Source: a virus
Length of the DNA: 64,000 nt
Virus record (IMG/VR): IMGVR_UViG_3300005613_002762
Location: 1 to 64,000 of that record
Direction: 5' to 3' (one strand)
Under the pieces are notes generated by a model. It ran no database searches, was not told the DNA's origin, and was given only the letters and a program-made list of their open reading frames with translations. The stretch's first letter is position 1. Every line of letters begins with the position of its first letter. Shown in pieces: positions 1-64,000 of this stretch. A program made the position numbers and the translations under genes.

Positions 1-1
1 A

Positions 2-2413
2 TGAATCTGTTAATGGGTATGCGAAAAATCTTCTATCAGGTCCGGCACCTTTCTTTTCGGCAGACCATAAAAAAGGTTGTGGTGCGTGTAATAAATATTC
101 TTCATTTGGGAATAATTTATTTGGGTCACTAGATGTTATAACATCATAACCTGAGAATATTCTTTTAAAGTCTAAATTTGCCTTTAATGCTACGTCAAAA
201 GAAATATCATTATTATTAACAAGGGTTGTTAAGGACTCATAATTTCCCTGAAAACCTCCACCACAATCATAAGGTTCACTTCCATCGGCGTTTGGTAATA
301 AATTTGGGTGTTCATAATCATAAAGAGCCGGTGAATTTACAGGTGCGATAAGTGTATTAACAGTAGTTAATGTGGCATCGTATGGTAAATTTTCAGAACC
401 ATTGTCATAATCTACACCTGCAGATATTTCACCCCCTGTTGTGTCAGGTTCATTACTACCACAATCACACTCACAACTAGTGCAATCGGGGTATGCCAAC
501 ATTGGTAATCCGATTCTTGGAAATCCAGGTATATCTCTAAAATTACCTCCTGTAAATAACCTACCTAAAAAATTAACTATACCTATTATGATATTATAGA
601 TAAAAGCAACTATGTGTGCTAAAAATAAAATCTGTATTATAGGAAAAGTTAGAACATTTAAAAAAACATTAAAAACGAAATATAAAAAATCAAAGTTTCT
701 AATTATATCATTTACGGGGAATGTGTTTACCGTTGACTTACAGGTTCTATTATCAATTTCTTTAATACCTAAGTGTTTTGCCCTACCTAAACCATTTTTA
801 TATCTATCTAAAAACATTGCGGTGGTATATACTTTATTATAATTAAATTCATAAAAAGTATCTTCACAATCAATTGCACTTTGAGGATTCACATAATCAT
901 CCCAATCAGTGCTGAATGAATATGAACGAATTAGATTAAACAAGTCTATAGGATATTGGATAAATTGAAAACTCTGTCCTTGAGGATCATTTGGATCAAT
1001 TGGTGTTCCTACTATTTGTAAATTGTCTCCCGAATTAATTTCAATTGCTGTTGGGTCACCTAAATATAGATTACCATTTATGTAAATACTAAATGAGTCA
1101 ACATTAGTTGTAACCACATTGGTTAATCCGACTGAGTTCAAAAAATTAAAAGTTAAACCACTAATCAAACCTTGAGCTATAGTGTATGTAAAATTGTTAG
1201 TTTGTAGTTGTAATGGATCTGAATTAGATGTTGACCAACCATATTCTTTTATATTCGGAACTAAAAAATTTGCCCTTTGGACGCTATTTTGTAATCCTTG
1301 TTCGTTTTGCCACTTAAATTTAAATCGGTATTTTCCTCTTGTAGGCACACCTTTTGTTGGGTCGTTAGATATCACTAGTTGTCCAAATTCATTTGTTATA
1401 ACATAGTCTAAATTCATAGGAACATTTAATAAGTATGTTCCGTCACCATCAATTACTTTTCCACCTTCTTCGATTTCATATCTTTCAAGAATAGGAAGTC
1501 CATTATTATCTGAAAATATAGTTTGTCGAATTGCTTGTATTTCACCAGGTCCTGCAACTAACTCACATAAATTTCCTGTATTATTTTTTGGTTTACAACT
1601 AACTTTTAAAGCGTCATCATCGGTTGTTGATATAATGGATCCCATGAATATGGCCGTTGGTTGTATATTGATATTCGCTTGTTTGGTTAAATCAAAATCG
1701 ACTCTTGTAATTCCCAACTGACAAAGTTCAGAATCACCCCAAAATGGTCTAACATCAACATCAAAAACCAAATTTTTAATCTGTGGTAATTCTCTAAGAT
1801 TAGTTGACGATTTAAATCGAGCACCGTTAACTTGAGTTTCTGTTGCAAGTCCTTGTTGTATTAAATCTTGAGGGGCCAGTGAAAAACATCCGATGTCTGA
1901 TAAATCAACATCCATTACAATTGTTTGAGTTCCAACAGGAACTCCAAAAATCATAAAGTCACCACTTTCGTTTGTGGTTACCGTAAATCTATAATATTTG
2001 TCATATACCTCGATATATGAATCATCCATAAGAACATCACCTTTATTTGGAAAAGATCCTGTTGAGGTGTGTCCTCGATATGATGGTAATTTTGGAAGTA
2101 AATTATATCTATAACCTTCTTCGTTTGTGTCTGTTATTGTTTTGTATGGATAAAGTTCGGAAATTACGGGATTTAATTCGTCCGCTTCTTCTAAAGGTAT
2201 AAAGACCGAAACTTTTGCATTTGGTAAACCAAATCCGTTATTAACAAAAACTCGACCAACCACAACACCGTAGTCTGCACAAAATCTTGTGTATACGTCA
2301 TTTGCCAAGATCTTTAAGGATAGTATCTCTAAAGATTCCCAATCTTGTTCTAAATTAACATTAATATGTTTGTCGACACCGACTTCTGTTCTTATTCTAT
2401 ACGATTTGGGCAT
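2..2413 (-). CDS. Large putative virion/baseplate-associated protein, 3'-truncated by the window edge (absent from the ORF track)
   Basis: Manual translation from ATG at 2413: MPKSYRIRTEVGVDKHINVNLEQDWESLEILSLK...GVVVGRVFVNNGFGLPNAKVSVF...FTVTTNESGDFMIFGVPVGTQTIVMDVDLSDIG (carboxypeptidase-regulatory-like beta-sandwich pattern). The same frame reads sensibly near the left edge. TATTTAT motif upstream; follows baseplate wedge genes. Confidence 0.75.
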   Translation of the reverse strand, partial: MPKSYRIRTEVGVDKHINVNLEQDWESLEILSLKILANDVYTRFCADYGVVVGRVFVNNGFGLPNAKVSVFIPLEEADELNPVISELYPYKTITDTNEEGYRYNLLPKLPSYRGHTSTGSFPNKGDVLMDDSYIEVYDKYYRFTVTTNESGDFMIFGVPVGTQTIVMDVDLSDIGCFSLAPQDLIQQGLATETQVNGARFKSSTNLRELPQIKNLVFDVDVRPFWGDSELCQLGITRVDFDLTKQANINIQPTAIFMGSIISTTDDDALKVSCKPKNNTGNLCELVAGPGEIQAIRQTIFSDNNGLPILERYEIEEGGKVIDGDGTYLLNVPMNLDYVITNEFGQLVISNDPTKGVPTRGKYRFKFKWQNEQGLQNSVQRANFLVPNIKEYGWSTSNSDPLQLQTNNFTYTIAQGLISGLTFNFLNSVGLTNVVTTNVDSFSIYINGNLYLGDPTAIEINSGDNLQIVGTPIDPNDPQGQSFQFIQYPIDLFNLIRSYSFSTDWDDYVNPQSAIDCEDTFYEFNYNKVYTTAMFLDRYKNGLGRAKHLGIKEIDNRTCKSTVNTFPVNDIIRNFDFLYFVFNVFLNVLTFPIIQILFLAHIVAFIYNIIIGIVNFLGRLFTGGNFRDIPGFPRIGLPMLAYPDCTSCECDCGSNEPDTTGGEISAGVDYDNGSENLPYDATLTTVNTLIAPVNSPALYDYEHPNLLPNADGSEPYDCGGGFQGNYESLTTLVNNNDISFDVALKANLDFKRIFSGYDVITSSDPNKLFPNEEYLLHAPQPFLWSAEKKGAGPDRRFFAYPLTDS

Positions 2414-2488
2414 TAAAAAAGCGTTTTTTCATAAATAGTTTATTTCCCATTTTGATAAAAATAAGTTGATTCTATGAAAAATAAATCA

Positions 2489-4330
2489 CTAAGAGAAATT
2501 CACCGATTTTAAGTTCAAAACTCTAACTGTAATATCCTTATTTGGGTATCGGACTTGGTATGTTTGTGTTGGTGTTGCAAAGATCGTATCTGCCGTTGGT
2601 TGAATTTGTCTTGTTAAAGGATCTGAATATGGCATTGATGTTTGTGCTGAAGAATACTGACCTCCAACTTGGTTGAAGAATGATATATCAGATAAACTCA
2701 CTATACCATTTTCAGATTGAATTAATCTTCTTAATTCAGATATATTAACGTTTTGACCTAACTGTCTAACCAATGGGTTAAAGAAGTCTCCAACAATTTG
2801 AATTGTTTTCGCAACTATCGCCCCTTGATTTTGACTATTATCTAAAACAACATCAACGGTGATTGCCAAGTCGATAATATCCGCAGACTCGATTGAGATG
2901 TAGTCATTTATCATTCGATAATTAGACAAATAATTTGCAACATTTTGTTTTAATGTGTTAGAAACAACATTTGTTAAAGCACCACTCGTGTCATAAGATA
3001 ACATTTTAATTCTTATCTTATTATTTTCTTCAGTGATTGCAACTTTAGCAGGTGCCCCAAACTGTGATGGCATTGTTCTAATTAAAGAGTCATAATCATT
3101 TACGGTAACCGCTCTTTTTTGTGCCGCAAAATTAAATGAAACCATGTTTCTTACATCTTCAGTTGTTGGTGGATTAGCTCCTCCAATAGCGGCTGTCACA
3201 TTATTACACTGTAAACTATTAATAACACTTCGATTCACACTCTCAGATGGTCCATTAACGGCAAATGACACCGTCCCAATTTGATTAATTGTGTTGATAC
3301 CTAAGTTACTAGATAAACCACCTCCAATTCTATACTGAACAAATAGTGTTGTATTTGGTGGTAAAGCGGCTCCCATAGCATAATTGTTAGTATATCTACT
3401 TAAATCAAATCCTTTACCATCACGAGCAAATTCTCTTAGTTGTTCGTCTGCAGAAATATTTCCACCGCCAAATGTTAGTTTACAAAAACTTTCAGAAGTG
3501 AATTCAGAAATAAACTTATTTGAGGTTGTAATATACGTTCCAACTTTAATACCTGGTTGATCCGATACTTTTGTTGGGTCTTCAACAAAAACCCTGTCTT
3601 GAACCAAAGCGTCCACTTCAAACCATCTTTCAGGGCCTAAAGTTAAAAAATCTTGTGGATTTGGTATTGTGGAGTATTGCGTTCCTGATTTTAATAAAAC
3701 ACTTGTAATACCTAAAACATTCTTTTCAGGTAAAAATAATTCTAAATAAGGTTTTGAATCATTTGGTGTAATTACTCTTTTGAATACTTTTGTAATTCCA
3801 TTAACAACAACCTCTCTTTTAACAATTGTATAATTTAATAATTTTCCGCTCGCATCAAAATTAGGTATTTTAACTCTATTTGGCGAACCTTCAGCATTAA
3901 TAGGTGAAGCAAAATCAATATCATAAACCGTTTCAAATGGTTGTCCTCCACCACTGGCTTGTGATCCTCTTCTTAGAATACCACAATATCTTAAATCTTC
4001 TCTATCCCCAAATGCCGGAACTGTAATTGAAAAGTCAATTAAAGCAACCGATGGTCTTTGACCAGGGACTTTAAGTCCATAAGTTCTTGCAATATTATAT
4101 ATAGAATTTTTTTGTTGAGCAAACTGAAGAACAGTTTCTTGAATACTTCTGTCTATTTGGAAATTTAAGTTATCTGTAACCGCAGCGTTAAGATCCAACA
4201 TTACAGAGAAAATACCCGCATCGTTGAAGTTTTGAACTAAATCAGGATAATACGTTCTTGTAAAATTAATTAATTCCGTTCTTACTCCTTGAAAGTCTCT
4301 AACTGTGTATGATATTTTCTTCTCTGCCAT
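2489..4330 (-). CDS. Baseplate wedge protein (T4 gp6 / baseplate J-like)
   Basis: N-terminal YTVRDFQGVRTELINF...NFNDAG..SVMLDLNAAVTDNLNFQID; YRIGGG..SN; AAIGGANP; AAQKRAVTVNDY; adjacent to a gp25-like gene. Confidence 0.85.
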   Translation of the reverse strand: MAEKKISYTVRDFQGVRTELINFTRTYYPDLVQNFNDAGIFSVMLDLNAAVTDNLNFQIDRSIQETVLQFAQQKNSIYNIARTYGLKVPGQRPSVALIDFSITVPAFGDREDLRYCGILRRGSQASGGGQPFETVYDIDFASPINAEGSPNRVKIPNFDASGKLLNYTIVKREVVVNGITKVFKRVITPNDSKPYLELFLPEKNVLGITSVLLKSGTQYSTIPNPQDFLTLGPERWFEVDALVQDRVFVEDPTKVSDQPGIKVGTYITTSNKFISEFTSESFCKLTFGGGNISADEQLREFARDGKGFDLSRYTNNYAMGAALPPNTTLFVQYRIGGGLSSNLGINTINQIGTVSFAVNGPSESVNRSVINSLQCNNVTAAIGGANPPTTEDVRNMVSFNFAAQKRAVTVNDYDSLIRTMPSQFGAPAKVAITEENNKIRIKMLSYDTSGALTNVVSNTLKQNVANYLSNYRMINDYISIESADIIDLAITVDVVLDNSQNQGAIVAKTIQIVGDFFNPLVRQLGQNVNISELRRLIQSENGIVSLSDISFFNQVGGQYSSAQTSMPYSDPLTRQIQPTADTIFATPTQTYQVRYPNKDITVRVLNLKSVNFS

Positions 4331-4336
4331 ATATTA

Positions 4337-4795
4337 TTAAATATTGATTATTATAAAATCACTAGATTCAAAAGCCGAATCCGTAATTCGATAATCTATT
4401 TTGATCCTTGCGGTATGTTCAAGTTCTGATATGTTCGTTACTTTAAATTCACGCTCCCCATCTCTGTTTACTGTATAACCTTTATTTTCTAAACCAGCCG
4501 ATGCTGGTTCAACAGTAATATTTGTTATTTGTAGATTTGGCATATATGTTCCAACACTACTTTTAATTTCGGCTTCTATATCTGAAAATGTTGGTCCATC
4601 TAAAGGTTCAAAAATATATTCATAAAGTCTTGTTCCAAAATCAGGAAGATAATATCTTGATCCTTTTCTTGTTAAAATCAAATGAACTAAACTAGATCTT
4701 ATTTCACCCTCCGTTGAGTTAGTAACATCTAAATACCTTCCCGTGAATGAATCAACAAAAGGGAAAGAAATTCCGTAAGTAATACCATTTGCCAT
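4337..4795 (-). CDS. Baseplate wedge subunit, gp25/GPW-like (sheath initiator)
   Basis: GISFPF...IRSSLVHLILTRKGSRYYLPDFGTRLYEYIFEP is the typical gp25-family signature. Confidence 0.9.
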   Translation of the reverse strand: MANGITYGISFPFVDSFTGRYLDVTNSTEGEIRSSLVHLILTRKGSRYYLPDFGTRLYEYIFEPLDGPTFSDIEAEIKSSVGTYMPNLQITNITVEPASAGLENKGYTVNRDGEREFKVTNISELEHTARIKIDYRITDSAFESSDFIIINI

Positions 4796-4830
4796 ATCAC
4801 ATATAAATATAACTTAGGTTTTTTTTAAGT

Positions 4831-4860
4831 AAAAAAAAATCACCGATTTCTCAGTGATTT
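4831..4860 (-). terminator. Probable intrinsic terminator after nrdA
   Basis: AAATCAC...GTGATTT inverted repeat followed by a T-run on the minus strand, just past the nrdA stop. Confidence 0.55.
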
Positions 4861-4867
4861 CTAATTT

Positions 4868-7285
4868 CTATGAAGAACATCCAAAACATTCAAAATCTGA
4901 ATCTGTTGGTCTTGTAGGAATAACACCTTCTTTTAATATTCTATCAGGTGGTGGTGGAGTTTGTTTTTTTGACATATCTAACGCCAAGTGTTTTGCTCCT
5001 GTTGATATTGCTTTGGTTCTAACATAATAACAAAGTGTTTTCAAACCACTTTCCCATGAATGAAAATGTGATGATGTGATCTTTGATAATGTTGGGTTTG
5101 CCATATAGATATTCATTGATTGTGATTGATCAATAAAAGGTGCTCTATCTGCTGCCATATCAATAAGTTGTTTTTGTGAAATTTCCCAAATAGTTTTATA
5201 CTTAGGAATTAAGTGTTCAATACGTCTAACTTTCTTATTGTAATTCTTATCTTCAGGATCCAAATAATTATTAAAATTGATATTTTGAATTGATCCTTCA
5301 TTAATAATAATTTCATTTTTCAAATCTTCAGACCAAATTCCAATTTTTTCAAAATCATTAATAAGATATTTGTTAACGATAATAATTTCACCACCAACAA
5401 CTCTTCTATTAAATAATGCCGAATGTGCTGGTTCGGTCATTTCAAATGAACCTGTGATCTTAGCTGAAGAAGCCACCGGCATTTGTGCTGTGAATAATGA
5501 ATTACAAACACCATAATCAGAAACACTTTTCTTCAGTTTATTCCAATCCCACATTCCTGAAAGTTGTGTTTCATCAACACCCCACATATCAAATTGGAAT
5601 TCTCCTTTTGACATTGGTGATCCTTTAAAGAATTTGTATGGTTCATATTTTCCATTCATACACAACTGATTACTTTCGTAGATGGCCGCGTAATAGATTG
5701 TTTCAAAAATATCTTTGTTTAATTTTTTCGCTTCATCAGATGTAAAGATGTAATCCATTAAGTAGAATACGTCCGCCAAACCTTGTGTTCCAATCGCAAT
5801 AGCTCTTTGTTCTAAACCACCTTTTAAACCTTTTTGAGTTGAGTAGTTATTAACATTAATGACTTTGTTAAGTGATTTAACAACTTTTCTAACTTCAGTA
5901 AATAATAATTCAAAATTAAACTTACCCCCTTGAATAAAGTTTTTTAATACCATTGACGATAATGTGCAAATAGCCGTAGTTTCTTCATCGGTATATTGGT
6001 AAATTTCATTACACAAATTAGATTGTTTAATAACACCGATATTTTGATGGTTGGTCTTTTTATTAGCACTATCCTTAGAACATAAATAAGGAACCCCTGT
6101 TTCTACTTGTGATTCAATTATTTTACTCCAAATGTCTTGAGCTTTAACTTTCTTACCTAATCCCATCTGAACCGCTTGATTATACGTTTGTTCGTATTCA
6201 TCACCATAACTTTCTTGAAGTGCTTTTAATCCCGCCTTTTTAATATCATTAGGACAAAACAAATACCAATCACCATTATTTTTAACGGCTCTCATAAAGT
6301 TATCAGGAATCCAAAGTGCTGTAAATAAATCACGAGCTCTTAACTCTTCCGCTCCGGTATTCTTTTTAATATCTAAAAGATCAATAATATCTTTATGCCA
6401 TGGCTCAAGATAAATTGCCGCAGATCCTGGTCTACGACCTTGTTGATTAAAGAATCTAAGTGATTCATTAACAATTTTAAGATATTTTAATAATCCACCT
6501 GCATATCCTCCTGATGTGGTAATTCTACTTTCTTTACTACGAATATTAGACATTGAAAGTCCAATACCGGCAGCATCAGATGAAAATGTTGAAATGTCGT
6601 TCAACGTATCTAATAACCCTTGTCTTGAGTCTGAATTATTATAGTGTAGAACACAAGATGCTAATTGAGGAACTTTAGTTCCCGAATTAATCATAATAGG
6701 TGTTGCTTTTGATATTAACTGATTAGATAATGATGTATAGTATTCTAATGCGTCTGTTAAATTATCAGTTACCCACAATGCAACTCTCATATACATATGT
6801 TGAGGTCTTTCAATTACTCGACCATTAGGTCTTTTTAACAAATACATTTCTTGAAGTGATCTCCAAGCAAAATAATCAAAGTTGTAATCATTTTCATGGT
6901 TGATTGCTTCATCAATTGTATCTTCACCATATTCTTTAATGGTTTCAATTAATTTTTCATTAACAATTCCATCTTCATACAATACCATCATGGTTTGTGA
7001 AAAACTATCGTTAGTTTCTTTGTGATAAGATGATATCGCAACAAAGGCAGCCAACTTAGAATAATCATAATGACTTCCTGTGTATGAAGCCGCAATCTCA
7101 TAAACTAATTTATCTAATTCTTTAGTTGTGATCTCCCCTTCTGTTGGGACTGACGTAATAACTTTGATGAATATTTCATCTGAATTTACGTTCAATCCCT
7201 TAGCAGCTCTTTTAACTCTATGATAAATTTTCTGTGGGTTAAATGAGACTGACTCTCCGTTTCTTTTTAATATTTTTAATGACAT
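4868..7285 (-). CDS. nrdA: Ribonucleoside-diphosphate reductase alpha subunit, class Ia, with N-terminal ATP cone
   Basis: ATP cone (ILKRNGESVSFNPQKI), ERPQHMYMRVA, ATPIMINSG, QLASC, QQGRRPG, SNLCNE, AQMPVASS, LKTLCYYVRT, C-terminal CxxC (ECFGCSS). Confidence 0.97.
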   Translation of the reverse strand: MSLKILKRNGESVSFNPQKIYHRVKRAAKGLNVNSDEIFIKVITSVPTEGEITTKELDKLVYEIAASYTGSHYDYSKLAAFVAISSYHKETNDSFSQTMMVLYEDGIVNEKLIETIKEYGEDTIDEAINHENDYNFDYFAWRSLQEMYLLKRPNGRVIERPQHMYMRVALWVTDNLTDALEYYTSLSNQLISKATPIMINSGTKVPQLASCVLHYNNSDSRQGLLDTLNDISTFSSDAAGIGLSMSNIRSKESRITTSGGYAGGLLKYLKIVNESLRFFNQQGRRPGSAAIYLEPWHKDIIDLLDIKKNTGAEELRARDLFTALWIPDNFMRAVKNNGDWYLFCPNDIKKAGLKALQESYGDEYEQTYNQAVQMGLGKKVKAQDIWSKIIESQVETGVPYLCSKDSANKKTNHQNIGVIKQSNLCNEIYQYTDEETTAICTLSSMVLKNFIQGGKFNFELLFTEVRKVVKSLNKVINVNNYSTQKGLKGGLEQRAIAIGTQGLADVFYLMDYIFTSDEAKKLNKDIFETIYYAAIYESNQLCMNGKYEPYKFFKGSPMSKGEFQFDMWGVDETQLSGMWDWNKLKKSVSDYGVCNSLFTAQMPVASSAKITGSFEMTEPAHSALFNRRVVGGEIIIVNKYLINDFEKIGIWSEDLKNEIIINEGSIQNINFNNYLDPEDKNYNKKVRRIEHLIPKYKTIWEISQKQLIDMAADRAPFIDQSQSMNIYMANPTLSKITSSHFHSWESGLKTLCYYVRTKAISTGAKHLALDMSKKQTPPPPDRILKEGVIPTRPTDSDFECFGCSS

Positions 7286-7295
7286 AATATATAAT

Positions 7296-8243
7296 TTAAA
7301 AATCGTCTGTAAAACTTATTGTTTCATTCAATTTGGCTTTTTGGTATTCCATTGTTCTGGATTCAAAGAAATTACCCTTTGTTTCCATGGCAATTTGTTC
7401 CATAAACTTAAAAGGTTGATCTACGTTGAATTCTTTACTACAACCCATTTTTACTAATAACCCATCAACTACAAACTCTAAATATTGTTTCATTAAATTA
7501 GAATTCATACCGATTAAAGAAACTGGAAGTGATTCTGTAATGAACTCTTTTTCAATTTCAAGTGCCGATAATAAAATTTCTTTAATTCGTTTTTCAGATG
7601 GTTTATTTTCTAAATGGTTATTTAATAAATGAATTGCAAAATCACAATGAAGATTTTCATCTTTAAAAATCAAAGAATTAGCGTTACACAATCCTTGCAT
7701 GATCCCTCTTGATTTTAACCAAAAGATAGAACAAAAAGATCCCGAAAAGAAAATACCTTCAACGGCAGCAAACGCAACTAATCTTTCGGCAAATGATGCA
7801 TTTTCAATCCACTCTAACGCCCACTTCGCTTTCTTTTGAACTGCTGGTAATCTATCAATTGCATTAAAACATTCGTCTTTTTCTTTTGGGTTGTTAATAT
7901 ATGTATCAATCAATAATGAATACATTAATGAATGGATGTTTTCCATCGCCAACTGAAACCCGTAAAAGAATTTTGCTTCAGGATATTGAACTTCTCTATA
8001 GAAGTTTTCAGCCAAATTTTCATTTACAATACCATCAGATGCTGCGAAAAACGATAAAACATTTTTTACAAAATATTGTTCATTATCCGTTAAATTTTCC
8101 CAATCTCGAATATCGTTGGTTAAGTCAACCTCTTCTGCTGTCCAAAAAGCCGCTTGGTGTTGTTTGTAGTATTCCCATATATCATTGTGTTCGATAGGAA
8201 ATATAACAAATCTGTTAGGATTTTCTACTAGTATTTTTTCCAT
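7296..8243 (-). CDS. nrdB: Ribonucleoside-diphosphate reductase beta subunit
   Basis: [56 protein letters not shown]: di-metal ligands and radical Tyr are present. Confidence 0.97.
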
Positions 8244-8251
8244 AATTAATT

Positions 8252-9637
8252 TTAATTAGTTGTTTGATTTTCTCTTTGTTTTCTTTTCTCCAAGAGTTCC
8301 TTAACTCTTTGTCTTTGTCTTTCTTCTTTTTGTTCTTCAAGACCCAAGAACGTCATTGAGCTTTCTGTGTCAATATCAATCATCGCATTGTCAAACTTAC
8401 AATTCTCAAACACAACCCCATCATCTCCAATACGAGACTTGGTTATTGCAATTGTTGCCAATTTAAGTTCTTTTTGTTGTAAAGTTTTAGCTACCGATAT
8501 AATAACGTGTCCCACTTGTGCTTTCTTAATAGATCCACCCATTTGATCTGTCGTTACTACTTCAGATGATATTGATGATCGATTACCTTGTGTCGCCGTC
8601 CATCCAACAAGATTCATTTCGTGACACATCGCCTCAAACGCTCTCATTACCGAACCCTCACTTTTCCATTCATCACCTAAATTCTTTTCAGGAACAATAC
8701 AATCAATATAATCTAAAACAATCATATCAATTTTAATTCCATCTGAAACCATCTTTCTAATTTGATTTTTGATTTGTAACATCGTCATCGTATCTGACGG
8801 TAGTTTTTTCATAATCAATTTGTTTGGCATCGAATCCTCAATTTCTCTAACTTTAGACATCACCTCATCTTTCTTTTCTGACAAATCGTCAGGATGAACC
8901 TTAGTCCACAAAGTGAAGTGTTTTCTTTGAATGACCTTTGGATTGTCCTCAAAAAATATCTGTAGAACGTTAAACCCAAGATTAAATGCGTGGTTTGCCA
9001 TCTTAGTTAGGATTGTCGATTTACCAACACCCGTAGGTGCTAAGATAACACCAATTTCTCCTTTTGCCAAACCACCTTTTAACAATTTGTCAATTCCTGG
9101 AATTCCCATTGGAATTGGGTGTCTGTAATCATCTTCAAGAACCTGATCAAGGTTTGAGAATACATCTAACATTGATGTATCTTTTGCTCCGACCTGAAGG
9201 GCCGTCTTCACCATCTCTTCGAGGGTATCGTAGTTTTCAAACTCACCCCCATCAATGATCTTTTGTGCTTTTCCCATCACCTTTTGAAGTTCCTGTTGTT
9301 TACAGAATTTTAAGGCCTTTTCTTGAACGAAACTAACGCCATCGATAGGTGCGTCCTTAATTTTCTTAATCATATCCAAAACAATCTTGGATGCAATTTC
9401 TTGTTGTAGTTCCGATTTTGTTATTTGTTCGAGGGTTTCGAATGAAGGTGTGTGATCGTATTTAGTATAATACTCTCTGATCATTTGAATAATAATTTTG
9501 AAGTATTTGTTTTCAAAATAATCGTTTTCAATAACATCGATAATTGAATGAGAAAAGTCTTTATCTACTACAATCTGATTTAATAATTGAAGTTGAAATG
9601 TGTTTCCTAAATACTCAAAATTTTTACTTGTCGCCAT
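8252..9637 (-). CDS. Replicative DNA helicase (DnaB / T4 gp41-like)
   Basis: [20 protein letters not shown], Walker [10 protein letters not shown], Walker [21 protein letters not shown]. Confidence 0.92.
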
Positions 9638-9669
9638 ATGATTTACCTTTTTTGTAATGATAAATAGTG

Positions 9670-10119
9670 TTAGTTTTTAATAAAGTTAGGGTATGCGAAA
9701 TTAAAATTTTTACCTGAAAAAATGTCAGTTAGACCTGCCATTATACTTTTTAACTTCGGGCGTAGGTCTACGGTGTATCTTACCTTCGGAGGGTAAGGTT
9801 TTGCGTCAAACTGTCTATGACAAATTGTCAGGTCGCCAACCTTAATTATTAAATTAAAGTTTTCATCTCCGTCTGTAATTGACGTGTTAAGAATGTCAGG
9901 ATTTTCAATAATTTCATATTGATTTTCTAACATATAACTAACCGTTCTCATTTTTAAGTCATATTGTAATTCATCATATATTTGAGTAACATGATTATAA
10001 AATTCTTCTGACTTATGAGCGTTTCTATTAAACCCTCTTACGTTAAAGAACCGTTGAACTACAATGTTGTCATTACATGTTAACAAAAATTCCACTTTTG
10101 TTATTTCTTGATCTTTCAT
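9670..10119 (-). CDS. Hypothetical protein in the replication block
   Basis: 149-aa ORF tightly packed between the exonuclease and helicase; no motif recognised. Confidence 0.7.
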   Translation of the reverse strand: MKDQEITKVEFLLTCNDNIVVQRFFNVRGFNRNAHKSEEFYNHVTQIYDELQYDLKMRTVSYMLENQYEIIENPDILNTSITDGDENFNLIIKVGDLTICHRQFDAKPYPPKVRYTVDLRPKLKSIMAGLTDIFSGKNFNFAYPNFIKN

Positions 10120-10134
10120 GATTTGTTTGTTGTT

Positions 10135-11142
10135 TTACTTTTTGTTTCTGAATTTTGTTTTTTCTTTTCTTGTTAGTTTTAAAAAGGGTTTTAAAAAACT
10201 TACCCAAGCGTCGTCACCCTTCGGTAGATATTTAAAAAACCCATCTTCCATCATCATTCGAATTAGATTTCTATGTCCTCTTCCGTCGGGATCCAACGAC
10301 TCTGAATAATATAGTCTTACCAATTCTTTTTCTTCATCATTTATTAATGGATTATCCAAATCGACAAGTTTGGTGTTTATAACGTAAAATTCATCACCAA
10401 AAATACCTTCTTTTGTTTTTCCACTCAACAAATTTTGAAGAGCTACGTTTGTTTTTTCTTCCTTTAATAGTTTGTTACCTTTTTCTAAAATATAGGTTAA
10501 ATTAACCTCTCGTTCAAGAACCTCAGGAAACATTTTAACTAAAGTTTTTTCACCCAAATAAAATATACCATCTATGTTGTCCGAAGAATCACCTGTTAAA
10601 ATTTTAACAATCTTAACATTATAGTGGGGAACTTCAAAATCATATAGTTTGATCTTGTCTCCAACCTTATAATATTTTTTTGTTGATGGCGAATATATGG
10701 AAACTTTTTCAGATATAAGCTGCGTTAAATCTCTATCACTAGAAAATATTGTTTTTTCTTCGTCTAACGAGATTTTACAATAGTGGGCAATCAAGTCATC
10801 AGCTTCTGCGTGTTCTGTCTCCAGTTGTCTTACAAACATCTCCTCAAGGTATTGTTTTACCCTTTGTTTTTGTTCGACAAAAGATTCTTCTTTTGATTCG
10901 GTTTCAGATGATTTACGATTTAACTTATACTTTGGGTATATCAATCTTCTTTGTGAAGATGAGGTTTTAGAATCCCAAAAAACTACAACCTTATTGTAGT
11001 TGTGTTCTTCTAAGAATTTACGAAGAGTATTTAAAAAGTGCCAAACACCGCCAACATGTTTTCCGTTGTGATAGAAATCTCTAACACCATGAAATCCAAT
11101 TTTTAATAAATTATTTCCGTCAACAAGTAATGTCTTTGACAC
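10135..11142 (-). CDS. 5'-3' exonuclease / flap endonuclease (PolI N-terminal, T4 RNase H-like)
   Basis: TLLVDGNNL, VVFWDS, YPKYKLNR, EADDLIA, SSDRDLTQL, LTGDSSDNIDGI..LGEKT (H3TH motif). Confidence 0.93.
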   Translation of the reverse strand: MSKTLLVDGNNLLKIGFHGVRDFYHNGKHVGGVWHFLNTLRKFLEEHNYNKVVVFWDSKTSSSQRRLIYPKYKLNRKSSETESKEESFVEQKQRVKQYLEEMFVRQLETEHAEADDLIAHYCKISLDEEKTIFSSDRDLTQLISEKVSIYSPSTKKYYKVGDKIKLYDFEVPHYNVKIVKILTGDSSDNIDGIFYLGEKTLVKMFPEVLEREVNLTYILEKGNKLLKEEKTNVALQNLLSGKTKEGIFGDEFYVINTKLVDLDNPLINDEEKELVRLYYSESLDPDGRGHRNLIRMMMEDGFFKYLPKGDDAWVSFLKPFLKLTRKEKTKFRNKK

Positions 11143-11162
11143 TCTTTAAAATTTAATTGTTA

Positions 11163-12170
11163 CTACTCTACTTCTTCTTTTTCTGTCTTCAAATCAAAGT
11201 CCCCATCAACTCCGATGATTTCTTTCCAATAATCAGCATATTCTTTTTTATACTTTTCAATGGAAGCCTTTTCTTCTGCGGAATCTTTACCAGGTAAAAA
11301 ACCATGTGGTGTTACGATAATTCTACCATCCTCAAAACCAAGTCCGTTGATGTGATTTTTCATAACAGACACTTTTGTTCGTGATGCGAACTTCACGGTT
11401 CTTTTGTCTTTGGTTGCCGTAATTTTGGTTGTTCCTGCTCCTTTTTGATTTCCAAATAGAAATACCAAAGAAGAGTTTAACCAAATTGCTTCACCACCTT
11501 TTGCCTTAATCTTAGGTTGTCCAAATGGATTGTCAGGTAATTCAACCCAAGGCTGATTGACTATAATTAAAGTATTTTCAAATTTTGAATCTGATTTTCG
11601 AGATCCTGAAATTCTTTGATTAATACCCATACCAATCTTATCGGCTAATGTAGATGCATTATGTTGTTTACCACCTTTACCTTCATAGGTCATTTTACAA
11701 GGAACAGAACCAACTGAATCCCACAAGAAACATAACGAATATTCTAACTCACCTTTTTCTTGAGCGTCTAACAAACTATTAATATAATCTGTAATCTGTT
11801 CAATATAATCAAAGTTATTGTTAAAGATAAAAAATCCATCCCATTCAACTTCACCCGTTTCTTCGTCAACCACTTCTTCACATTCAAAACCCATAAGTTT
11901 CGCGTGTTCAAAAGACCATTTTTGTTCTGTAATAATGAAAACAGGAAGAATACCTTTCTTTTGAGCATCAACCGCAGTTTTAACCAAGGCTGTGGTTTTT
12001 CCTGTATCTGAGTGACCTAATAACATATTAAGGTGACCAATCGCAGGACCTGGTAAACCAACGGCATCTAAGAATTCAGAACCTAAGTCAAAAAACCTTT
12101 GAGGTTTATATTTGGCCGAGGTAGAAAACTTTTTCTTTAATGAACTAAAATCGTTCTTTTTGATTGCCAT
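11163..12170 (-). CDS. RecA/UvsX-like recombinase
   Basis: Walker A GHSDTGKTT, catalytic Glu (ITEQK), FLWDSVGS, IIVNQ, KGGEA, VMKNH. Confidence 0.88.
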   Translation of the reverse strand: MAIKKNDFSSLKKKFSTSAKYKPQRFFDLGSEFLDAVGLPGPAIGHLNMLLGHSDTGKTTALVKTAVDAQKKGILPVFIITEQKWSFEHAKLMGFECEEVVDEETGEVEWDGFFIFNNNFDYIEQITDYINSLLDAQEKGELEYSLCFLWDSVGSVPCKMTYEGKGGKQHNASTLADKIGMGINQRISGSRKSDSKFENTLIIVNQPWVELPDNPFGQPKIKAKGGEAIWLNSSLVFLFGNQKGAGTTKITATKDKRTVKFASRTKVSVMKNHINGLGFEDGRIIVTPHGFLPGKDSAEEKASIEKYKKEYADYWKEIIGVDGDFDLKTEKEEVE

Positions 12171-12172
12171 TG

Positions 12173-12391
12173 TTATTCGTAGATTTTGAAAGTGCTAATT
12201 GTTTCTAACTTATCTTTTGCGTTTGTAAGTTGTTCAACCAAGTTATCCATTTCTTCGGTGTGTTGTGGGTGTTCTCCAATCCCAACAGAACTTGTGAAGT
12301 AAACATATAGTCTTGCTTCAGCGTCTGCAATTTCTGCCTCGTATTTTTTTACAAGGGCTTCTTTCAATTTTTCTGCAATGTAAGGTTTCAT
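12173..12391 (-). CDS. Small hypothetical helical-hairpin protein
   Basis: 72-aa ORF abutting the recombinase start; two amphipathic helices around VGIGEHPQ. Confidence 0.7.
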   Translation of the reverse strand: MKPYIAEKLKEALVKKYEAEIADAEARLYVYFTSSVGIGEHPQHTEEMDNLVEQLTNAKDKLETISTFKIYE

Positions 12392-12417
12392 ATTTTTTTG
12401 TGTTTTATAAAAGATAA

Positions 12418-12462
12418 ATAAAAATGGGCACTTTGTATACCGTAGTGCCCATGTTTTTTTTT
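12418..12462. terminator. Intrinsic terminator-like hairpin downstream of the SSB gene (possibly bidirectional)
   Basis: ATGGGCACT...AGTGCCCAT stem flanked by an A-run and a T-run. Confidence 0.65.
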
Positions 12463-12464
12463 AA

Positions 12465-13328
12465 TTAGAATGGTAGTTGTTCATCAACTTCCTCGTTTGC
12501 TTGGGGGTCTGAAATTTCAGTAATAGATACCGATTTAGTTCCTCCCATAGAAACTTCAGATGTTTCAGTATTAGAGTAAACGTAACCACCTTTTTCTGAA
12601 TCCCAACGTGGTGTTTCTCCTCTTGCAATTGCTTCAAGATATTCAACAGGTTTTTTAGAATAAACATCTTCCCATGTCATTGGATCTGCAACCCATTCTG
12701 CCATTTGATCAGTGTCTTGTGAAATCGCACAAGGATCATCATACATAACAGTTTGAATTACGGTGTAAGTAGCACCTTTTCCTGTTTTTGCTTTGGTTAA
12801 CTCAAGAATTAAATCACGACCATTATCAGGATCTGTAATGTCACCTTTAGCTTTCCAAATTGGAATGATTTTATCAAGGATTCCTTCTTGTTTGTAATTG
12901 TGTTTGAAACGCCAGAATTTAACTCCGTCTTGTTCGTTGTCACGATCGATTACTTTAACAATATAGAATTTACGAGCTTTGTATTGTTTTGCCAATTCTT
13001 TGTCGGCATCACGTCCTGTTGCCATAAGTTCTTCGTAAACTTCGTTTAAAGGTGAACGCTCATTGTCGTTTTTGGCCGGATCATAGAATTTTTGCCATTT
13101 ACCATCAACTTGAACTTCATGGAACCATACCTCTTTAAAAGGTGATGATCCGTCTGTTGTAGGTAAAATACGAACTCTTCTTTGTCCTTGTTTTTCATTG
13201 TCTTTCAAAAGAGCCGCGAAATATTTTTTCATTCGGTCTTCAGAAGACATCTTTGATGTAGAACTTGAACTACTTTGTGTGGATTTTTCGTACTGAGCCA
13301 GTACTGCGTCTAATAGGTTTGTCGCCAT
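12465..13328 (-). CDS. Single-stranded DNA-binding protein (T4 gp32-like)
   Basis: VRILP...PFKEVWFH, FYIVKVIDR, GVKFWRF, DITDPDNGRDLIL, acidic C-tail ending EVDEQLPF. Confidence 0.85.
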   Translation of the reverse strand: MATNLLDAVLAQYEKSTQSSSSSTSKMSSEDRMKKYFAALLKDNEKQGQRRVRILPTTDGSSPFKEVWFHEVQVDGKWQKFYDPAKNDNERSPLNEVYEELMATGRDADKELAKQYKARKFYIVKVIDRDNEQDGVKFWRFKHNYKQEGILDKIIPIWKAKGDITDPDNGRDLILELTKAKTGKGATYTVIQTVMYDDPCAISQDTDQMAEWVADPMTWEDVYSKKPVEYLEAIARGETPRWDSEKGGYVYSNTETSEVSMGGTKSVSITEISDPQANEEVDEQLPF

Positions 13329-13359
13329 GTGTGTAAAAAATTAAAAAGTTTATATGTCA

Positions 13360-13391
13360 GAAATATAGTTGTAAGTTAGTCAATTGTCAAA
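13360..13391 (-). promoter_or_regulatory. Host-sigma-type (early/middle) promoter of the SSB-recombinase block
   Basis: Minus strand TTGACA (13390-13385), 17 nt, TATATT (13367-13362). Also reads as TTTG-20 nt-TATATTTC (Bacteroidota -33/-7-like). Sits just downstream of a terminator. Confidence 0.7.
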
Positions 13392-13399
13392 TAGGTCGC

Positions 13400-13428
13400 A
13401 AAAAAAAAGGTCACTTATTGTGACCTTT
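13400..13428 (-). terminator. Intrinsic terminator ending the upstream structural transcript
   Basis: AAAGGTCAC-5 nt-GTGACCTTT perfect stem with a T-run on the minus strand, a few nt after the stop at 13433. Confidence 0.8.
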
Positions 13429-13432
13429 AATG

Positions 13433-14119
13433 TTAAGAATTATATCTGTTTAATAATATATCATCTTCGTCTTCTATTGGTTCATTAAAAGACTTTTCTA
13501 TTTCTGATGGGCTAAAGTTTTCAACTTCATCTTGAGTTAATACATACTCATTTTTTCCACTTTTTTCCATTTCAACTTCTTTATCTTTAAAGAAATCGGC
13601 TAAATTTTGTTTGTATGGTCCTGAATCTAAAGATCTTAGTTCTAATTTTTCTTGTGCTGTTTTTGGTCTATATTTTTCTACTTTAGCATCTAACAAATCA
13701 ATCTTTTGAATTAGGTTATCCATACTTGCCAACTTCTCTTCCATTTTTTGGATTTGTCCAAATAGATTGTCAAAATATTCTTCTTGTTTATCAGCCATAG
13801 TTTTTTGTGAATCTACTAAATCTGTAATGTCTAATTCCTCAGTTTCACCCTCACCTTCTTTTCCAACTTCTTCAACGTCAGGATCTGCAGCAACATCAAC
13901 AGGTTCTCCTTCAGGGGCTGCTGGTGGTGCCGGAGCCGCTGCGTCAGGTGCCGCACCTTCGGCCGGTGGTGGAACCTCTTCACCTGGAGGTGGTGGGACC
14001 TCTCCTCCTGCCAATGCAGGATCTTCTACCGGTGGAGGTGGTGCGTCCTGTTCTGTTATATATCTATTAATAGATTTATATCTCGTAATTTCATTCAATA
14101 TTTTTTCGTCTATTTTCAT
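13433..14119 (-). CDS. Hypothetical acidic Pro/Ala/Glu-rich coiled-coil protein (possible head-internal or scaffold-like)
   Basis: N-terminal KILNEITRYKSINRYITEQ, low-complexity PPPP/EE region, then EELDITDLV and a coiled coil. Confidence 0.7.
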   Translation of the reverse strand: MKIDEKILNEITRYKSINRYITEQDAPPPPVEDPALAGGEVPPPPGEEVPPPAEGAAPDAAAPAPPAAPEGEPVDVAADPDVEEVGKEGEGETEELDITDLVDSQKTMADKQEEYFDNLFGQIQKMEEKLASMDNLIQKIDLLDAKVEKYRPKTAQEKLELRSLDSGPYKQNLADFFKDKEVEMEKSGKNEYVLTQDEVENFSPSEIEKSFNEPIEDEDDILLNRYNS

Positions 14120-14120
14120 C

Positions 14121-14345
14121 TTATCCGTTTAATAATGTTTTTATACCACTTTTGGTTTCAACTTGAATTTTTCTAAATTGTTTCATTGTGTTGTCAACAC
14201 GTTCGATTAGTCCGTCTTTCATTCTTAAAGTATAACAATCTCCTGTGTCTAAATCACAAACTTGTTTTGTTCCATCACCCATGTCCTTTTCAGAAACTCG
14301 AGTATTTTTACCTAAGTAATTATCTAATAATAGTTTTGTATTCAT
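14121..14345 (-). CDS. Small hypothetical protein (start probably ATG 14345, MNTKLLL...)
   Basis: The ORF track gives 14121..14375, but a TATTTAT motif at 14359-14365 lies just upstream of the second ATG. Contains VCDLDTGDCY. Confidence 0.65.
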   Translation of the reverse strand: MNTKLLLDNYLGKNTRVSEKDMGDGTKQVCDLDTGDCYTLRMKDGLIERVDNTMKQFRKIQVETKSGIKTLLNG

Positions 14346-14374
14346 AGTTTTTTTATTTATAAATATCTTATACA

Positions 14375-17300
14375 TTAAATTTGTTTATTTAATGATATAA
14401 ATATTTGAACTGCCTTAACAAATTCAGATCTTAAAACATCAATTTGATTATCATCTTTTTCTATTTGAGCATAAACATCGGGGTTTTGTTTAATGGGAAA
14501 ATTTAAAACATATTGTTTAGCTAAATTAAAAGGGAGTGAAAAATCTCCGAATTGACTAAAATTACTTTCATCCGCTAAAATCTGACCGACAACGTTTTTA
14601 ACTCTATCAAAAATAAAAGTCATAAATGTTTCTTTGTTTTTAAAACTTACTATTGGTAAATTTTTATCCGTCCCTCTTTTAACACAATAATATTTTCTAT
14701 TAATATATTCAAAAAATTGATCCCCATAAACTTCTTTTAAATTAATTGTCGAATAGTTGTTTTCATAGGCACTTAATTGAGTTCCATTATTATTACCTGA
14801 ATCAACAAAAACAAATGTAAACATCATAAGTCGTAAAAAGGACGTATCCTCTTGTGTTGGATCTAATCCATTATCATTTAATACTTTAATCACTAAATTA
14901 TATAATTCTTTAGTTGACATACTTGATTGTGTTGGTTCTTCTACCGGAGTAAATCCATTGTATCTTGAATTTAATTGTGACGAACAATCTTGATTTTTAG
15001 TAAGAACGTCATCGGATTGTAAATTTGAAATTGTGTTCTGTGCTTGAAATAAAACATTAACAGAATCTTCTTTTTGTTTTTCCTCTTTTTCTTGAACTTT
15101 AGTTTTTAACTGTGATAAAATTTGAGTATTAAGTGTTTGTAAAAAATTATCTACTGTTGGTAAACTATAGAAAGGTTGTCTAACTCCTTCAAATCTTGTG
15201 GTAAATCCTGTTTCAGACACATCGTGAGTGACTTTTAAAATCATATATGGACCCGAAAACATCGGTATATTTCTTATATTAAAATACATCATTGGTTGTA
15301 TTAAAGCATTTCCCATCATATCAACAGAACAACTATAACTTCTATTTTTATATAAATTATATAAAGACACGCTTTGTGTTGTAGATCTTCTGTTTTTACC
15401 TAAATTGGCCATTTGATTCAACATTTCTAAAGATTCTGAAGTTGGTTTACCGGGATCTTGGGCAACATCAAAACTTTTAAATATTTGTTGATTTTCTCTT
15501 GTTATGTCAACATTAAATCCAACAATTTTATTGGACTTATCCCAATCGTTTTTATTTATTTGATTTTCAGTTAACGGATTATCGCTAGCCCGTCTTAAGT
15601 CAAACGCATCATCTCTAAATCTATAATCAACATTATCTTTCATTGATAAATGTTCGCTTGGTTTTGACACGTAATAACAAAGAAATTTCGGTGAAGTTTG
15701 TCTGTAATCAACATTTAAAAATGTTCCAAACATTGTATTTGCAACATCTAATGTTCCATCAGGTCTAGGTGTTGGGTTTTTTGTCGCATCTTGCACATTA
15801 TAGAAATTAACATATGCAGGTAACATAAAATGCTGAAAGTTATTTTGAACCAATATGGTTGTCACCATATCTAATAATGTATTTTTGTATGAAGAACTTC
15901 CTTGATTTTTATCTGACGCTCCGTCTTCTAACATATCTATGATTGCATAAATGTCCACTAAAACTTTGTCTCCAACATTTCTACTCGCTCTATCGACTAA
16001 TAAAACATCTTCGAATAATGTTTTACTTTCAAAATCAAATCCGGCTATCCATGTGTCGTTTAAAGATTTAAATGTTTCCCATAACTCAGTTCTGGTTTGT
16101 TCTGTAAAACCAGCCTCAAGTGGTGCTCTACTTTGTGAATTGTCTTCACTAACAAATACATTAGGTAATTGTTTTCTTACGTAAGGTAACATAGTATTAA
16201 TAACGTTTCCAATGTATAAATTAGAATCATCAATATAAGAATCCATTAAATTATAAAACTTAGTTAGATTAAGATTATTATCTGATAACTTTTGGGTTGC
16301 ATAAATTTTAACTAAAGGGGCAAACTGTTGAACGTTTTTTTCATTAAAAGCGACATTCAAGTCAATAAAAAAGTCTGTTATATATGATCCACTATTTTTA
16401 TATTCTAATTTCGGTATTGATGATTTTCCAACATAAAACTCAAGTGCTTCCCATGTTTTTGGGTTTTGTTGTTTTGATTGAGCTAAAGTTACTTGTGGTG
16501 GTAAATTTCCTTGTTCGTAAGGTGGATATATTATCGGGTCTTCTAAAAACCTAGTCGAAAAAGTATAATAAAGTCTACGATCATAATCAGTAGGATTTCC
16601 ATATTTAAAAACCACATTATAGTTGATAAATCCACTTAAAACATTTTGAAATATTTTATTTTGATTTTCAATTATATTGGATAATAATGTTTCAGGTGAT
16701 GTCCCTTCGGGTTTATCAATTTTCATTAAACTTCTCATTAAAAGATGAAAATTTTTAAAACTTTGTTCAGTATCAGTTTCAACCAAAGATCTTTGTTGTG
16801 TTCCAACACCAGATTCTTCTTGAACTAAGGGGTTAGGTAACGTGTCGACATAATCGTATAATGATTTACTGAAATTTAAAAATTCGCTTTCAAATTTATC
16901 TAAAACTGATGTGTTAAATGTTGTAAATAATTCTTCAAAATCGGTATAATCACCATTATCACCTGTGATTAAAAAGTTTTGTTGTTCTTTTTGATCATTT
17001 AATATTTGTTTTAAATATGTTTCGGGGTTGTTTTTAACTAACTTTGAGTTGTCAAACCAACCGTATTGAGGTGCGTTCCAAAATAATCTAACAGATCCGT
17101 TAAACATTGCTGGGTTGTTTGAAAGTTCAACTTTCATTTCTCCATTTTTAAACGCTTCGAACTTAGCTTGATTAATATTGGAACCAAAAGATGGCATCAC
17201 AAAATATGAATTAGCATCGGTTGTTTGTCTAACGATTACTGACCATGGAGATACTCTCATTGATCTTTGTGCGTTGTTTGGGTCAAAACCTGGTGTCTCA

Positions 17301-20300
17301 AATATAGTAGAATTAGTAGTATTCATCATTACCATCTTTCCACTATTCAGATAATTTTGAATCTGAGAGGATCCAATACCTTGAATAAATGCTCCTTGAA
17401 CTATAAAATCTGAAAATCCTGGTGTTAATAATGTTGATGTTGTATATAAACCAACACCTCCTGTAGTTCCCGTTATTTGTGATGTTATTACAACATTACC
17501 ATTTAAATTTTGTCCATTTAAAATTGATCCGTTAACAATCACATTACTTCCGATTGTATTAACCTGTATTGGTGGGTTTAATACATTATAACTAAATGTT
17601 TGTGCCGATATAGAAGAAACTTCACATAAGAAATCTGTTGCTGTTGTTGCTGACACCACATTTATTAAATTCAATCCCGTCGTATTTGACGATCCTCCCA
17701 AAATTTGACCAGAGCTTAATGGGAATTGTGTTGTATTAGTTATATTCGCAAAACTACCTAATTCAAAATTTAAATTATTAAACGAAGCATTAAAGTTTAA
17801 AGGTGTTGTATAAAATCCTGTTCCCCCTGAAACACCAGATGTTTGACCCGTTAATAAAATATTGGCATTAAGTTGTGGTATAAAAATCGTATGTGGTAAA
17901 GTAATATAATTGTCGGTTATTGAATTAATTGTAATTCCAGTTCCTGTTGTTGAGCAAGTTCCCGTAACTTTAAATGTGTTACAAGTTCCTGTAATTTCAT
18001 TCACAACACAACTACCACTAACTTGTGTTTGTCCACTAAACAATTTTAATCCTTGTATAAAAACATTAAAGTCGTCAATAAGTTGTGGATAAAATCCTGT
18101 GTTAATATCTGTAAATGGTGGAGTTCCTGTTGTTGTGTCTAAAACCAAATTTTTTGGTGTTCCATCAATTGTTAAATTATAATTTAAAGTGGTTGCAGAA
18201 TTGATCGGATCCCAATTTTCTTTATAGTTAAAATCCTTCCAAACCTCATCTAAGATGTCGGTTCCTGTTTCTTTAAAATTTTTATATCTATGCCAAATTG
18301 ATCCATATTTTAAAATCCAAGCGTATGGTAGTTTGTGTATTGCCCCAAATTTTTTCATAGTTGATAAAATATAATCTAAATCAGTAATAGACTCACCTGA
18401 CTTAGTTTTATATTTTTCTCTTAAAGTCGCCAATGGTAAACTGTTAAGAAACAAATATGCAGCTTGTTTATATGGATATTGATCGTTTTGTTTATATCTA
18501 AATTTAAAAACCCCTGACTGAATAGCATTAATGAAATATGGACTATTCATCATTGATGTTGTTTGTGAATCTATTAAATAATTTGTATAGTTAGAATAAT
18601 TCAAATTACCTTCTGTAATTACCTGATCTTTAAATGTTCTATTTTGGTAGAAATTTTTTAAATCGTTTGGGTCAACATCAATTGTTAAATCATTAAAGTT
18701 AAAATTTGTGAATGGTCTTTTATCATCATTATTTTCTGAATCAAAATTGGTAATAGTCTTGTGAATATCATTATATGTCAATACTAATTTAGTATCGAAA
18801 GCCTCATTACTATTATTTAAAGATTTACCATCTGCCAAATTATTTTTATCCCAAGTTAAATCTGTTAAAGGATATGTGTCTATAAAGTCAAATTCGTTAG
18901 ATGAGGTTAACCCTGTCATATATTTTTTTATATTCACCAAATCATTAGGATTTGCTAATGACAAGTTTGGTTGTGATCTTAGTGAATTTAATATCGATCC
19001 ATTATATAACAAATTAGGATTATTAACATCATTTCTAATATATGGCGTAACAAATTCACCACGAATAAAGTTTTGCCAACTTTCACCTTGACCTTCATTT
19101 GAAATGTGTCTTAAAAATGGAACATAGTTATTTGAATCTAATAGATATTCTTTAATTTTTTTAGTTAAAAACGGATTATCATTTGATAAACTTTCCACCA
19201 TATTAACCCCTTCTTGATCCGACTCCACTTCGTATACGCTAGATGGGTATCCTGATTTTCTATTAAACCTACTATAAAACGCATTTAATATTAGTCTTTC
19301 GTATATTTCGTAAAAGTATTTGGATTCTTCTTTATTTTGAAAAACCTCGTTGTTAATTGGGAAGTCTATTGCATTTAACGACGCTCTTTTGGGTTGTAAA
19401 TTATTTTCATTGGCAAAAGTTTCTTTATTATCAACACTTGATCTTTCAGTATATCCTTTAATAAATTGTTCAACGAACTCTACTTCGGGCCAAATTTCAG
19501 GATTATACGATCTAAATGATGATGCAACTGTTTGATCACCAGGATAAATTACTTCAAATTTTTCTTGATTATCTTCACCAACGCTTTCTTTAATTACTTG
19601 AGGCCATGGATAAATTGGTTCGTTATTTTGTGTTGACCCTTTAATGTCTACACTCGGTGCTGTATTTGACGATCCAAATATTGCCGCTCTTCTATATTGG
19701 TTTTCTCTTTGATCCCAAGCCTTTTTATGAACCTCATCAAGTAATCTTAAAAACGCTTCTCCTTGACAATAAAAAATTGCTAAAATATTTCTTATAGATG
19801 GGACAAAACCTAAAGTTCCGCTTCCTTGACCATTAAACTTTGTAGATAAACTTGCTGTAATTTCAGATTCAACTTTTTTTCTTGTTTCTTGAGCCTCCTT
19901 AGACATATTATCTGTAATGTCCATAAATGATTTTGGTCCTTCGAAAAAGTATGAAATATTTTCATTAACCAATAAATCTTGTTCGAGAGTTCTTTTGAAT
20001 TGAACAATTACTGAATCAGTTTCTTTAAAAGGTCCTTTAGGTGCATTTTTTTGTGACGTGTATGTTGCCACCAAATCTATATCACTAATACTAACAATTT
20101 TCTTTTGAAATGTTTGTAATTTAATTTCAAACGGTATTTGAGATTCTGTTTTTTTTCCACCAACAGTATAACTACCGTTTAACCCTAAAACACCATTCTG
20201 ATTTAATGTGTCATTATATTGTTGAATATCCCCTTGTAGTTTAGTAATACCTTCTTGTCTTTTGTTTGCGTCAAATTCTTTTTTAAATAAGAACACATTT

Positions 20301-21439
20301 TGATTGTCTTTTTTCAAGACAATTGGATTATCTCGGTCCATATATGTGGTATACCAAGAACCGTTAGAAAATAAAAATATTTTTTGTTGATAGTTTAACA
20401 GAGTTGATGTATATACACTCATGTCAGTTAAAATCCCCATGTTTTCTTTTTCAAACTGGGATAAAATATCATCTATAAATTTCTGTAATCTATATTTTAA
20501 TTGATTAAGTGTTATTTCGGGAAAATTATCAGGAATAAGACCCTTAGATTTATAAATTGAGTATACCTCTTTCATTTTTTGATATCCTCGACTCACAATT
20601 TTAGGTTTTGTTGCCGTTGTAGAACTTGACACATCATTACCTTGTTGTATTGCACTTGGGGTTTCAGTTACCGTATTATTATACATTTGTGGAACCGCCA
20701 TTAAAGCTCCGAAGTTTACATAAGATAACAAGGTATACTTATATCCAAAAAATTTAAGGTTTACTGTAAAGTTATGTGTTGATGGATCAAATGTTGATGT
20801 AAACGATTGTAACATTATCGGAAACTTAACTGCCTTTCCATAATACCCTTTTAAAGTTAACGTAAATTGTGGGTATGGCAATTGAAAGAAAGCTGCGTAT
20901 GGTGAGTTATTTCCACCTTCAAATAACGCTCTTCCTTTAACATCTTCTAACGATATATCTACTTGAGGTAAAAAATCTGTCCCTATTGAAAATTTTATGG
21001 ATTTGATTCCCAATAAACCATTATCGACTGCACCAGGAGTTCCATTTGAAACTAAGTTTTGTGTTATATAAAAATCATCGGATCTATTTGGGTTTTTAAC
21101 CGAAGTTAAATTAGGTTGATTAACCCCAAGTCCTTTTAGTGTGTCTTTACCTGTTAATTCATCTGACCAACCTGTATCCATGAATTTTTTGTTACCAGGA
21201 TTTAAAAAATTAATTTTACCAACAGATATGGTTCTTTGTGAATCATTCATCGCCGAACCAACGGCCAATTTTGTTCTCGGAAGAACGTTACATTCTAAAT
21301 TGGCATAATAAACTAAGTCCTCTTGTTTAACCAATCGGTCTTTAACATTACCCTCTTGATCAACCGTTTTGTTTGGATCAATTAATGTTATGTTGTCGTA
21401 ATCAAACTCAACTAATATGTTATCGTTATTATCTACCAT
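14375..21439 (-). CDS. Very large (2354 aa) putative baseplate hub / tail-associated protein
   Basis: N-terminal LLGIKSIKF...LEDVKGRALFE...PYPQFTLTLKGYYG and C-proximal YSCSVDMMGNALIQPMMYF...FSGPYMILKVTHDV...FTTRFEGVR, patterns resembling hub (gp27/VgrG-like) halves; located in the baseplate cluster. Confidence 0.6.
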   Translation of the reverse strand: MVDNNDNILVEFDYDNITLIDPNKTVDQEGNVKDRLVKQEDLVYYANLECNVLPRTKLAVGSAMNDSQRTISVGKINFLNPGNKKFMDTGWSDELTGKDTLKGLGVNQPNLTSVKNPNRSDDFYITQNLVSNGTPGAVDNGLLGIKSIKFSIGTDFLPQVDISLEDVKGRALFEGGNNSPYAAFFQLPYPQFTLTLKGYYGKAVKFPIMLQSFTSTFDPSTHNFTVNLKFFGYKYTLLSYVNFGALMAVPQMYNNTVTETPSAIQQGNDVSSSTTATKPKIVSRGYQKMKEVYSIYKSKGLIPDNFPEITLNQLKYRLQKFIDDILSQFEKENMGILTDMSVYTSTLLNYQQKIFLFSNGSWYTTYMDRDNPIVLKKDNQNVFLFKKEFDANKRQEGITKLQGDIQQYNDTLNQNGVLGLNGSYTVGGKKTESQIPFEIKLQTFQKKIVSISDIDLVATYTSQKNAPKGPFKETDSVIVQFKRTLEQDLLVNENISYFFEGPKSFMDITDNMSKEAQETRKKVESEITASLSTKFNGQGSGTLGFVPSIRNILAIFYCQGEAFLRLLDEVHKKAWDQRENQYRRAAIFGSSNTAPSVDIKGSTQNNEPIYPWPQVIKESVGEDNQEKFEVIYPGDQTVASSFRSYNPEIWPEVEFVEQFIKGYTERSSVDNKETFANENNLQPKRASLNAIDFPINNEVFQNKEESKYFYEIYERLILNAFYSRFNRKSGYPSSVYEVESDQEGVNMVESLSNDNPFLTKKIKEYLLDSNNYVPFLRHISNEGQGESWQNFIRGEFVTPYIRNDVNNPNLLYNGSILNSLRSQPNLSLANPNDLVNIKKYMTGLTSSNEFDFIDTYPLTDLTWDKNNLADGKSLNNSNEAFDTKLVLTYNDIHKTITNFDSENNDDKRPFTNFNFNDLTIDVDPNDLKNFYQNRTFKDQVITEGNLNYSNYTNYLIDSQTTSMMNSPYFINAIQSGVFKFRYKQNDQYPYKQAAYLFLNSLPLATLREKYKTKSGESITDLDYILSTMKKFGAIHKLPYAWILKYGSIWHRYKNFKETGTDILDEVWKDFNYKENWDPINSATTLNYNLTIDGTPKNLVLDTTTGTPPFTDINTGFYPQLIDDFNVFIQGLKLFSGQTQVSGSCVVNEITGTCNTFKVTGTCSTTGTGITINSITDNYITLPHTIFIPQLNANILLTGQTSGVSGGTGFYTTPLNFNASFNNLNFELGSFANITNTTQFPLSSGQILGGSSNTTGLNLINVVSATTATDFLCEVSSISAQTFSYNVLNPPIQVNTIGSNVIVNGSILNGQNLNGNVVITSQITGTTGGVGLYTTSTLLTPGFSDFIVQGAFIQGIGSSQIQNYLNSGKMVMMNTTNSTIFETPGFDPNNAQRSMRVSPWSVIVRQTTDANSYFVMPSFGSNINQAKFEAFKNGEMKVELSNNPAMFNGSVRLFWNAPQYGWFDNSKLVKNNPETYLKQILNDQKEQQNFLITGDNGDYTDFEELFTTFNTSVLDKFESEFLNFSKSLYDYVDTLPNPLVQEESGVGTQQRSLVETDTEQSFKNFHLLMRSLMKIDKPEGTSPETLLSNIIENQNKIFQNVLSGFINYNVVFKYGNPTDYDRRLYYTFSTRFLEDPIIYPPYEQGNLPPQVTLAQSKQQNPKTWEALEFYVGKSSIPKLEYKNSGSYITDFFIDLNVAFNEKNVQQFAPLVKIYATQKLSDNNLNLTKFYNLMDSYIDDSNLYIGNVINTMLPYVRKQLPNVFVSEDNSQSRAPLEAGFTEQTRTELWETFKSLNDTWIAGFDFESKTLFEDVLLVDRASRNVGDKVLVDIYAIIDMLEDGASDKNQGSSSYKNTLLDMVTTILVQNNFQHFMLPAYVNFYNVQDATKNPTPRPDGTLDVANTMFGTFLNVDYRQTSPKFLCYYVSKPSEHLSMKDNVDYRFRDDAFDLRRASDNPLTENQINKNDWDKSNKIVGFNVDITRENQQIFKSFDVAQDPGKPTSESLEMLNQMANLGKNRRSTTQSVSLYNLYKNRSYSCSVDMMGNALIQPMMYFNIRNIPMFSGPYMILKVTHDVSETGFTTRFEGVRQPFYSLPTVDNFLQTLNTQILSQLKTKVQEKEEKQKEDSVNVLFQAQNTISNLQSDDVLTKNQDCSSQLNSRYNGFTPVEEPTQSSMSTKELYNLVIKVLNDNGLDPTQEDTSFLRLMMFTFVFVDSGNNNGTQLSAYENNYSTINLKEVYGDQFFEYINRKYYCVKRGTDKNLPIVSFKNKETFMTFIFDRVKNVVGQILADESNFSQFGDFSLPFNLAKQYVLNFPIKQNPDVYAQIEKDDNQIDVLRSEFVKAVQIFISLNKQI

Positions 21440-21752
21440 AGTAGAAGAAGTAATTTTCCAAAGTATTATTGTAATCTTGTAAAGAAGCTACTAAAGGAAA
21501 TGGAATTGTCAATACCGCACCATCAGGTATAGAAAACTCACTACCCGAAAATTGGGGGTTAGCCGCCTGAATCAACCAACCAAAATAAGGTGTTGAATAG
21601 TATTGTTGAGATATTTTATCTAATCTTGATTGACCGACTTTATATATGTAATTTTTATCAGTTGTTTTAGATGGTAGAGTTATAAAAGGGACAACGTTTT
21701 GTTGTCCATTTATTAAAAAGTCAGTATATCTATTCCAATATTGTAGTGCCAT
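21429..21752 (-). CDS. Baseplate wedge protein, gp53/LysM-like
   Basis: RLDKISQQYYSTPYFGWLIQAANP...IPDGAVLTIP. Confidence 0.8.
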   Translation of the reverse strand: MALQYWNRYTDFLINGQQNVVPFITLPSKTTDKNYIYKVGQSRLDKISQQYYSTPYFGWLIQAANPQFSGSEFSIPDGAVLTIPFPLVASLQDYNNTLENYFFYYGR

Positions 21753-21753
21753 A

Positions 21754-24700
21754 TTAATTAAGTGTTACTTTTCCGTTGAATGTTTCTTTTGTATTATTCA
21801 AATTAATGTTAGAATACAAATCTTTTATTCTTTTAGTTTTAGTGTTTAAATCACCAACTGCGGGAGTTACATAGTTACATTTTTTTACGGTATTATCAGG
21901 TAATTTCCATTCGATAGAATCTTTATATTCTTGAGATGTTGATATTTCAGTAAAAATATTTTTAAATATGTCTTGAAAATCAACGTATTCTTTTTGTAGT
22001 GAAGTTGCAACATCTCTAATCCCTTCAATAACATTTGGATTTTTCTTAATTTCAACACCACTTGTTAAATTATTTACTAAACTGGTGTATAATTGTTCAT
22101 TAGTAAATAAAGGTGACATTAAAATGTAAAATCTATTTTGTGGACAATTTTGAAAGAATGATCTTGCTGTTGGTCCGGCAACATAAATACAAGTATTACT
22201 TTTTTCAATGGTCGATGTATTTTCTTTATACTCATCAACCATAACGAAACCTTTTAAATAATTGTTATATTTTGTTATAACATCTTTAACTTTAGTTGTA
22301 TATACATCAAATATAGAACCTTCTGATGATGGACTAAAAAATGTATCGCCACTTAAGTCGTATAATTTAGGTTCGTTACTAGCCAATAATTCACCATCAA
22401 GTTTTGATGCAACAACATCCAATTGTCTAAAAATAAAGTTCAATTCATTTTCAACATTAATTAGACTTGAGGTGTTATCATAAATCACATTTAAGATTGG
22501 TGTTTGTCTTTCACTAACAATAGTCTTTAATTTTTCTTGTAATTCTCTCTTCTCTTTATTGGTCATGTTGTAAGGTGGTTTTATTAAAACCGATGTGAAA
22601 GGATCATTTTCTTGATCGATATCTTTTAAAATTTCACCAATAAGTTTTTCCACTAATTTTTGATATTCGTTAGATTTACCATAAATTGATACTTCAGTTT
22701 TTTCAGGTGTAAAAGGTGATAATTCACCCGTTACATAACTTCTTTTGTGATTAGCAAGTTGCATAGCACCATAAGAATAATCACTACTAATTTTTGAAAT
22801 GCTATCGTAATATGTTTTAAAATACTCTTGTAATTTAGATTGTAATGAATCATATAGTGCGGTATAATCAATTTCCGTTTCATTAGTAATTTGACCAACT
22901 GTTGATCCTCCTTTTTTAGGTTGAACGCTGTTAATTTGTGCTTGTTGTTGTTGCGATACAGGTGGAAGTCCTCCTGTTATTTGTTCAACGACATATTTGT
23001 CCAATTTACTAGTGTCTTCCGTTGCAGTCGCTCTTTCGTCATATATTTCAGTATTTGCATAGTAATTAAAAGATAATGCGTTTTGTAGTTCTTGAACCGG
23101 TTCTTTTAATCCCATACCACCAATAAAATTGAATCCCAAAGATACTTTTGCCAACATTGGTTGAACTCCAATTCCTTCAGGATTCAAATCCAGTTGTTCG
23201 AAAGTTAGACCTAAACTTGTTGGGATTATTTTAGTGTGATAAAAATCACCAATTCTTAAAACTAACACTGGAGGTGCACCAAATGAAGTGTTTAATGCGT
23301 CATTATATTTTGGTCTACCGTCAGGTCCTATAACAGGAATTGTTTGACCAGGTCTTGTGCATTGATGTAAAAATGTAAGTCTTGAATTAAGACCTTCGGG
23401 TGTCATCGAGTGAAAAGATGGTGAAAAGTATTTGATTTTTTCTCTAATATTATCATAAACCATCGGGTCAGTTTCTTTAATAACCTCAAAATAATCACAC
23501 TCCGAAAATAAGTTTCTTAAAATTTTCTTGGATATTCCTTCTTTAATTTTTTGTTCAATAGTAATTTTAGGGTCAGGTTTAATACTTTGTGTGACTTGTG
23601 TTAAAACATCTTGTGGGTTATTATCGATCGTTCCATCATCACCAGGATTTTCATCGGTTACCGGTTTATCAGGTGGTGGGATTGTTGCTTCAATTTTTTG
23701 AATCGCAACTCGTCTACACGCCATAGCGGGTATACTATACCACTGAGCTTCATTAGGAAATGTTGAGTCTGGTATTTTAACACCATTAGCATTAACCGCA
23801 AAACTATCAACATTACAGTTTATATTCTTATTTAAAACATCACCACCTTGAGCATTTGTAACGCTAATGTCATTTGTTTCTGAAGTTGCGGCGGCACTTA
23901 TTGTTTTTGGTATTACAATCTCTTCACCCTGAGGGCTTGGTATTATCTTAAATTTATCTCCGTATTGTTCAATTGTTTTACCGTTTGAAAGTTTTTGAGA
24001 TAAAAACCACTTTCTAACAGAATCAATTCTTCTTTCTGATAATTTTTTATTATACGCCTCCTTTTGTGGTGCTGATGCTGAACCTACCATTGTGATAGTA
24101 ATAGATCCTTCTTTGGTTAAAACCTCATCAATCTGTTTTAAAAGTTCTGTTTGTATTTGATTAAAGTTTCCTTCAATAACTTCACTAAAAAAGTTATTAA
24201 TTCCTGACGCTGAAAATATTTCACCATCTGAATTTACAAATTGTGGTGCTTTTTGTTGGTAAACACTTTTTAATCCTATGTATTGATTGTAATATGTGTC
24301 AAAAGGGAATCGAGATGCCCCTCCTTCTTTATTCTCACCAGGTTTAGTCCCATTAGGACCACCAGGAACATCATTTTCAAAATAAAAACCTAAACTTTCA
24401 TATTTTGACCAATCATAATCGGGTGGTGGATTTTCAACCGTAGTTGTCCCGTTGTTTGTTGAAGTTGGAAGTCCGTTAGCACCTGTGACACTTTCTGTGG
24501 TAGTTGCTTCTTGATCGGAAGGAATACTTTCTAAAACTTGTATTTGTTCTTCTGATGTCAATCTAGGATTATTTAATATTTCTTGGTATGTAAATAAATC
24601 TTTCGTTGGAATCGTATTAAATTTAATACCTAATTCATATAAATCATACTTAACGCAACCGGCAAAGAATGAATCCACGATACTTTGAATTCTTTCTTTT

Positions 24701-26814
24701 TGAACACCTTTTAATTGTTTTTCAATTATTGTATTCATAACTGAAGGGTGATCCACAATAATCGTCCAACTCAACTGTCCTGATCTTTGGGTGTTTTTAT
24801 ATGTATAAATTGGTTCAGGTCTACCTAAGAATGAAGTAGTATTAAAGTCGGGTCTTGAGTCGTCAGAAAAAGTTAAATTATAAGGTGGGAACCACATTAT
24901 TCTACCTCCATTCGGTCCTTTTTCACATACAGGTAATTCATCATATGTAAATCCTGGTCTATCAGATGTTCTCCAAGCCAAGTTTTCGATTGAGAACATA
25001 TACTTTTTAACTTTACCATCAACGATGTTTGTTGACCCAGGGTTTCTTAAAGGTGCAATATTCAAATTATATGTATTATCTAATACTGAGTATTCAAATC
25101 TTCTTCCTTCAGTCGTAATACCTGCACTTTTTTGTAAGTCAGCGTATGTGTAATATGGTGTGTCCTTTTGAAACACTCTACAATACTCAATTCCGGCTTG
25201 TGTTCCATCTGTTTGATCAACATACGATAATACTTGTGAACCTTTGGTTAGCTCCTTATATCCGTCGTTAAACACCTTAGAAACTTGATTAATTGCCGTT
25301 CCAACATGTTTTAATCTAGCTTGTCCTTGAACTTGGTCTGCAGAATTAATTAATTGTTGTGTTGTATCTAAAATTGATCCTGGTTTAAAATCAATGTCGG
25401 TTGATTGATATTGTAAGTAATCTCCCGATATCTGATTAAATTCATCATCTAATGAACCCGTTCCACCACCAGGAGTTGCTTTAAATCCGGCATTTCCTTT
25501 GTATTTTGGTGATGTCCAAACTAATTGACCTGAAGTTCCACCACCATCACTATAAGATTTACCTTTAAGACCAAATTTTATATTTTCTTCATTTCCTTCG
25601 TATAAGATTGCCAACTCTTGTGGTCCATATACTATGGTCGCTTGTTGTTGTCCAAACTGATTAACGGGGACTTGATTAGGTGGTGAATCAATTTGACTTG
25701 GTTCTGCATTTGGACTTCCAACATAGTATTGACCACTAGCCGGTGAGTCTTGACCAACAAGAGCATTACCTAAAGTCGCCAACCCTTGTATTAATCCAAT
25801 GTTATACGATGGTCTATACTGGTTATAATTTAAAGTTGCAAATAAAATTGACCTTGTCCCATTTCCTGTGTTGGCAACAAATATTTCAGATGGGTTTCTT
25901 GTTTTATTTAAAATTGGTGATAATAAACCACCTGTTAAATTATTTACGGTATTTAACGCATTACTAGTTTGTTGGGGATTGTTGTAAGCGTCAGTTTCTT
26001 CAAAATAATCACCAGGAATAAATGACACAGGAAAATAAGTTCCTGTTAATCTATTTGCCAATCCAACAGCCGCTAATGCAGGGTTTTCAGGGACGGTTAT
26101 TCTCCAATCTCTAATAAAGAATGGTTGTTGTCCTGTCGCTAAAAGTGATGCTGAAAAAGGATCTGTGATCGTATCTAAATTAATCGAACCAACAGTTGCC
26201 TGATTAATTTCTTGTGCAATTCTTTCGTTGAATGCAAACTTTAATTGGGTAGCACCAATTTGTGCTAAGAATGTATCTTGAGATAACGGTCCGTTTGAAC
26301 CATTAGGATCATCTTGAAATACAATGTTAAAAGTTGGGTAAGACGAAAAATTATAATAAGCAGGATCCCAATATGGTTGATAGATATTTTGAATTGATGA
26401 TAAATCTGTGATGATTACCAAATCTTTATATCCACCTGTTGGTCCCCATTTATTCGTCACATACGCAGACTCAATATAAAATTCATTTATAATATCTAAA
26501 TTGGTGTCCGCCTTAGGATAATAAGGACCTTGATTAGGGTCTGTAACTGGTGTTACATTTACAGATATTGGATTTCCAAATCCTCCTTCAGGTCCAAATT
26601 CGTTTAAAGGATATAAGTCATTTGCAAATAAATTAGTTGATACTAAATTGTTTGGTGAGTCAGTAACATTTGAAACCGTAAGATTAGTTTCATAGTTAAT
26701 TGGGTTTTCAGGTGATGTGTAAGCACCAGGCACATTGTATGGTGGTAAATTTCTTACCAACAATTGTTTTCTAAACGATTCTGAATTACCAAAAGATAAA
26801 AAACTTTCAGCCAT
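21754..26814 (-). CDS. Large baseplate/tail protein with tube-initiator-like segments and an internal OmpA-C-like domain
   Basis: WFPPYNLTFSD...FLGRPEPIYTYKNTQRSGQLSW and APPVLVLRIGDFY...PMLAKVSLGFNFIGG flank YFENDVP...VGSASAP..EAYNKKLSERRIDSVRKW...CRRVAI. Confidence 0.65.
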   Translation of the reverse strand: MAESFLSFGNSESFRKQLLVRNLPPYNVPGAYTSPENPINYETNLTVSNVTDSPNNLVSTNLFANDLYPLNEFGPEGGFGNPISVNVTPVTDPNQGPYYPKADTNLDIINEFYIESAYVTNKWGPTGGYKDLVIITDLSSIQNIYQPYWDPAYYNFSSYPTFNIVFQDDPNGSNGPLSQDTFLAQIGATQLKFAFNERIAQEINQATVGSINLDTITDPFSASLLATGQQPFFIRDWRITVPENPALAAVGLANRLTGTYFPVSFIPGDYFEETDAYNNPQQTSNALNTVNNLTGGLLSPILNKTRNPSEIFVANTGNGTRSILFATLNYNQYRPSYNIGLIQGLATLGNALVGQDSPASGQYYVGSPNAEPSQIDSPPNQVPVNQFGQQQATIVYGPQELAILYEGNEENIKFGLKGKSYSDGGGTSGQLVWTSPKYKGNAGFKATPGGGTGSLDDEFNQISGDYLQYQSTDIDFKPGSILDTTQQLINSADQVQGQARLKHVGTAINQVSKVFNDGYKELTKGSQVLSYVDQTDGTQAGIEYCRVFQKDTPYYTYADLQKSAGITTEGRRFEYSVLDNTYNLNIAPLRNPGSTNIVDGKVKKYMFSIENLAWRTSDRPGFTYDELPVCEKGPNGGRIMWFPPYNLTFSDDSRPDFNTTSFLGRPEPIYTYKNTQRSGQLSWTIIVDHPSVMNTIIEKQLKGVQKERIQSIVDSFFAGCVKYDLYELGIKFNTIPTKDLFTYQEILNNPRLTSEEQIQVLESIPSDQEATTTESVTGANGLPTSTNNGTTTVENPPPDYDWSKYESLGFYFENDVPGGPNGTKPGENKEGGASRFPFDTYYNQYIGLKSVYQQKAPQFVNSDGEIFSASGINNFFSEVIEGNFNQIQTELLKQIDEVLTKEGSITITMVGSASAPQKEAYNKKLSERRIDSVRKWFLSQKLSNGKTIEQYGDKFKIIPSPQGEEIVIPKTISAAATSETNDISVTNAQGGDVLNKNINCNVDSFAVNANGVKIPDSTFPNEAQWYSIPAMACRRVAIQKIEATIPPPDKPVTDENPGDDGTIDNNPQDVLTQVTQSIKPDPKITIEQKIKEGISKKILRNLFSECDYFEVIKETDPMVYDNIREKIKYFSPSFHSMTPEGLNSRLTFLHQCTRPGQTIPVIGPDGRPKYNDALNTSFGAPPVLVLRIGDFYHTKIIPTSLGLTFEQLDLNPEGIGVQPMLAKVSLGFNFIGGMGLKEPVQELQNALSFNYYANTEIYDERATATEDTSKLDKYVVEQITGGLPPVSQQQQAQINSVQPKKGGSTVGQITNETEIDYTALYDSLQSKLQEYFKTYYDSISKISSDYSYGAMQLANHKRSYVTGELSPFTPEKTEVSIYGKSNEYQKLVEKLIGEILKDIDQENDPFTSVLIKPPYNMTNKEKRELQEKLKTIVSERQTPILNVIYDNTSSLINVENELNFIFRQLDVVASKLDGELLASNEPKLYDLSGDTFFSPSSEGSIFDVYTTKVKDVITKYNNYLKGFVMVDEYKENTSTIEKSNTCIYVAGPTARSFFQNCPQNRFYILMSPLFTNEQLYTSLVNNLTSGVEIKKNPNVIEGIRDVATSLQKEYVDFQDIFKNIFTEISTSQEYKDSIEWKLPDNTVKKCNYVTPAVGDLNTKTKRIKDLYSNINLNNTKETFNGKVTLN

Positions 26815-26868
26815 ATACTTTTTATTATAAATAGATTATAGTCTATTTTTTAGAATAGTATAATAAGG

Positions 26869-28701
26869 TTAATTTTTTGATCCTACCGCCGCCGATGGTG
26901 CGGTTTTATTGGTTAAATTATTATTAATAGAAATTCTACCATCAGGACTTGATGTATATCTATCTAACATTCTATTAACTGTGTCCTGATCTATATTTTT
27001 AGTAACATTGGGGTCACCAGTTATATTCCAATTAACATTAACTGTTTTTGTTTCGTTTACTGTCGGCGGTTGTAAATAAGCCTTATCAACTCTACTTAAG
27101 ACACTTTGAGTAGTTTCACTTAGTGCTGTTTCATATCTTACACTAACATCTTTTATTAAGGATTCAACAGCAGGAAGTATTTGAGATGCTGCATTTGTAA
27201 CACCTTCGGCATCACCACGTAAAACGCTTGTTCCAACATCTTCCATGGGTTTATAAATACCTTCTAAAGATTTTCTCATGTCTTCAGTGCTTCCAACACT
27301 TTTACTAAATCCTTTAGCAATGTCTTTATATGATGATGAAACAACACCATAAAACTTCGATATTGTAGGAGCGGTTGCAGATGCGAACTTAGTTGCAACT
27401 TTACCACTTTCTAATAAATTAAAAATTTGTTTACTCACACCTAATTGGTCTACCGCAATTTCTTCAATACTTTTTGATGAATCTTGTGTTGCTTTTTGTA
27501 AGTCTTTTATGTCATCAGGTGTCAAATCTTCAACTTTTTTCTCTGTAATTTTACCTGTTTCATCATCTCGAACTTTTACAGTTGCAACACCATCTTTCAT
27601 CTGTGCCATTGATGCGATAAGTTCTTTAGTCTCTTGATCACCAACAATACTTGGCATTTTAATTTGTTTTAGCTTCATATCAAAATCTGCAGACTTTAGT
27701 GCCATTTCACTGAATTCTTTTGCTGTCATACCGGCAGCATCAGCAACTTCTCGTAATCTTCTTTTTGCTCCAGGTAAAATTTCCATTTGACCTGTTTTTT
27801 CGTTAAATCTTGTAAACTCTTTACCTAAATTAACCATTTCTTTTTGAAGTTGTTCGGGATCGTTTTGAGCTAAATCCATTGCCCTTAATGGGTCTAGTAA
27901 ACCACTCGATGTCACACCTAATCTTTGTAATGCGGCCGACATTTCAATTGCCCCTTCAGGATTCATTATTTTATCCGCCTGATTAAATACGGTTTGCATA
28001 GATAAACCTAATCTTTCTGATGTTGCGGCCATTTTAGCCAAACCTTTAATTCCACCCTCAAAATTATAAAGGTTCATTTTATCTAAATTTGTAACAACTC
28101 CTTCAGATACCGCTTTGACAGAAACACCAACACTTCTTGCATAATCAACAACCTCTTTCATTCTATCACCAACATCATAGACAGAAACACCAACTTTTCT
28201 AAATTCCGACGCTAATACGCTAACATCTTGCTTTGAAAGTTCAGAAGCGGCTGCTAATTCGACAATAGCTTCTTTACCTAAACTTGCCGAAGTTCCTAGT
28301 CCATCCATCGCCTCTTTAATTGTTGATGCGAATTGGGTTTCTGTCATTCCCATTTTGGTTAACTCAGGAGCGACATCGGCTATGGTGTTTTTAAATTCAT
28401 CCATTCTAGCTTTTGATAAACCAAATGAACTTTGTATTGATGTTGCATATTCGTCTAATTGATTTTGGAAACCAGTATCAGAAAACGCCATAAAAGCATC
28501 CTTCATACTTTCCCCAATTTTTACGGTTTCGTCCTCTATTTGTTTAAGACTTAATGAAAAGGCGTTAAATGACTTTAAAGTTTCTGTTTCGGTGTTTTTT
28601 TGGTTTTCTTTTAAAGATTTATTCCATAACTTCTCATATTTTTCTTTGTCTTCAAGAAGTTTTTTATACTCTTTTTCATCAACCTGTATATAGCCTGCCA
28701 T
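26869..28701 (-). CDS. Probable tail tape measure protein
   Basis: 610-aa Ala/Met/Lys-rich helical protein directly downstream of the tube and chaperone genes and upstream of the baseplate genes. Confidence 0.65.
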   Translation of the reverse strand: MAGYIQVDEKEYKKLLEDKEKYEKLWNKSLKENQKNTETETLKSFNAFSLSLKQIEDETVKIGESMKDAFMAFSDTGFQNQLDEYATSIQSSFGLSKARMDEFKNTIADVAPELTKMGMTETQFASTIKEAMDGLGTSASLGKEAIVELAAASELSKQDVSVLASEFRKVGVSVYDVGDRMKEVVDYARSVGVSVKAVSEGVVTNLDKMNLYNFEGGIKGLAKMAATSERLGLSMQTVFNQADKIMNPEGAIEMSAALQRLGVTSSGLLDPLRAMDLAQNDPEQLQKEMVNLGKEFTRFNEKTGQMEILPGAKRRLREVADAAGMTAKEFSEMALKSADFDMKLKQIKMPSIVGDQETKELIASMAQMKDGVATVKVRDDETGKITEKKVEDLTPDDIKDLQKATQDSSKSIEEIAVDQLGVSKQIFNLLESGKVATKFASATAPTISKFYGVVSSSYKDIAKGFSKSVGSTEDMRKSLEGIYKPMEDVGTSVLRGDAEGVTNAASQILPAVESLIKDVSVRYETALSETTQSVLSRVDKAYLQPPTVNETKTVNVNWNITGDPNVTKNIDQDTVNRMLDRYTSSPDGRISINNNLTNKTAPSAAVGSKN

Positions 28702-28731
28702 ATATGCGTTATTTTATAATAAATACCCCTT

Positions 28732-28884
28732 TTAAGTTTTTTTATTGTCAGAAACATACTTATTGATTAGGTATTTTCTAACATAAGTTGGTATTTTCAT
28801 GAACTCAGAATATTGTGTTCTAAAAATTCTAAAGAAATAATAAAGTTCGTCTAATAGTAGTGACTTATATTGATATGAAAGGCC
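28732..28884 (-). CDS. Unannotated short frame: probable second tail-assembly-chaperone segment, possibly reached by frameshift
   Basis: The +1 frame relative to 28865..29635 reads GLSYQYKSLLLDELYYFFRIFRTQYSEFMKIPTYVRKYLINKYVSDNKKT*. It fills the gap before the tape measure gene and has no ATG in front of it. Confidence 0.65.
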   Translation of the reverse strand, partial: GLSYQYKSLLLDELYYFFRIFRTQYSEFMKIPTYVRKYLINKYVSDNKKT

Positions 28885-29635
28885 GAAAAAATTCCACCCC
28901 AAAGGTGATGTCTGCCATTACCTTTTCTCCTGACGGGGCTATTACTTCTTTTCTTAAGTCCAATCTTGGTTCATTTTCCATTATGAATTTCCTAATGAAT
29001 TTTGAATCAGCAATTGGCATTTTTTCAATTATTGTTGATATTTTAGCCTTATCAGAATCTCCATTGATAGAAATAATATGATAAAAAAGTCTGGTTGTTA
29101 CAGATGGTGCAACTCGTCCTGCAGGATATGATTGAACTATTTTTTCAATTTCAACCTTTTCACCAAATGTTAAAATTTTTAATACGACATTACTTTTAGA
29201 AACAGGTAATTGAACTTCAAATAGTCCTTCGTCGTTTGGTTTAACAGGAGTTTCTTTGTAATTTAACTCATCCAATAATATGTTGGTAGTAAAAGACTGA
29301 TTAGTTCCAGGATCAACAAGAGATATTGTATATTCAGGACCGAAAGATGTATTTCTTAAAAATAGTAAAATTGCTTCAACATCACCATCTATTAATTCTT
29401 CGGGTCTTATATCCCTTTCATAGATTTTATTTCTTAATAAAGGTAAAATTATACTTTCTTGTATACTTTTTTTAAAATCTGCTTCAGCAATAATGTTTTC
29501 ATCTACCGCAGTTAAATATCCTACTTTAATTGATTTTTTTTTGGATTTATAAAATAACCCTCTACTAGGTAATTCTATAATATCGTGCGGTAAATTAAAA
29601 TCTTGTTGTCCCGCAGCATAAACATCTTGTTCCAT
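28865..29635 (-). CDS. Tail/baseplate-hub assembly chaperone (T4 gp26-like)
   Basis: IELPSRGLFY...VGYLTAVDENII...GDVEAILLFLRNTSFGPEY...FGVEFFRP; lies between the tube and tape measure genes. Confidence 0.7.
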   Translation of the reverse strand: MEQDVYAAGQQDFNLPHDIIELPSRGLFYKSKKKSIKVGYLTAVDENIIAEADFKKSIQESIILPLLRNKIYERDIRPEELIDGDVEAILLFLRNTSFGPEYTISLVDPGTNQSFTTNILLDELNYKETPVKPNDEGLFEVQLPVSKSNVVLKILTFGEKVEIEKIVQSYPAGRVAPSVTTRLFYHIISINGDSDKAKISTIIEKMPIADSKFIRKFIMENEPRLDLRKEVIAPSGEKVMADITFGVEFFRPFISI

Positions 29636-29660
29636 ATTGTTCTTATTTTATATTAAAAAT

Positions 29661-29696
29661 AAAAAAAGACCACCACTAGTAAAGTGAAATGGTCTT
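29661..29696 (-). terminator. Probable intrinsic terminator after the tail tube gene
   Basis: AAAGACCA...TGGTCTTT stem with an inner CAC(T)/(A)GTG pair and a T-run on the minus strand. Confidence 0.55.
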
Positions 29697-29717
29697 TATT
29701 ATGAAAAAAATATATTT

Positions 29718-30206
29718 TTAATAAACCAATATACAACGGTCCATTCTCATATTGGCCGAAATTTTAGCCACACCGTCAGATGAATATGTTAAAGATCCAC
29801 CGTCGTATCCTGTTAGAAACGTTCCTTCCAAAATCCATTTCTCAACAACAACACCTGTCGGGTCTAACATTTCAAGGTCAACATTCTTTTTATAACCAGC
29901 AGCATAACCCATACGACCTGTTACTGACTCAGCACACAATCTAATCCATTCCATAACAGCTTGTGTTGCAGAAGGACCAATCGGGTCACGAAAAGTTACC
30001 GGAAGTTCACCCCAAGTAAATCTACCCGCAACATAAGTTGAAGTGTTTAAGAATTGTATCTCGGTTGATCCAATTGTTAGTTTTGGTCTTGATGTTGTTT
30101 CAACATACCACTCATTAATACCAAGTGATGATGGAAATCTCAAAATCCAGCGGTTCTCCCTTTTTGGTTCGTAGGGAATCGGCATTTTCATTAATAAATC
30201 AGCCAT
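29718..30206 (-). CDS. Tail tube protein (T4 gp19-like)
   Basis: EPKRENRWILRF, YVAGRFTW, AVMEWIR, GYAAGYKK, LDPTGVVVEKWILEGTF; downstream of the sheath gene. Confidence 0.88.
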   Translation of the reverse strand: MADLLMKMPIPYEPKRENRWILRFPSSLGINEWYVETTSRPKLTIGSTEIQFLNTSTYVAGRFTWGELPVTFRDPIGPSATQAVMEWIRLCAESVTGRMGYAAGYKKNVDLEMLDPTGVVVEKWILEGTFLTGYDGGSLTYSSDGVAKISANMRMDRCILVY

Positions 30207-30318
30207 ATTTTCTTTTTTTAGTTTTTTTTATTTTGTTTATTATAAATATACTCTACTTGTAATTTTTTCTATTTACTTTCGGTTTTTTAAAAATATAATC
30301 ATAACTAGACCGGACTAG

Positions 30319-31149
30319 TTACTCATATGATGTTTTTCCTTCTTTACTAGTATGATAAATTTTTAAGTCATCTTTATTTGTAAAATGTTTTCTCATTGTT
30401 TGAACATTTCTTAAATCGTCATCTGAAAAACCAACATAAGGTATAAAATAGTTGCTTATCTTATTTTTCATAAATGCCTTTTCTTGAAGTTGTCTTGATA
30501 AGTTTTGAACATACGTCATAAACTCTTTCATCGCAATAACTTTTAATTCTTCAGGATTGGCGGCGGATCCTTCTCCGAAACTAACAGGGTGGAAACGACA
30601 CATATCTAAATAAACTCTAATTAGTTCATCATCAGATAATTCATCTTCATCAGCCAACTCTCTATATTTTTTTAAGTTTTTAACAATTTCTTTTTTATTA
30701 AGTCCGTGTTTGTTTGAGTTGATTAGATTATAGACCGCTCGTTTAAGAACCGATGGTGTATGACCTCTTGCTGTGATAATTGAAAAAATTGAACCATTAT
30801 TAACTGCTTCTACAAAATCATCCCATGCCGGACCAATTGGGGCTTTCATTGAATCAACTAAGAATTTTTTATCTCCAGTAACTCTGAAGTCTCTAAACGC
30901 ATCCTCATCAAACCCAACAATAGTATGTCCTTTATATTCAAAAGGATCAACTCCAATTTCTGTTCTATATTCCGCAAAATCTTCGGTAGACATACCAACA
31001 CTTTTACCTTTATCATCTTTCAAATAAATTTCGGTTGGCATATACATAAGATTATCATCCCAATCAAATGCATAATATTTCATACTTGGTTTTAATTGTT
31101 CTTGAAAAATCTCAGTAATAATTTCTTTTACAATTTTTTTATAATTCAT
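30319..31149 (-). CDS. HAD-superfamily-like protein
   Basis: Motif I YAFDWDDNL, motif II IITARG, conserved Lys (EELKV), motif IV VGFSDDD..NV. Confidence 0.65.
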   Translation of the reverse strand: MNYKKIVKEIITEIFQEQLKPSMKYYAFDWDDNLMYMPTEIYLKDDKGKSVGMSTEDFAEYRTEIGVDPFEYKGHTIVGFDEDAFRDFRVTGDKKFLVDSMKAPIGPAWDDFVEAVNNGSIFSIITARGHTPSVLKRAVYNLINSNKHGLNKKEIVKNLKKYRELADEDELSDDELIRVYLDMCRFHPVSFGEGSAANPEELKVIAMKEFMTYVQNLSRQLQEKAFMKNKISNYFIPYVGFSDDDLRNVQTMRKHFTNKDDLKIYHTSKEGKTSYE

Positions 31150-31170
31150 ATTAATAAATATTCTAATAAT

Positions 31171-31202
31171 AAAAAAAGGGAGATTTTCATCCCCCCTTTT
31201 TC
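31171..31202 (-). terminator. Intrinsic terminator after the tail sheath gene
   Basis: AAAAGGGAGAT-TTTC-ATCCCCCCTTTT imperfect hairpin with a T-run on the minus strand. Confidence 0.6.
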
Positions 31203-31219
31203 TTTTTTAATAAACCAAC

Positions 31220-34200
31220 TTATATATTTTCAAATGATGCTCCTGTTGGTGTGATGTAGAACGTGATGTCTATGAATTCAAGAGCTCTTGTAGGTTTGAT
31301 ATAAATCTTACCTGTCAATTGGTTTCTATCTAAATCCTCAGGATCTGATGAAACTGTTACTCTAAAGTCATATAAACCACGGTCTCTTCTAATTGAATCT
31401 AAGATTGGGTTCACCGCATTTAAGAAGTCTTGTCTAACTTGTGCGTCGTTTTGTTCAAACAATAATCTTACAGATACTGCTGAAATCAATTTACGAGCTT
31501 GTAATAACAATCTTCTAACGTTGATTCTATCAAGAGCAGATTCTCTAACTTGTAAAGTTTTATTACCCCAAATTACAGTTCCCACATCTGAGAAAGTCGC
31601 AATTGGGTTAATTCTACCAATATAAAGAATATCTCTATCTTCTTGAGTTAACTTCTTACGAGCTTTAATACAGTTAACAATACCACGAGTGTAACCCGCC
31701 GCCGCGAACCAAGGGAATGCGATGTTATCTGTCAAGGCCAAGTTTCTTGTAACCTCTGCCGTTGGTGGAATATAGATTTGAGTGTTGTTTACACTATCTC
31801 TTGTCAATACCCACGGGTAATAAGTTGCCGTATAGTTAGAGTCAATTCCTGTATTTTCTAAGTTATCAACCGCTTCTGTTGGGTAGATAAACCCGTCAAT
31901 TCCAGTTGTAGTTGGTAAGAATAAATCATAATCAGGTGTTGTTGTAATATACAATGAGTCAGCTCTGTTGAATTCAATCATTTGAACCGCATCTTCCACT
32001 AAGTTACTATTATTAACATAATCAATACCTGGAGTTACAAATACATTAATGTTTGTTGCTTCAGGGTTAGCGAATGTTTGTTGTCCTAATAGATATGCGT
32101 AGTAGTCAGTGTTTGCGTAGTCTTGAGTTCCATCACCTAATGCGATTTCTTTAAATGCTCCCCAACCAACTGCTTGTGGGTATCTTGATGAAGGACAAGC
32201 CCCGTTTAAGAAACCACGTCTACCAATTTGGAATTCATCACCGTTTGTTCTGTATTCTCTATAGATATCCCATCCGTCAAATCCACCTTGAACTAACAAT
32301 GTAAATTTACGAGCAAATATTCTATAATAAGGATCTGTCGGGAACTCAGGTTCTGTTGTAAATGTTGCGTTACCCGCCACGAATCTTGGTTGACCACTTG
32401 TAGAGAACTCAGGTCCGATTGTTAAACCACTTGCGTTTTGATCCATGTGGAAACCAGCAGATCTAAAGTTAAATGGAAGACCGTCAATATCACAAGAGTT
32501 AAGAGGATTTCTTTTTCCATAATATTCAAAGAAGTTTGGATCCCAACCTAATGAGTTAGAAATACCCAAATAAGTTCTTCTTACATTATCTCCCGGACTT
32601 ATTAGTGAGTTATCATTACCTGATGATAAACCGAATGGTGGGTTATAAATCACTTCACCAGGGAAGTCATATTTACCTTTAATAATTGGGAATGGAGAAC
32701 TTGCTCCTGCATAATTTCTAAAGTTAAATCCATTAAATCCACAAGGAAGAGCATCAATCGGAGCGTCTTCAGACATTTCAATCATAACGTAACGAGATCT
32801 TAATTCGTATTCACCATCTAAAGTTCCGATTTTATTTGCGATGTAGTTGTTTTGACCCGGATCCATTGAACAATTTGTAAACTTCTCAATAACCACAGGG
32901 TTAGCATCTGTATCAAAATAGTCACGAATTAACACGTCAAAAGTTAAATTATTATATGTTTGATTAATAATTGAAATTTTAAGTAAAGTATTGGCTCCGT
33001 CACCATCTGATATTGTGTAGAATCTAAATAAGTCATATACTTTATTACCTCTAAGTTCTGACACCACGAAAGGTGATGATGGTGTTTGCCATCTGTCCAA
33101 ATACCAACCAATTGAATCAGGATCTCCACTTTGAGCCGAATCTAACGCGATTAGGTTAGGGTTAAGACCTCTAATGTATCCTTTTCTCCAAGCGAAGTTT
33201 AAGAATGATTGGAAGTTTTCTTCTGCAAATACCGGAACTTCTAATCTTGGTTTTTGGAAGTTTGTAACCCCAAATACTTTTGTCCAATATTCAGCATCGT
33301 TTTGAGTGAATGAAGTTTCAAATGTATAAGGTGTTCCGAATCTATCAACAACATTAACACCAAAAGTCGAGTATGGGTTTTTAAGAACCGCAGAATATTG
33401 ACCAGTCATGTCTAAAGTTACATCAGATGTTCCTGTAACAGAATATCTTGGGTTCTCAGCGTTTGTATAAGTCGCTAAACCTCTTGATCTTAAAGTTCCA
33501 ACAACAACATTATCATAATCAACATATGATGTTCCTGTGTAATAATAAATCTTACCAACAATAGTTCCTGAATAACAATCGATATTGACAGGAGTTGGTG
33601 TTGGTGTTGGTGATGTAAATGGAACAGGAGACACACAAGGAGCCTGTGAAGGAGTTGGTGTCGGTGTTGACGAAGGTGATATTGTTGTCGTTGTTGTAAC
33701 AACAAATGGAGTCAATCCTGATACATATGTGAAGAAAGAGTATCCTGAATAGTTTGTATTTCCTGTATTAGAAAATAACGCATAATACCAAGAGTCATTC
33801 AAAGGAGAACTTAAACTAGTGTCGTCTAAAGAAACTGAAGGAACATCAAATACATTTGTTTCTCCTGTATATCCAGCACCACTTAATGTCAAATAATCAT
33901 TTGTCGCAATTGATCCAAAGTATGCAATTTGTTCATCTTCAGCTGTTGATGGGTTATTTGCGGTTATAATTCCGAAAATCAAATTTTTAATTTGGGCATC
34001 CAATGTTGAAGTGTCCCCATTAAATTCCTCATATTGTTCGTCTAATATAGTTTGAATTTCAGCAGGGAAATCAACAGAATAACCAATTGTCGATGTTGAG
34101 TTTGTACACGCCGTAAACGGAACTGTAAATGATAATTCTTTTGGTGTAACACAAACAGTTTCACATGTTGCGGTTAAAGTTTGTGAACTTAAACACCAAA

Positions 34201-34567
34201 CACCAATAGTTGACGGATCAACGTTAGCGACAGTTGTAACAGACCATGATGGACCTGCATCATATCCTGATAAACCAAGAATTCTAGTTACGAATAACTG
34301 ATTAGATTGTTGAAGGTATGCCTTAGCGATATACGACGCTTCATACTTCGGGATTTGAGTATTTACGAATTTTTCAGGAGATGTTCCCCCGAATACCGTT
34401 TGAAACTCGTCAAAGTTTGTGATAAAAATAGGTTCAAATGCTGGACCTATCAAAGTTTCACCCACAATACCTAATGTTGTTACACCTACACTTTGTGCTA
34501 CAAAGCTTAAGTCAACTTCAGAAGTATATACACCGGGTGAAACAAAAACCTTACTGTTAGTTGCCAT
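31220..34567 (-). CDS. Contractile tail sheath protein (T4 gp18-like) with large insertions
   Basis: FVSPGVYTSEVDLS, GGFDGWD, SNYTATYYPWV, PWFAAAGYTRG, RINPIATF, IWGNKTLQ...SALDRINVRRLL, IYIKPTRALEFIDITF. Confidence 0.95.
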   Translation of the reverse strand: MATNSKVFVSPGVYTSEVDLSFVAQSVGVTTLGIVGETLIGPAFEPIFITNFDEFQTVFGGTSPEKFVNTQIPKYEASYIAKAYLQQSNQLFVTRILGLSGYDAGPSWSVTTVANVDPSTIGVWCLSSQTLTATCETVCVTPKELSFTVPFTACTNSTSTIGYSVDFPAEIQTILDEQYEEFNGDTSTLDAQIKNLIFGIITANNPSTAEDEQIAYFGSIATNDYLTLSGAGYTGETNVFDVPSVSLDDTSLSSPLNDSWYYALFSNTGNTNYSGYSFFTYVSGLTPFVVTTTTTISPSSTPTPTPSQAPCVSPVPFTSPTPTPTPVNIDCYSGTIVGKIYYYTGTSYVDYDNVVVGTLRSRGLATYTNAENPRYSVTGTSDVTLDMTGQYSAVLKNPYSTFGVNVVDRFGTPYTFETSFTQNDAEYWTKVFGVTNFQKPRLEVPVFAEENFQSFLNFAWRKGYIRGLNPNLIALDSAQSGDPDSIGWYLDRWQTPSSPFVVSELRGNKVYDLFRFYTISDGDGANTLLKISIINQTYNNLTFDVLIRDYFDTDANPVVIEKFTNCSMDPGQNNYIANKIGTLDGEYELRSRYVMIEMSEDAPIDALPCGFNGFNFRNYAGASSPFPIIKGKYDFPGEVIYNPPFGLSSGNDNSLISPGDNVRRTYLGISNSLGWDPNFFEYYGKRNPLNSCDIDGLPFNFRSAGFHMDQNASGLTIGPEFSTSGQPRFVAGNATFTTEPEFPTDPYYRIFARKFTLLVQGGFDGWDIYREYRTNGDEFQIGRRGFLNGACPSSRYPQAVGWGAFKEIALGDGTQDYANTDYYAYLLGQQTFANPEATNINVFVTPGIDYVNNSNLVEDAVQMIEFNRADSLYITTTPDYDLFLPTTTGIDGFIYPTEAVDNLENTGIDSNYTATYYPWVLTRDSVNNTQIYIPPTAEVTRNLALTDNIAFPWFAAAGYTRGIVNCIKARKKLTQEDRDILYIGRINPIATFSDVGTVIWGNKTLQVRESALDRINVRRLLLQARKLISAVSVRLLFEQNDAQVRQDFLNAVNPILDSIRRDRGLYDFRVTVSSDPEDLDRNQLTGKIYIKPTRALEFIDITFYITPTGASFENI

Positions 34568-34669
34568 GTTGTAAAATACTTTTTAAATTATTTATTTTTT
34601 CTATAAATACTTGGAAAAAACACAAAAACTTTACAATAAAAAAAGTATTTATAAATTGGTATGATTTTA

Positions 34670-34687
34670 TTCTGCCTTTTTTCTGCC
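34670..34687 (+). repeat. TTCTGCC direct repeat x2 (11-bp period) immediately before the RHH-like gene; candidate operator
   Basis: TTCTGCC at 34670-34676 and 34681-34687 in an otherwise AT-rich intergenic region. Confidence 0.45.
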
Positions 34688-34689
34688 CT

Positions 34690-34854
34690 ATGGATAAAGA
34701 AGTTAAAAAGATAAAGAATTTAAAAATTGATGAGGATGTTCACAATGTTCTAAAAAAATATTGCGATAAGAGGGGTATTAAAATGTATAAGTTTTTAGAG
34801 AACTTAATTTTAGAAAAGTGTAAAGAAAAAAAGGATATATACGGAGAACATTAA
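34690..34854 (+). CDS. Small ribbon-helix-helix-like DNA-binding protein
   Basis: From ATG 34690: MDKEVKKIKNLKIDEDVHNVLKKYCDKRGIKMYKFLENLILEKC..., an alternating beta-strand followed by helix-G-helix. The track's start at 34561 overlaps the sheath start and is unlikely. Confidence 0.7.
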   Translation: MDKEVKKIKNLKIDEDVHNVLKKYCDKRGIKMYKFLENLILEKCKEKKDIYGEH

Positions 34855-35894
34855 ACTAAACTTTGAGTGAACGTAACTGAAGGTTCTTGTCCTGTTAAAC
34901 CAATAGTTATATCAATTCTTAATTCATCACCATTATTAATTTGAATAAGTTCTAAATCATCACCAACATATTGGTTATTAATAAACACAGAAAATGATAT
35001 CACATTTGTAGTTCCTTGAAGATATAAATTACAGGTGTATGCAAAAAGTCTTTCTTCAGTTGTTGCACTATTTGGGTATGAATATAAAATACTTTCTAAT
35101 TGAGGTGGTTGTTCTTTTCTTTGAGGTCGTTTTCTTGGTTGTTGATCAACTTCAAACATTTGAAAGGTTCTTGAAAGTGCTGGATAAACCTCGAATTGAT
35201 TTTCATCAATTAAAAAACCCATCATTGTAAAATCATATTTTTGAATATAATATTTTCTAGACTCCAGATCCATTGAAGATTCATCTGTAAATGCGTCATT
35301 AATGATTGGAATATAATGTCCGTTTATATTTTGATACGCTTGTCTTGAGGCAAATGTTTCCATTATTCTTTGATTCAGAGTATTGGCTTCTCTCATTCTA
35401 TTACAAACTATTGCTACCGTGTATTTTAAATCAATTGGAACTGGTTGTGGTATTTTATAAATGTCGGCTCCTTTTCTATTTCCGTCCCATGTTGGAACTT
35501 CCATATAATAATACATTCTTCTATTTGGTATATTATATTGAACTGCCGGATTATTCCCATATTTTACCTCAGGGTTTCTGATTACCGTTAAAAATGGTGG
35601 TTCTAAGTTTTTATCTATATTTTGAAAATCCCAAGTTTCAACAAACTGAGACCAATTTTGTGTTGTGATTAGTATATCAACAACAGGTATTTTTTTTCCT
35701 TCAGAAACAATATTAAATTTTTCTTTCACAAAATCTAAAAACCCTCTATCTAAATCGGCATGTAATAATGACTTAGGTAAATAAGTTCCGTCCTTTGTAA
35801 TCATATCCTTTATTTCTTCTCTTCTCGGAAGAAGAGTTTTAGGGTAATTCAAAGGTATTGTTGGTTTTACTGGTCCTCTTTTAGGTAATCCCAT
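34851..35894 (-). CDS. Probable tail terminator / neck protein (gp15-like) with C-terminal beta domain
   Basis: DLDRGFLDFVKE, IPQPVPIDLKYTVAI, RKYYIQKYDFTMMGFLID; located between the head-closure gene and the sheath. Confidence 0.55.
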   Translation of the reverse strand: MGLPKRGPVKPTIPLNYPKTLLPRREEIKDMITKDGTYLPKSLLHADLDRGFLDFVKEKFNIVSEGKKIPVVDILITTQNWSQFVETWDFQNIDKNLEPPFLTVIRNPEVKYGNNPAVQYNIPNRRMYYYMEVPTWDGNRKGADIYKIPQPVPIDLKYTVAIVCNRMREANTLNQRIMETFASRQAYQNINGHYIPIINDAFTDESSMDLESRKYYIQKYDFTMMGFLIDENQFEVYPALSRTFQMFEVDQQPRKRPQRKEQPPQLESILYSYPNSATTEERLFAYTCNLYLQGTTNVISFSVFINNQYVGDDLELIQINNGDELRIDITIGLTGQEPSVTFTQSLV

Positions 35895-35918
35895 AATTTT
35901 TTTTAAATCTATTTAATT

Positions 35919-36431
35919 TTATAATCCTCTAAATTCATTTGGTCCGACAGGGGCTGCAATTATAGTCCTATAAAATGGTTTATACCCTTTATACGTATGT
36001 TTAATGTCTGAAACTACACGACCATCATTTACAACCGTATAATAACGAACAAAGTTTTCAGTATCGTAATAACCAACATAATCACCAAAGTCTATGTCAA
36101 TTTGTAAATCTTCTAATGTTTTTAAATAAACTGACATCGTTATATTTCCCGGCTCCACTTGATCCATTTTGGTTGTCCCAATCATTTTGTTTGTTGGTGC
36201 CGCAATTGCAACATATGCATTGAACTCAACGGGAGGTAAAAATTTTATACCGTCCTCAACAACTTCACCATAAACATCATCGGTTTTAATTTTGTTTCTA
36301 TCTATTTTATACAACACACAAGTGTAATTCATGTCACCAATTAACCACTCTTGACCCATCCCAATTTCAAGTTCAAAATCGCGATCCCCAAAAAATTTAC
36401 CTAACCTTGTTATAGGAACATTACTTTTCAT
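35919..36431 (-). CDS. Probable head-closure / neck protein (gp14-like)
   Basis: VLYKID...DDVYGE...FLPPVEF...IDFGDYVGY...YYTV beta-barrel pattern; synteny with the terminator and sheath genes. Confidence 0.55.
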   Translation of the reverse strand: MKSNVPITRLGKFFGDRDFELEIGMGQEWLIGDMNYTCVLYKIDRNKIKTDDVYGEVVEDGIKFLPPVEFNAYVAIAAPTNKMIGTTKMDQVEPGNITMSVYLKTLEDLQIDIDFGDYVGYYDTENFVRYYTVVNDGRVVSDIKHTYKGYKPFYRTIIAAPVGPNEFRGL

Positions 36432-36486
36432 TATGTTGTTTTATTGATAAATATTTATTTTATCGTTATTTTTAATAAAAAGAGTT

Positions 36487-38247
36487 TTGGAAAACACAAA
36501 GTCACTTATAGAACATAAGGCCATTGAGTTATTGGGCTCGTATAGTGGTGCAAATAACTACATTCTTTATTTAAAACAAAAAAAAGAAAATTCTAAAAAG
36601 TTTTATCCCACAAGAACACAATCTGATTATATTGTTAATTATTACGATTCAGTTCCTAAAGTCGCAAGAAAGTGGGTTGATCTTGATAGTTATTTCGCCA
36701 AAAAGTTTGCAGAAGAAAAATATCTATTGGAAACTCCATCACAAATATATATTGAAAAGTTATTGGTTGAGAAAGAAAAATCTTATCACATTTGGGGTAA
36801 GTTTTTTGAAAAAGATTCTTTATCAGAGTTTTGGGTTCCTAAATCTGCACTTATTAAAACCCATAACGTTCAGAGTGTTGAGATTGATTATTCAAAGTAT
36901 TCACATAGACCTCCATTAAATCATCAAAAAATTGCAATTGAAAAATTGGCAGGATCAAAAAGATTTATTTTGGCAGATGATATGGGTCTTGGAAAAACAA
37001 CATCAACAATTATTGCCGCCTTAGAAACAGGATCCAAAAAAATATTAATTGTTTGTCCGGCTTCATTAAAAATAAATTGGCAACGGGAAATTGAAAACTA
37101 TTCAGATCGTCCTGTTTTTATTTGTGAAGGAAAAAAGTTTTCAACCGAACACGATTTTGTAATTATTAATTATGATATATTAAAAAACTTTCACGATCCA
37201 AAAAGTAAGGAATTAACTTTATTAGAACAATGCAATTTTGATTTAGTTATTTTGGATGAAGCTCATATGATTTCAAATGCTCAAGCACAAAGAACAAAAA
37301 TCATAAATAGTTTTGTTAAAAAGATTAATAGAGTATGGTTGTTAACGGGAACACCGATGACTTCACGACCTATGAATTATTACAATCTTTTGAGTATCAT
37401 CGAAAGCCCTGTCGCGCAGAATTGGATGGCTTACGCCATTCGATACTGCCAAGGGTATCAGTTTAAAGCGGGAAATAGAAAAGTATGGAATGTGTCAGGG
37501 GCTTCTAATCTTGAGGAACTAAGGGATCGAACTTCTAAACAAATTCTTAGACGATTAAAAGAAGAGGTTTTAGATTTACCTGATAAAATCATTACACCCG
37601 TTTATTTAAGATTACAATCAAAAGAATATGAAAATCTAATGGGTGAATACTATGATTGGTATGATAAAAACCCTGACGAGTCATCATCACTTACCGTTCA
37701 ATTTTCAAAGTTAATGAAAGTTAGAAAAGTAATTGCAAATGAAAAAACAAGACAAACAATTGAATTTGCTGAAAACATATTAGAACAAGGAAAAAAAGTT
37801 ATTATTTTCACAAACTTTACAGACTCACTTCAAACAATCTATCAACATTTTGGAAAACAAGCGGTTTATTTGGACGGTAGTTGTTCAAATTCAGTTCGTC
37901 AACAAGCTGTTGATCAATTTCAAAATGAAGAAAAAATAAAAGTTTTTGTTGGTAATTTAAAAGCCGCTGGCGTTGGTTTAACTTTAACATCTGCTGAGGT
38001 TGTTATTATGAATGATTTATCATTTGTTCCTGCAGAACACGCACAAGCAGAAGATCGGGCATATCGTTATGGGCAAAAATCAAATGTATTAGTCTATTAT
38101 CCTTTATATGAAAATACAATTGAAGGTGCAATTTATGATATTTTAAATAAGAAAAAAGAAATAATCAGAACCGTTATGGGAGATCAGATACCTGAAAATG
38201 TTGGTGATGTTGCAGAAGAAATATTAAATCTAATTAACAAAAGGTGA
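36487..38247 (+). CDS. SNF2-family helicase/ATPase (SMARCAL1/HARP-like core)
   Basis: ILADDMGLGKT, LIVCPASLKINWQREI, ILDEAH, LLTGTP, LRRLKEEVLDLPDK, AAGVGLTLT, QAEDRAYRYGQ; TTG start. Confidence 0.93.
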   Translation: MENTKSLIEHKAIELLGSYSGANNYILYLKQKKENSKKFYPTRTQSDYIVNYYDSVPKVARKWVDLDSYFAKKFAEEKYLLETPSQIYIEKLLVEKEKSYHIWGKFFEKDSLSEFWVPKSALIKTHNVQSVEIDYSKYSHRPPLNHQKIAIEKLAGSKRFILADDMGLGKTTSTIIAALETGSKKILIVCPASLKINWQREIENYSDRPVFICEGKKFSTEHDFVIINYDILKNFHDPKSKELTLLEQCNFDLVILDEAHMISNAQAQRTKIINSFVKKINRVWLLTGTPMTSRPMNYYNLLSIIESPVAQNWMAYAIRYCQGYQFKAGNRKVWNVSGASNLEELRDRTSKQILRRLKEEVLDLPDKIITPVYLRLQSKEYENLMGEYYDWYDKNPDESSSLTVQFSKLMKVRKVIANEKTRQTIEFAENILEQGKKVIIFTNFTDSLQTIYQHFGKQAVYLDGSCSNSVRQQAVDQFQNEEKIKVFVGNLKAAGVGLTLTSAEVVIMNDLSFVPAEHAQAEDRAYRYGQKSNVLVYYPLYENTIEGAIYDILNKKKEIIRTVMGDQIPENVGDVAEEILNLINKR

Positions 38248-38271
38248 TATTTATTTAAAAATAGATAAATT

Positions 38272-38700
38272 ATGCCAACAAAATTAGATCAAGATCAGAT
38301 TAGTGGACTAAGTGAAGAACTTAATTCACTAGATTCAATAGACGAATCATTAGAAACAAAAATTTTTACAGAAGACTCAATTAATGATCAAGTGGACGTT
38401 GATTTACAAGGTCAAATTGATGATCTTAAAAACGCAATGTTATCTTTAGTTTTTGGAAATAGATTAGATATAATGAATGATGGGACTAGTTTAATTGCAA
38501 TGACACCAACTGAATTTGCAATACCCGTAATATCAACAACATGGACTTGGTATTTTAACTCAGATATTATTTCTGAGGGAACTTCAAGTTTTTATACACC
38601 TATGATGACAGGTGATTATAAAGCGTCCGTAAGATACATAACAAACTTAGGACCTTATATTTTAGAGTCCGATTTTATATTTTTTGAGGTTCAAAAATAA
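38272..38700 (+). CDS. Hypothetical protein: short coiled coil plus small Ig-like C-terminal domain
   Basis: SLDSIDESLETKI...DLQGQIDDLK, then TWTWYFN...YTP...GDYKASVRY; TATTTAT motif upstream. Confidence 0.65.
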   Translation: MPTKLDQDQISGLSEELNSLDSIDESLETKIFTEDSINDQVDVDLQGQIDDLKNAMLSLVFGNRLDIMNDGTSLIAMTPTEFAIPVISTTWTWYFNSDIISEGTSSFYTPMMTGDYKASVRYITNLGPYILESDFIFFEVQK

Positions 38701-38701
38701 C

Positions 38702-40852
38702 ATGAAAGTATCATTCAGTTACGAAAATAAAGAATTTAAAAAACATTCTGACTTTGTTAATAAGTTTATAAAACTTTTGCAACGAGAATTTCCATTAAAA
38801 AATGATTTAAAGATATTTTTTTTAAATCAAAAGAAAGGTGAAATGTCAACAGGTAGTAGAAGATCAGATAATGTTATTAAAGTTTTAGTTGGTGATCGAA
38901 TGAATAGAGACATTATGAGAACCTTGGCTCACGAATGGGTTCACGAACATCAAATGGATGTATTAAATAGAAAAAAAGGACCCGACATTGGTGGTCAAAA
39001 TGAAGATGAAGCGAACGCTTTTGCAGGAAGACTTGTTAAAATGTTTGAAAAAGAAAATCCAAATTACGAACCTAAAATGTATGAAAGTCGAGGAATTGAA
39101 AAAAAACTGAACTTATTAACTGAAGAAATATTATTAACTGAAAAAACAATCATCAAAGAAAATTTGTTGGTTGAGATGAAAAAATTTGGTATAGAAAAAC
39201 TTCCTTATTCATATTCATCTTTATCTCGGTTTATTGATTCAAAAACTATGAATGTTCACTATACCAAACACTATAAAGGTTATGTCGATAAATTAAACAA
39301 GGCTTTAAAGGATAAGGATGGTGATATGACATTGGAAGAAATTATTAGATCCATCAGTAAATTTGATAATGTTGTTAGAAACAACGCAGGGGGAGCATTC
39401 AATCACGCATTATTTTGGAAAATGTTATCCCCAAAAAAACAAAGACCACATGGTGAAGTTTATGAAAAAATCAAAAAAGACTTTGGAAATATTAAAAAAA
39501 TGAAAGACGAATTTAATCAAGCAGCCAAAGATCGTTTTGGGTCAGGTTGGGCTTGGTTATATTTGACAAAAGATGGTAATTTAAAAATAATGTCGACACC
39601 TAATCAAGATAATCCGTTGATGAATATTGTTAAAAAGGGTGGTTATCCGATTTTAGGTCTTGATGTTTGGGAACACGCATATTATTTGAATTACCAAAAC
39701 AAAAGAGACGAATACATACAAAAGTTTTGGGATGTCGTAAATTGGGATTTTGTTGAGGAGTTATATTTGTCAAAAACCAAAAAAGATAAAAAAACTATTA
39801 AAGAAGATACTTCCGATAAAGAAATTATCAATGAGATTAGTAAAACTTTTGCATTCCCATATACCGCAAAAGGATTAAGAGAACTTATGCATTCTCAATA
39901 TGAGGGTTGTTATAATAAACAATATAAGGATGGTTGTTTAGGTAGTATAGAAACAAAAAAATGCACAACTGAATTAGGTATTTTGGGTGGTGATTATTCT
40001 GAAAAAAAATTCGGAGGAACCAGTCAGTGGTCCATTATCAATAGATTCGATACCAACAGTCGTGTAAAAAAAGAAATTTACAACATTTGGTTAGAAGAAA
40101 CTGAAGGATTAACCGACTTTAAAACATGGATCAAGGATCACGCATATGATTTATTTGCAAACGATGGAATGTATTTAGATCGATTGGCAGAACCAAACAT
40201 CGGAACCATTGAAGTTGGAAAAGAAAATGAAAGTTATGCAAAACAAATAATTAGACAAATATATAATCTTAGTCCTGATCAAGAAGGAATATCGTATGAA
40301 TTATACGAACATTGTTCAGGAGATATTAACGATAGAAAGAAAGGACAAGATATTGTTTTAATCATAAAAGGGGGAGACACAATATATTTTCAAGTTAAAC
40401 CTTTTTTAAATCAAAATAATGAAATTGAATTTTTTGATGGTGGAGATAGAGGATACTACTTTAAAGTTGCGTCATGGCATAGACAAACAAAATATAAAGG
40501 AGAAAATGTCGATGTAATTTTATATGTAGACAGAACAGAAGACAAATATATAATGTTTAGAAATGATCATAATAAAATGTTAACAGTTAGTAATCCAAGA
40601 ACACAACCACCTTTTTATATATTCTATTATGAAATGCCTCTACAGAGCAACTTCAAAGTTCCTTTACAAAAAGAAACCCCTAAAGCACCTGTTAAAAAGA
40701 GTATTGCCAAAGATGTAAATAAAGAAATTGAATTTTATAAAGAAAGAATTAATTATTTCACTAACAAAATAAAAGAACTTGGAGGTGAAAATCAAGATAT
40801 AAATGAAATGATTAATTTTTATAAAAAAGAATTGTCTAAGATAATTATATAG
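38702..40852 (+). CDS. Three-domain fusion: HExxH zincin-like domain + Fe/Mn superoxide dismutase + PD-(D/E)xK-like domain
   Basis: RTLAHEWVHEHQ...EDEANAFAG; SOD motifs LPYSY..L...TMNVHYTKHYKGYVDKLN, NNAGGAFNHALFW, FGSGWAWL, NQDNP, LDVWEHAYYL (all four metal ligands); C-terminal GKENE...DRKKGQDIVL...YFQVKP. Start probably ATG 38702. Confidence 0.85.
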   Translation: MKVSFSYENKEFKKHSDFVNKFIKLLQREFPLKNDLKIFFLNQKKGEMSTGSRRSDNVIKVLVGDRMNRDIMRTLAHEWVHEHQMDVLNRKKGPDIGGQNEDEANAFAGRLVKMFEKENPNYEPKMYESRGIEKKLNLLTEEILLTEKTIIKENLLVEMKKFGIEKLPYSYSSLSRFIDSKTMNVHYTKHYKGYVDKLNKALKDKDGDMTLEEIIRSISKFDNVVRNNAGGAFNHALFWKMLSPKKQRPHGEVYEKIKKDFGNIKKMKDEFNQAAKDRFGSGWAWLYLTKDGNLKIMSTPNQDNPLMNIVKKGGYPILGLDVWEHAYYLNYQNKRDEYIQKFWDVVNWDFVEELYLSKTKKDKKTIKEDTSDKEIINEISKTFAFPYTAKGLRELMHSQYEGCYNKQYKDGCLGSIETKKCTTELGILGGDYSEKKFGGTSQWSIINRFDTNSRVKKEIYNIWLEETEGLTDFKTWIKDHAYDLFANDGMYLDRLAEPNIGTIEVGKENESYAKQIIRQIYNLSPDQEGISYELYEHCSGDINDRKKGQDIVLIIKGGDTIYFQVKPFLNQNNEIEFFDGGDRGYYFKVASWHRQTKYKGENVDVILYVDRTEDKYIMFRNDHNKMLTVSNPRTQPPFYIFYYEMPLQSNFKVPLQKETPKAPVKKSIAKDVNKEIEFYKERINYFTNKIKELGGENQDINEMINFYKKELSKIII

Positions 40853-40880
40853 TTTTAAGATATTTATAAAAAAAACTATT

Positions 40881-42008
40881 ATGGCAATTATCAATGAACC
40901 AGAAAGAAGTCAATTCTATCAAAAAGTTAGACATTTACTTGGAGCACCTCTTAGATCAGTAGAATTAGAGGATGAAATGATGGATACTTTATTGGAGTAT
41001 TCTATTGATGAGTATTCGCAATATGTCCAAGATTGGTTAATCGAATCTCAATGGACTTCTTTGTATAATCTAAACTTAGATACTCAATCACTATCAAGAG
41101 CGTTTATTACTAAAAGTTTGGACTTTGAAACCAGATACACATACGCATATTCTAAAATAGTGGGACTTCAAGCCGGGGGTGATTGGGAAATTAAAAAAGA
41201 TTATATTCAATTAGTCCCAAATCAACAAATATACGAAATACCTGCCGGTAGAGAAATTAATGAAGTATTATGGTTTACACCATCAACTCTTAATAATTTA
41301 ATGTTTGGTTTAGGTGGTTTTGCGGGAATTGGAACAGGAACTGGATTAGGTGGTGGAGGCGGTCTTGCTCAGATAGGTAATATGGCGGGAAGTTATTATT
41401 TGACGCCTGTGTTTGATACTTTACTTAGAATGCAAGAAGTTAATATCCAAAAAAGAATATTTGCGGGTGAGTTAACTTATTATATAACCGCACTTCCGGG
41501 AGGAAAGAAAGCGTTACACCTTTTGAATACACCTGGTGGTAAATTTGACTTTGGGAACTCGGAATTGGCAAAAGGTCAAGTTTGGTATTGGTATTATGAC
41601 ACGTCACAAGGAGATAGAGACAAATGTTTGGCCGATAACCCCGATATTATTTTATTACCATCAGACGTTCCTTTTAATAGTATGTCGTGGGATAAACTTA
41701 ATAACCCCGCTCAAGTTTGGGTAAGAAGATGGTTTGTTGCATATTGTAAAGAAACTTTAGCGAGAGTTCGTGGTAAATTTAGTGGTAATTTAAAAACACC
41801 TGATGGTGATTTAACCATGGATTACGCAGCACTATCAACTGAAGCTAAAGACGAAAAAACAAAATTAATTGATGAACTAATCGGTGCTGAAGGTCGTTTA
41901 ACGAGATTAAAACCCGAAAAAGTTATGGAAAGAGAGGCCTTATTAGCAGAAAATCTTAACAAACAATTAAAGTTTAGAGCTATGCCTCGTCAAATATATG
42001 TAATATAA
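40881..42008 (+). CDS. Neck / head-tail adaptor protein (T4 gp13-like)
   Basis: VRHLLGAPLRSVELEDE...WVRRWFVAYCKETLARVRGKFSG...PDGDLTMDY..L..EA..EK..L. Confidence 0.75.
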   Translation: MAIINEPERSQFYQKVRHLLGAPLRSVELEDEMMDTLLEYSIDEYSQYVQDWLIESQWTSLYNLNLDTQSLSRAFITKSLDFETRYTYAYSKIVGLQAGGDWEIKKDYIQLVPNQQIYEIPAGREINEVLWFTPSTLNNLMFGLGGFAGIGTGTGLGGGGGLAQIGNMAGSYYLTPVFDTLLRMQEVNIQKRIFAGELTYYITALPGGKKALHLLNTPGGKFDFGNSELAKGQVWYWYYDTSQGDRDKCLADNPDIILLPSDVPFNSMSWDKLNNPAQVWVRRWFVAYCKETLARVRGKFSGNLKTPDGDLTMDYAALSTEAKDEKTKLIDELIGAEGRLTRLKPEKVMEREALLAENLNKQLKFRAMPRQIYVI

Positions 42009-42011
42009 GTT

Positions 42012-42359
42012 ATGGGAATTTATAAAGAAAAACCAATTAGAAAAACCGTTTTTCGTGGTGGAAGATCTTTAAACCTTAACACCTTTGAAACGATTGTGGT
42101 TAGTGAACCAATTTACTCAACAAATGGTGAAATTTTATTATTAGTAAAAGATGTTACTCAATGTAAGGTTAAATTAGACTCAACAACCACCGATAAAATC
42201 ACCATAAAGTCATTGACCAATTGTGCAATTGTTCCTGATATGGGAAGAATTGATGAAGATTGGGATGAAATCCATATAGGTAGAGGTGCATGTATAGAAC
42301 TCCAAAACATACAAGGAATTTGGTATATCTTATCCAGTGATGGGTTGAAACTTGACTAA
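42012..42359 (+). CDS. Hypothetical beta-rich protein (likely structural)
   Basis: 115-aa ORF right after the neck gene; ends with a fibre-associated-type pattern (ITIKSL...IDE..DEIHI..GACIEL....IWYILS). Confidence 0.6.
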   Translation: MGIYKEKPIRKTVFRGGRSLNLNTFETIVVSEPIYSTNGEILLLVKDVTQCKVKLDSTTTDKITIKSLTNCAIVPDMGRIDEDWDEIHIGRGACIELQNIQGIWYILSSDGLKLD

Positions 42360-45149
42360 TTCATTTTCAGGAACGTATTTTAACATACTATCATCCGCCA
42401 ACTTATACATGTGGTATGGAGTTTCATTAACTCTATTCCAAAACGACATTTCCTCGTCAGATATTTCCATAACATCTTCCAACTTATCTTGATCACCTTC
42501 ATCAAAAGGTTGTCCGTTGATTAGTTCACACTGATCTTTAGTAAAAAATGGTCTGTCTTCAGGATTTTTAACTAACAACCCATTTCTAACTTCTTGTTTA
42601 AACACAACAAGTAATGGCTCAACTCTTTTATTGAATGTTGCAATCGCTCGCTGAATATTGTATTGACCTTTCATTGTTGGGTTAGTTTCTAAATCTGAAG
42701 GATCAATTCGGTAACAATTAAGTTGTATTATAGATTCTAAGTTTTCAGGAATAGGTCCACCGTAAGTATTGATATGTTCTTGAGACCACCCCTTCTTTGG
42801 TTTATTAACTTTCTGAACATCACCGTGTGAAGCTTTAGTTCCGTTATTTACATAGAAGATTATATCACCAAGATTTACATTAAGACCTTCTTTAATTGCT
42901 AACTCCATATGTGCTTGACGAGACATTAAACTTCCTGCCTTAGTTGTTTGTTTACTACGAATAATATAGTCATCAATACTTTGTTTCACTTTTGCTTTGT
43001 TTGCAATATCCATTAAAGGAATTTGTAAATCAAAAATCTGTTGGACGTATTCATAATACCACTCTACAAACTCTTGTCCTTTACCATCAAGTAAAAGTTT
43101 GATCCCCTTATCTAAGAACTTCTCAATGTAGATTGGCATTTTTTTAGATTTGATTGAGTTTCCTGTTAGTTTGATTTTACCTTTGGCGGTGATAAGTGCG
43201 TAGTTTTTTCGAGCCAAGTTGATACACGCCGGCCATTGTCCATCTGTGTCAAGTGCCATTTCACCTCTCATCGCAAGATCATTAAACTCCATTACATCGG
43301 CTTCTTCACCAATATATTCTTTACCTTCTTTCACTTTCCAGTTCAAACCTTTACCAATATACTTTCTTTCTTCTACACCTTCAGGAACCGAAAAGTTGAT
43401 ACCATCCGTATCCATTACAAGAGGTGTGTATCCACGATCCATAAAGAAACTAATCATCATTCTAAGATACTGACGACCTGTGCAAGTAATCATTTCCCCT
43501 TTATCCATATCACCCCAATGAAATACTTGTGGTGCCGACAACGCCCCGAACATGGAGTTGATGAAGATCTTAATTGGTAATTGTTTACGGTCATAAGAAG
43601 TTGATTTCTTTTTATCAATACTCGCATATTCTTCGGCCAATTGTTTGTATTTGATTCGGCTATTTCTAAAATAAGTCAAAAGACCTTTCATCGCACCTGT
43701 AACATCACAATCAGGAAACACATCGTGAACCAACTGAATGGAGGGGTATAGAGACGAGTAGTCAAGTTTTAGAACGTTCTTGGAGTAACCTGTTCGGATA
43801 AGACGAGAAAGTCCTCCTACGAAGTTCCCTTTATCATTCTTGGCGGGAATTGCTAACTTATGTTTATAAGACCAAGCCAACATCAACATTTTCCATAATG
43901 TTGCCGTTCCCATCGTTGAAACTCTTTCATATGTTGTTGGAAGAAGGGATGCCAACAAAAATGAACCTTGATTGAATTCTTCATCAACCAATAGAGTTTC
44001 TTCTAAGTCATCGTCAAGGTAACGTTCAATAATGTCGTCCCCCGTTGTTTTAATATAAACATTTGAGTGTCTTGAACAAACCTCATCAATCTTCGGATCT
44101 ACACCAACTTTTTTGTATTTACCATTTTCAATGTTTAACCAATATTCTTCCTTTTCACGATACATTGACCCAATTTTATTATGTTCAACATAAACACGAT
44201 CAGGAGCCTCAGCCTCAATATATTTTGTAATATACTTCAAACCAGCTTCTTTAATGTTTGAGTTAATTGCTTGAGCTCTACGAACTGAATGTAAAATATC
44301 AATAATGTTATAACCCCACATTTGAGTTTGAGTAAATTTCTCAACCTCGTTTGCAAGTTTCAACATTGACTCTTTTTGTGAAATAGATTTTTCAGGGTTT
44401 AAAGATTTGGCAACTCGTTTGATATCAAGATTCAAGATTTTACATCTTTCATAAATCCAATACCAGTCAAAGTTAAATGAGTTATATCCTGAAAGAATTG
44501 AAGGTTTTTGTTCTTCAATAATTCTAAAGAACTCCGTAATACCTCTACGTTCTTCGTCTTCGTTTGAACACTCAATAACTTTTTTGAATCCTTTGTTTGT
44601 TTTAATTCCGATCATGAAGATACGACCATCCTTGGGTTCAAGTGAGGTCGTCTCAAGGTCAAATACCATTCTCGTAATGTCGTTGTATTCCTCAAATCCT
44701 TTAAATAGTCGTTTCTCTTTTGAGATGAGGTATTGCTCAACAGGAGGTAAAACCATAATAAGGTCTCTCACATTTTCACCCCAAGGATCAACTCCACCTT
44801 CTCTAAAAAACTGAATAAGGTTTCTATAACCTTTCATTGACTTAACCATAAAAGTAAGTCCTCGTTCTAAACGATCATTACCTTCAGTTTTTAGTTTTTC
44901 TATAATAATACCATGTTTGGTCATGGCTTCTTTCTGTAATGCTTTTGATTTTGAATAAAAGTTAAGATTTCGTAGATCTCCTACCCAAGCAAAAGATATT
45001 AGAGTATCTCGTTGGATCTGTTTTCCTTTACCAGGAACTTCTTTTATTTTAAAAATTTTGTCGGATAAGTAATCGTATTCTACAGATACGATATATTCTT
45101 CAGGATCATTTCCCTGAAGAAATTGTTCAATTTCTTCTTGTGATATCAT
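42330..45149 (-). CDS. Family B DNA polymerase with 3'-5' exonuclease
   Basis: ExoI FDLETT, ExoII GYNSFNFDW, motif A LDYSSLYPS, motif B KIFINSMFG, motif C MDTDG, RKNYA. Confidence 0.95.
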   Translation of the reverse strand: MISQEEIEQFLQGNDPEEYIVSVEYDYLSDKIFKIKEVPGKGKQIQRDTLISFAWVGDLRNLNFYSKSKALQKEAMTKHGIIIEKLKTEGNDRLERGLTFMVKSMKGYRNLIQFFREGGVDPWGENVRDLIMVLPPVEQYLISKEKRLFKGFEEYNDITRMVFDLETTSLEPKDGRIFMIGIKTNKGFKKVIECSNEDEERRGITEFFRIIEEQKPSILSGYNSFNFDWYWIYERCKILNLDIKRVAKSLNPEKSISQKESMLKLANEVEKFTQTQMWGYNIIDILHSVRRAQAINSNIKEAGLKYITKYIEAEAPDRVYVEHNKIGSMYREKEEYWLNIENGKYKKVGVDPKIDEVCSRHSNVYIKTTGDDIIERYLDDDLEETLLVDEEFNQGSFLLASLLPTTYERVSTMGTATLWKMLMLAWSYKHKLAIPAKNDKGNFVGGLSRLIRTGYSKNVLKLDYSSLYPSIQLVHDVFPDCDVTGAMKGLLTYFRNSRIKYKQLAEEYASIDKKKSTSYDRKQLPIKIFINSMFGALSAPQVFHWGDMDKGEMITCTGRQYLRMMISFFMDRGYTPLVMDTDGINFSVPEGVEERKYIGKGLNWKVKEGKEYIGEEADVMEFNDLAMRGEMALDTDGQWPACINLARKNYALITAKGKIKLTGNSIKSKKMPIYIEKFLDKGIKLLLDGKGQEFVEWYYEYVQQIFDLQIPLMDIANKAKVKQSIDDYIIRSKQTTKAGSLMSRQAHMELAIKEGLNVNLGDIIFYVNNGTKASHGDVQKVNKPKKGWSQEHINTYGGPIPENLESIIQLNCYRIDPSDLETNPTMKGQYNIQRAIATFNKRVEPLLVVFKQEVRNGLLVKNPEDRPFFTKDQCELINGQPFDEGDQDKLEDVMEISDEEMSFWNRVNETPYHMYKLADDSMLKYVPENELVKFQPITG

Positions 45150-45174
45150 GGTTATTTACTTTTGGTCTATTAGC

Positions 45175-45200
45175 TGTCGAATAAGGTCGACATTTACCTT
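45175..45200 (-). promoter_or_regulatory. Structured 5' leader (hairpin or pseudoknot) upstream of the polymerase start
   Basis: Coding strand AAGGT-AAA-TGTCG-ACCTT-ATT-CGACA, giving pairs TGTCGA/TCGACA and AAGGT/ACCTT. Confidence 0.5.
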
Positions 45201-45206
45201 CGTAAA

Positions 45207-45237
45207 TAAATATAGAAGTAAAAATTACTCTTATCAA
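45207..45237 (-). promoter_or_regulatory. Host-sigma-type promoter for the DNA polymerase
   Basis: TTGATA (45237-45232), 17 nt, TATATT (45214-45209); same architecture as the SSB promoter. Confidence 0.6.
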
Positions 45238-45255
45238 CTAAACTACAAAAAAATA

Positions 45256-45777
45256 TTATGTTAAACTTTGGGTTGGTGTTGGTGTGTTTGTTGGTGTCGG
45301 TGTAGGTGTTTGACTAAGTTCGGGGTAATTAGTTGGAGTTGGTGTTGGTGTTGGGAATGGAGTCACACAACAATTATAATCTAAGACATAACAATTATCA
45401 TATGGTAAACTATTAGATAAATAACTTTCAACCACATTAATATATAACTTTTCTCGAATTGGTAAGACAAGTGTCCCTGTTTCATTTATAAAAACAAATT
45501 GACCTTCATAACGACCTGGTTTACTTGTGTCTTGAGGTGTAAATCGATAGTAAACATAAAACTCAGGACTTGCGTTTGGATTCATTTCCATTTTCTCAAC
45601 AAAACTTGCTGCTTCGGAATTGATTTTTAAAACTCCCGTTTCTGAATCTATCATTGAAAAAAATATTGATGATGTCTCAATAAAACCCATCATAGATTGA
45701 TAATCAGTTATACCATCTTTTACAACTTGTAATTTTAATAATGGTAAACTTGAATTTTGACCGATTGTAAATTCCAT
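45256..45777 (-). CDS. Fibre-attachment / BppU-N-like adaptor protein with Pro-Thr tail
   Basis: FTIGQNSSLPLLKLQVV...VYYRFTPQDTSKPGRYEGQF...LVLP...LYINV, then (PT)n. Confidence 0.55.
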   Translation of the reverse strand: MEFTIGQNSSLPLLKLQVVKDGITDYQSMMGFIETSSIFFSMIDSETGVLKINSEAASFVEKMEMNPNASPEFYVYYRFTPQDTSKPGRYEGQFVFINETGTLVLPIREKLYINVVESYLSNSLPYDNCYVLDYNCCVTPFPTPTPTPTNYPELSQTPTPTPTNTPTPTQSLT

Positions 45778-45815
45778 CTATACTTTCTTTATAAATACCT
45801 TAGTTGTGATTTTAG

Positions 45816-46856
45816 TTAGGGACAAACACCACCAACACAATTGTCGTTTCCTCCTGTCACAGAAATATAATTATATGGTTGTGTAAAGGCGGCACAGAAA
45901 GTTTGAGATCCATTAAATGGTAAAGTTATTGCAACACTATTACCATTACAATTCACATATATCGAATTAAACACATTATTTTGTGTTTTAGTATACGTAA
46001 AACATTTACAAGGAAATGAAGTTCCACACTCATGGGAATAAATCACTTGACTATAATTACCAAACAATCCACTATACGCACCAACATACACTACTGTATT
46101 TGGTAAGTAAGGTAATCCATTTCTTTTTAAAACTTTAAACCAACCGCCGTTAGTTGCAAAAGAATATGTATTAAAACTTGGTGATGCCCAAAGAGTTTGA
46201 CCAATTGTTAACGCCGACATTACAGGTGTGTATGCGGTTGCATATTGAGCAGTTTGTGAACATGCGTTATTAACAGCACCCGACCCAAATGACACAACCC
46301 ACTCAGTATAACCTGTTGGTTCAGGACCTAAAGTTGTTGATGTTGTTGTTACGGGTATTGATGTGGTTGATGTTGTAGTTGGTGCTATGGTTGATGTGGT
46401 AGTTGTTGGTATTGGAGGAACTGGTGGTGGTATAGGTTGTGATTTACAACAAGGAAAATCTACAACATAACAACTTTGATATTCATAATCATTTATTATA
46501 AAACTATCCGTTACGTTTACAAATATGTTTTGATTTAATGGTAATGTTAAAATTCCTGTTTCATTTCTAAATAAAAATTGACCTTGATATCTACCAACAC
46601 TTTTTGTGTCTTTTGGTGTGAATTGATAATAAACATAGTATTCAGGTTCTAATGTTGGATCAATTTGTTCTTTTTTCATTACACCAGCAGGTCTTGTAGT
46701 AAATTTTGGAATACCTGTTTCAGTATCAACCATAGAAAAAAATATGTCGGTTTCTTCTAAAAACCGCATAGTTCTATCATAATCACTTCGTCCGTCTTTT
46801 ATGACGTTTATCTTTAATACGGGAAGAGTCGCACCTTTTTTAATGAAAAATTCCAT
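45816..46856 (-). CDS. Paralogous BppU-N-like adaptor with Thr-rich linker and Cys-rich C-terminal domain
   Basis: FFIKKGATLPVLKINVI...VYYQFTPKDTKSVGRYQGQF aligns visibly with the 45256 protein; PTTTTSTIAPTTTSTT linker. Confidence 0.55.
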   Translation of the reverse strand: MEFFIKKGATLPVLKINVIKDGRSDYDRTMRFLEETDIFFSMVDTETGIPKFTTRPAGVMKKEQIDPTLEPEYYVYYQFTPKDTKSVGRYQGQFLFRNETGILTLPLNQNIFVNVTDSFIINDYEYQSCYVVDFPCCKSQPIPPPVPPIPTTTTSTIAPTTTSTTSIPVTTTSTTLGPEPTGYTEWVVSFGSGAVNNACSQTAQYATAYTPVMSALTIGQTLWASPSFNTYSFATNGGWFKVLKRNGLPYLPNTVVYVGAYSGLFGNYSQVIYSHECGTSFPCKCFTYTKTQNNVFNSIYVNCNGNSVAITLPFNGSQTFCAAFTQPYNYISVTGGNDNCVGGVCP

Positions 46857-46884
46857 TCAAGTTCTTTTTCAATAAATACTTGAA

Positions 46885-48552
46885 TTAAAATTCTTTTCTT
46901 AAACTACCCTCATAGAATTCGAACCTGTTGTGTTCTGTTGGTGTCATAAGAAGAACACCACTACTAATTCGACCTTTTATTGTTTCTTTATAACAATATG
47001 ACATTAAGGTCTGTTCATATGGATAGTCAAATTTAGTTTCGATATAACATTTGTAATTACCTTCTTTTGATAATATAATTGGCCAGTTAGATAAATATAC
47101 ATCACCTGTTGCGTATGGAATACCTTCATATGATTTTATATTTTTGAACTCTAAACATGGTGAATTTGGATCTTGACCCTGTTTTGGAAGTTCGGGATTC
47201 ATAGGCCAATGTTTTTTTCTAAACTCTTGATCCACATTATACCAAGACCATTGTTTTTCATGACTACCAAAAAACTCCGTAAAATTTAATTTAAGAAAAT
47301 CTAATTCTTCTTTTTTGAATATCTGTAAAACTTTTCTATATAGATTTTTAGTTTTTCGATTAAATCCGTTTTTACACACATCATCGATACCATTATAAAA
47401 AAACATATCATCTTCGAAGAAATAATAATAATCCATATCGGATTCGTTAAAATGTTCTGCAACAAAAACACGTCCGCCAGTTATTCCGATATTATCTTTT
47501 TTAATATGTTCGAACCCATATTGTTCACAAAGTTCCAAGTATCTTGGAGTTGTTGATAAATCCGTTGAGTTATTTAATAAGAATTTCTTTGTTTTAGAAA
47601 TAAAATCTGAATCATATTCTAACATGGAATTGATCAGTGTTTCAAATTGTTTTGGGCTATTGAATGAAATCACATATAGACCAACATCTCCTGACGAAAT
47701 CTTAACTATTTTTTTTGTTTTCCTTAAAGTTTTTAATTCAACGGAATCATTTTTAACATCTTCAAAAAATTTATACATAAGACCATTCGATTCAATTTCA
47801 ACGTAATCTATTATTGTCGGATTTTGATATAAAAGAATTGAAAATAAACTTTCTTCAGTTCCCATTAAACCTTTTTGTAATGTTGATTTAATTAACCCAT
47901 AATAAAGACCATTCATATGTCGAATAAGTTCTTTTGTTCCACCAAAGAATCCACCTCTACAAACTTTATCAACCCTTGTTTCAGTTATCTTATCCATTTG
48001 TTTAATATCAAATCCATGTATTTCACGATCCGCTTGGTATGGGAAACAAACAAATAAAAAGTTATCGGTTAATTTATCTATTTTTGGTAAAACATTGTCG
48101 TGAGTAAAATAACCCATGTGAACCGTATTTGCCAATCCCGCATCAATCCAATAAAGTTTTTCTGAATTAAATTTATCTAAAATAACCGCATCATGTAAAA
48201 GAAACATTTTTGACATAACCAAAGGGTTATACATTTCAAGTTTCGCTTGAGTAGAATCTTTTAACCATCCGGCTAAATTATACCATTTTGGATTGTTTCT
48301 AATCGTTTGTATTTGATAATAAAACTCACCATTTTTAAACCAATCTAAATCTCTTAATACAAATTGAGTGTTAGAGTTATTTCTTTTTGATGAAACAAAA
48401 TCTTGTAGTTCTTTGTCACCAAAAATTATCATATTACAATCAATTTGTAATAGTTGTTCAAACTTATTTAAATAATGATCAAATGATCGAGACCAACCCT
48501 CAGATAAGTTTCCTCGACCAATATCCCATAAACCAGTGACTAACGTAATCAT
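46885..48552 (-). CDS. HtrL/YibB (WlaTC)-like putative glycosyltransferase fused to a GT-A-like domain
   Basis: ITLVTGLWDIGR...RSFDHYLNKF...MSKMFLL...YWIDAG...CRGGFFGG...MGTEESL; second domain LYVISFNS...NIGITGGR...YYFFEDD. Confidence 0.7.
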   Translation of the reverse strand: MITLVTGLWDIGRGNLSEGWSRSFDHYLNKFEQLLQIDCNMIIFGDKELQDFVSSKRNNSNTQFVLRDLDWFKNGEFYYQIQTIRNNPKWYNLAGWLKDSTQAKLEMYNPLVMSKMFLLHDAVILDKFNSEKLYWIDAGLANTVHMGYFTHDNVLPKIDKLTDNFLFVCFPYQADREIHGFDIKQMDKITETRVDKVCRGGFFGGTKELIRHMNGLYYGLIKSTLQKGLMGTEESLFSILLYQNPTIIDYVEIESNGLMYKFFEDVKNDSVELKTLRKTKKIVKISSGDVGLYVISFNSPKQFETLINSMLEYDSDFISKTKKFLLNNSTDLSTTPRYLELCEQYGFEHIKKDNIGITGGRVFVAEHFNESDMDYYYFFEDDMFFYNGIDDVCKNGFNRKTKNLYRKVLQIFKKEELDFLKLNFTEFFGSHEKQWSWYNVDQEFRKKHWPMNPELPKQGQDPNSPCLEFKNIKSYEGIPYATGDVYLSNWPIILSKEGNYKCYIETKFDYPYEQTLMSYCYKETIKGRISSGVLLMTPTEHNRFEFYEGSLRKEF

Positions 48553-48581
48553 AGTTAATTGTTAACAATTTTATTTTGAAA

Positions 48582-49463
48582 TTAAATACCGTTTAATTCC
48601 TCTAATATTTTATAAAAACTTTTTTCTGTCTTGGTTAATTCTTTTAAATCAACGCCAGGTATATTATCGTCTTCATGCCACCAAATATCAAAAAATAATG
48701 GACTAAACAAATCTTTATTGTTGTAATAAATTAAAGACATAATGTTCTCCTCAAGGTATAAAGTATTTTCATTTTCTAAAACCTCATCAATTTGGTTTAA
48801 CATCATTTTACAATAATCCATTACCAATTCTTTTTTACCACCAAAAAAACCACCAATTATGTGATGGTCAAAACAATACTTATCGTAATAGCTTTGAGGT
48901 AAAGTTTTTGACCAATGATTTCTTCTATTTTCTTTTGCACATAACACAATTTTATTATCTGAAGTTTTTATCAGATTATTTAAAAGATTATTATTAAATA
49001 ATTTAGATTCAAAATACTTTTCCCAATACCCCCTTGTTTGATCTAAAAGTCTTGGTGGAATTAAACCACTATGAGAAAGACCAGCATCAAACCAAAAGAT
49101 ATTTGTTGTTGTGTCGTCAATTTCGTTTAAACACCAATTAAATTTTGAATACTGAATTTCATAACATCTATCTTTAATCACATTTGTTTGTGTTGATTTA
49201 ATTTGTGAAATTCTATTGTGAAATTTATTATCACGTAAATTTGAAACTTTAAATGTAATTTGTGATTCTGAAAAATTATTTTCTTTATAAAAAAAGTTTT
49301 GAAGAATACCTAACTCTTCTTGACTTGTATAACACACAAATTGTGCATCGGTCATTTTTAATAAACTTTTAACCGAGTTTAAATAATGTCCTTGTCTACT
49401 ATCTCTTCCACCAAGATCGGTATTGAACAGGTTTGAATAAATTGCGGTAACAATTTTTATCAT
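48582..49463 (-). CDS. Second HtrL/YibB-like putative glycosyltransferase
   Basis: IKIVTAIY...YEIQYSKF...FWFDAGLSH...IIGGFFGG...LEENIM, the same motif order as the neighbour's N-terminal domain. Confidence 0.65.
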   Translation of the reverse strand: MIKIVTAIYSNLFNTDLGGRDSRQGHYLNSVKSLLKMTDAQFVCYTSQEELGILQNFFYKENNFSESQITFKVSNLRDNKFHNRISQIKSTQTNVIKDRCYEIQYSKFNWCLNEIDDTTTNIFWFDAGLSHSGLIPPRLLDQTRGYWEKYFESKLFNNNLLNNLIKTSDNKIVLCAKENRRNHWSKTLPQSYYDKYCFDHHIIGGFFGGKKELVMDYCKMMLNQIDEVLENENTLYLEENIMSLIYYNNKDLFSPLFFDIWWHEDDNIPGVDLKELTKTEKSFYKILEELNGI

Positions 49464-50704
49464 AAATTACCAACAATTCTATCACACCAATCTTTAGATG
49501 TCGAGTGAGGCCAAATAACCCAATACGACGGAATTTCTTTTGTGTGAAACTCTCTCCACACTTTACCAACACCACTTGGATCTGACTTTAATCTCATAAT
49601 CTCATTTGGATCGGCATCTTGTCTAAACAAAGTATTATTATCTTTATCGTGAAAAGCAACCACCCAAAAATCATAATCAGTTTCAGGAACTCGATTTAAA
49701 TCTAAATCAATACAATGTCTAAAAATTGTTGTAAAAGATTCTTTCCATTCTTCTTCAGTTTTAAACTCATATGTATTTGGTGGATATTTTTTATCTTTTG
49801 TTTCTTGTTGTATACCTCGAGTTTCGAATAATATTCCAGCATATTTTTCATAGTCACGAACCGTTCTTTTTGTTCCGAACCATTCAGAATAATCACCATC
49901 ATAAGTTTCACCATCAACACCAAGTAATTGTCTATTCTTTTTATGACATGCGGTATTTTTTAAATACCAATCCTTATCATCATCCCATTGCTTAACTCGA
50001 CCTTTTCTTGTGTATTCATGCCAAATTAAAACTTTATGTGGGTGAAACAAATCATAACCATGTGTATATGCTCTTACCGTAATTGAAATTTCTTCCCCAT
50101 GAAAATAAAATTCAGGATCGTGTTGAACTTCTTTTGAAAACTCACCCAAAGTAAAACAATAATGTGCCGAATAAAATCTTGCGGGAATTGGTTCGGTCAT
50201 TTCTTTCCATCCTGGTATAACTTCAGGTAAAAAGAAAACAACACCTTCGGGTGTAAATCGATCAAATGTCATACGCCAAGGTTCCGTAACTCTTCCTTCA
50301 GGATCATTTTCAGGATCAAATGAAGAAACATAACCTGTCAATAATGGTTTTTTATGACCTTTCTTTTGGAGTTGTTTAATCATTTTGATCATTTCTTTAT
50401 CCCAATTTTTTTCGAATCTCATATGAGAATCTATTTGAAGGGTATATTTTTCTCCATCATATTGTTGTTGTGTCAAATGTCTTGCCCAACACACACCTTT
50501 TGATTCCTTATAATCTATGTTAATAATTTTAAATCTTGGGTCATTTTCATACTCTGATAAATCATCAAAACCATCTTCAGGATGAAATTGTCTGGCAATT
50601 GATAAAACCAAATTTTCGGGGTTTTTTGCCATTTCCAACATGTTTTTAATTGTTGGGATAAGTTGGGGGTCTCGATAAGACGCTATTTGAACAAATATTT
50701 TCAT
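49460..50704 (-). CDS. GT60-like polypeptide/hydroxyproline GlcNAc transferase
   Basis: KIFVQIASYRDPQL..TI, SKGVCWAR, YTLQIDSHMRF..NWD, HDPEFYFHGEEISITVRAYTHGYDLFHP...WHEY. Confidence 0.85.
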   Translation of the reverse strand: MKIFVQIASYRDPQLIPTIKNMLEMAKNPENLVLSIARQFHPEDGFDDLSEYENDPRFKIINIDYKESKGVCWARHLTQQQYDGEKYTLQIDSHMRFEKNWDKEMIKMIKQLQKKGHKKPLLTGYVSSFDPENDPEGRVTEPWRMTFDRFTPEGVVFFLPEVIPGWKEMTEPIPARFYSAHYCFTLGEFSKEVQHDPEFYFHGEEISITVRAYTHGYDLFHPHKVLIWHEYTRKGRVKQWDDDKDWYLKNTACHKKNRQLLGVDGETYDGDYSEWFGTKRTVRDYEKYAGILFETRGIQQETKDKKYPPNTYEFKTEEEWKESFTTIFRHCIDLDLNRVPETDYDFWVVAFHDKDNNTLFRQDADPNEIMRLKSDPSGVGKVWREFHTKEIPSYWVIWPHSTSKDWCDRIVGNL

Positions 50705-50782
50705 AATGAAAAAATAAATAAATCAAGTAAAGTGTAAATTGTTTTGATCGATTTAAACACTATGATGATCCATAAATAAATG

Positions 50783-51721
50783 TCAACTTACAATTTCCAA
50801 AACTTTTAGATAAACTTGTAAAACTGATGGGTGACATTCAAATGATTTTTTATTTTCCAAACAATTAACAAGAGACGGAATACCTTGTATTGATCCCCAC
50901 TCTCTAACTCCATGTTTCATATCAGACGCACAATGTAATCCACACCCACCATTGACATAATGATATTTGTATTGTTGTGAACCATGTCTGTATGGTGATC
51001 TAAACTCAGGATTTATTGAACTTCCTAATTGTATAATTTCACAATCTGTTGTTCCTGCCAAATGTAAAAGACCTGAATCCATTGTTATAAAACAAGAACA
51101 ATTATTTATTAAATACCAAGTTTGATCAAGAGATGTTTGGTTCATTAAGTTATGTCCTAACTTTATTGGAAAATCAAAAACTGGTTTATCAACATTTGAC
51201 CCCCCTAACTCTGATGAATTCTTTCCAATTGAAATTACCGATATTCCTTTTTCATTTAATAGTTGTGTTAACATTTGCCAATTTTTTGCGGACCAAGTTC
51301 TTGAATTCCAATTTTGAACGGGATGTATTAAAACGTATTTATTAGGTAAATGTGGAAGTATCACATCTTCGTTTGGGATATAGTCCAAAGTCATTTCATC
51401 TTTGGTTAACATAAACCCAAGATTAATTGCGTGTAATTGTCTAATGTCCATCACATTATGTTTATTACAAACTCCATTGTCTTTATATGAAACATCAAAC
51501 GTGGAAAGTATCTGATAGTCAGATTTAATTTTATCTAGTAATTCGGAAGTATATTGAAAACTATCTTTTACGTATGGTAGATTTAAAAATATTTCAGAGT
51601 GGTGTGATATAACTGAAACTTGGTTATTATAAGTTTGACTTATTTTTTTAACAACGGGTGTTGCACATATTGTATCACCTAAAGCCCTACAACCTGTAAT
51701 ATCAATACAAATTTCTTTCAC
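50783..51721 (-). CDS. GT9 (heptosyltransferase-like) glycosyltransferase with Cys-rich C-terminus
   Basis: ALGDTICATP, YVLIHP...RTWS..NW, LMNQTSLDQT, FITMDSGLLHLAG; CGLHC...C...ECHP; GTG start. Confidence 0.8.
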   Translation of the reverse strand: MKEICIDITGCRALGDTICATPVVKKISQTYNNQVSVISHHSEIFLNLPYVKDSFQYTSELLDKIKSDYQILSTFDVSYKDNGVCNKHNVMDIRQLHAINLGFMLTKDEMTLDYIPNEDVILPHLPNKYVLIHPVQNWNSRTWSAKNWQMLTQLLNEKGISVISIGKNSSELGGSNVDKPVFDFPIKLGHNLMNQTSLDQTWYLINNCSCFITMDSGLLHLAGTTDCEIIQLGSSINPEFRSPYRHGSQQYKYHYVNGGCGLHCASDMKHGVREWGSIQGIPSLVNCLENKKSFECHPSVLQVYLKVLEIVS

Positions 51722-51754
51722 GATACAATAATAACTTATTCACAAATAAATTGA

Positions 51755-54688
51755 ATGAATTATTTTTCTTATATGAAAAAAATTAAATTATTGTATTTGG
51801 TTCCCCATCTTTCAACAGGAGGAATGCCTCAATTTGCATTAAAAAGAATTGAGTCACTTCAAAAATTCAAGGATCAAATAGAAATATTTTTAATTGAATA
51901 CTCGCAATTTAGCACAATATATTTGGTTCAAAGAAATAAGATTTTAGAATTATTAGACGATAATCATTTTTTTTCGTTGGGTGGATTTACCGAAGTTGAA
52001 AAAAAACATAAGTTAATTGATATTCTAAATGAAAATGAAATAGACATCGTTCATATTGAAGAAATTCCAGAAGGGTTTGAAAGTTTTAATAAAATACCAT
52101 TAAACTTATTAAATCAACTTTATGATAATGACAGATCTTGGAAAATAATTGAGTCATGTCATAATGTTTGGTATAATCCTGAAAATAAAAAACTTCACCC
52201 TGACGCATATTCATTTGTCACCCCATATCATTTTGAAACATTTAAATCTGAAAAATCATATAAGAAACTTCATACATATCCATATGAAAATAAAATTGAT
52301 CCGATATTAAAAGAATTAAATATATTTTTAACCGAACACAGAGTTCCGTTACTTAAAAAATTAACAGAAAGAGAAAAGTTAAAAATAGACCTAACTAAAA
52401 CACATATCTTAAATGTTGGGTTATGGACCGAAGGAAAAAATCAAAAAGAGGGTATTGAAGTTGCAAGATTACTTGAAAATAGTCATCCCGATTTACATTT
52501 TCATTTCATTGGAAATCAAGCGGAAAATTTTGAATCTTATTGGAAACCAATTATGGAAAACCTGCCGAGTAATGTTACCGTATGGGGTGAAAGAAGTGAT
52601 GTTGATTCATTTATGATTGCTTGTGATGTTATGATGTTTAATTCGGTTTGGGAATGTAATCCGTTGGTAATTAGAGAATCAATCAATTATGGTATGAAAA
52701 TTATTGCAAGAAACTTTTCACACTATATGGGAATGTTTGATAACTATATCACACCAATAGAAACTAATGATTGTTTAAACATTTCTAATCAACTATTAAA
52801 ACTTATTAGTAGTGATAAAACATATGAAATAGAAAATCAAAAAGATTTTGGAAAAGATCTTTTATCTTTTTACGATGAGGTTTTAAAAATTGAAAAATAC
52901 AATAATAACCCGATTGAAAACGATTATGTTATTAAACAACATTTTGTTGTAAACCCGTTTTTTGAAATATTGGGTCAGGGGGATAGAGAATTTAATATTA
53001 AATTATTTGATGAGAAATCTTTGGTTTATGAAAACAACATTAAAATAAATAGTTGGGTTAAACTCAACCGAGAATATTATACAAAATGGAAAACTGAAGT
53101 TAGAGAAAACAACAATCTTATTTATGAAAATGTTTTAGATCTAAAAGACAAAAGAGTTTATATTTCTTTTGGGTCAAAATCTCTTGGTGATACATTAGCA
53201 TGGATCCCATATTGTGAAGAGTTTAGATTAAAACATAATTGTAAGTTGATAGTTTCAACATTTATGAATTATTTGTTTAAAACACAATACCCCGAAATAG
53301 AGTTTGTTGAACCTGGCGAAGTTGTTTTAAACATTCAGGCACAATATAGATTGGGTTGGTTTTATAATGAAAATGGAGAATTAAACTCCAATATTCATAA
53401 AACAGATATTAAAACACAACCACTTCAAAAAACGGCAACCGATATTCTTGGTTTAGACTATAAAGAAATAAGACCAAATCTTAATTTACCAAATGTAGAA
53501 AAAAAGAAAAAAGTTGGGATCGGTTTTCATTCTACAGCACAAGCAAAATATTGGAACAATAAAAGTGGTTGGCAAGAAGTTGTTGATTACTTAAATAATC
53601 TTGGGTATGAATGTATGATTTACTCAAAAGAAGGTGATGGTTATATGAATAACTTTTACCCAAAAGGAGTTTCAGTTTTTAAAGGTGGAAACTTACAAGA
53701 GGTAATTAATGATCTATCCACTTGTGAATTTTTTGTAGGTCTTGGATCAGGTTTATCTTGGTTGGCTTGGGCTTGTAAACTACCCGTTGTTCTTATATCA
53801 GGGTTTAGTGAAAAATGGGCAGAAACAAAATTAGATACATATAGGGTAATAAATGAAAACGTTTGTCATGGATGTTTTAATTGGGATAGATTAGACGCAG
53901 GAGATTGGAATTGGTGTCCTTTACATAAAGGAACTGATCGTCAATTTGAGTGTTCAAAACAAATAACATCTGAAATGGTGATAAAAGAAATTAATAAAAT
54001 TATGAATAAAGAAGAAAAGTCCATTCAAATTGATGAGGTTACATTTGATTGGGGTAAAAAAAGTGAATGGTATGTGAGTCAAGCAACTCAAGAAATATTT
54101 GAGTATAACATATATGAAAGATTATTTGAAGTAGAAGAAGGTGATGTTGTTGTTGATTTAGGAGCATCATTAGGACCATTTACATATTCAATACTTCCAA
54201 AAAATCCAAAACAATGTTTTGTGGTGGAACCATTATCTTATCACATAGATATTTTAAATAAAAATGTGGGACGAGAAAATGTTAAAATTATTCAAGGGGC
54301 AATTTCAGATAAAAAGAAATTAGAAATCACTTGGGATAATATTACAGAAACTTCACCAACATTTACCTTTAAAGAATTTTTAGATGATAATAACATAAAT
54401 AAAATAGACTTTTTAAAATGTGACTGCGAGGGGGGTGAGTATGATGTGTTTTCTAAAAGTAATATTGAGTTCTTAAAAACAATACCAAAAATTGTTGTTG
54501 AGTTTCATTTAAGAAATGACGAAAACTTTCACCAATGTAAGTTCAGATGGTTTAGAGACAATATTCTAAATATGTTTGAAAACTTTGAAGTGTATTCTAT
54601 TGATGGTGTAAATATAAAGTGGGATCTTTGGAACGAACACTTTATTGAATATTATAACGAAGTTATTTTTTATTTTGATAATAGATAA
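51755..54688 (+). CDS. Fusion: GT4-like domain + TibC/Aah-type protein O-heptosyltransferase + FkbM-type methyltransferase
   Basis: GT4: PHLSTGGMPQF, NVGLWTEGKNQ, FNSVWECNPLVIRES. Heptosyltransferase: SKSLGDTLAW.PY.EEFR.KH.C, QPLQKTATDILGL, STAQAKYWNN..GWQEVVDYL, FVGLGSGLSWLAW...VVLISGFS, CHGC...WCP...ECSKQI. FkbM: VVDLGASLG, VEP, FLKCDCEGGEY. The start may be ATG 51773. Confidence 0.85.
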   Translation: MNYFSYMKKIKLLYLVPHLSTGGMPQFALKRIESLQKFKDQIEIFLIEYSQFSTIYLVQRNKILELLDDNHFFSLGGFTEVEKKHKLIDILNENEIDIVHIEEIPEGFESFNKIPLNLLNQLYDNDRSWKIIESCHNVWYNPENKKLHPDAYSFVTPYHFETFKSEKSYKKLHTYPYENKIDPILKELNIFLTEHRVPLLKKLTEREKLKIDLTKTHILNVGLWTEGKNQKEGIEVARLLENSHPDLHFHFIGNQAENFESYWKPIMENLPSNVTVWGERSDVDSFMIACDVMMFNSVWECNPLVIRESINYGMKIIARNFSHYMGMFDNYITPIETNDCLNISNQLLKLISSDKTYEIENQKDFGKDLLSFYDEVLKIEKYNNNPIENDYVIKQHFVVNPFFEILGQGDREFNIKLFDEKSLVYENNIKINSWVKLNREYYTKWKTEVRENNNLIYENVLDLKDKRVYISFGSKSLGDTLAWIPYCEEFRLKHNCKLIVSTFMNYLFKTQYPEIEFVEPGEVVLNIQAQYRLGWFYNENGELNSNIHKTDIKTQPLQKTATDILGLDYKEIRPNLNLPNVEKKKKVGIGFHSTAQAKYWNNKSGWQEVVDYLNNLGYECMIYSKEGDGYMNNFYPKGVSVFKGGNLQEVINDLSTCEFFVGLGSGLSWLAWACKLPVVLISGFSEKWAETKLDTYRVINENVCHGCFNWDRLDAGDWNWCPLHKGTDRQFECSKQITSEMVIKEINKIMNKEEKSIQIDEVTFDWGKKSEWYVSQATQEIFEYNIYERLFEVEEGDVVVDLGASLGPFTYSILPKNPKQCFVVEPLSYHIDILNKNVGRENVKIIQGAISDKKKLEITWDNITETSPTFTFKEFLDDNNINKIDFLKCDCEGGEYDVFSKSNIEFLKTIPKIVVEFHLRNDENFHQCKFRWFRDNILNMFENFEVYSIDGVNIKWDLWNEHFIEYYNEVIFYFDNR

Positions 54689-55204
54689 TTAACCATTGGC
54701 CGCTTTTATCCATTGACAAGTTAAACTTTCGGCACTATTGGCAACAAGTCCTGACACTATCAAATAAACGTCGGATGTCCAATTTATTGATAATGTACTA
54801 AATCCTCCTGTGTAATTATACGAACCCATGTCATCTCTACCATTGAACGATGTTGAAACAACTTGTGTACCATTTCCTGAACCATCGGCTGTGACAATTG
54901 CAAGTCTTCTGTAATTTTGTGCTGCCCTTGTTGATGTCCCAAAATTAGAAAATGTTGCTAAAAGTGTTGCCCCAACTAAAGAGGATGATGTGTTGTAATA
55001 AAAGTATGTACTACCTTGATACACTCCACCTGATTTTGTTACACAGGTTTCTAATGTTACAATATCGTTTGATGAAAAAGTATTCGCAGGTATTAATATT
55101 GAGTGTATAAGTGTATTGGATAATGAATTTACACTCCCTGTTGGAGTTGTTGTTGTTACAATTTTATACAAATTACCAACATTAAAATTATTAATTTTAG
55201 CCAT
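54689..55204 (-). CDS. Fibre-associated beta-sandwich protein, IPANTF paralog 3
   Basis: IPANTF..ND, RRLAIVTADGSGNGT, INWTSDVYLIVSG, CQWIK. Confidence 0.65.
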   Translation of the reverse strand: MAKINNFNVGNLYKIVTTTTPTGSVNSLSNTLIHSILIPANTFSSNDIVTLETCVTKSGGVYQGSTYFYYNTSSSLVGATLLATFSNFGTSTRAAQNYRRLAIVTADGSGNGTQVVSTSFNGRDDMGSYNYTGGFSTLSINWTSDVYLIVSGLVANSAESLTCQWIKAANG

Positions 55205-55718
55205 TTGTTACTCTCATCCATTGACAGTTTATTGAATCTGAAGCATTTGCGACGTTTCCAGCAATAATAACCCAACTATCAACCGTCCAATTTATTGCTA
55301 ATGATGTGTTAACATAGTTACCTATTCTTAGGTAATCTTGATAAACATTATCGGTGTTTAGATGATTAAAAGTGCCATCACCACTCCCGTCGGCAGTTAC
55401 TATTGACGCTCTTCTTGAAAAAAAAATTGGTGTTGTTGTTGTACCAACAACATTAGTATATTGTAACATTTGTAAGGGTGTCGGTGAAGATATACTATCA
55501 GCACTATTCCAGTAAAGTTTGAAACTAGATAAACCATTACTTCCTGTTTTTTTTATGGCAACTTCTATTTTAATTACATCACCAACCCCAAAGGTGTTCG
55601 CAGGAATGTTTATAGACGCTAATTTTGTTTCTAAAGTTGACGAAGTTGTGGGTTGAGGAGTCGTCAAATTTACCGTTTTAAACGGACTATACATATTATA
55701 TCCTATTATCTGAGTCAT
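55197..55718 (-). CDS. Fibre-associated beta-sandwich protein, IPANTF paralog 2
   Basis: IPANTFGVGD, YWN, RRASIVTADGSGDGT, INWTVDSWVIIAG, CQWMR. Confidence 0.65.
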   Translation of the reverse strand: MTQIIGYNMYSPFKTVNLTTPQPTTSSTLETKLASINIPANTFGVGDVIKIEVAIKKTGSNGLSSFKLYWNSADSISSPTPLQMLQYTNVVGTTTTPIFFSRRASIVTADGSGDGTFNHLNTDNVYQDYLRIGNYVNTSLAINWTVDSWVIIAGNVANASDSINCQWMRVTNG

Positions 55719-55977
55719 TATAACCGTATATGTAATTTACCAAATCGTTTATTGTGTCAAATGTGTTATTATCAATACTAACCTCATTAAGTTTAAAAAA
55801 AATAATGTTTTCGTCTAATTCAATAGATAATTCATAAGGGTTATATGAAAAATAACCTCTAGTTCCTTCTTCATCTACATAAGTGAAAGTAAGTTCTCTT
55901 GGAACATCTAAAAATGAATTTCCTTCAGAACCATTTTTTTTTACTAATGTATTTTTTATTTTTTCTAAATATATCAT
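55696..55977 (-). CDS. Hypothetical protein
   Basis: 93-aa acidic ORF packed between the paralogs. Confidence 0.6.
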   Translation of the reverse strand: MIYLEKIKNTLVKKNGSEGNSFLDVPRELTFTYVDEEGTRGYFSYNPYELSIELDENIIFFKLNEVSIDNNTFDTINDLVNYIYGYNDSDNRI

Positions 55978-55978
55978 A

Positions 55979-56488
55979 TCAGTTTGTAACTTTTAAAAAT
56001 TGTGATCTAACACCTGTCCCTGTACCACTATATCCAGCAATAATAATATAACTATCAACAGTCCAATTTAATACTACACCAGTACTTATTGCGAAAGACG
56101 CCACCGCAAAATCACTATCCAGTGCGTTTCCAACACCATATAATATTGAACCATTACCTGTTCCATTAGCAACTGAAATGGATAATCTTCTATTGTGAAC
56201 TGCGTTAACATTTGCATTTGAATATGTTCTTGTCATTAATTGGACGGGGGTTGTTAAATCATCGGTCTCATTCCAATATAAATATTGAATTAAATTTCCC
56301 GTAGTTAGTCCTGTAAGTCTCAAACGATATTCTATGTGTAATATATCACCGGCAACAAAAGTATTTGCAGGTATAAAAACAGATGTTATCTTCGTATTTA
56401 CTGATGCATTAACATAACTACTCGGAATAGAATTACATATAGAAACTTGTTTATCATTATAAAAATCATAACCGTTAAACTTACTCAT
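55979..56488 (-). CDS. Fibre-associated beta-sandwich protein, IPANTF paralog 1
   Basis: IPANTFVAGD, YWN, RRLSISVANGTGNGS, LNWTVDSYIIIAG. Confidence 0.65.
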   Translation of the reverse strand: MSKFNGYDFYNDKQVSICNSIPSSYVNASVNTKITSVFIPANTFVAGDILHIEYRLRLTGLTTGNLIQYLYWNETDDLTTPVQLMTRTYSNANVNAVHNRRLSISVANGTGNGSILYGVGNALDSDFAVASFAISTGVVLNWTVDSYIIIAGYSGTGTGVRSQFLKVTN

Positions 56489-56491
56489 ATC

Positions 56492-59400
56492 TTATATTTC
56501 TACCCAACTATTATCAGGACTAAAATAAATTATTTCATTTGTTCCGTCTATACTATAACCAATAATTCTAATAACATCACCACTTGATGATGGTGCGGTA
56601 GTTGTCACTCCACCTGCAGTTGTCGATACGTAAATTATATCACCTGTATTTGTTGTAAATCCTGAATTTCTAATATATCCTCTAACCAACATACCGTCCG
56701 AAGCCGAGGTACCAAGAGCAAATGCTAACATCCCTGTCGATGATGATGTGGCGTTTGCATCTGCAGATGACCAAGAACCCAAGGAGTCCAAGTAATATAA
56801 ATTACCGGCAGTCAATGAACCACCGCCAAAAGTTACAATATCACCATATCCTTCTACAGATGTTGTTAATTCTGTAGTTGGGTTATGTATAAACGAAGTG
56901 TCTCCAGAAACTATTAATTTTCTTGATGGTGTATCAGTTCCAATACCAACATTATCTGTAGAGGCATCAACATAAAATAAATTACTATCAGAACCCCCTT
57001 TTATTTGAAAGTCTGATGTTGTAGTATTGGAATTATTAAATATTGCAATACCTTCGTCCGCAAAAACTGAGTAATTATCACCAGCACCTGCGGCACTAAC
57101 TCTTAAACCATAATTCTCTTTTGCGTCATTTTGTACTAAAATGTTAACACCGTATTTTATTGAGGATAAAGGGTTACTTGTTCCGTAAACATGAAAATAA
57201 CCTCCTGTCTGTGTGTCTCCACCGCCACTATCAACGTTAAAATTGTCAATTTTTATACCATAAGAACTTCCAACATTTCCCGGCAATACCGATTCAAATC
57301 CGATATTAAAGTCACTACCATCAGAAACCGCAGTAGAAATTCCCCAATGATTTTCAGATACACCACCAATCGTAAACTCAGCACCTATTTTATCACCTAA
57401 ATTGTCATCTGAGTTTGCAAAAACATCACCCCTTATTCCGGTTTGTCTTGATGAACCTTTAGTCGTATTATTTAATATTTGAAGTCCGACATTATCACCA
57501 AAAGAGGTATTATTACCAACCAATATGTCAATACCGACATTTATTATTGTTGCGTCATAAGTAGTAACTTTTTGACCTGTTAATTCAATTATCGTTGATT
57601 GATCACCAATCGATTCTATGTTTATGTTTGAATATCCTGTAGTTTGATTAGTTTGCTGAGAACTAACATATAGAGCGTATGTACCACTACCAACAGTATC
57701 TACAATGTTTTGATATCCTGTCACATCAAGTCTATTGGTCGCCGCACCAAAAACTAAATTAGTTTCAGCGACAATACCACCTAAACCATCTGATGTTAAC
57801 ACTTGATTGTTTGATCCCCCTACGGTTGGTGAGACTCCGCTAGTTCCATCAGTACCGCTAGTACCGTTTGTACCACTACTTCCTGAGGTTCCATTTGTAC
57901 CTGACGTACCATTAGTCCCACTTGATCCCGACGTGCCGTTTGTTCCTGAAGTTCCGTCTGTACCGCTAGACCCCGAAGTACCATTAGTCCCTGATGTTCC
58001 ATTAGTTCCGCTAGACCCCGAAGTACCATCAGTCCCAGATGTTCCATTAGTACCACTTGTCCCATTTGTACCTGATGAACCGCTAGTACCATTTGTTCCG
58101 CTACTACCACTAGTTCCATTAGTTCCTGAAGAACCTGAGGTTCCGTCCGTTCCGCTAGTTCCATTTGTACCATCAGTCCCGCTTGAACCATTTGTTCCGT
58201 CTGTCCCACTAGTCCCATCAGTTCCTGAAGTTCCATCCGTACCACTTGAGCCCGATGTTCCATCCGTACCGCTAGAACCATTTGTTCCATTTGTACCTGA
58301 GGTACCATCTGTTCCTGAACTCCCACTAGTACCATTAGTTCCATTTGTTCCATCGGTACCGCTAGTTCCATCTGTACCTGAAGATCCATTCGTACCGTCA
58401 GTTCCTGAACTACCATTAGTACCATCTGTTCCGCTAGTACCGTCTGTCCCCGAAGATCCGTTAGTTCCATCAGTCCCACTTGTTCCATTAGTCCCCGAAG
58501 ATCCGTTTGTACCTGAAGTACCATTAATACCACTAGTACCGTCAGTTCCACTTGAGCCTGATGTACCATTGGTCCCTGAACTTCCATTAGTACCATCAGT
58601 TCCGCTAGTACCATCTGTACCACTTGAGCCATTTGTTCCGTCTGTTCCACTAGTACCATCAGTACCCGAAGTCCCATCAGTTCCGCTAGATCCATTTGTA
58701 CCCGATGTTCCGTCCGTTCCTGAACTACCACTTGAACCATTAGTTCCGTCTGTTCCTGAAGTACCATCAGTACCCGAAGATCCATTTGTTCCGTCTGTTC
58801 CTGAAGTTCCATCTGTACCAGATGTTCCATCAGTACCATTAGTTCCTGAAGTTCCGTTAGTTCCACTTGTTCCATTAGATCCACTAGTACCGCTTGTTCC
58901 ATCTGTTCCTGAACTACCATTAGTTCCGTCTGTTCCGCTAGTCCCGTTTGTACCGCTACTACCACTAGATCCATTTGTTCCACTAGTACCATTAGTCCCT
59001 GATGATCCGTCAGTTCCGCTAGTTCCATCACTACCATTTGTTCCACTTGTTCCTGAACTACCACTCGTCCCTGAACTACCACTTGTTCCTGATGTTCCGT
59101 TTGTTCCTGAACTCCCATCAGTCCCTGATGTTCCATTCGTCCCACTTGAACCTGAAGTTCCGCTACTTCCTGATGACCCATCGGTTCCATTGGTTCCGCT
59201 ACTTCCTGACGACCCATCGGTTCCATTTGTCCCTGATGATCCATTAGTTCCTGACGATCCATTAGTTCCTGATGATCCATTAGTTCCTGATGATCCATTA
59301 GTTCCTGATGACCCACTTGTTCCTGATGACCCACTCGACCCGTTAGTTCCGTTAGTTCCACTCGACCCGTTAGTTCCGTTTGTACCTGATGTTCCATTTG

Positions 59401-59710
59401 TACCACTGGTTCCATTAGTTCCTGACGATCCATTTGTACCACTAGTCCCGTTAGTTCCTGATGTTCCATCAAAACCGTTAGTTCCGCTAGTTCCATTCGT
59501 CCCATCAGTTCCGCTAGTTCCATTAGTCCCTGACGTTCCACTAGGACCTGTCGATCCACTTAATATTGCTTGTAAATCACTCAACGGAGCAAAATAGGAA
59601 GATCCTTGAGGGCTTTGTGATGTATCTCCTGTAACAACGACATGAAAAATGTCATTTAAGGTTACTGCGGATACTTTTTGTCGGTCTGTTAATCTATTGT
59701 ATGTCGGCAT
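56492..59710 (-). CDS. Fibre protein with a long Gly-X-Y (Ser/Thr/Asn/Asp) collagen-like shaft, a beta-solenoid-like middle and a C-terminal cap
   Basis: About 190 GXY triplets, then NNQVLTSDG.G...ETNL.F, NVGIGTDTPSRKL.V.G and GDIIYVSTTAGGVTTTAPS.SGDVIRIIGY, all common phage fibre motifs. Confidence 0.8.
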   Translation of the reverse strand: MPTYNRLTDRQKVSAVTLNDIFHVVVTGDTSQSPQGSSYFAPLSDLQAILSGSTGPSGTSGTNGTSGTDGTNGTSGTNGFDGTSGTNGTSGTNGSSGTNGTSGTNGTSGTNGTNGSSGTNGTNGSSGSSGTSGSSGTNGSSGTNGSSGTNGSSGTNGSSGTNGTDGSSGSSGTNGTDGSSGSSGTSGSSGTNGTSGTDGSSGTNGTSGTSGSSGTSGSSGTSGTNGSDGTSGTDGSSGTNGTSGTNGSSGSSGTNGTSGTDGTNGSSGTDGTSGTSGSNGTSGTNGTSGTNGTDGTSGTDGTSGTDGTNGSSGTDGTSGTDGTNGSSGSSGTDGTSGTNGSSGTDGTSGTDGTSGTDGTNGSSGTDGTSGTDGTNGSSGTNGTSGSSGTDGTSGINGTSGTNGSSGTNGTSGTDGTNGSSGTDGTSGTDGTNGSSGTDGTNGSSGTDGTSGTDGTNGTNGTSGSSGTDGTSGTNGTNGSSGTDGTSGSSGTDGTSGTDGTSGTDGTNGSSGTDGTNGTSGTDGTSGSSGTNGTSGSSGTNGTSGSSGTNGTSGTNGTSGTDGTSGSSGTNGTSGTNGTSGSSGTDGTSGTNGTSGSSGTNGTSGTNGTSGSSGTNGTSGTDGTSGVSPTVGGSNNQVLTSDGLGGIVAETNLVFGAATNRLDVTGYQNIVDTVGSGTYALYVSSQQTNQTTGYSNINIESIGDQSTIIELTGQKVTTYDATIINVGIDILVGNNTSFGDNVGLQILNNTTKGSSRQTGIRGDVFANSDDNLGDKIGAEFTIGGVSENHWGISTAVSDGSDFNIGFESVLPGNVGSSYGIKIDNFNVDSGGGDTQTGGYFHVYGTSNPLSSIKYGVNILVQNDAKENYGLRVSAAGAGDNYSVFADEGIAIFNNSNTTTSDFQIKGGSDSNLFYVDASTDNVGIGTDTPSRKLIVSGDTSFIHNPTTELTTSVEGYGDIVTFGGGSLTAGNLYYLDSLGSWSSADANATSSSTGMLAFALGTSASDGMLVRGYIRNSGFTTNTGDIIYVSTTAGGVTTTAPSSSGDVIRIIGYSIDGTNEIIYFSPDNSWVEI
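57836..59557 (-). repeat. About 1.7-kb degenerate 9-bp-unit coding repeat (GTS/GTN/GTD/GSS)
   Basis: Continuous Gly-X-Y frame for about 574 aa with varied synonymous codons. Confidence 0.95.
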
Positions 59711-59725
59711 ATCATTAATAAATAT

Positions 59726-60022
59726 TTAAGGACCTTGAAATAAAAATATATCTGCGTCTTGAAATAAAAATATTTCGAAGTTTTCAAATTCTTTTCCATA
59801 AATCTCTTCACAAGAAAGAAGATATATTTTTTCACAATTGTTTGAATCGACCACTTTTAAAATAATTGGTGTTGACTGATCTAATGGTGAAGGAACATCA
59901 AACACATATGGAGACGAAGTTATTGCTGAAACAAAAAAACAATAAGTTATTGTTTGATCACAAACATATATATCGAATGGTGATGTTCCACTTAAAGAAT
60001 TTATTTGAATTGTATTTGGCAT
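59726..60022 (-). CDS. Small putative structural protein
   Basis: IQINSLSGTSPFDIYVCD...CFFV...ILKVVDSNNC; TATTTAT motif upstream; co-oriented with the fibre gene. Confidence 0.6.
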   Translation of the reverse strand: MPNTIQINSLSGTSPFDIYVCDQTITYCFFVSAITSSPYVFDVPSPLDQSTPIILKVVDSNNCEKIYLLSCEEIYGKEFENFEIFLFQDADIFLFQGP

Positions 60023-60070
60023 ATTATATAAATATAAACCCTTAAATAAGTATTCATCTATTTATAGTAT

Positions 60071-60628
60071 ATGTCGAAAAATAAACTGAATAAAATGAAA
60101 CTTGATCTTTATTTAAAAGAATTAAATCTTTTAGAATCAGAGAAACAATATGTAGATGAGTTCACATCACACTATAAACCTCAGTTTATGGAAGACGCAA
60201 TTAAATTAGGTTATGTGTCACCAATTATTACAGGAGAAACAAATTCTTCTTGTGGTATAAAAAAAGACAAAGCATTTGAGGTAACGAATGAAGAGAAAAA
60301 AACTATTAAAACAATTTTCAGATCTATAGCCAAGGAATGTCATCCTGATAAAACAAAAAGTCCAATAAGGGTTAAATGGTATGAAGAAGCCCAAATTGCA
60401 TATGAAAAAAATGATCTTTTAACATTATATAAGATTGCAAAAAAAATCAATATTGAAATAGATTTTGAAATAAATGGGACTATATTACTACAAAAGACAA
60501 TAGAAGAAAAGAAAAAAGAATTACAATCGGTATCAGGTTCTTTTTTGTGGTTATGGGTTCATTCTGAAACTCAAGAACAAAAAGACGAAATAATAAAACA
60601 ATTTATAAACCAAACAAAACAACAGTGA
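60071..60628 (+). CDS. J-domain (DnaJ-like) co-chaperone
   Basis: IKTIFRSIAKECHPDK...WYEEAQIAYE (HPD motif, helices II-III). Confidence 0.8.
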   Translation: MSKNKLNKMKLDLYLKELNLLESEKQYVDEFTSHYKPQFMEDAIKLGYVSPIITGETNSSCGIKKDKAFEVTNEEKKTIKTIFRSIAKECHPDKTKSPIRVKWYEEAQIAYEKNDLLTLYKIAKKINIEIDFEINGTILLQKTIEEKKKELQSVSGSFLWLWVHSETQEQKDEIIKQFINQTKQQ

Positions 60629-61827
60629 TGAAAAATTTAAAAATTGGAATTACATTAGGTTTACAATCAAACACAGAATCAATATGGACAAACGGAATGA
60701 AACAAAATGTTTTAATGTTTGTTCATTTATTAAAACAATCCAAAAACAATTATGAAGTTTTTATATTAAACACATTTGATGTAGATTTTTCAGAAAAAAG
60801 ACCTTCTTATTTGGATGGTATTGATATCCATAACTTTAAAGAAAAATTTATGGACATGGATCTTATCGTTATGATGGGAGCTCAAGTTTATGATGAAGAC
60901 ATTAAGAAATTTAAAGAAGATAAAAATAAAAGATTTATCGGTTATAAATGTGGAAACAATTATGTTATACACATGGAAAACGTAATGTTTAAAGAAAATA
61001 CCAAAAAATATTTTGAGTATGAAACAACGTTTGACGAATTATGGTATATTCCACAACAAGACGAAACAAACAAAGGATTCTTTTCAACATTATATAGAAC
61101 AAATGCATTTATTGTTCCATTCATTTGGCATGATAAATTTTTAAAAGAGGCCGTTATTGGTATTGAAAAAGGATTTAAAGATGGTCGTTATAAAAAAGGT
61201 TATAAATATAATCCCGAAAAAGAAAAAAAGGTTTTGGGTATTATGGAACCAAATATTAATATTGTTAAATATGGTTTAATCCCAACCATGATTGCCGAAG
61301 AATCTTTTAGAACTGAAACCGGAAAAAACCATATTGATAAGTTAATGATTACAAATGGTGAAAAATTAAAAACTAATCACGAGTTTTTATCTATTATTAA
61401 AACTTTTGATCTTTATAAAGATGGTAAAATAACTGCAGAGTCTCGTTATCAAACGGCATTTGTTTTAACTCAATATTTTGATGTTCTAATATCTCATCAG
61501 ATTCTAAATCCATTAAATTATCTGTATTTGGATGCTGCGTATTTAGGTTATCCTGTATTACATAATGCAACTCTATGTAAAGATTTAGGTTATTATTATG
61601 ATAATAGTGATACTAAACAAGGTGCCGAAATGTTAAATTATATTTTAACAGAACATGATAAAAATATTACAGAGTATCATGAAAAAAATAATAAAGTGTT
61701 AGAAAGATATTATGCCGATGATGAGACTTTAGTAGAAACTTATGACAAACTTATTTATAATTTATTTAATGGTGGAAATAAGGATTTGATTTATAACCCA
61801 AATACAAATAGATACGATAATCTATAA
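60625..61827 (+). CDS. DUF2827-like putative GT-B glycosyltransferase
   Basis: LKIGIT...SIWTNGMKQN, YKCGNNY, FDELWYIPQ, VPFIW, IMEPNINIVK...P, DVLISHQ..NPLNYLYLD..Y.GYPVLHN.....DLGYYY. Confidence 0.75.
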   Translation: MMKNLKIGITLGLQSNTESIWTNGMKQNVLMFVHLLKQSKNNYEVFILNTFDVDFSEKRPSYLDGIDIHNFKEKFMDMDLIVMMGAQVYDEDIKKFKEDKNKRFIGYKCGNNYVIHMENVMFKENTKKYFEYETTFDELWYIPQQDETNKGFFSTLYRTNAFIVPFIWHDKFLKEAVIGIEKGFKDGRYKKGYKYNPEKEKKVLGIMEPNINIVKYGLIPTMIAEESFRTETGKNHIDKLMITNGEKLKTNHEFLSIIKTFDLYKDGKITAESRYQTAFVLTQYFDVLISHQILNPLNYLYLDAAYLGYPVLHNATLCKDLGYYYDNSDTKQGAEMLNYILTEHDKNITEYHEKNNKVLERYYADDETLVETYDKLIYNLFNGGNKDLIYNPNTNRYDNL

Positions 61828-61844
61828 CTTAACTTACTACTAAT

Positions 61845-61872
61845 AAAAAAGGGGTTCCGAAGAACCCCTTTT
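61845..61872. terminator. Bidirectional intrinsic terminator with a C(UUCG)G tetraloop on the minus strand
   Basis: AAAAGGGGTTC-CGAA-GAACCCCTTTT between convergent genes. Confidence 0.9.
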
Positions 61873-61893
61873 CTTTTTGGTTAAAACCAAAGA

Positions 61894-63999
61894 TTAAGCG
61901 TAAACACCGTAAGCAGTTACTTTACCACCATCAGCTGGAGTATAAGTAAAGGTTACAGTTGCACCAGTCATGTTGTAATCTACACCAGCTTCTTGAAGAA
62001 GACCGTTATAGTAGATTGCTTCAGAGTTAGTTCTTACATCAGATGCCAAAGTGAATTCTTTGTTAGTTCCATTAACTAAACCGCTAACAGAAACTCTCTT
62101 GAAGTAAGTGTTCTCGAAATCATTTGTAATGTTTTCAAGTTCAGTTACAACTTCTGAGAAAGAGTCGATAGCTGTAAGATCTGTGTTTGAGATCAAGTTA
62201 GCAACTTCAGTAGACAATGCCTCTTCTAACGATTCTTCAGCGGCCTCAGCTCTTGAAATTTCAGAAGATAATTGTGACATTAATCCTTCCTCTACTTCAC
62301 CGATAAATACTTCAAGTGAGTTATCTTTAGCAAGTCTTGCAGACTCCTCATTAGAGATAGCACTATTAATAGAAGTTTTAGCGTCATTTAATGATGTTTC
62401 TAATGAACTATCACCAACAACTCTTGAAGAAGCTTCAGTAGAAATAGCGGCATTTGCATCAGTTCTGTTAGTTGCAATTACGCTCTCTAATGAACTATCA
62501 CCAACAACTCTTGAAGAAGCTTCAGCAGAGATAGCTGTGTTTGCGTCAGTTTTATTAGTAGCGATTACACTTGCTAATGAACCGTCAGCAGATTCCATAG
62601 CATCCTCAACCTCATCGATTGTTAAACCAATAGAAGTTACGGCAGACAATAATGCGTTATCGTTTTCTAAGTCAATAGCATTAACGAAAGAAACGATTTC
62701 GGCAAATTGATCTAAATCAACATCAGAACCATCAAGGATAGCATCGATACGTTCTTTTTCATCTTCGATTGCGTTAGCTAATGAAGTATCTGCCGATTGA
62801 CGGTCAGTAATTTCTGTGCTGATTTTTCCGTTAATAGACTCCTTAGCTTCATTAATAGAAGATGCCAATGAAGTGTCACCAGAAATACGGTTAGAAATTT
62901 CAACTGAAATTCTGTCGTCGATAGATTCATCTGCAGATGTGTGGATTGAGCAACACTCAGAGATTTCAATAGATAACTCATTATCTTTTGAGTTCATTGC
63001 AACCAAGTTAGAACTGATAACAGATTCTAATGAATCATCAGCATTGTTCATTGCAACCAAGTTAGAACTGATAACAGTTTCTAATGAATCATCAGCATTG
63101 TTCATTGCCACCAAGTTAGAACTAATAACAGTTTCTAATGAAGTGTCGGCAGTGTTCATTGCAGTCAAGTTAGCACCGATAACAGTTTCTAATGAAGTGT
63201 CCACGGCAAGACGTTCATCTTCTTCTCTAGATACGCGAGCGTCGATAGAAGCGTTAGCCGCGATGATTTCAGCGTCTACATAATCCTCCAAAGAGTTGTC
63301 TGCGGCCAAGCGAGTTGACTCTTCAGCAGTTAATCGAGTGTCAATTGAACCTTCAGCAGATACATGGTGAGCATGTTCTGTAGAGATTTCAATAGAAATC
63401 AATGTTGCCAATGAAGTGTCAGCAGTTGCACGAGCGGCCTCCTCAGTAGAAACACGAGAAGTTAAAGAAGTGTCAGCGGCTTCACGAGCAGCAACTTCAG
63501 TAGATACAGCAGATTCGCGGTTAACAACTTCAAGAGAAATGTCAGAAGACAATACTCCTTCAGCAGCAAGAGCACGAGTTTCTTCAGCGTCTACATCGGC
63601 AGCACGGTTAACGATTTCAGAAGAAAGGTTAGCGGCAATTGATGCCTCAGCGGCTGTTGCACGAGATACTTCAGCAGAAGTTGCGGTTGATGCGTTAGCA
63701 GCTAAAGTTGTGATTGCGTTGTTGATGTCACCATCAGCAGATTGGAATGCACCTACGATTTCAGTCAATGAATCAAGAGCGGCTGGATCTGTGTTAGAGA
63801 TCACGAAGTCAATCTTTGTGTTCAATGAAGTATCGGCAGCGGCACGGGCAGTTGCTTCGTCAGCTAAGTCACTTGCCAATGAACCTTCAGCTGCGACAGC
63901 ACGAGACTCTTCAGCGTCAACATCAGCAGTACGAGCAGTTACTTCAGCCGCCAATGCGTTTGCGATAGACGTTTCAGAAGATTGTGCACGAGACTCTTC
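61894..63999 (-). CDS. Long coiled-coil fibre protein, 5'-truncated by the window edge
   Basis: The frame is open to the right edge (EESRAQSSETSIANALAAEV...), so the track's TTG start is an artefact. E..RA.AAE/D.SL repeats, three (A/L)D(S/Q)(L/F).E(I/V)V fibre 'knee' motifs, and a C-terminal G.VNGTN..FTL...IYYNGLLQ..GVDY...G.TVTF...P domain. Confidence 0.8.
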   Translation of the reverse strand, partial: EESRAQSSETSIANALAAEVTARTADVDAEESRAVAAEGSLASDLADEATARAAADTSLNTKIDFVISNTDPAALDSLTEIVGAFQSADGDINNAITTLAANASTATSAEVSRATAAEASIAANLSSEIVNRAADVDAEETRALAAEGVLSSDISLEVVNRESAVSTEVAAREAADTSLTSRVSTEEAARATADTSLATLISIEISTEHAHHVSAEGSIDTRLTAEESTRLAADNSLEDYVDAEIIAANASIDARVSREEDERLAVDTSLETVIGANLTAMNTADTSLETVISSNLVAMNNADDSLETVISSNLVAMNNADDSLESVISSNLVAMNSKDNELSIEISECCSIHTSADESIDDRISVEISNRISGDTSLASSINEAKESINGKISTEITDRQSADTSLANAIEDEKERIDAILDGSDVDLDQFAEIVSFVNAIDLENDNALLSAVTSIGLTIDEVEDAMESADGSLASVIATNKTDANTAISAEASSRVVGDSSLESVIATNRTDANAAISTEASSRVVGDSSLETSLNDAKTSINSAISNEESARLAKDNSLEVFIGEVEEGLMSQLSSEISRAEAAEESLEEALSTEVANLISNTDLTAIDSFSEVVTELENITNDFENTYFKRVSVSGLVNGTNKEFTLASDVRTNSEAIYYNGLLQEAGVDYNMTGATVTFTYTPADGGKVTAYGVYA
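62400..62530 (-). repeat. 87-bp-period (29-aa) direct repeat in the fibre gene
   Basis: CTAATGAACTATCACCAACAACTCTTGAAGAAGCTTCAG occurs twice; protein SL.SVIATN.TDAN.AIS.EASSRVVGDS x2. Confidence 0.85.
62990..63200 (-). repeat. 54-bp (18-aa) tandem repeat, about 4 copies
   Basis: SLETVIGANLTAMNTADT / SLETVISSNLVAMNNADD x2 / SLESVISSNLVAMNSKDN, with near-identical DNA. Confidence 0.9.
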
Positions 64000-64000
64000 A

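Follow-up and report, generated by a model that had tools for sequence, protein, structure and literature searches.

Protein-type glycosyltransferases beside likely acceptor fibres in an accessory island of a large T4-like lake phage

Three enzyme-fibre modules in one island

The pairings of enzyme and fibre in the genome of a large, uncultured lake phage recur in many phages and in some bacteria, so this phage probably coats its own fibres with sugar. The window that we analysed comprises the first 64,000 nucleotides of the 149-kb record IMGVR_UViG_3300005613_002762, ~51% complete by CheckV. Positions 45256-64000 form an accessory island; the phage is large and T4-like, and its host is probably a member of the Bacteroidota. 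Genes of the island encode eight domains that resemble glycosyltransferases (GTs), an FkbM methyltransferase domain and a J-protein with an HPD motif, interleaved with Pro/Thr-tract proteins, a practically proline-free collagen-like fibre of 192 triplets and a coiled-coil fibre (Table 1). Comparative genomics strongly supports the view that GTs of protein-modifying type here share a locus with their likely acceptor fibres. We consider it likely that they form three cytoplasmic protein O-glycosylation modules, each lying beside the fibrous phage protein that it would most probably modify: (A) GT60, with a variable glycan-tailoring cassette and an HtrL-like GT of two domains, by the Pro/Thr (PT)-tract proteins; (B) GT9 and a GT4-TibC-FkbM fusion, by a (Gly-Thr/Ser-Ser/Asn/Asp)n fibre; and (C) the J-protein and DUF2827, by the coiled-coil fibre.

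A sequence-only reading of this DNA had proposed an island glycosylating virion proteins by way of one multi-step glycan. Its central element, enzymes and likely acceptor fibres in one locus, has strong support from comparative genomics, but the evidence favours three separate enzyme-fibre modules over a single glycan. All island genes lie where that reading had placed them, including the proteins with Ser/Thr/Asn and Pro-Thr tracts, and its count of eight GT-like domains is upheld by Pfam/NCBIfam profile searches, on which the family assignments are based, by hhalign and by AF2 models. Its statement that the TibC/Aah and GT60 families act on proteins holds for every characterised TibC-family heptosyltransferase (BAHT; PMC4358343) and every characterised GT60 enzyme (PMC6939170).

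Our direct results are family memberships, conserved catalytic residues, recurrent enzyme-fibre pairings and a lack of membrane segments, none being predicted in any GT of the island. We infer the role of the fibres as acceptors, the sugars used, the order of steps and a benefit that may lie in fibre stability, protease resistance, adhesion or shielding; modification would take place before or during virion assembly. Each pairing is seen again in dozens of dereplicated IMG/VR phage contigs, although the locus counts are not fully independent because related loci share ancestry. Adjacency within a hypervariable accessory region could also partly reflect shared insertion hot-spots.

Table 1. Features of the island and of the tail sheath (positions in the window)
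Feature	Position	Strand	Description
Pro/Thr/Ser tract in tail sheath (aa 283-326 of 1115 aa)	33590-33721	-	Sheath by PHROG, 4.5e-54
PT173	45256-45777	-	Ig-like N-domain, then C-terminal Pro-Thr tail (tract 45259-45363); candidate acceptor of module A
PT346	45816-46856	-	Paralogous N-domain, Thr/Ser/Pro tract (46311-46448), Cys-rich C-domain; candidate acceptor of module A
HtrL555	46885-48552	-	Pfam HtrL_YibB 6e-17; two GT-A-like domains: HtrL-like (47722-48552) and a second with invariant E-D-D motif (46888-47688)
p293	48582-49463	-	Single-domain HtrL-like putative GT
GT60 (PF11397), soluble	49460-50704	-	Pfam 2.6e-72; phrog_24687 4e-163
GT9_312	50783-51721	-	Pfam GT9 1e-15; heptosyltransferase-like, LGD motif, Cys-rich C-terminus
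GT4-TibC-FkbM fusion	51755-54688	+	GT4 (52364-52828); TibC/Aah-type O-heptosyltransferase (52985-54007); FkbM methyltransferase (54146-54529)
Three paralogous ~170-aa proteins	54689-55204, 55197-55718, 55979-56488	-	Downstream of collagen-like gene
93-aa protein	55696-55977	-	Downstream of collagen-like gene
Collagen-like fibre, 1072 aa	56492-59710	-	Pfam Collagen 3.8e-83; triplets at 57830-59557; candidate acceptor of module B
p98	59726-60022	-	Small protein with a four-Cys domain; collagen gene lies just downstream
J185	60071-60628	+	J-domain-like, HPD motif; stop overlaps DUF2827 gene start
DUF2827-family putative GT	60625-61827	+	Pfam 3.6e-97
fib840	61894-64416 (window end 64000)	-	840-aa Ala/Ser/Glu/Thr-rich repeat fibre; candidate acceptor of module C

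Module A: GT60, HtrL and Pro/Thr-rich proteins

The GT60 motifs YRD, DSH and GEE are invariant in 49 homologues, including that of Xanthomonas phage XacN1, and 68 of 78 phage loci have both GT60 and HtrL genes. Between them relatives carry 0-9 interchangeable transferases, methyl-, carbamoyl- and pyruvyl-transferases, i.e. families of glycan building and tailoring; here the sole gene in this variable slot is p293. Pfam gave no match for p293, which is however homologous to the HtrL-like domain family of HtrL555 (hhalign 98.1%, E 7e-14) and 27% identical to XacN1 ORF332. The AF2 model of HtrL555 (pLDDT 89.5) has two GT-A-like domains, and its top Foldseek matches are the two-domain glycosyltransferases LH3, Mimivirus R699, LARGE1, K4CP and COLGALT1 (E ~1e-10).

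The gene next to HtrL on its far side, here PT346, is a conserved neighbour, and in 24 of 39 dereplicated phage loci it is PTS-rich, vs 6 of 130 ORFs genome-wide. The module is also found in cellular bacteria, with GT60/HtrL adjoining mucin-like proteins in several phyla; PTS-rich genes are commoner within two genes of GT60 in bacterial genomes (23/271 vs 12/639, odds ratio 4.8, p 1e-5). The sequence-only reading had called the bracketing genes adaptors, but family alignment shows that PT173 and PT346 have an Ig-like N-domain in common, whose best structural matches (AF2 model and VIA search) are phage baseplate BppU-type N-domains (Z 7.7-8.2) and not head-tail adaptors. This match is borderline, with Z ~8 against ~7 for generic Ig folds, and is the basis on which the two proteins would be placed in the virion.

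XacN1 has GT60, p293-like, HtrL-like and GT9 genes, the same GT60/HtrL core as our phage; in it, the gene for a 3313-aa PT-linker protein adjoins baseplate-wedge genes. Its virions show Schiff-positive (glycoprotein) bands, which are not assigned to genes (PMC5852040).

We propose that the soluble GT60 would initiate O-glycosylation at Thr and Ser residues in the Pro/Thr-rich tracts of PT173, of PT346 and of other proteins with PT tracts, using, by analogy with its family, alpha-GlcNAc from UDP-GlcNAc. The two-domain HtrL-like enzyme and p293 may then lengthen the glycan, and in relatives the swappable cassette could yield lineage-specific glycans.

Module B: a TibC fusion and a collagen-like fibre

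The TibC domain of the fusion exceeds the NCBI equivalog cut-off (TIGR04414, 283.3 bits vs 200) and aligns with PDB 4rap over TibC residues 52-388 (E 1.5e-64). It keeps Asp110, Lys230 and all four iron-finger cysteines (Cys339/342/358/370); in TibC itself the D110A mutant is catalytically inactive, Lys230 binds the sugar and the four Cys form an iron finger (PMC4358343). The methyltransferase domain noted from sequence is confirmed as FkbM (fkbM_fam, 52 bits vs cut-off 37.7). GT9_312 is divergently paired with the fusion and co-travels with it in many loci; it matches WaaF (1psw, 1e-7), falls below cut-off on all NCBIfam RfaF/RfaC/TibC models and is 24% identical to the TibC domain.

The 192 triplets of the neighbouring fibre run unbroken as Gly-X-Y; X is Thr or Ser, Y is Ser, Asn or Asp, and a single Pro occurs. 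A C-terminal domain of 445 aa comes after them, and the C-terminal part of the protein matches a tail-fibre PHROG (2.5e-6). Of 34 lineages left after dereplication at 90%, 26 have a Gly-X-Y protein within 10 kb of the TibC homologue; two of the other eight are truncated at the TibC gene. Nearly all these collagens are Gly-Thr/Ser-Ser/Asn/Asp, with Thr/Ser at 74-100% of X positions and essentially no Pro, and this composition holds over TibC identities of 44-95%; it was found in none of 38 GT60 loci without TibC. The block of ~170-aa paralogues and 93-aa protein also lies beside TibC and collagen in loci L088, L093, L115 and L127; these proteins have no Pfam or PHROG match, and ESM Atlas gave only unnamed viral clusters. 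In relatives, long PT-linker proteins have the p98 domain as their N-terminus (alignment of 21 sequences, and synteny).

The TibC-type domain would place heptose, or a related sugar, on the Ser/Thr residues of the collagen-like fibre, which number in the hundreds; GT9_312 and the fused GT4 may lengthen the glycan and the fused FkbM domain may add methyl. Counting against this reading, known TibC substrates are beta-helical autotransporter repeats rather than collagen-like ones. A complete ADP-heptose pathway was not found in the 149-kb record, nor were SIS or PfkB genes; its only heptose-pathway-like gene encodes an adenylyl/cytidylyl-transferase below cut-off for RfaE domain II and TagD.

Module C: a J-protein, DUF2827 and a coiled-coil fibre

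The Pfam DnaJ match of J185 is weak (1.5e-4, 22.3 bits, under the cut-off of 27.8), but the HPD motif is present in 50 of 50 homologues. DUF2827 was found in 49 viral loci. Of 25 DUF2827 lineages, 18 have the J-protein directly beside DUF2827, 22 have it somewhere in the locus and 19 have the coiled-coil fibre; neither protein occurs in any of 75 control loci. The fib840 gene, whose product reads from its composition as a probable coiled coil, is convergent with the DUF2827 gene. Downstream of it lies a conserved partner gene (genome 64947-65732) with matches to PHROGs of virion-structural and tail-fibre proteins. Bacterial DUF2827 genes adjoin trimeric autotransporter adhesins, and their products have been proposed as cytoplasmic glycosyltransferases (bioRxiv 10.64898/2026.01.22.700529). 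By our proposal DUF2827 would modify the coiled-coil fibre, with the J-protein bringing host Hsp70 to hold or fold it.

A second cluster and possible other targets for the enzymes

The sequence-only reading found no donor-synthesis genes and looked to the host or elsewhere in the genome. Such genes are indeed elsewhere in the genome; it missed a second glycosylation cluster just outside the window (genome 73-88 kb, ~10-24 kb past it), with nucleotide-sugar genes and eight more GT-like domains. Among its members are GT11, GT25 and GT2, together with an epimerase, an NDP-sugar dehydrogenase and a TagD/RfaE-like transferase. The genome also encodes an 818-aa protein in which SprB repeats are combined with a type IX secretion sorting domain.

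This second cluster resembles 'cell wall synthesis and modification' gene sets of cyanophages S-SCSM2R and P-SSM2 (PMC12801897), and host envelope remodelling is the usual reading of similar GT clusters in T4-like cyanophages. The main alternative is that the enzymes remodel LPS core, O-antigen or capsule during infection, e.g. blocking superinfection or keeping progeny off debris, with the fibres as unrelated cargo. HtrL/YibB, GT9, GT4, GT25 and GT11 are families of LPS/polysaccharide loci, the first four typical of LPS-core synthesis; LPS-core transferases are also soluble, so the missing membrane segments are compatible with this role. We nevertheless judge it unlikely: the TibC-type enzyme, GT60 and DUF2827, whose identification is the best of the set, come from families with characterised or proposed protein targets, no Wzx/Wzy, polyprenyl-phosphate transferase or ligase family is among the cassette's most frequent Pfam families or the matches listed for the rest of the genome (up to 25 families per list), and envelope remodelling leaves unexplained why TibC tracks one collagen composition and DUF2827 one fibre family.

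Somewhat less probable still is that enzymes and fibres are neighbours without an enzyme-substrate relation. Both could be mobile cargo of a hypervariable region; or the GT-like proteins could be non-catalytic assembly factors for the fibres, or could modify other phage proteins, cargo of type IX secretion or adhesins on the host surface. The island does occupy a variable slot between conserved genes (the PolB side and the o788/o295 side) with differing content in relatives, the J-protein suggests a folding role, and the SprB-repeat protein shows an interest in the host surface. Yet the pairings are kept with wholly different flanking genes and enzyme identity down to 44-53% (L136-L147), GT60/HtrL stand by mucin-like proteins in cellular genomes too, and the conserved catalytic residues speak against purely structural roles.

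We know of no DNA glycosyltransferase family among those matched in the island. Hypermodification of phage DNA against restriction (glycosylated hydroxymethyl-pyrimidines) is very improbable, since, although DNA is the classical target of phage glycosyltransferases, DNA glycans of diverse kinds have been described (work cited in PMC12619734) and half the genome is absent from the record, a search of the 149 kb gave no thymidylate-synthase-like hydroxymethylase and the enzyme-fibre associations would go unexplained.

Returning to glycosylation of the phage's own proteins, the Pro/Thr/Ser tract of the tail sheath, which lies outside the island, is a possible further acceptor.

Three enzyme-fibre modules in one island

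The island (45256-64000) holds three enzyme modules side by side, each adjoining candidate acceptor proteins: module A, with a GT60 enzyme, a variable cassette and the 555-aa enzyme HtrL555, lies beside the Pro/Thr (PT) tract proteins PT173 and PT346; module B, with the 312-aa GT9_312 and a 977-aa GT4-TibC-FkbM fusion, beside a 1072-aa collagen-like fibre; and module C, with the J-protein J185 and a DUF2827 protein, beside the 840-aa fibre fib840. Every gene listed here by the sequence-only reading exists, and its count of about eight glycosyltransferase-like (GT-like) domains proved right by Pfam, profile-profile comparison and an AlphaFold model. Pfam recognizes the HtrL555 N-domain (HtrL_YibB, 6e-17), the GT60 enzyme (PF11397, 2.6e-72), GT9_312 (1e-15), the three parts of the fusion (GT4, a GT9-type domain and an FkbM methyltransferase) and the DUF2827 protein (3.6e-97). 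The 293-aa enzyme p293, which has no Pfam match, is homologous to an HtrL-like domain by profile-profile comparison (98.1%, E 7e-14). No membrane segments are predicted in any island enzyme.

The extra GT-A domain of the sequence-only reading is borne out by the model of HtrL555 (pLDDT 89.5), which has two GT-A-like domains; its best structural matches (E ~1e-10) are human LH3, Mimivirus R699, LARGE1, the chondroitin polymerase K4CP and COLGALT1, all of them two-domain transferases. HtrL555 scores 62.5 bits on HtrL/YibB (PF09612; gathering score 24.1) and 73 bits on the NCBIfam equivalog TIGR02192 (cut-off 264.9); judged by sequence, it is a distant member of the family and not an orthologue of E. 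coli YibB. PDB sequence searches with the GT60 enzyme and with family profiles of HtrL555 and the PT346 N-domain returned nothing useful.

Coordinates of the features discussed, in window numbering or, where prefixed G000:C1 or marked as genome, in that of the whole record
Feature	Position	Strand	Remark
Tail sheath, 1115 aa, unusually long	window 31220-34567	-	sheath homology in the last ~280 aa alone
Pro/Thr/Ser tract of the tail sheath, aa 283-326	window 33590-33721	-	
TATTTAT examples	window 34602-34609, 40861-40868, 45790-45797, 60027-60034, 60059-60066		
HtrL555	window 46885-48552		
p293	window 48582-49463		
GT4-TibC-FkbM fusion, 977 aa	window 51755-54688	+	
Three paralogous ~170-aa Ser/Thr/Asn-rich proteins and a 93-aa protein	window 54689-56488	-	between collagen-like gene and TibC fusion
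Collagen-like fibre, 1072 aa	window 56492-59710	-	
p98, four-Cys domain	window 59726-60022		upstream of collagen gene
fib840	window 61894-64416	-	extends past the window
o788, 788-aa ORF	genome 67316-69682		
Second glycosylation cluster	G000:C1:73266-87925	+	L001, L002
818-aa ORF: SprB repeats, PKD-like domain, CHU_C type IX secretion sorting domain	G000:C1:139174-141630	-	L295

A TibC-type enzyme paired with proline-free collagen

Residues 411-749 of the fusion score 283.3 bits on the NCBI equivalog TIGR04414 (cut-off 200) and match PDB 4rap (E 1.5e-64), aligning to TibC residues 52-388. Activity of TibC needs Asp110, Lys230, four iron-coordinating Cys and a hydrophobic pair at the thumb tip; the D110A mutant is catalytically inactive and K230A cannot bind sugar (PMC4358343). 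The phage domain keeps Asp110 (LGD motif) and Lys230 (QAKYW motif), all four iron-finger Cys (339, 342, 358 and 370, aligned as C-x-G-C, W-C-P and F-E-C) and the hydrophobic pair at the tip of the beta-hairpin thumb. As in the TibC-TibA and Aah-AIDA-I pairs of E. coli (PDB 4RAP/4RB4; PMC4358343), a soluble, predicted cytoplasmic enzyme is encoded alongside a Ser/Thr-rich repetitive surface protein. Unlike TibC, the phage domain shares its polypeptide with a GT4 and an FkbM methyltransferase and has a second GT9 as partner, and whereas the TibC/Aah partner is a beta-helical autotransporter, the neighbour here is a proline-free collagen-like fibre. We found no autotransporter gene near the TibC-type fusion; its recurrent neighbour is a Gly-Thr/Ser-Ser/Asn/Asp collagen-like protein. 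By sequence the domain thus belongs to the bacterial autotransporter heptosyltransferases, a family marked by an ADP-heptose donor and a dodecameric ring, with a presumably different substrate. The divergently transcribed GT9_312 is a distant paralogue of the TibC domain (24% identical, with the LGD motif in common) and falls below cut-off both on LPS heptosyltransferase models and on the TibC model.

The collagen-like fibre (Pfam Collagen, PF01391, 3.8e-83) has 192 uninterrupted Gly-X-Y triplets at aa 52-627, where X is Thr (142) or Ser (46) and Y is Ser (99), Asn (55) or Asp (37); against the Pro/Hyp-rich X and Y positions of collagen, it has one Pro in 384. In the 445 aa at its C-terminus there is a weak match to a tail-fibre PHROG. 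With the collagen rise of ~0.29 nm per residue, the repeat would span roughly 165 nm.

Scanning with the TibC domain gave at least 122 viral stretches, the best 80 of which fall into 34 lineages at 90% identity. Within these best 80, 26 of the 34 lineages encode, no farther than 10 kb from the TibC gene, a protein with an unbroken run of 10 or more Gly-X-Y triplets, and two of the eight collagen-negative lineages end at the TibC gene itself. Nearly all of the linked collagens in the best 80 have 74-100% Thr/Ser at X, Ser/Asn/Asp at Y and essentially no Pro, and they extend up to 881 triplets (3087 aa); ordinary phage-type collagen (X = Ala/Pro, Y = Gln/Thr/Lys) accounts for four proteins only. 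This composition is stable, in the same 80 loci, over TibC identities from 95% to ~44% and with unrelated flanks. The association also appears from the side of module A, since among 47 GT60 lineages Gly-Thr/Ser collagen is present in 3/9 with TibC and 0/38 without (Fisher p 0.005).

Repeat length ranges from 28 to 881 triplets in close relatives (L086-L130, L166), so that fibre length appears to evolve fast; a phage whose DUF2827 is 96% identical has 143 triplets. The four-gene block of ~170-aa paralogues and 93-aa protein, to which neither a family nor a fold could be assigned, accompanies TibC and collagen in L088, L093, L115 and L127 as well. The three paralogues have no Pfam or PHROG family, and the ESM Atlas returned unnamed viral clusters only for the 171-aa member; p98, o788 and fib840 likewise have no PHROG or Pfam family.

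Bacillus anthracis BclA, whose repeats are Gly-Pro-Thr, the Mimivirus fibrils and the PBCV-1 capsid carry O-glycans added by dedicated enzymes of the same genome, and some invertebrate collagens carry glycosylated Thr. The phage resembles these systems in its surface fibres with Thr-rich Gly-X-Y repeats or fibrils and differs in enzyme families; we know of no TibC-type enzyme that serves any of the three. By analogy with those invertebrate collagens, sugars may stabilise a proline-free triple helix.

GT60, HtrL and the PT-tract proteins

The GT60 gene scores 244.7 bits on PF11397 (gathering score 21), and its YRD, DSH and GEE motifs, which we take to be the catalytic motifs of the family, are invariant in 49 sequences. 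An IMG/VR scan with the protein gave 78 loci (47 lineages at 95% identity), 68 of which have both GT60 and an HtrL-like gene. The common gene order is: a PT-rich or collagen-like protein, often beginning with the four-Cys p98 domain; GT60; zero to nine variable genes; a two-domain HtrL-like gene; a PT346 family member; and PolB. The neighbour beyond HtrL is rich in Pro/Thr/Ser (PTS-rich) in 24/39 lineages, and the one upstream of GT60 is PTS-rich or collagen-like in 19/47, against a background of 86/739 genes in GT60 loci and 6/130 ORFs in this genome, four of these six in or beside the island.

The slot between GT60 and HtrL holds 131 ORFs of 60 families across these loci. By Pfam they include FkbM and other methyltransferases, GT2, GT34, DUF273, GT10, GT25 and GT7 transferases, carbamoyltransferases, pyruvyltransferases and one GDP-mannose dehydratase. 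To judge from these families, the slot is a glycan-tailoring cassette, and it is unlike between close relatives.

A 125-aa N-domain is common to PT173 and PT346, and behind it come Pro/Thr or Thr/Ser tracts. The N-domain has no Pfam hit and is modelled as an Ig-like sandwich, for which the top three phage fold matches are BppU-type baseplate N-domains of phages 80alpha and TP901-1 (6v8i Z 8.2, 4v96 Z 8.1, 3uh8 Z 7.7), a slight margin over generic Ig folds (Z ~7); the ESM Atlas lead (0.92) is BppU_N-type (PF10651) too. From these matches, PT173 and PT346, the adaptors of the sequence-only reading, are probably fibre- or baseplate-associated proteins rather than head-tail adaptors, with the caution that the BppU-type matches barely exceed generic Ig domains.

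Further PT tracts are found in the tail sheath (aa 283-326), in a 518-aa and a 788-aa ORF just past the window, and in a 259-aa ORF at 104.7 kb; that of the 788-aa ORF (o788) is shorter and stays under the PTS/collagen flag. Given the tract in the sheath, a core virion protein may be an acceptor too. In relatives (L011, L017, L020, L025, L030, L033, L039, L047, L071) the p98 domain is fused at the N-terminus of PT-linker proteins of 475-1618 aa, and it may be a shared anchoring module.

Module A in a cultivable phage and in cellular bacteria

The Xanthomonas jumbo phage XacN1 (AP018399) has the same module A core: ORF334 is GT60 (46% identity), ORF332 is p293-like, ORF330 is HtrL555 (40% identity, full-length) and ORF328 is a GT9. 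Beside this core and after baseplate-wedge genes lies ORF325, of 3313 aa with PT linkers. The XacN1 cassette contains a carbamoyltransferase, unlike that of our phage, and the XacN1 region examined showed neither a TibC-collagen nor a DUF2827 module. XacN1 virions have at least two Schiff-positive bands, not assigned to proteins (PMC5852040, where PBCV-1 is also cited), which we take as a hint of virion glycosylation for module A.

A scan of one genome per prokaryotic species yielded 303 GT60 relatives. In 27 of 75 bacterial loci an HtrL-like gene lies at most two genes from GT60, and PTS-rich genes are enriched near GT60 (23/271 near vs 12/639 farther; odds ratio 4.8, p 1e-5). Mucin-like proteins adjoin GT60 in the isolate Jiulongibacter sediminis (L232) and on long high-G+C contigs of Gemmatimonadaceae and Lewinellaceae. 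We note some features of these cellular neighbours: (i) in L232, L266 (Arcticibacterium), L237 and L242 (Gemmatimonadaceae/Gemmatimonas) the neighbour of GT60/HtrL is a short mucin-like Pro/Thr/Ser protein; (ii) the Bacteroidota versions open with a conserved RRLA-x-x-ELFLGSS motif, possibly a twin-arginine signal; (iii) in the Gemmatimonadaceae/Gemmatimonas versions a PqqD-like domain seems, by eye, to come first.

The phage enzyme, which is soluble, belongs to the same Pfam family, with the conserved motifs, as the protist polypeptide alpha-GlcNAc-transferases (Skp1 Gnt1 and the Trypanosoma cruzi enzyme; PMC6939170), and the Thr-rich tracts nearby recall the mucin-type acceptors of the trypanosome enzyme. 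Its acceptor context is an association, that of PT- or Thr-rich flanking proteins in phages and bacteria. Unlike the protist enzymes, GT60 members from phages and bacteria almost always come with a two-domain HtrL-like transferase, and in contrast to the protist system no prolyl hydroxylase was noticed in the phage's region.

DUF2827, a J-protein and the right-hand fibre

The DUF2827 protein scores 325.9 bits on PF10933 (threshold 25), and its neighbour J185 scores 22.3 bits on the J-domain PF00226 (gathering score 27.8), with the HPD tripeptide in all 50 of 50 homologues. Among the 49 loci (25 lineages) found by scanning viral records for DUF2827, a J-protein stands directly beside it in 18/25 lineages and somewhere in the locus in 22/25, and a fib840 homologue is present in 19/25; neither the J-protein nor the fib840 homologue occurs in any of 75 TibC loci without DUF2827. 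A tblastn search of 50,697 isolated or deposited phage records for DUF2827 gave no match. The Ala/Ser/Glu/Thr-rich fib840 is read, from its composition, as a putative coiled coil, and the conserved partner encoded downstream of it hits PHROGs for virion structure and tail fibres.

According to a 2026 preprint (bioRxiv 10.64898/2026.01.22.700529), the DUF2827 proteins of bacteria are cytoplasmic and GT-like in structure, and their genes consistently adjoin those of trimeric autotransporter adhesins. The phage arrangement is alike in having a predicted cytoplasmic glycosyltransferase encoded beside a long fibrous protein, and it differs in that the partner is a fibre of another family and a J-domain protein is almost always co-encoded.

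A second cluster and the sugar donors

Outside the window lies a second glycosylation cluster with a GT4-like transferase, a two-domain GT2 protein, a small GT2, two GT25, a GT11 and a further GT2; counted by domain they amount to eight, which brings the record to about 16 GT-like domains. An FkbM methyltransferase belongs to the cluster as well, and NAD synthase and PhoH are embedded in it. The sequence-only reading had donors coming from the host or elsewhere in the genome; some sugar-nucleotide genes do lie in the same genome at 73-88 kb, so the supply need not be wholly external. The NDP-sugar dehydrogenase is over its cut-off. An epimerase/reductase is ambiguous, below cut-off for both GDP-fucose synthase and ADP-heptose epimerase, and a 148-aa adenylyl/cytidylyl-transferase, the one hint of an ADP-heptose donor, best matches RfaE domain II (74.6 bits vs cut-off 181.5), then TagD, also below cut-off. 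A homologue of this transferase directly follows the TibC genes in the distant TibC group L131-L140. The SIS_2 isomerase and PfkB kinase families were not found in the 149 kb of the record. No TATTTAT upstream motif (see below) occurs between 70.6 and 88.6 kb, so the second cluster may be one long operon.

Proposed mechanism and its alternatives

Since the enzymes are predicted soluble and the best-identified families act directly on cytoplasmic proteins, we think that each module glycosylates its adjoining fibre protein stepwise in the infected cell, ahead of or during virion assembly. In module A, GT60 would start a glycan on Thr/Ser of the PT tracts, and the HtrL-like enzymes and the cassette would lengthen and tailor it. 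In module B, the TibC-type domain would put heptose or a related sugar on repeat Ser/Thr, with GT9 and GT4 extending the glycan and FkbM methylating it. In module C, DUF2827 would modify the coiled-coil fibre, the J-protein recruiting host Hsp70 as a helper. The proposal of the sequence-only reading that the phage glycosylates its own fibres is thereby supported in part, most strongly in its pairing of enzymes and candidate acceptor fibres in one locus. The co-variation that it had proposed to check among related phages is seen for all three modules: TibC with collagen (26/34 lineages, from the best 80 of at least 122 stretches), DUF2827 with the fibre (19/25), and GT60 and HtrL with a PTS-rich neighbour beyond HtrL (24/39).

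The main rival is that these enzymes remodel the host envelope, because HtrL, GT9, GT4, GT25 and GT11 are LPS or polysaccharide families. The second cluster resembles the 'cell wall synthesis and modification' clusters of T4-like cyanophages (GT2, GT11, GT25, epimerase, TagD-like transferase), which have been read as host-surface or DNA modification, with no fibre link proposed for those clusters (PMC12801897). Envelope remodelling fits this second cluster better than it fits the island, where it leaves the specific enzyme-fibre pairings unexplained. That the enzymes and fibres are adjacent with no functional link is unlikely, as the pairings survive changed flanks and recur in cellular bacteria. 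DNA hypermodification by the glycosyltransferases finds no support, there being no thymidylate-synthase-like PF00303 in 149 kb; with the record ~51% complete, this absence, like those of SIS_2 and PfkB, is weak evidence.

Fibre glycosylation, our preferred reading, can be taken further in a joint form that we advance tentatively, rating it slightly below an even chance. Large aquatic phages would build a genuine fibre glycocalyx through three independent cytoplasmic protein O-glycosylation systems. The TibC-type enzyme would hyper-glycosylate the proline-free collagen, its helix held by sugars and not by hydroxyproline. The GT60-started, mucin-type glycan, with a variable cassette like those of O-antigen loci, would yield glycan 'serotypes' under diversifying selection, and the GT60/HtrL-plus-mucin cassette would serve cellular bacteria of several phyla as a protein glycosylation system so far unrecognised.

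Most phage glycosyltransferases are annotated by default as DNA or LPS modifiers, and to our knowledge experimental documentation of virion glycosylation by phage enzymes is almost confined to mycobacteriophages. There, according to Freeman et al. 2023 as summarised in PMC12619734, phage-encoded glycosyltransferases target the phage's own structural proteins, as proposed here, and the Pro/Thr tract at the extreme C-terminus of PT173 recalls the C-terminal glycosylation sites described. Our enzyme families appear unlike those of mycobacteriophages, and the targets there are capsid and tail-tube subunits, in contrast to the fibres and linkers proposed as acceptors here; our phage has three predicted modules and a hypervariable tailoring cassette. 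Literature searches on TibC-type enzymes in phages and on phage glycoproteomics of this kind gave nothing relevant, and one on DUF2827 gave a bacterial preprint only; core glycosyltransferases of the 'moraphages' (large freshwater Bacteroidota phages) are mentioned only generically.

The locus offers three separately testable enzyme-substrate pairs with catalytic residues defined for each, and XacN1 is a cultivable model already showing glycoprotein staining. If fibre glycosylation is true, new classes of substrate would be added for TibC-type, GT60 and DUF2827 enzymes, the stability of proline-free Gly-Thr-Ser 'collagens' of up to ~880 triplets would be accounted for, and virion glycans would be a variable surface trait bearing on adsorption, persistence in water and recognition by hosts or grazers.

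Genome and host

The source record is 149,190 bp long (IMG/VR class linear), the window being its first 64 kb; CheckV puts its completeness at 51%, so the true genome may approach 290 kb. The phage is a T4-like myovirus, with tail sheath, baseplate wedge and family-B DNA polymerase in the window and Gp23-type capsid, T4-type portal, prohead protease and terminase genes beyond it; G+C is ~31%. In cellular genomes its GT60 gene is closest to homologues from Saprospiraceae, Cytophagaceae and other Bacteroidota, which together with the SprB/CHU_C protein points to a Bacteroidota host. That 818-aa protein looks like a phage product for export through the secretion system of such a host.

Of the 130 ORFs, 46 have TATTTAT in sense orientation in the 50 nt upstream (~2% expected), mostly 12-22 nt ahead of the start codon. 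It is likely a promoter element serving structural and replication genes alike. We rejected it as a late-gene marker, since helicase genes have it upstream just as structural genes do, and it is thus no proof of late co-expression of enzymes and fibres. Other genes in the record's second half specify a ClpB-type AAA+ chaperone, an FKBP prolyl isomerase and a protein with an IMP-dehydrogenase/GMP-reductase-type domain; with the J-protein, these suggest heavy investment in protein folding.
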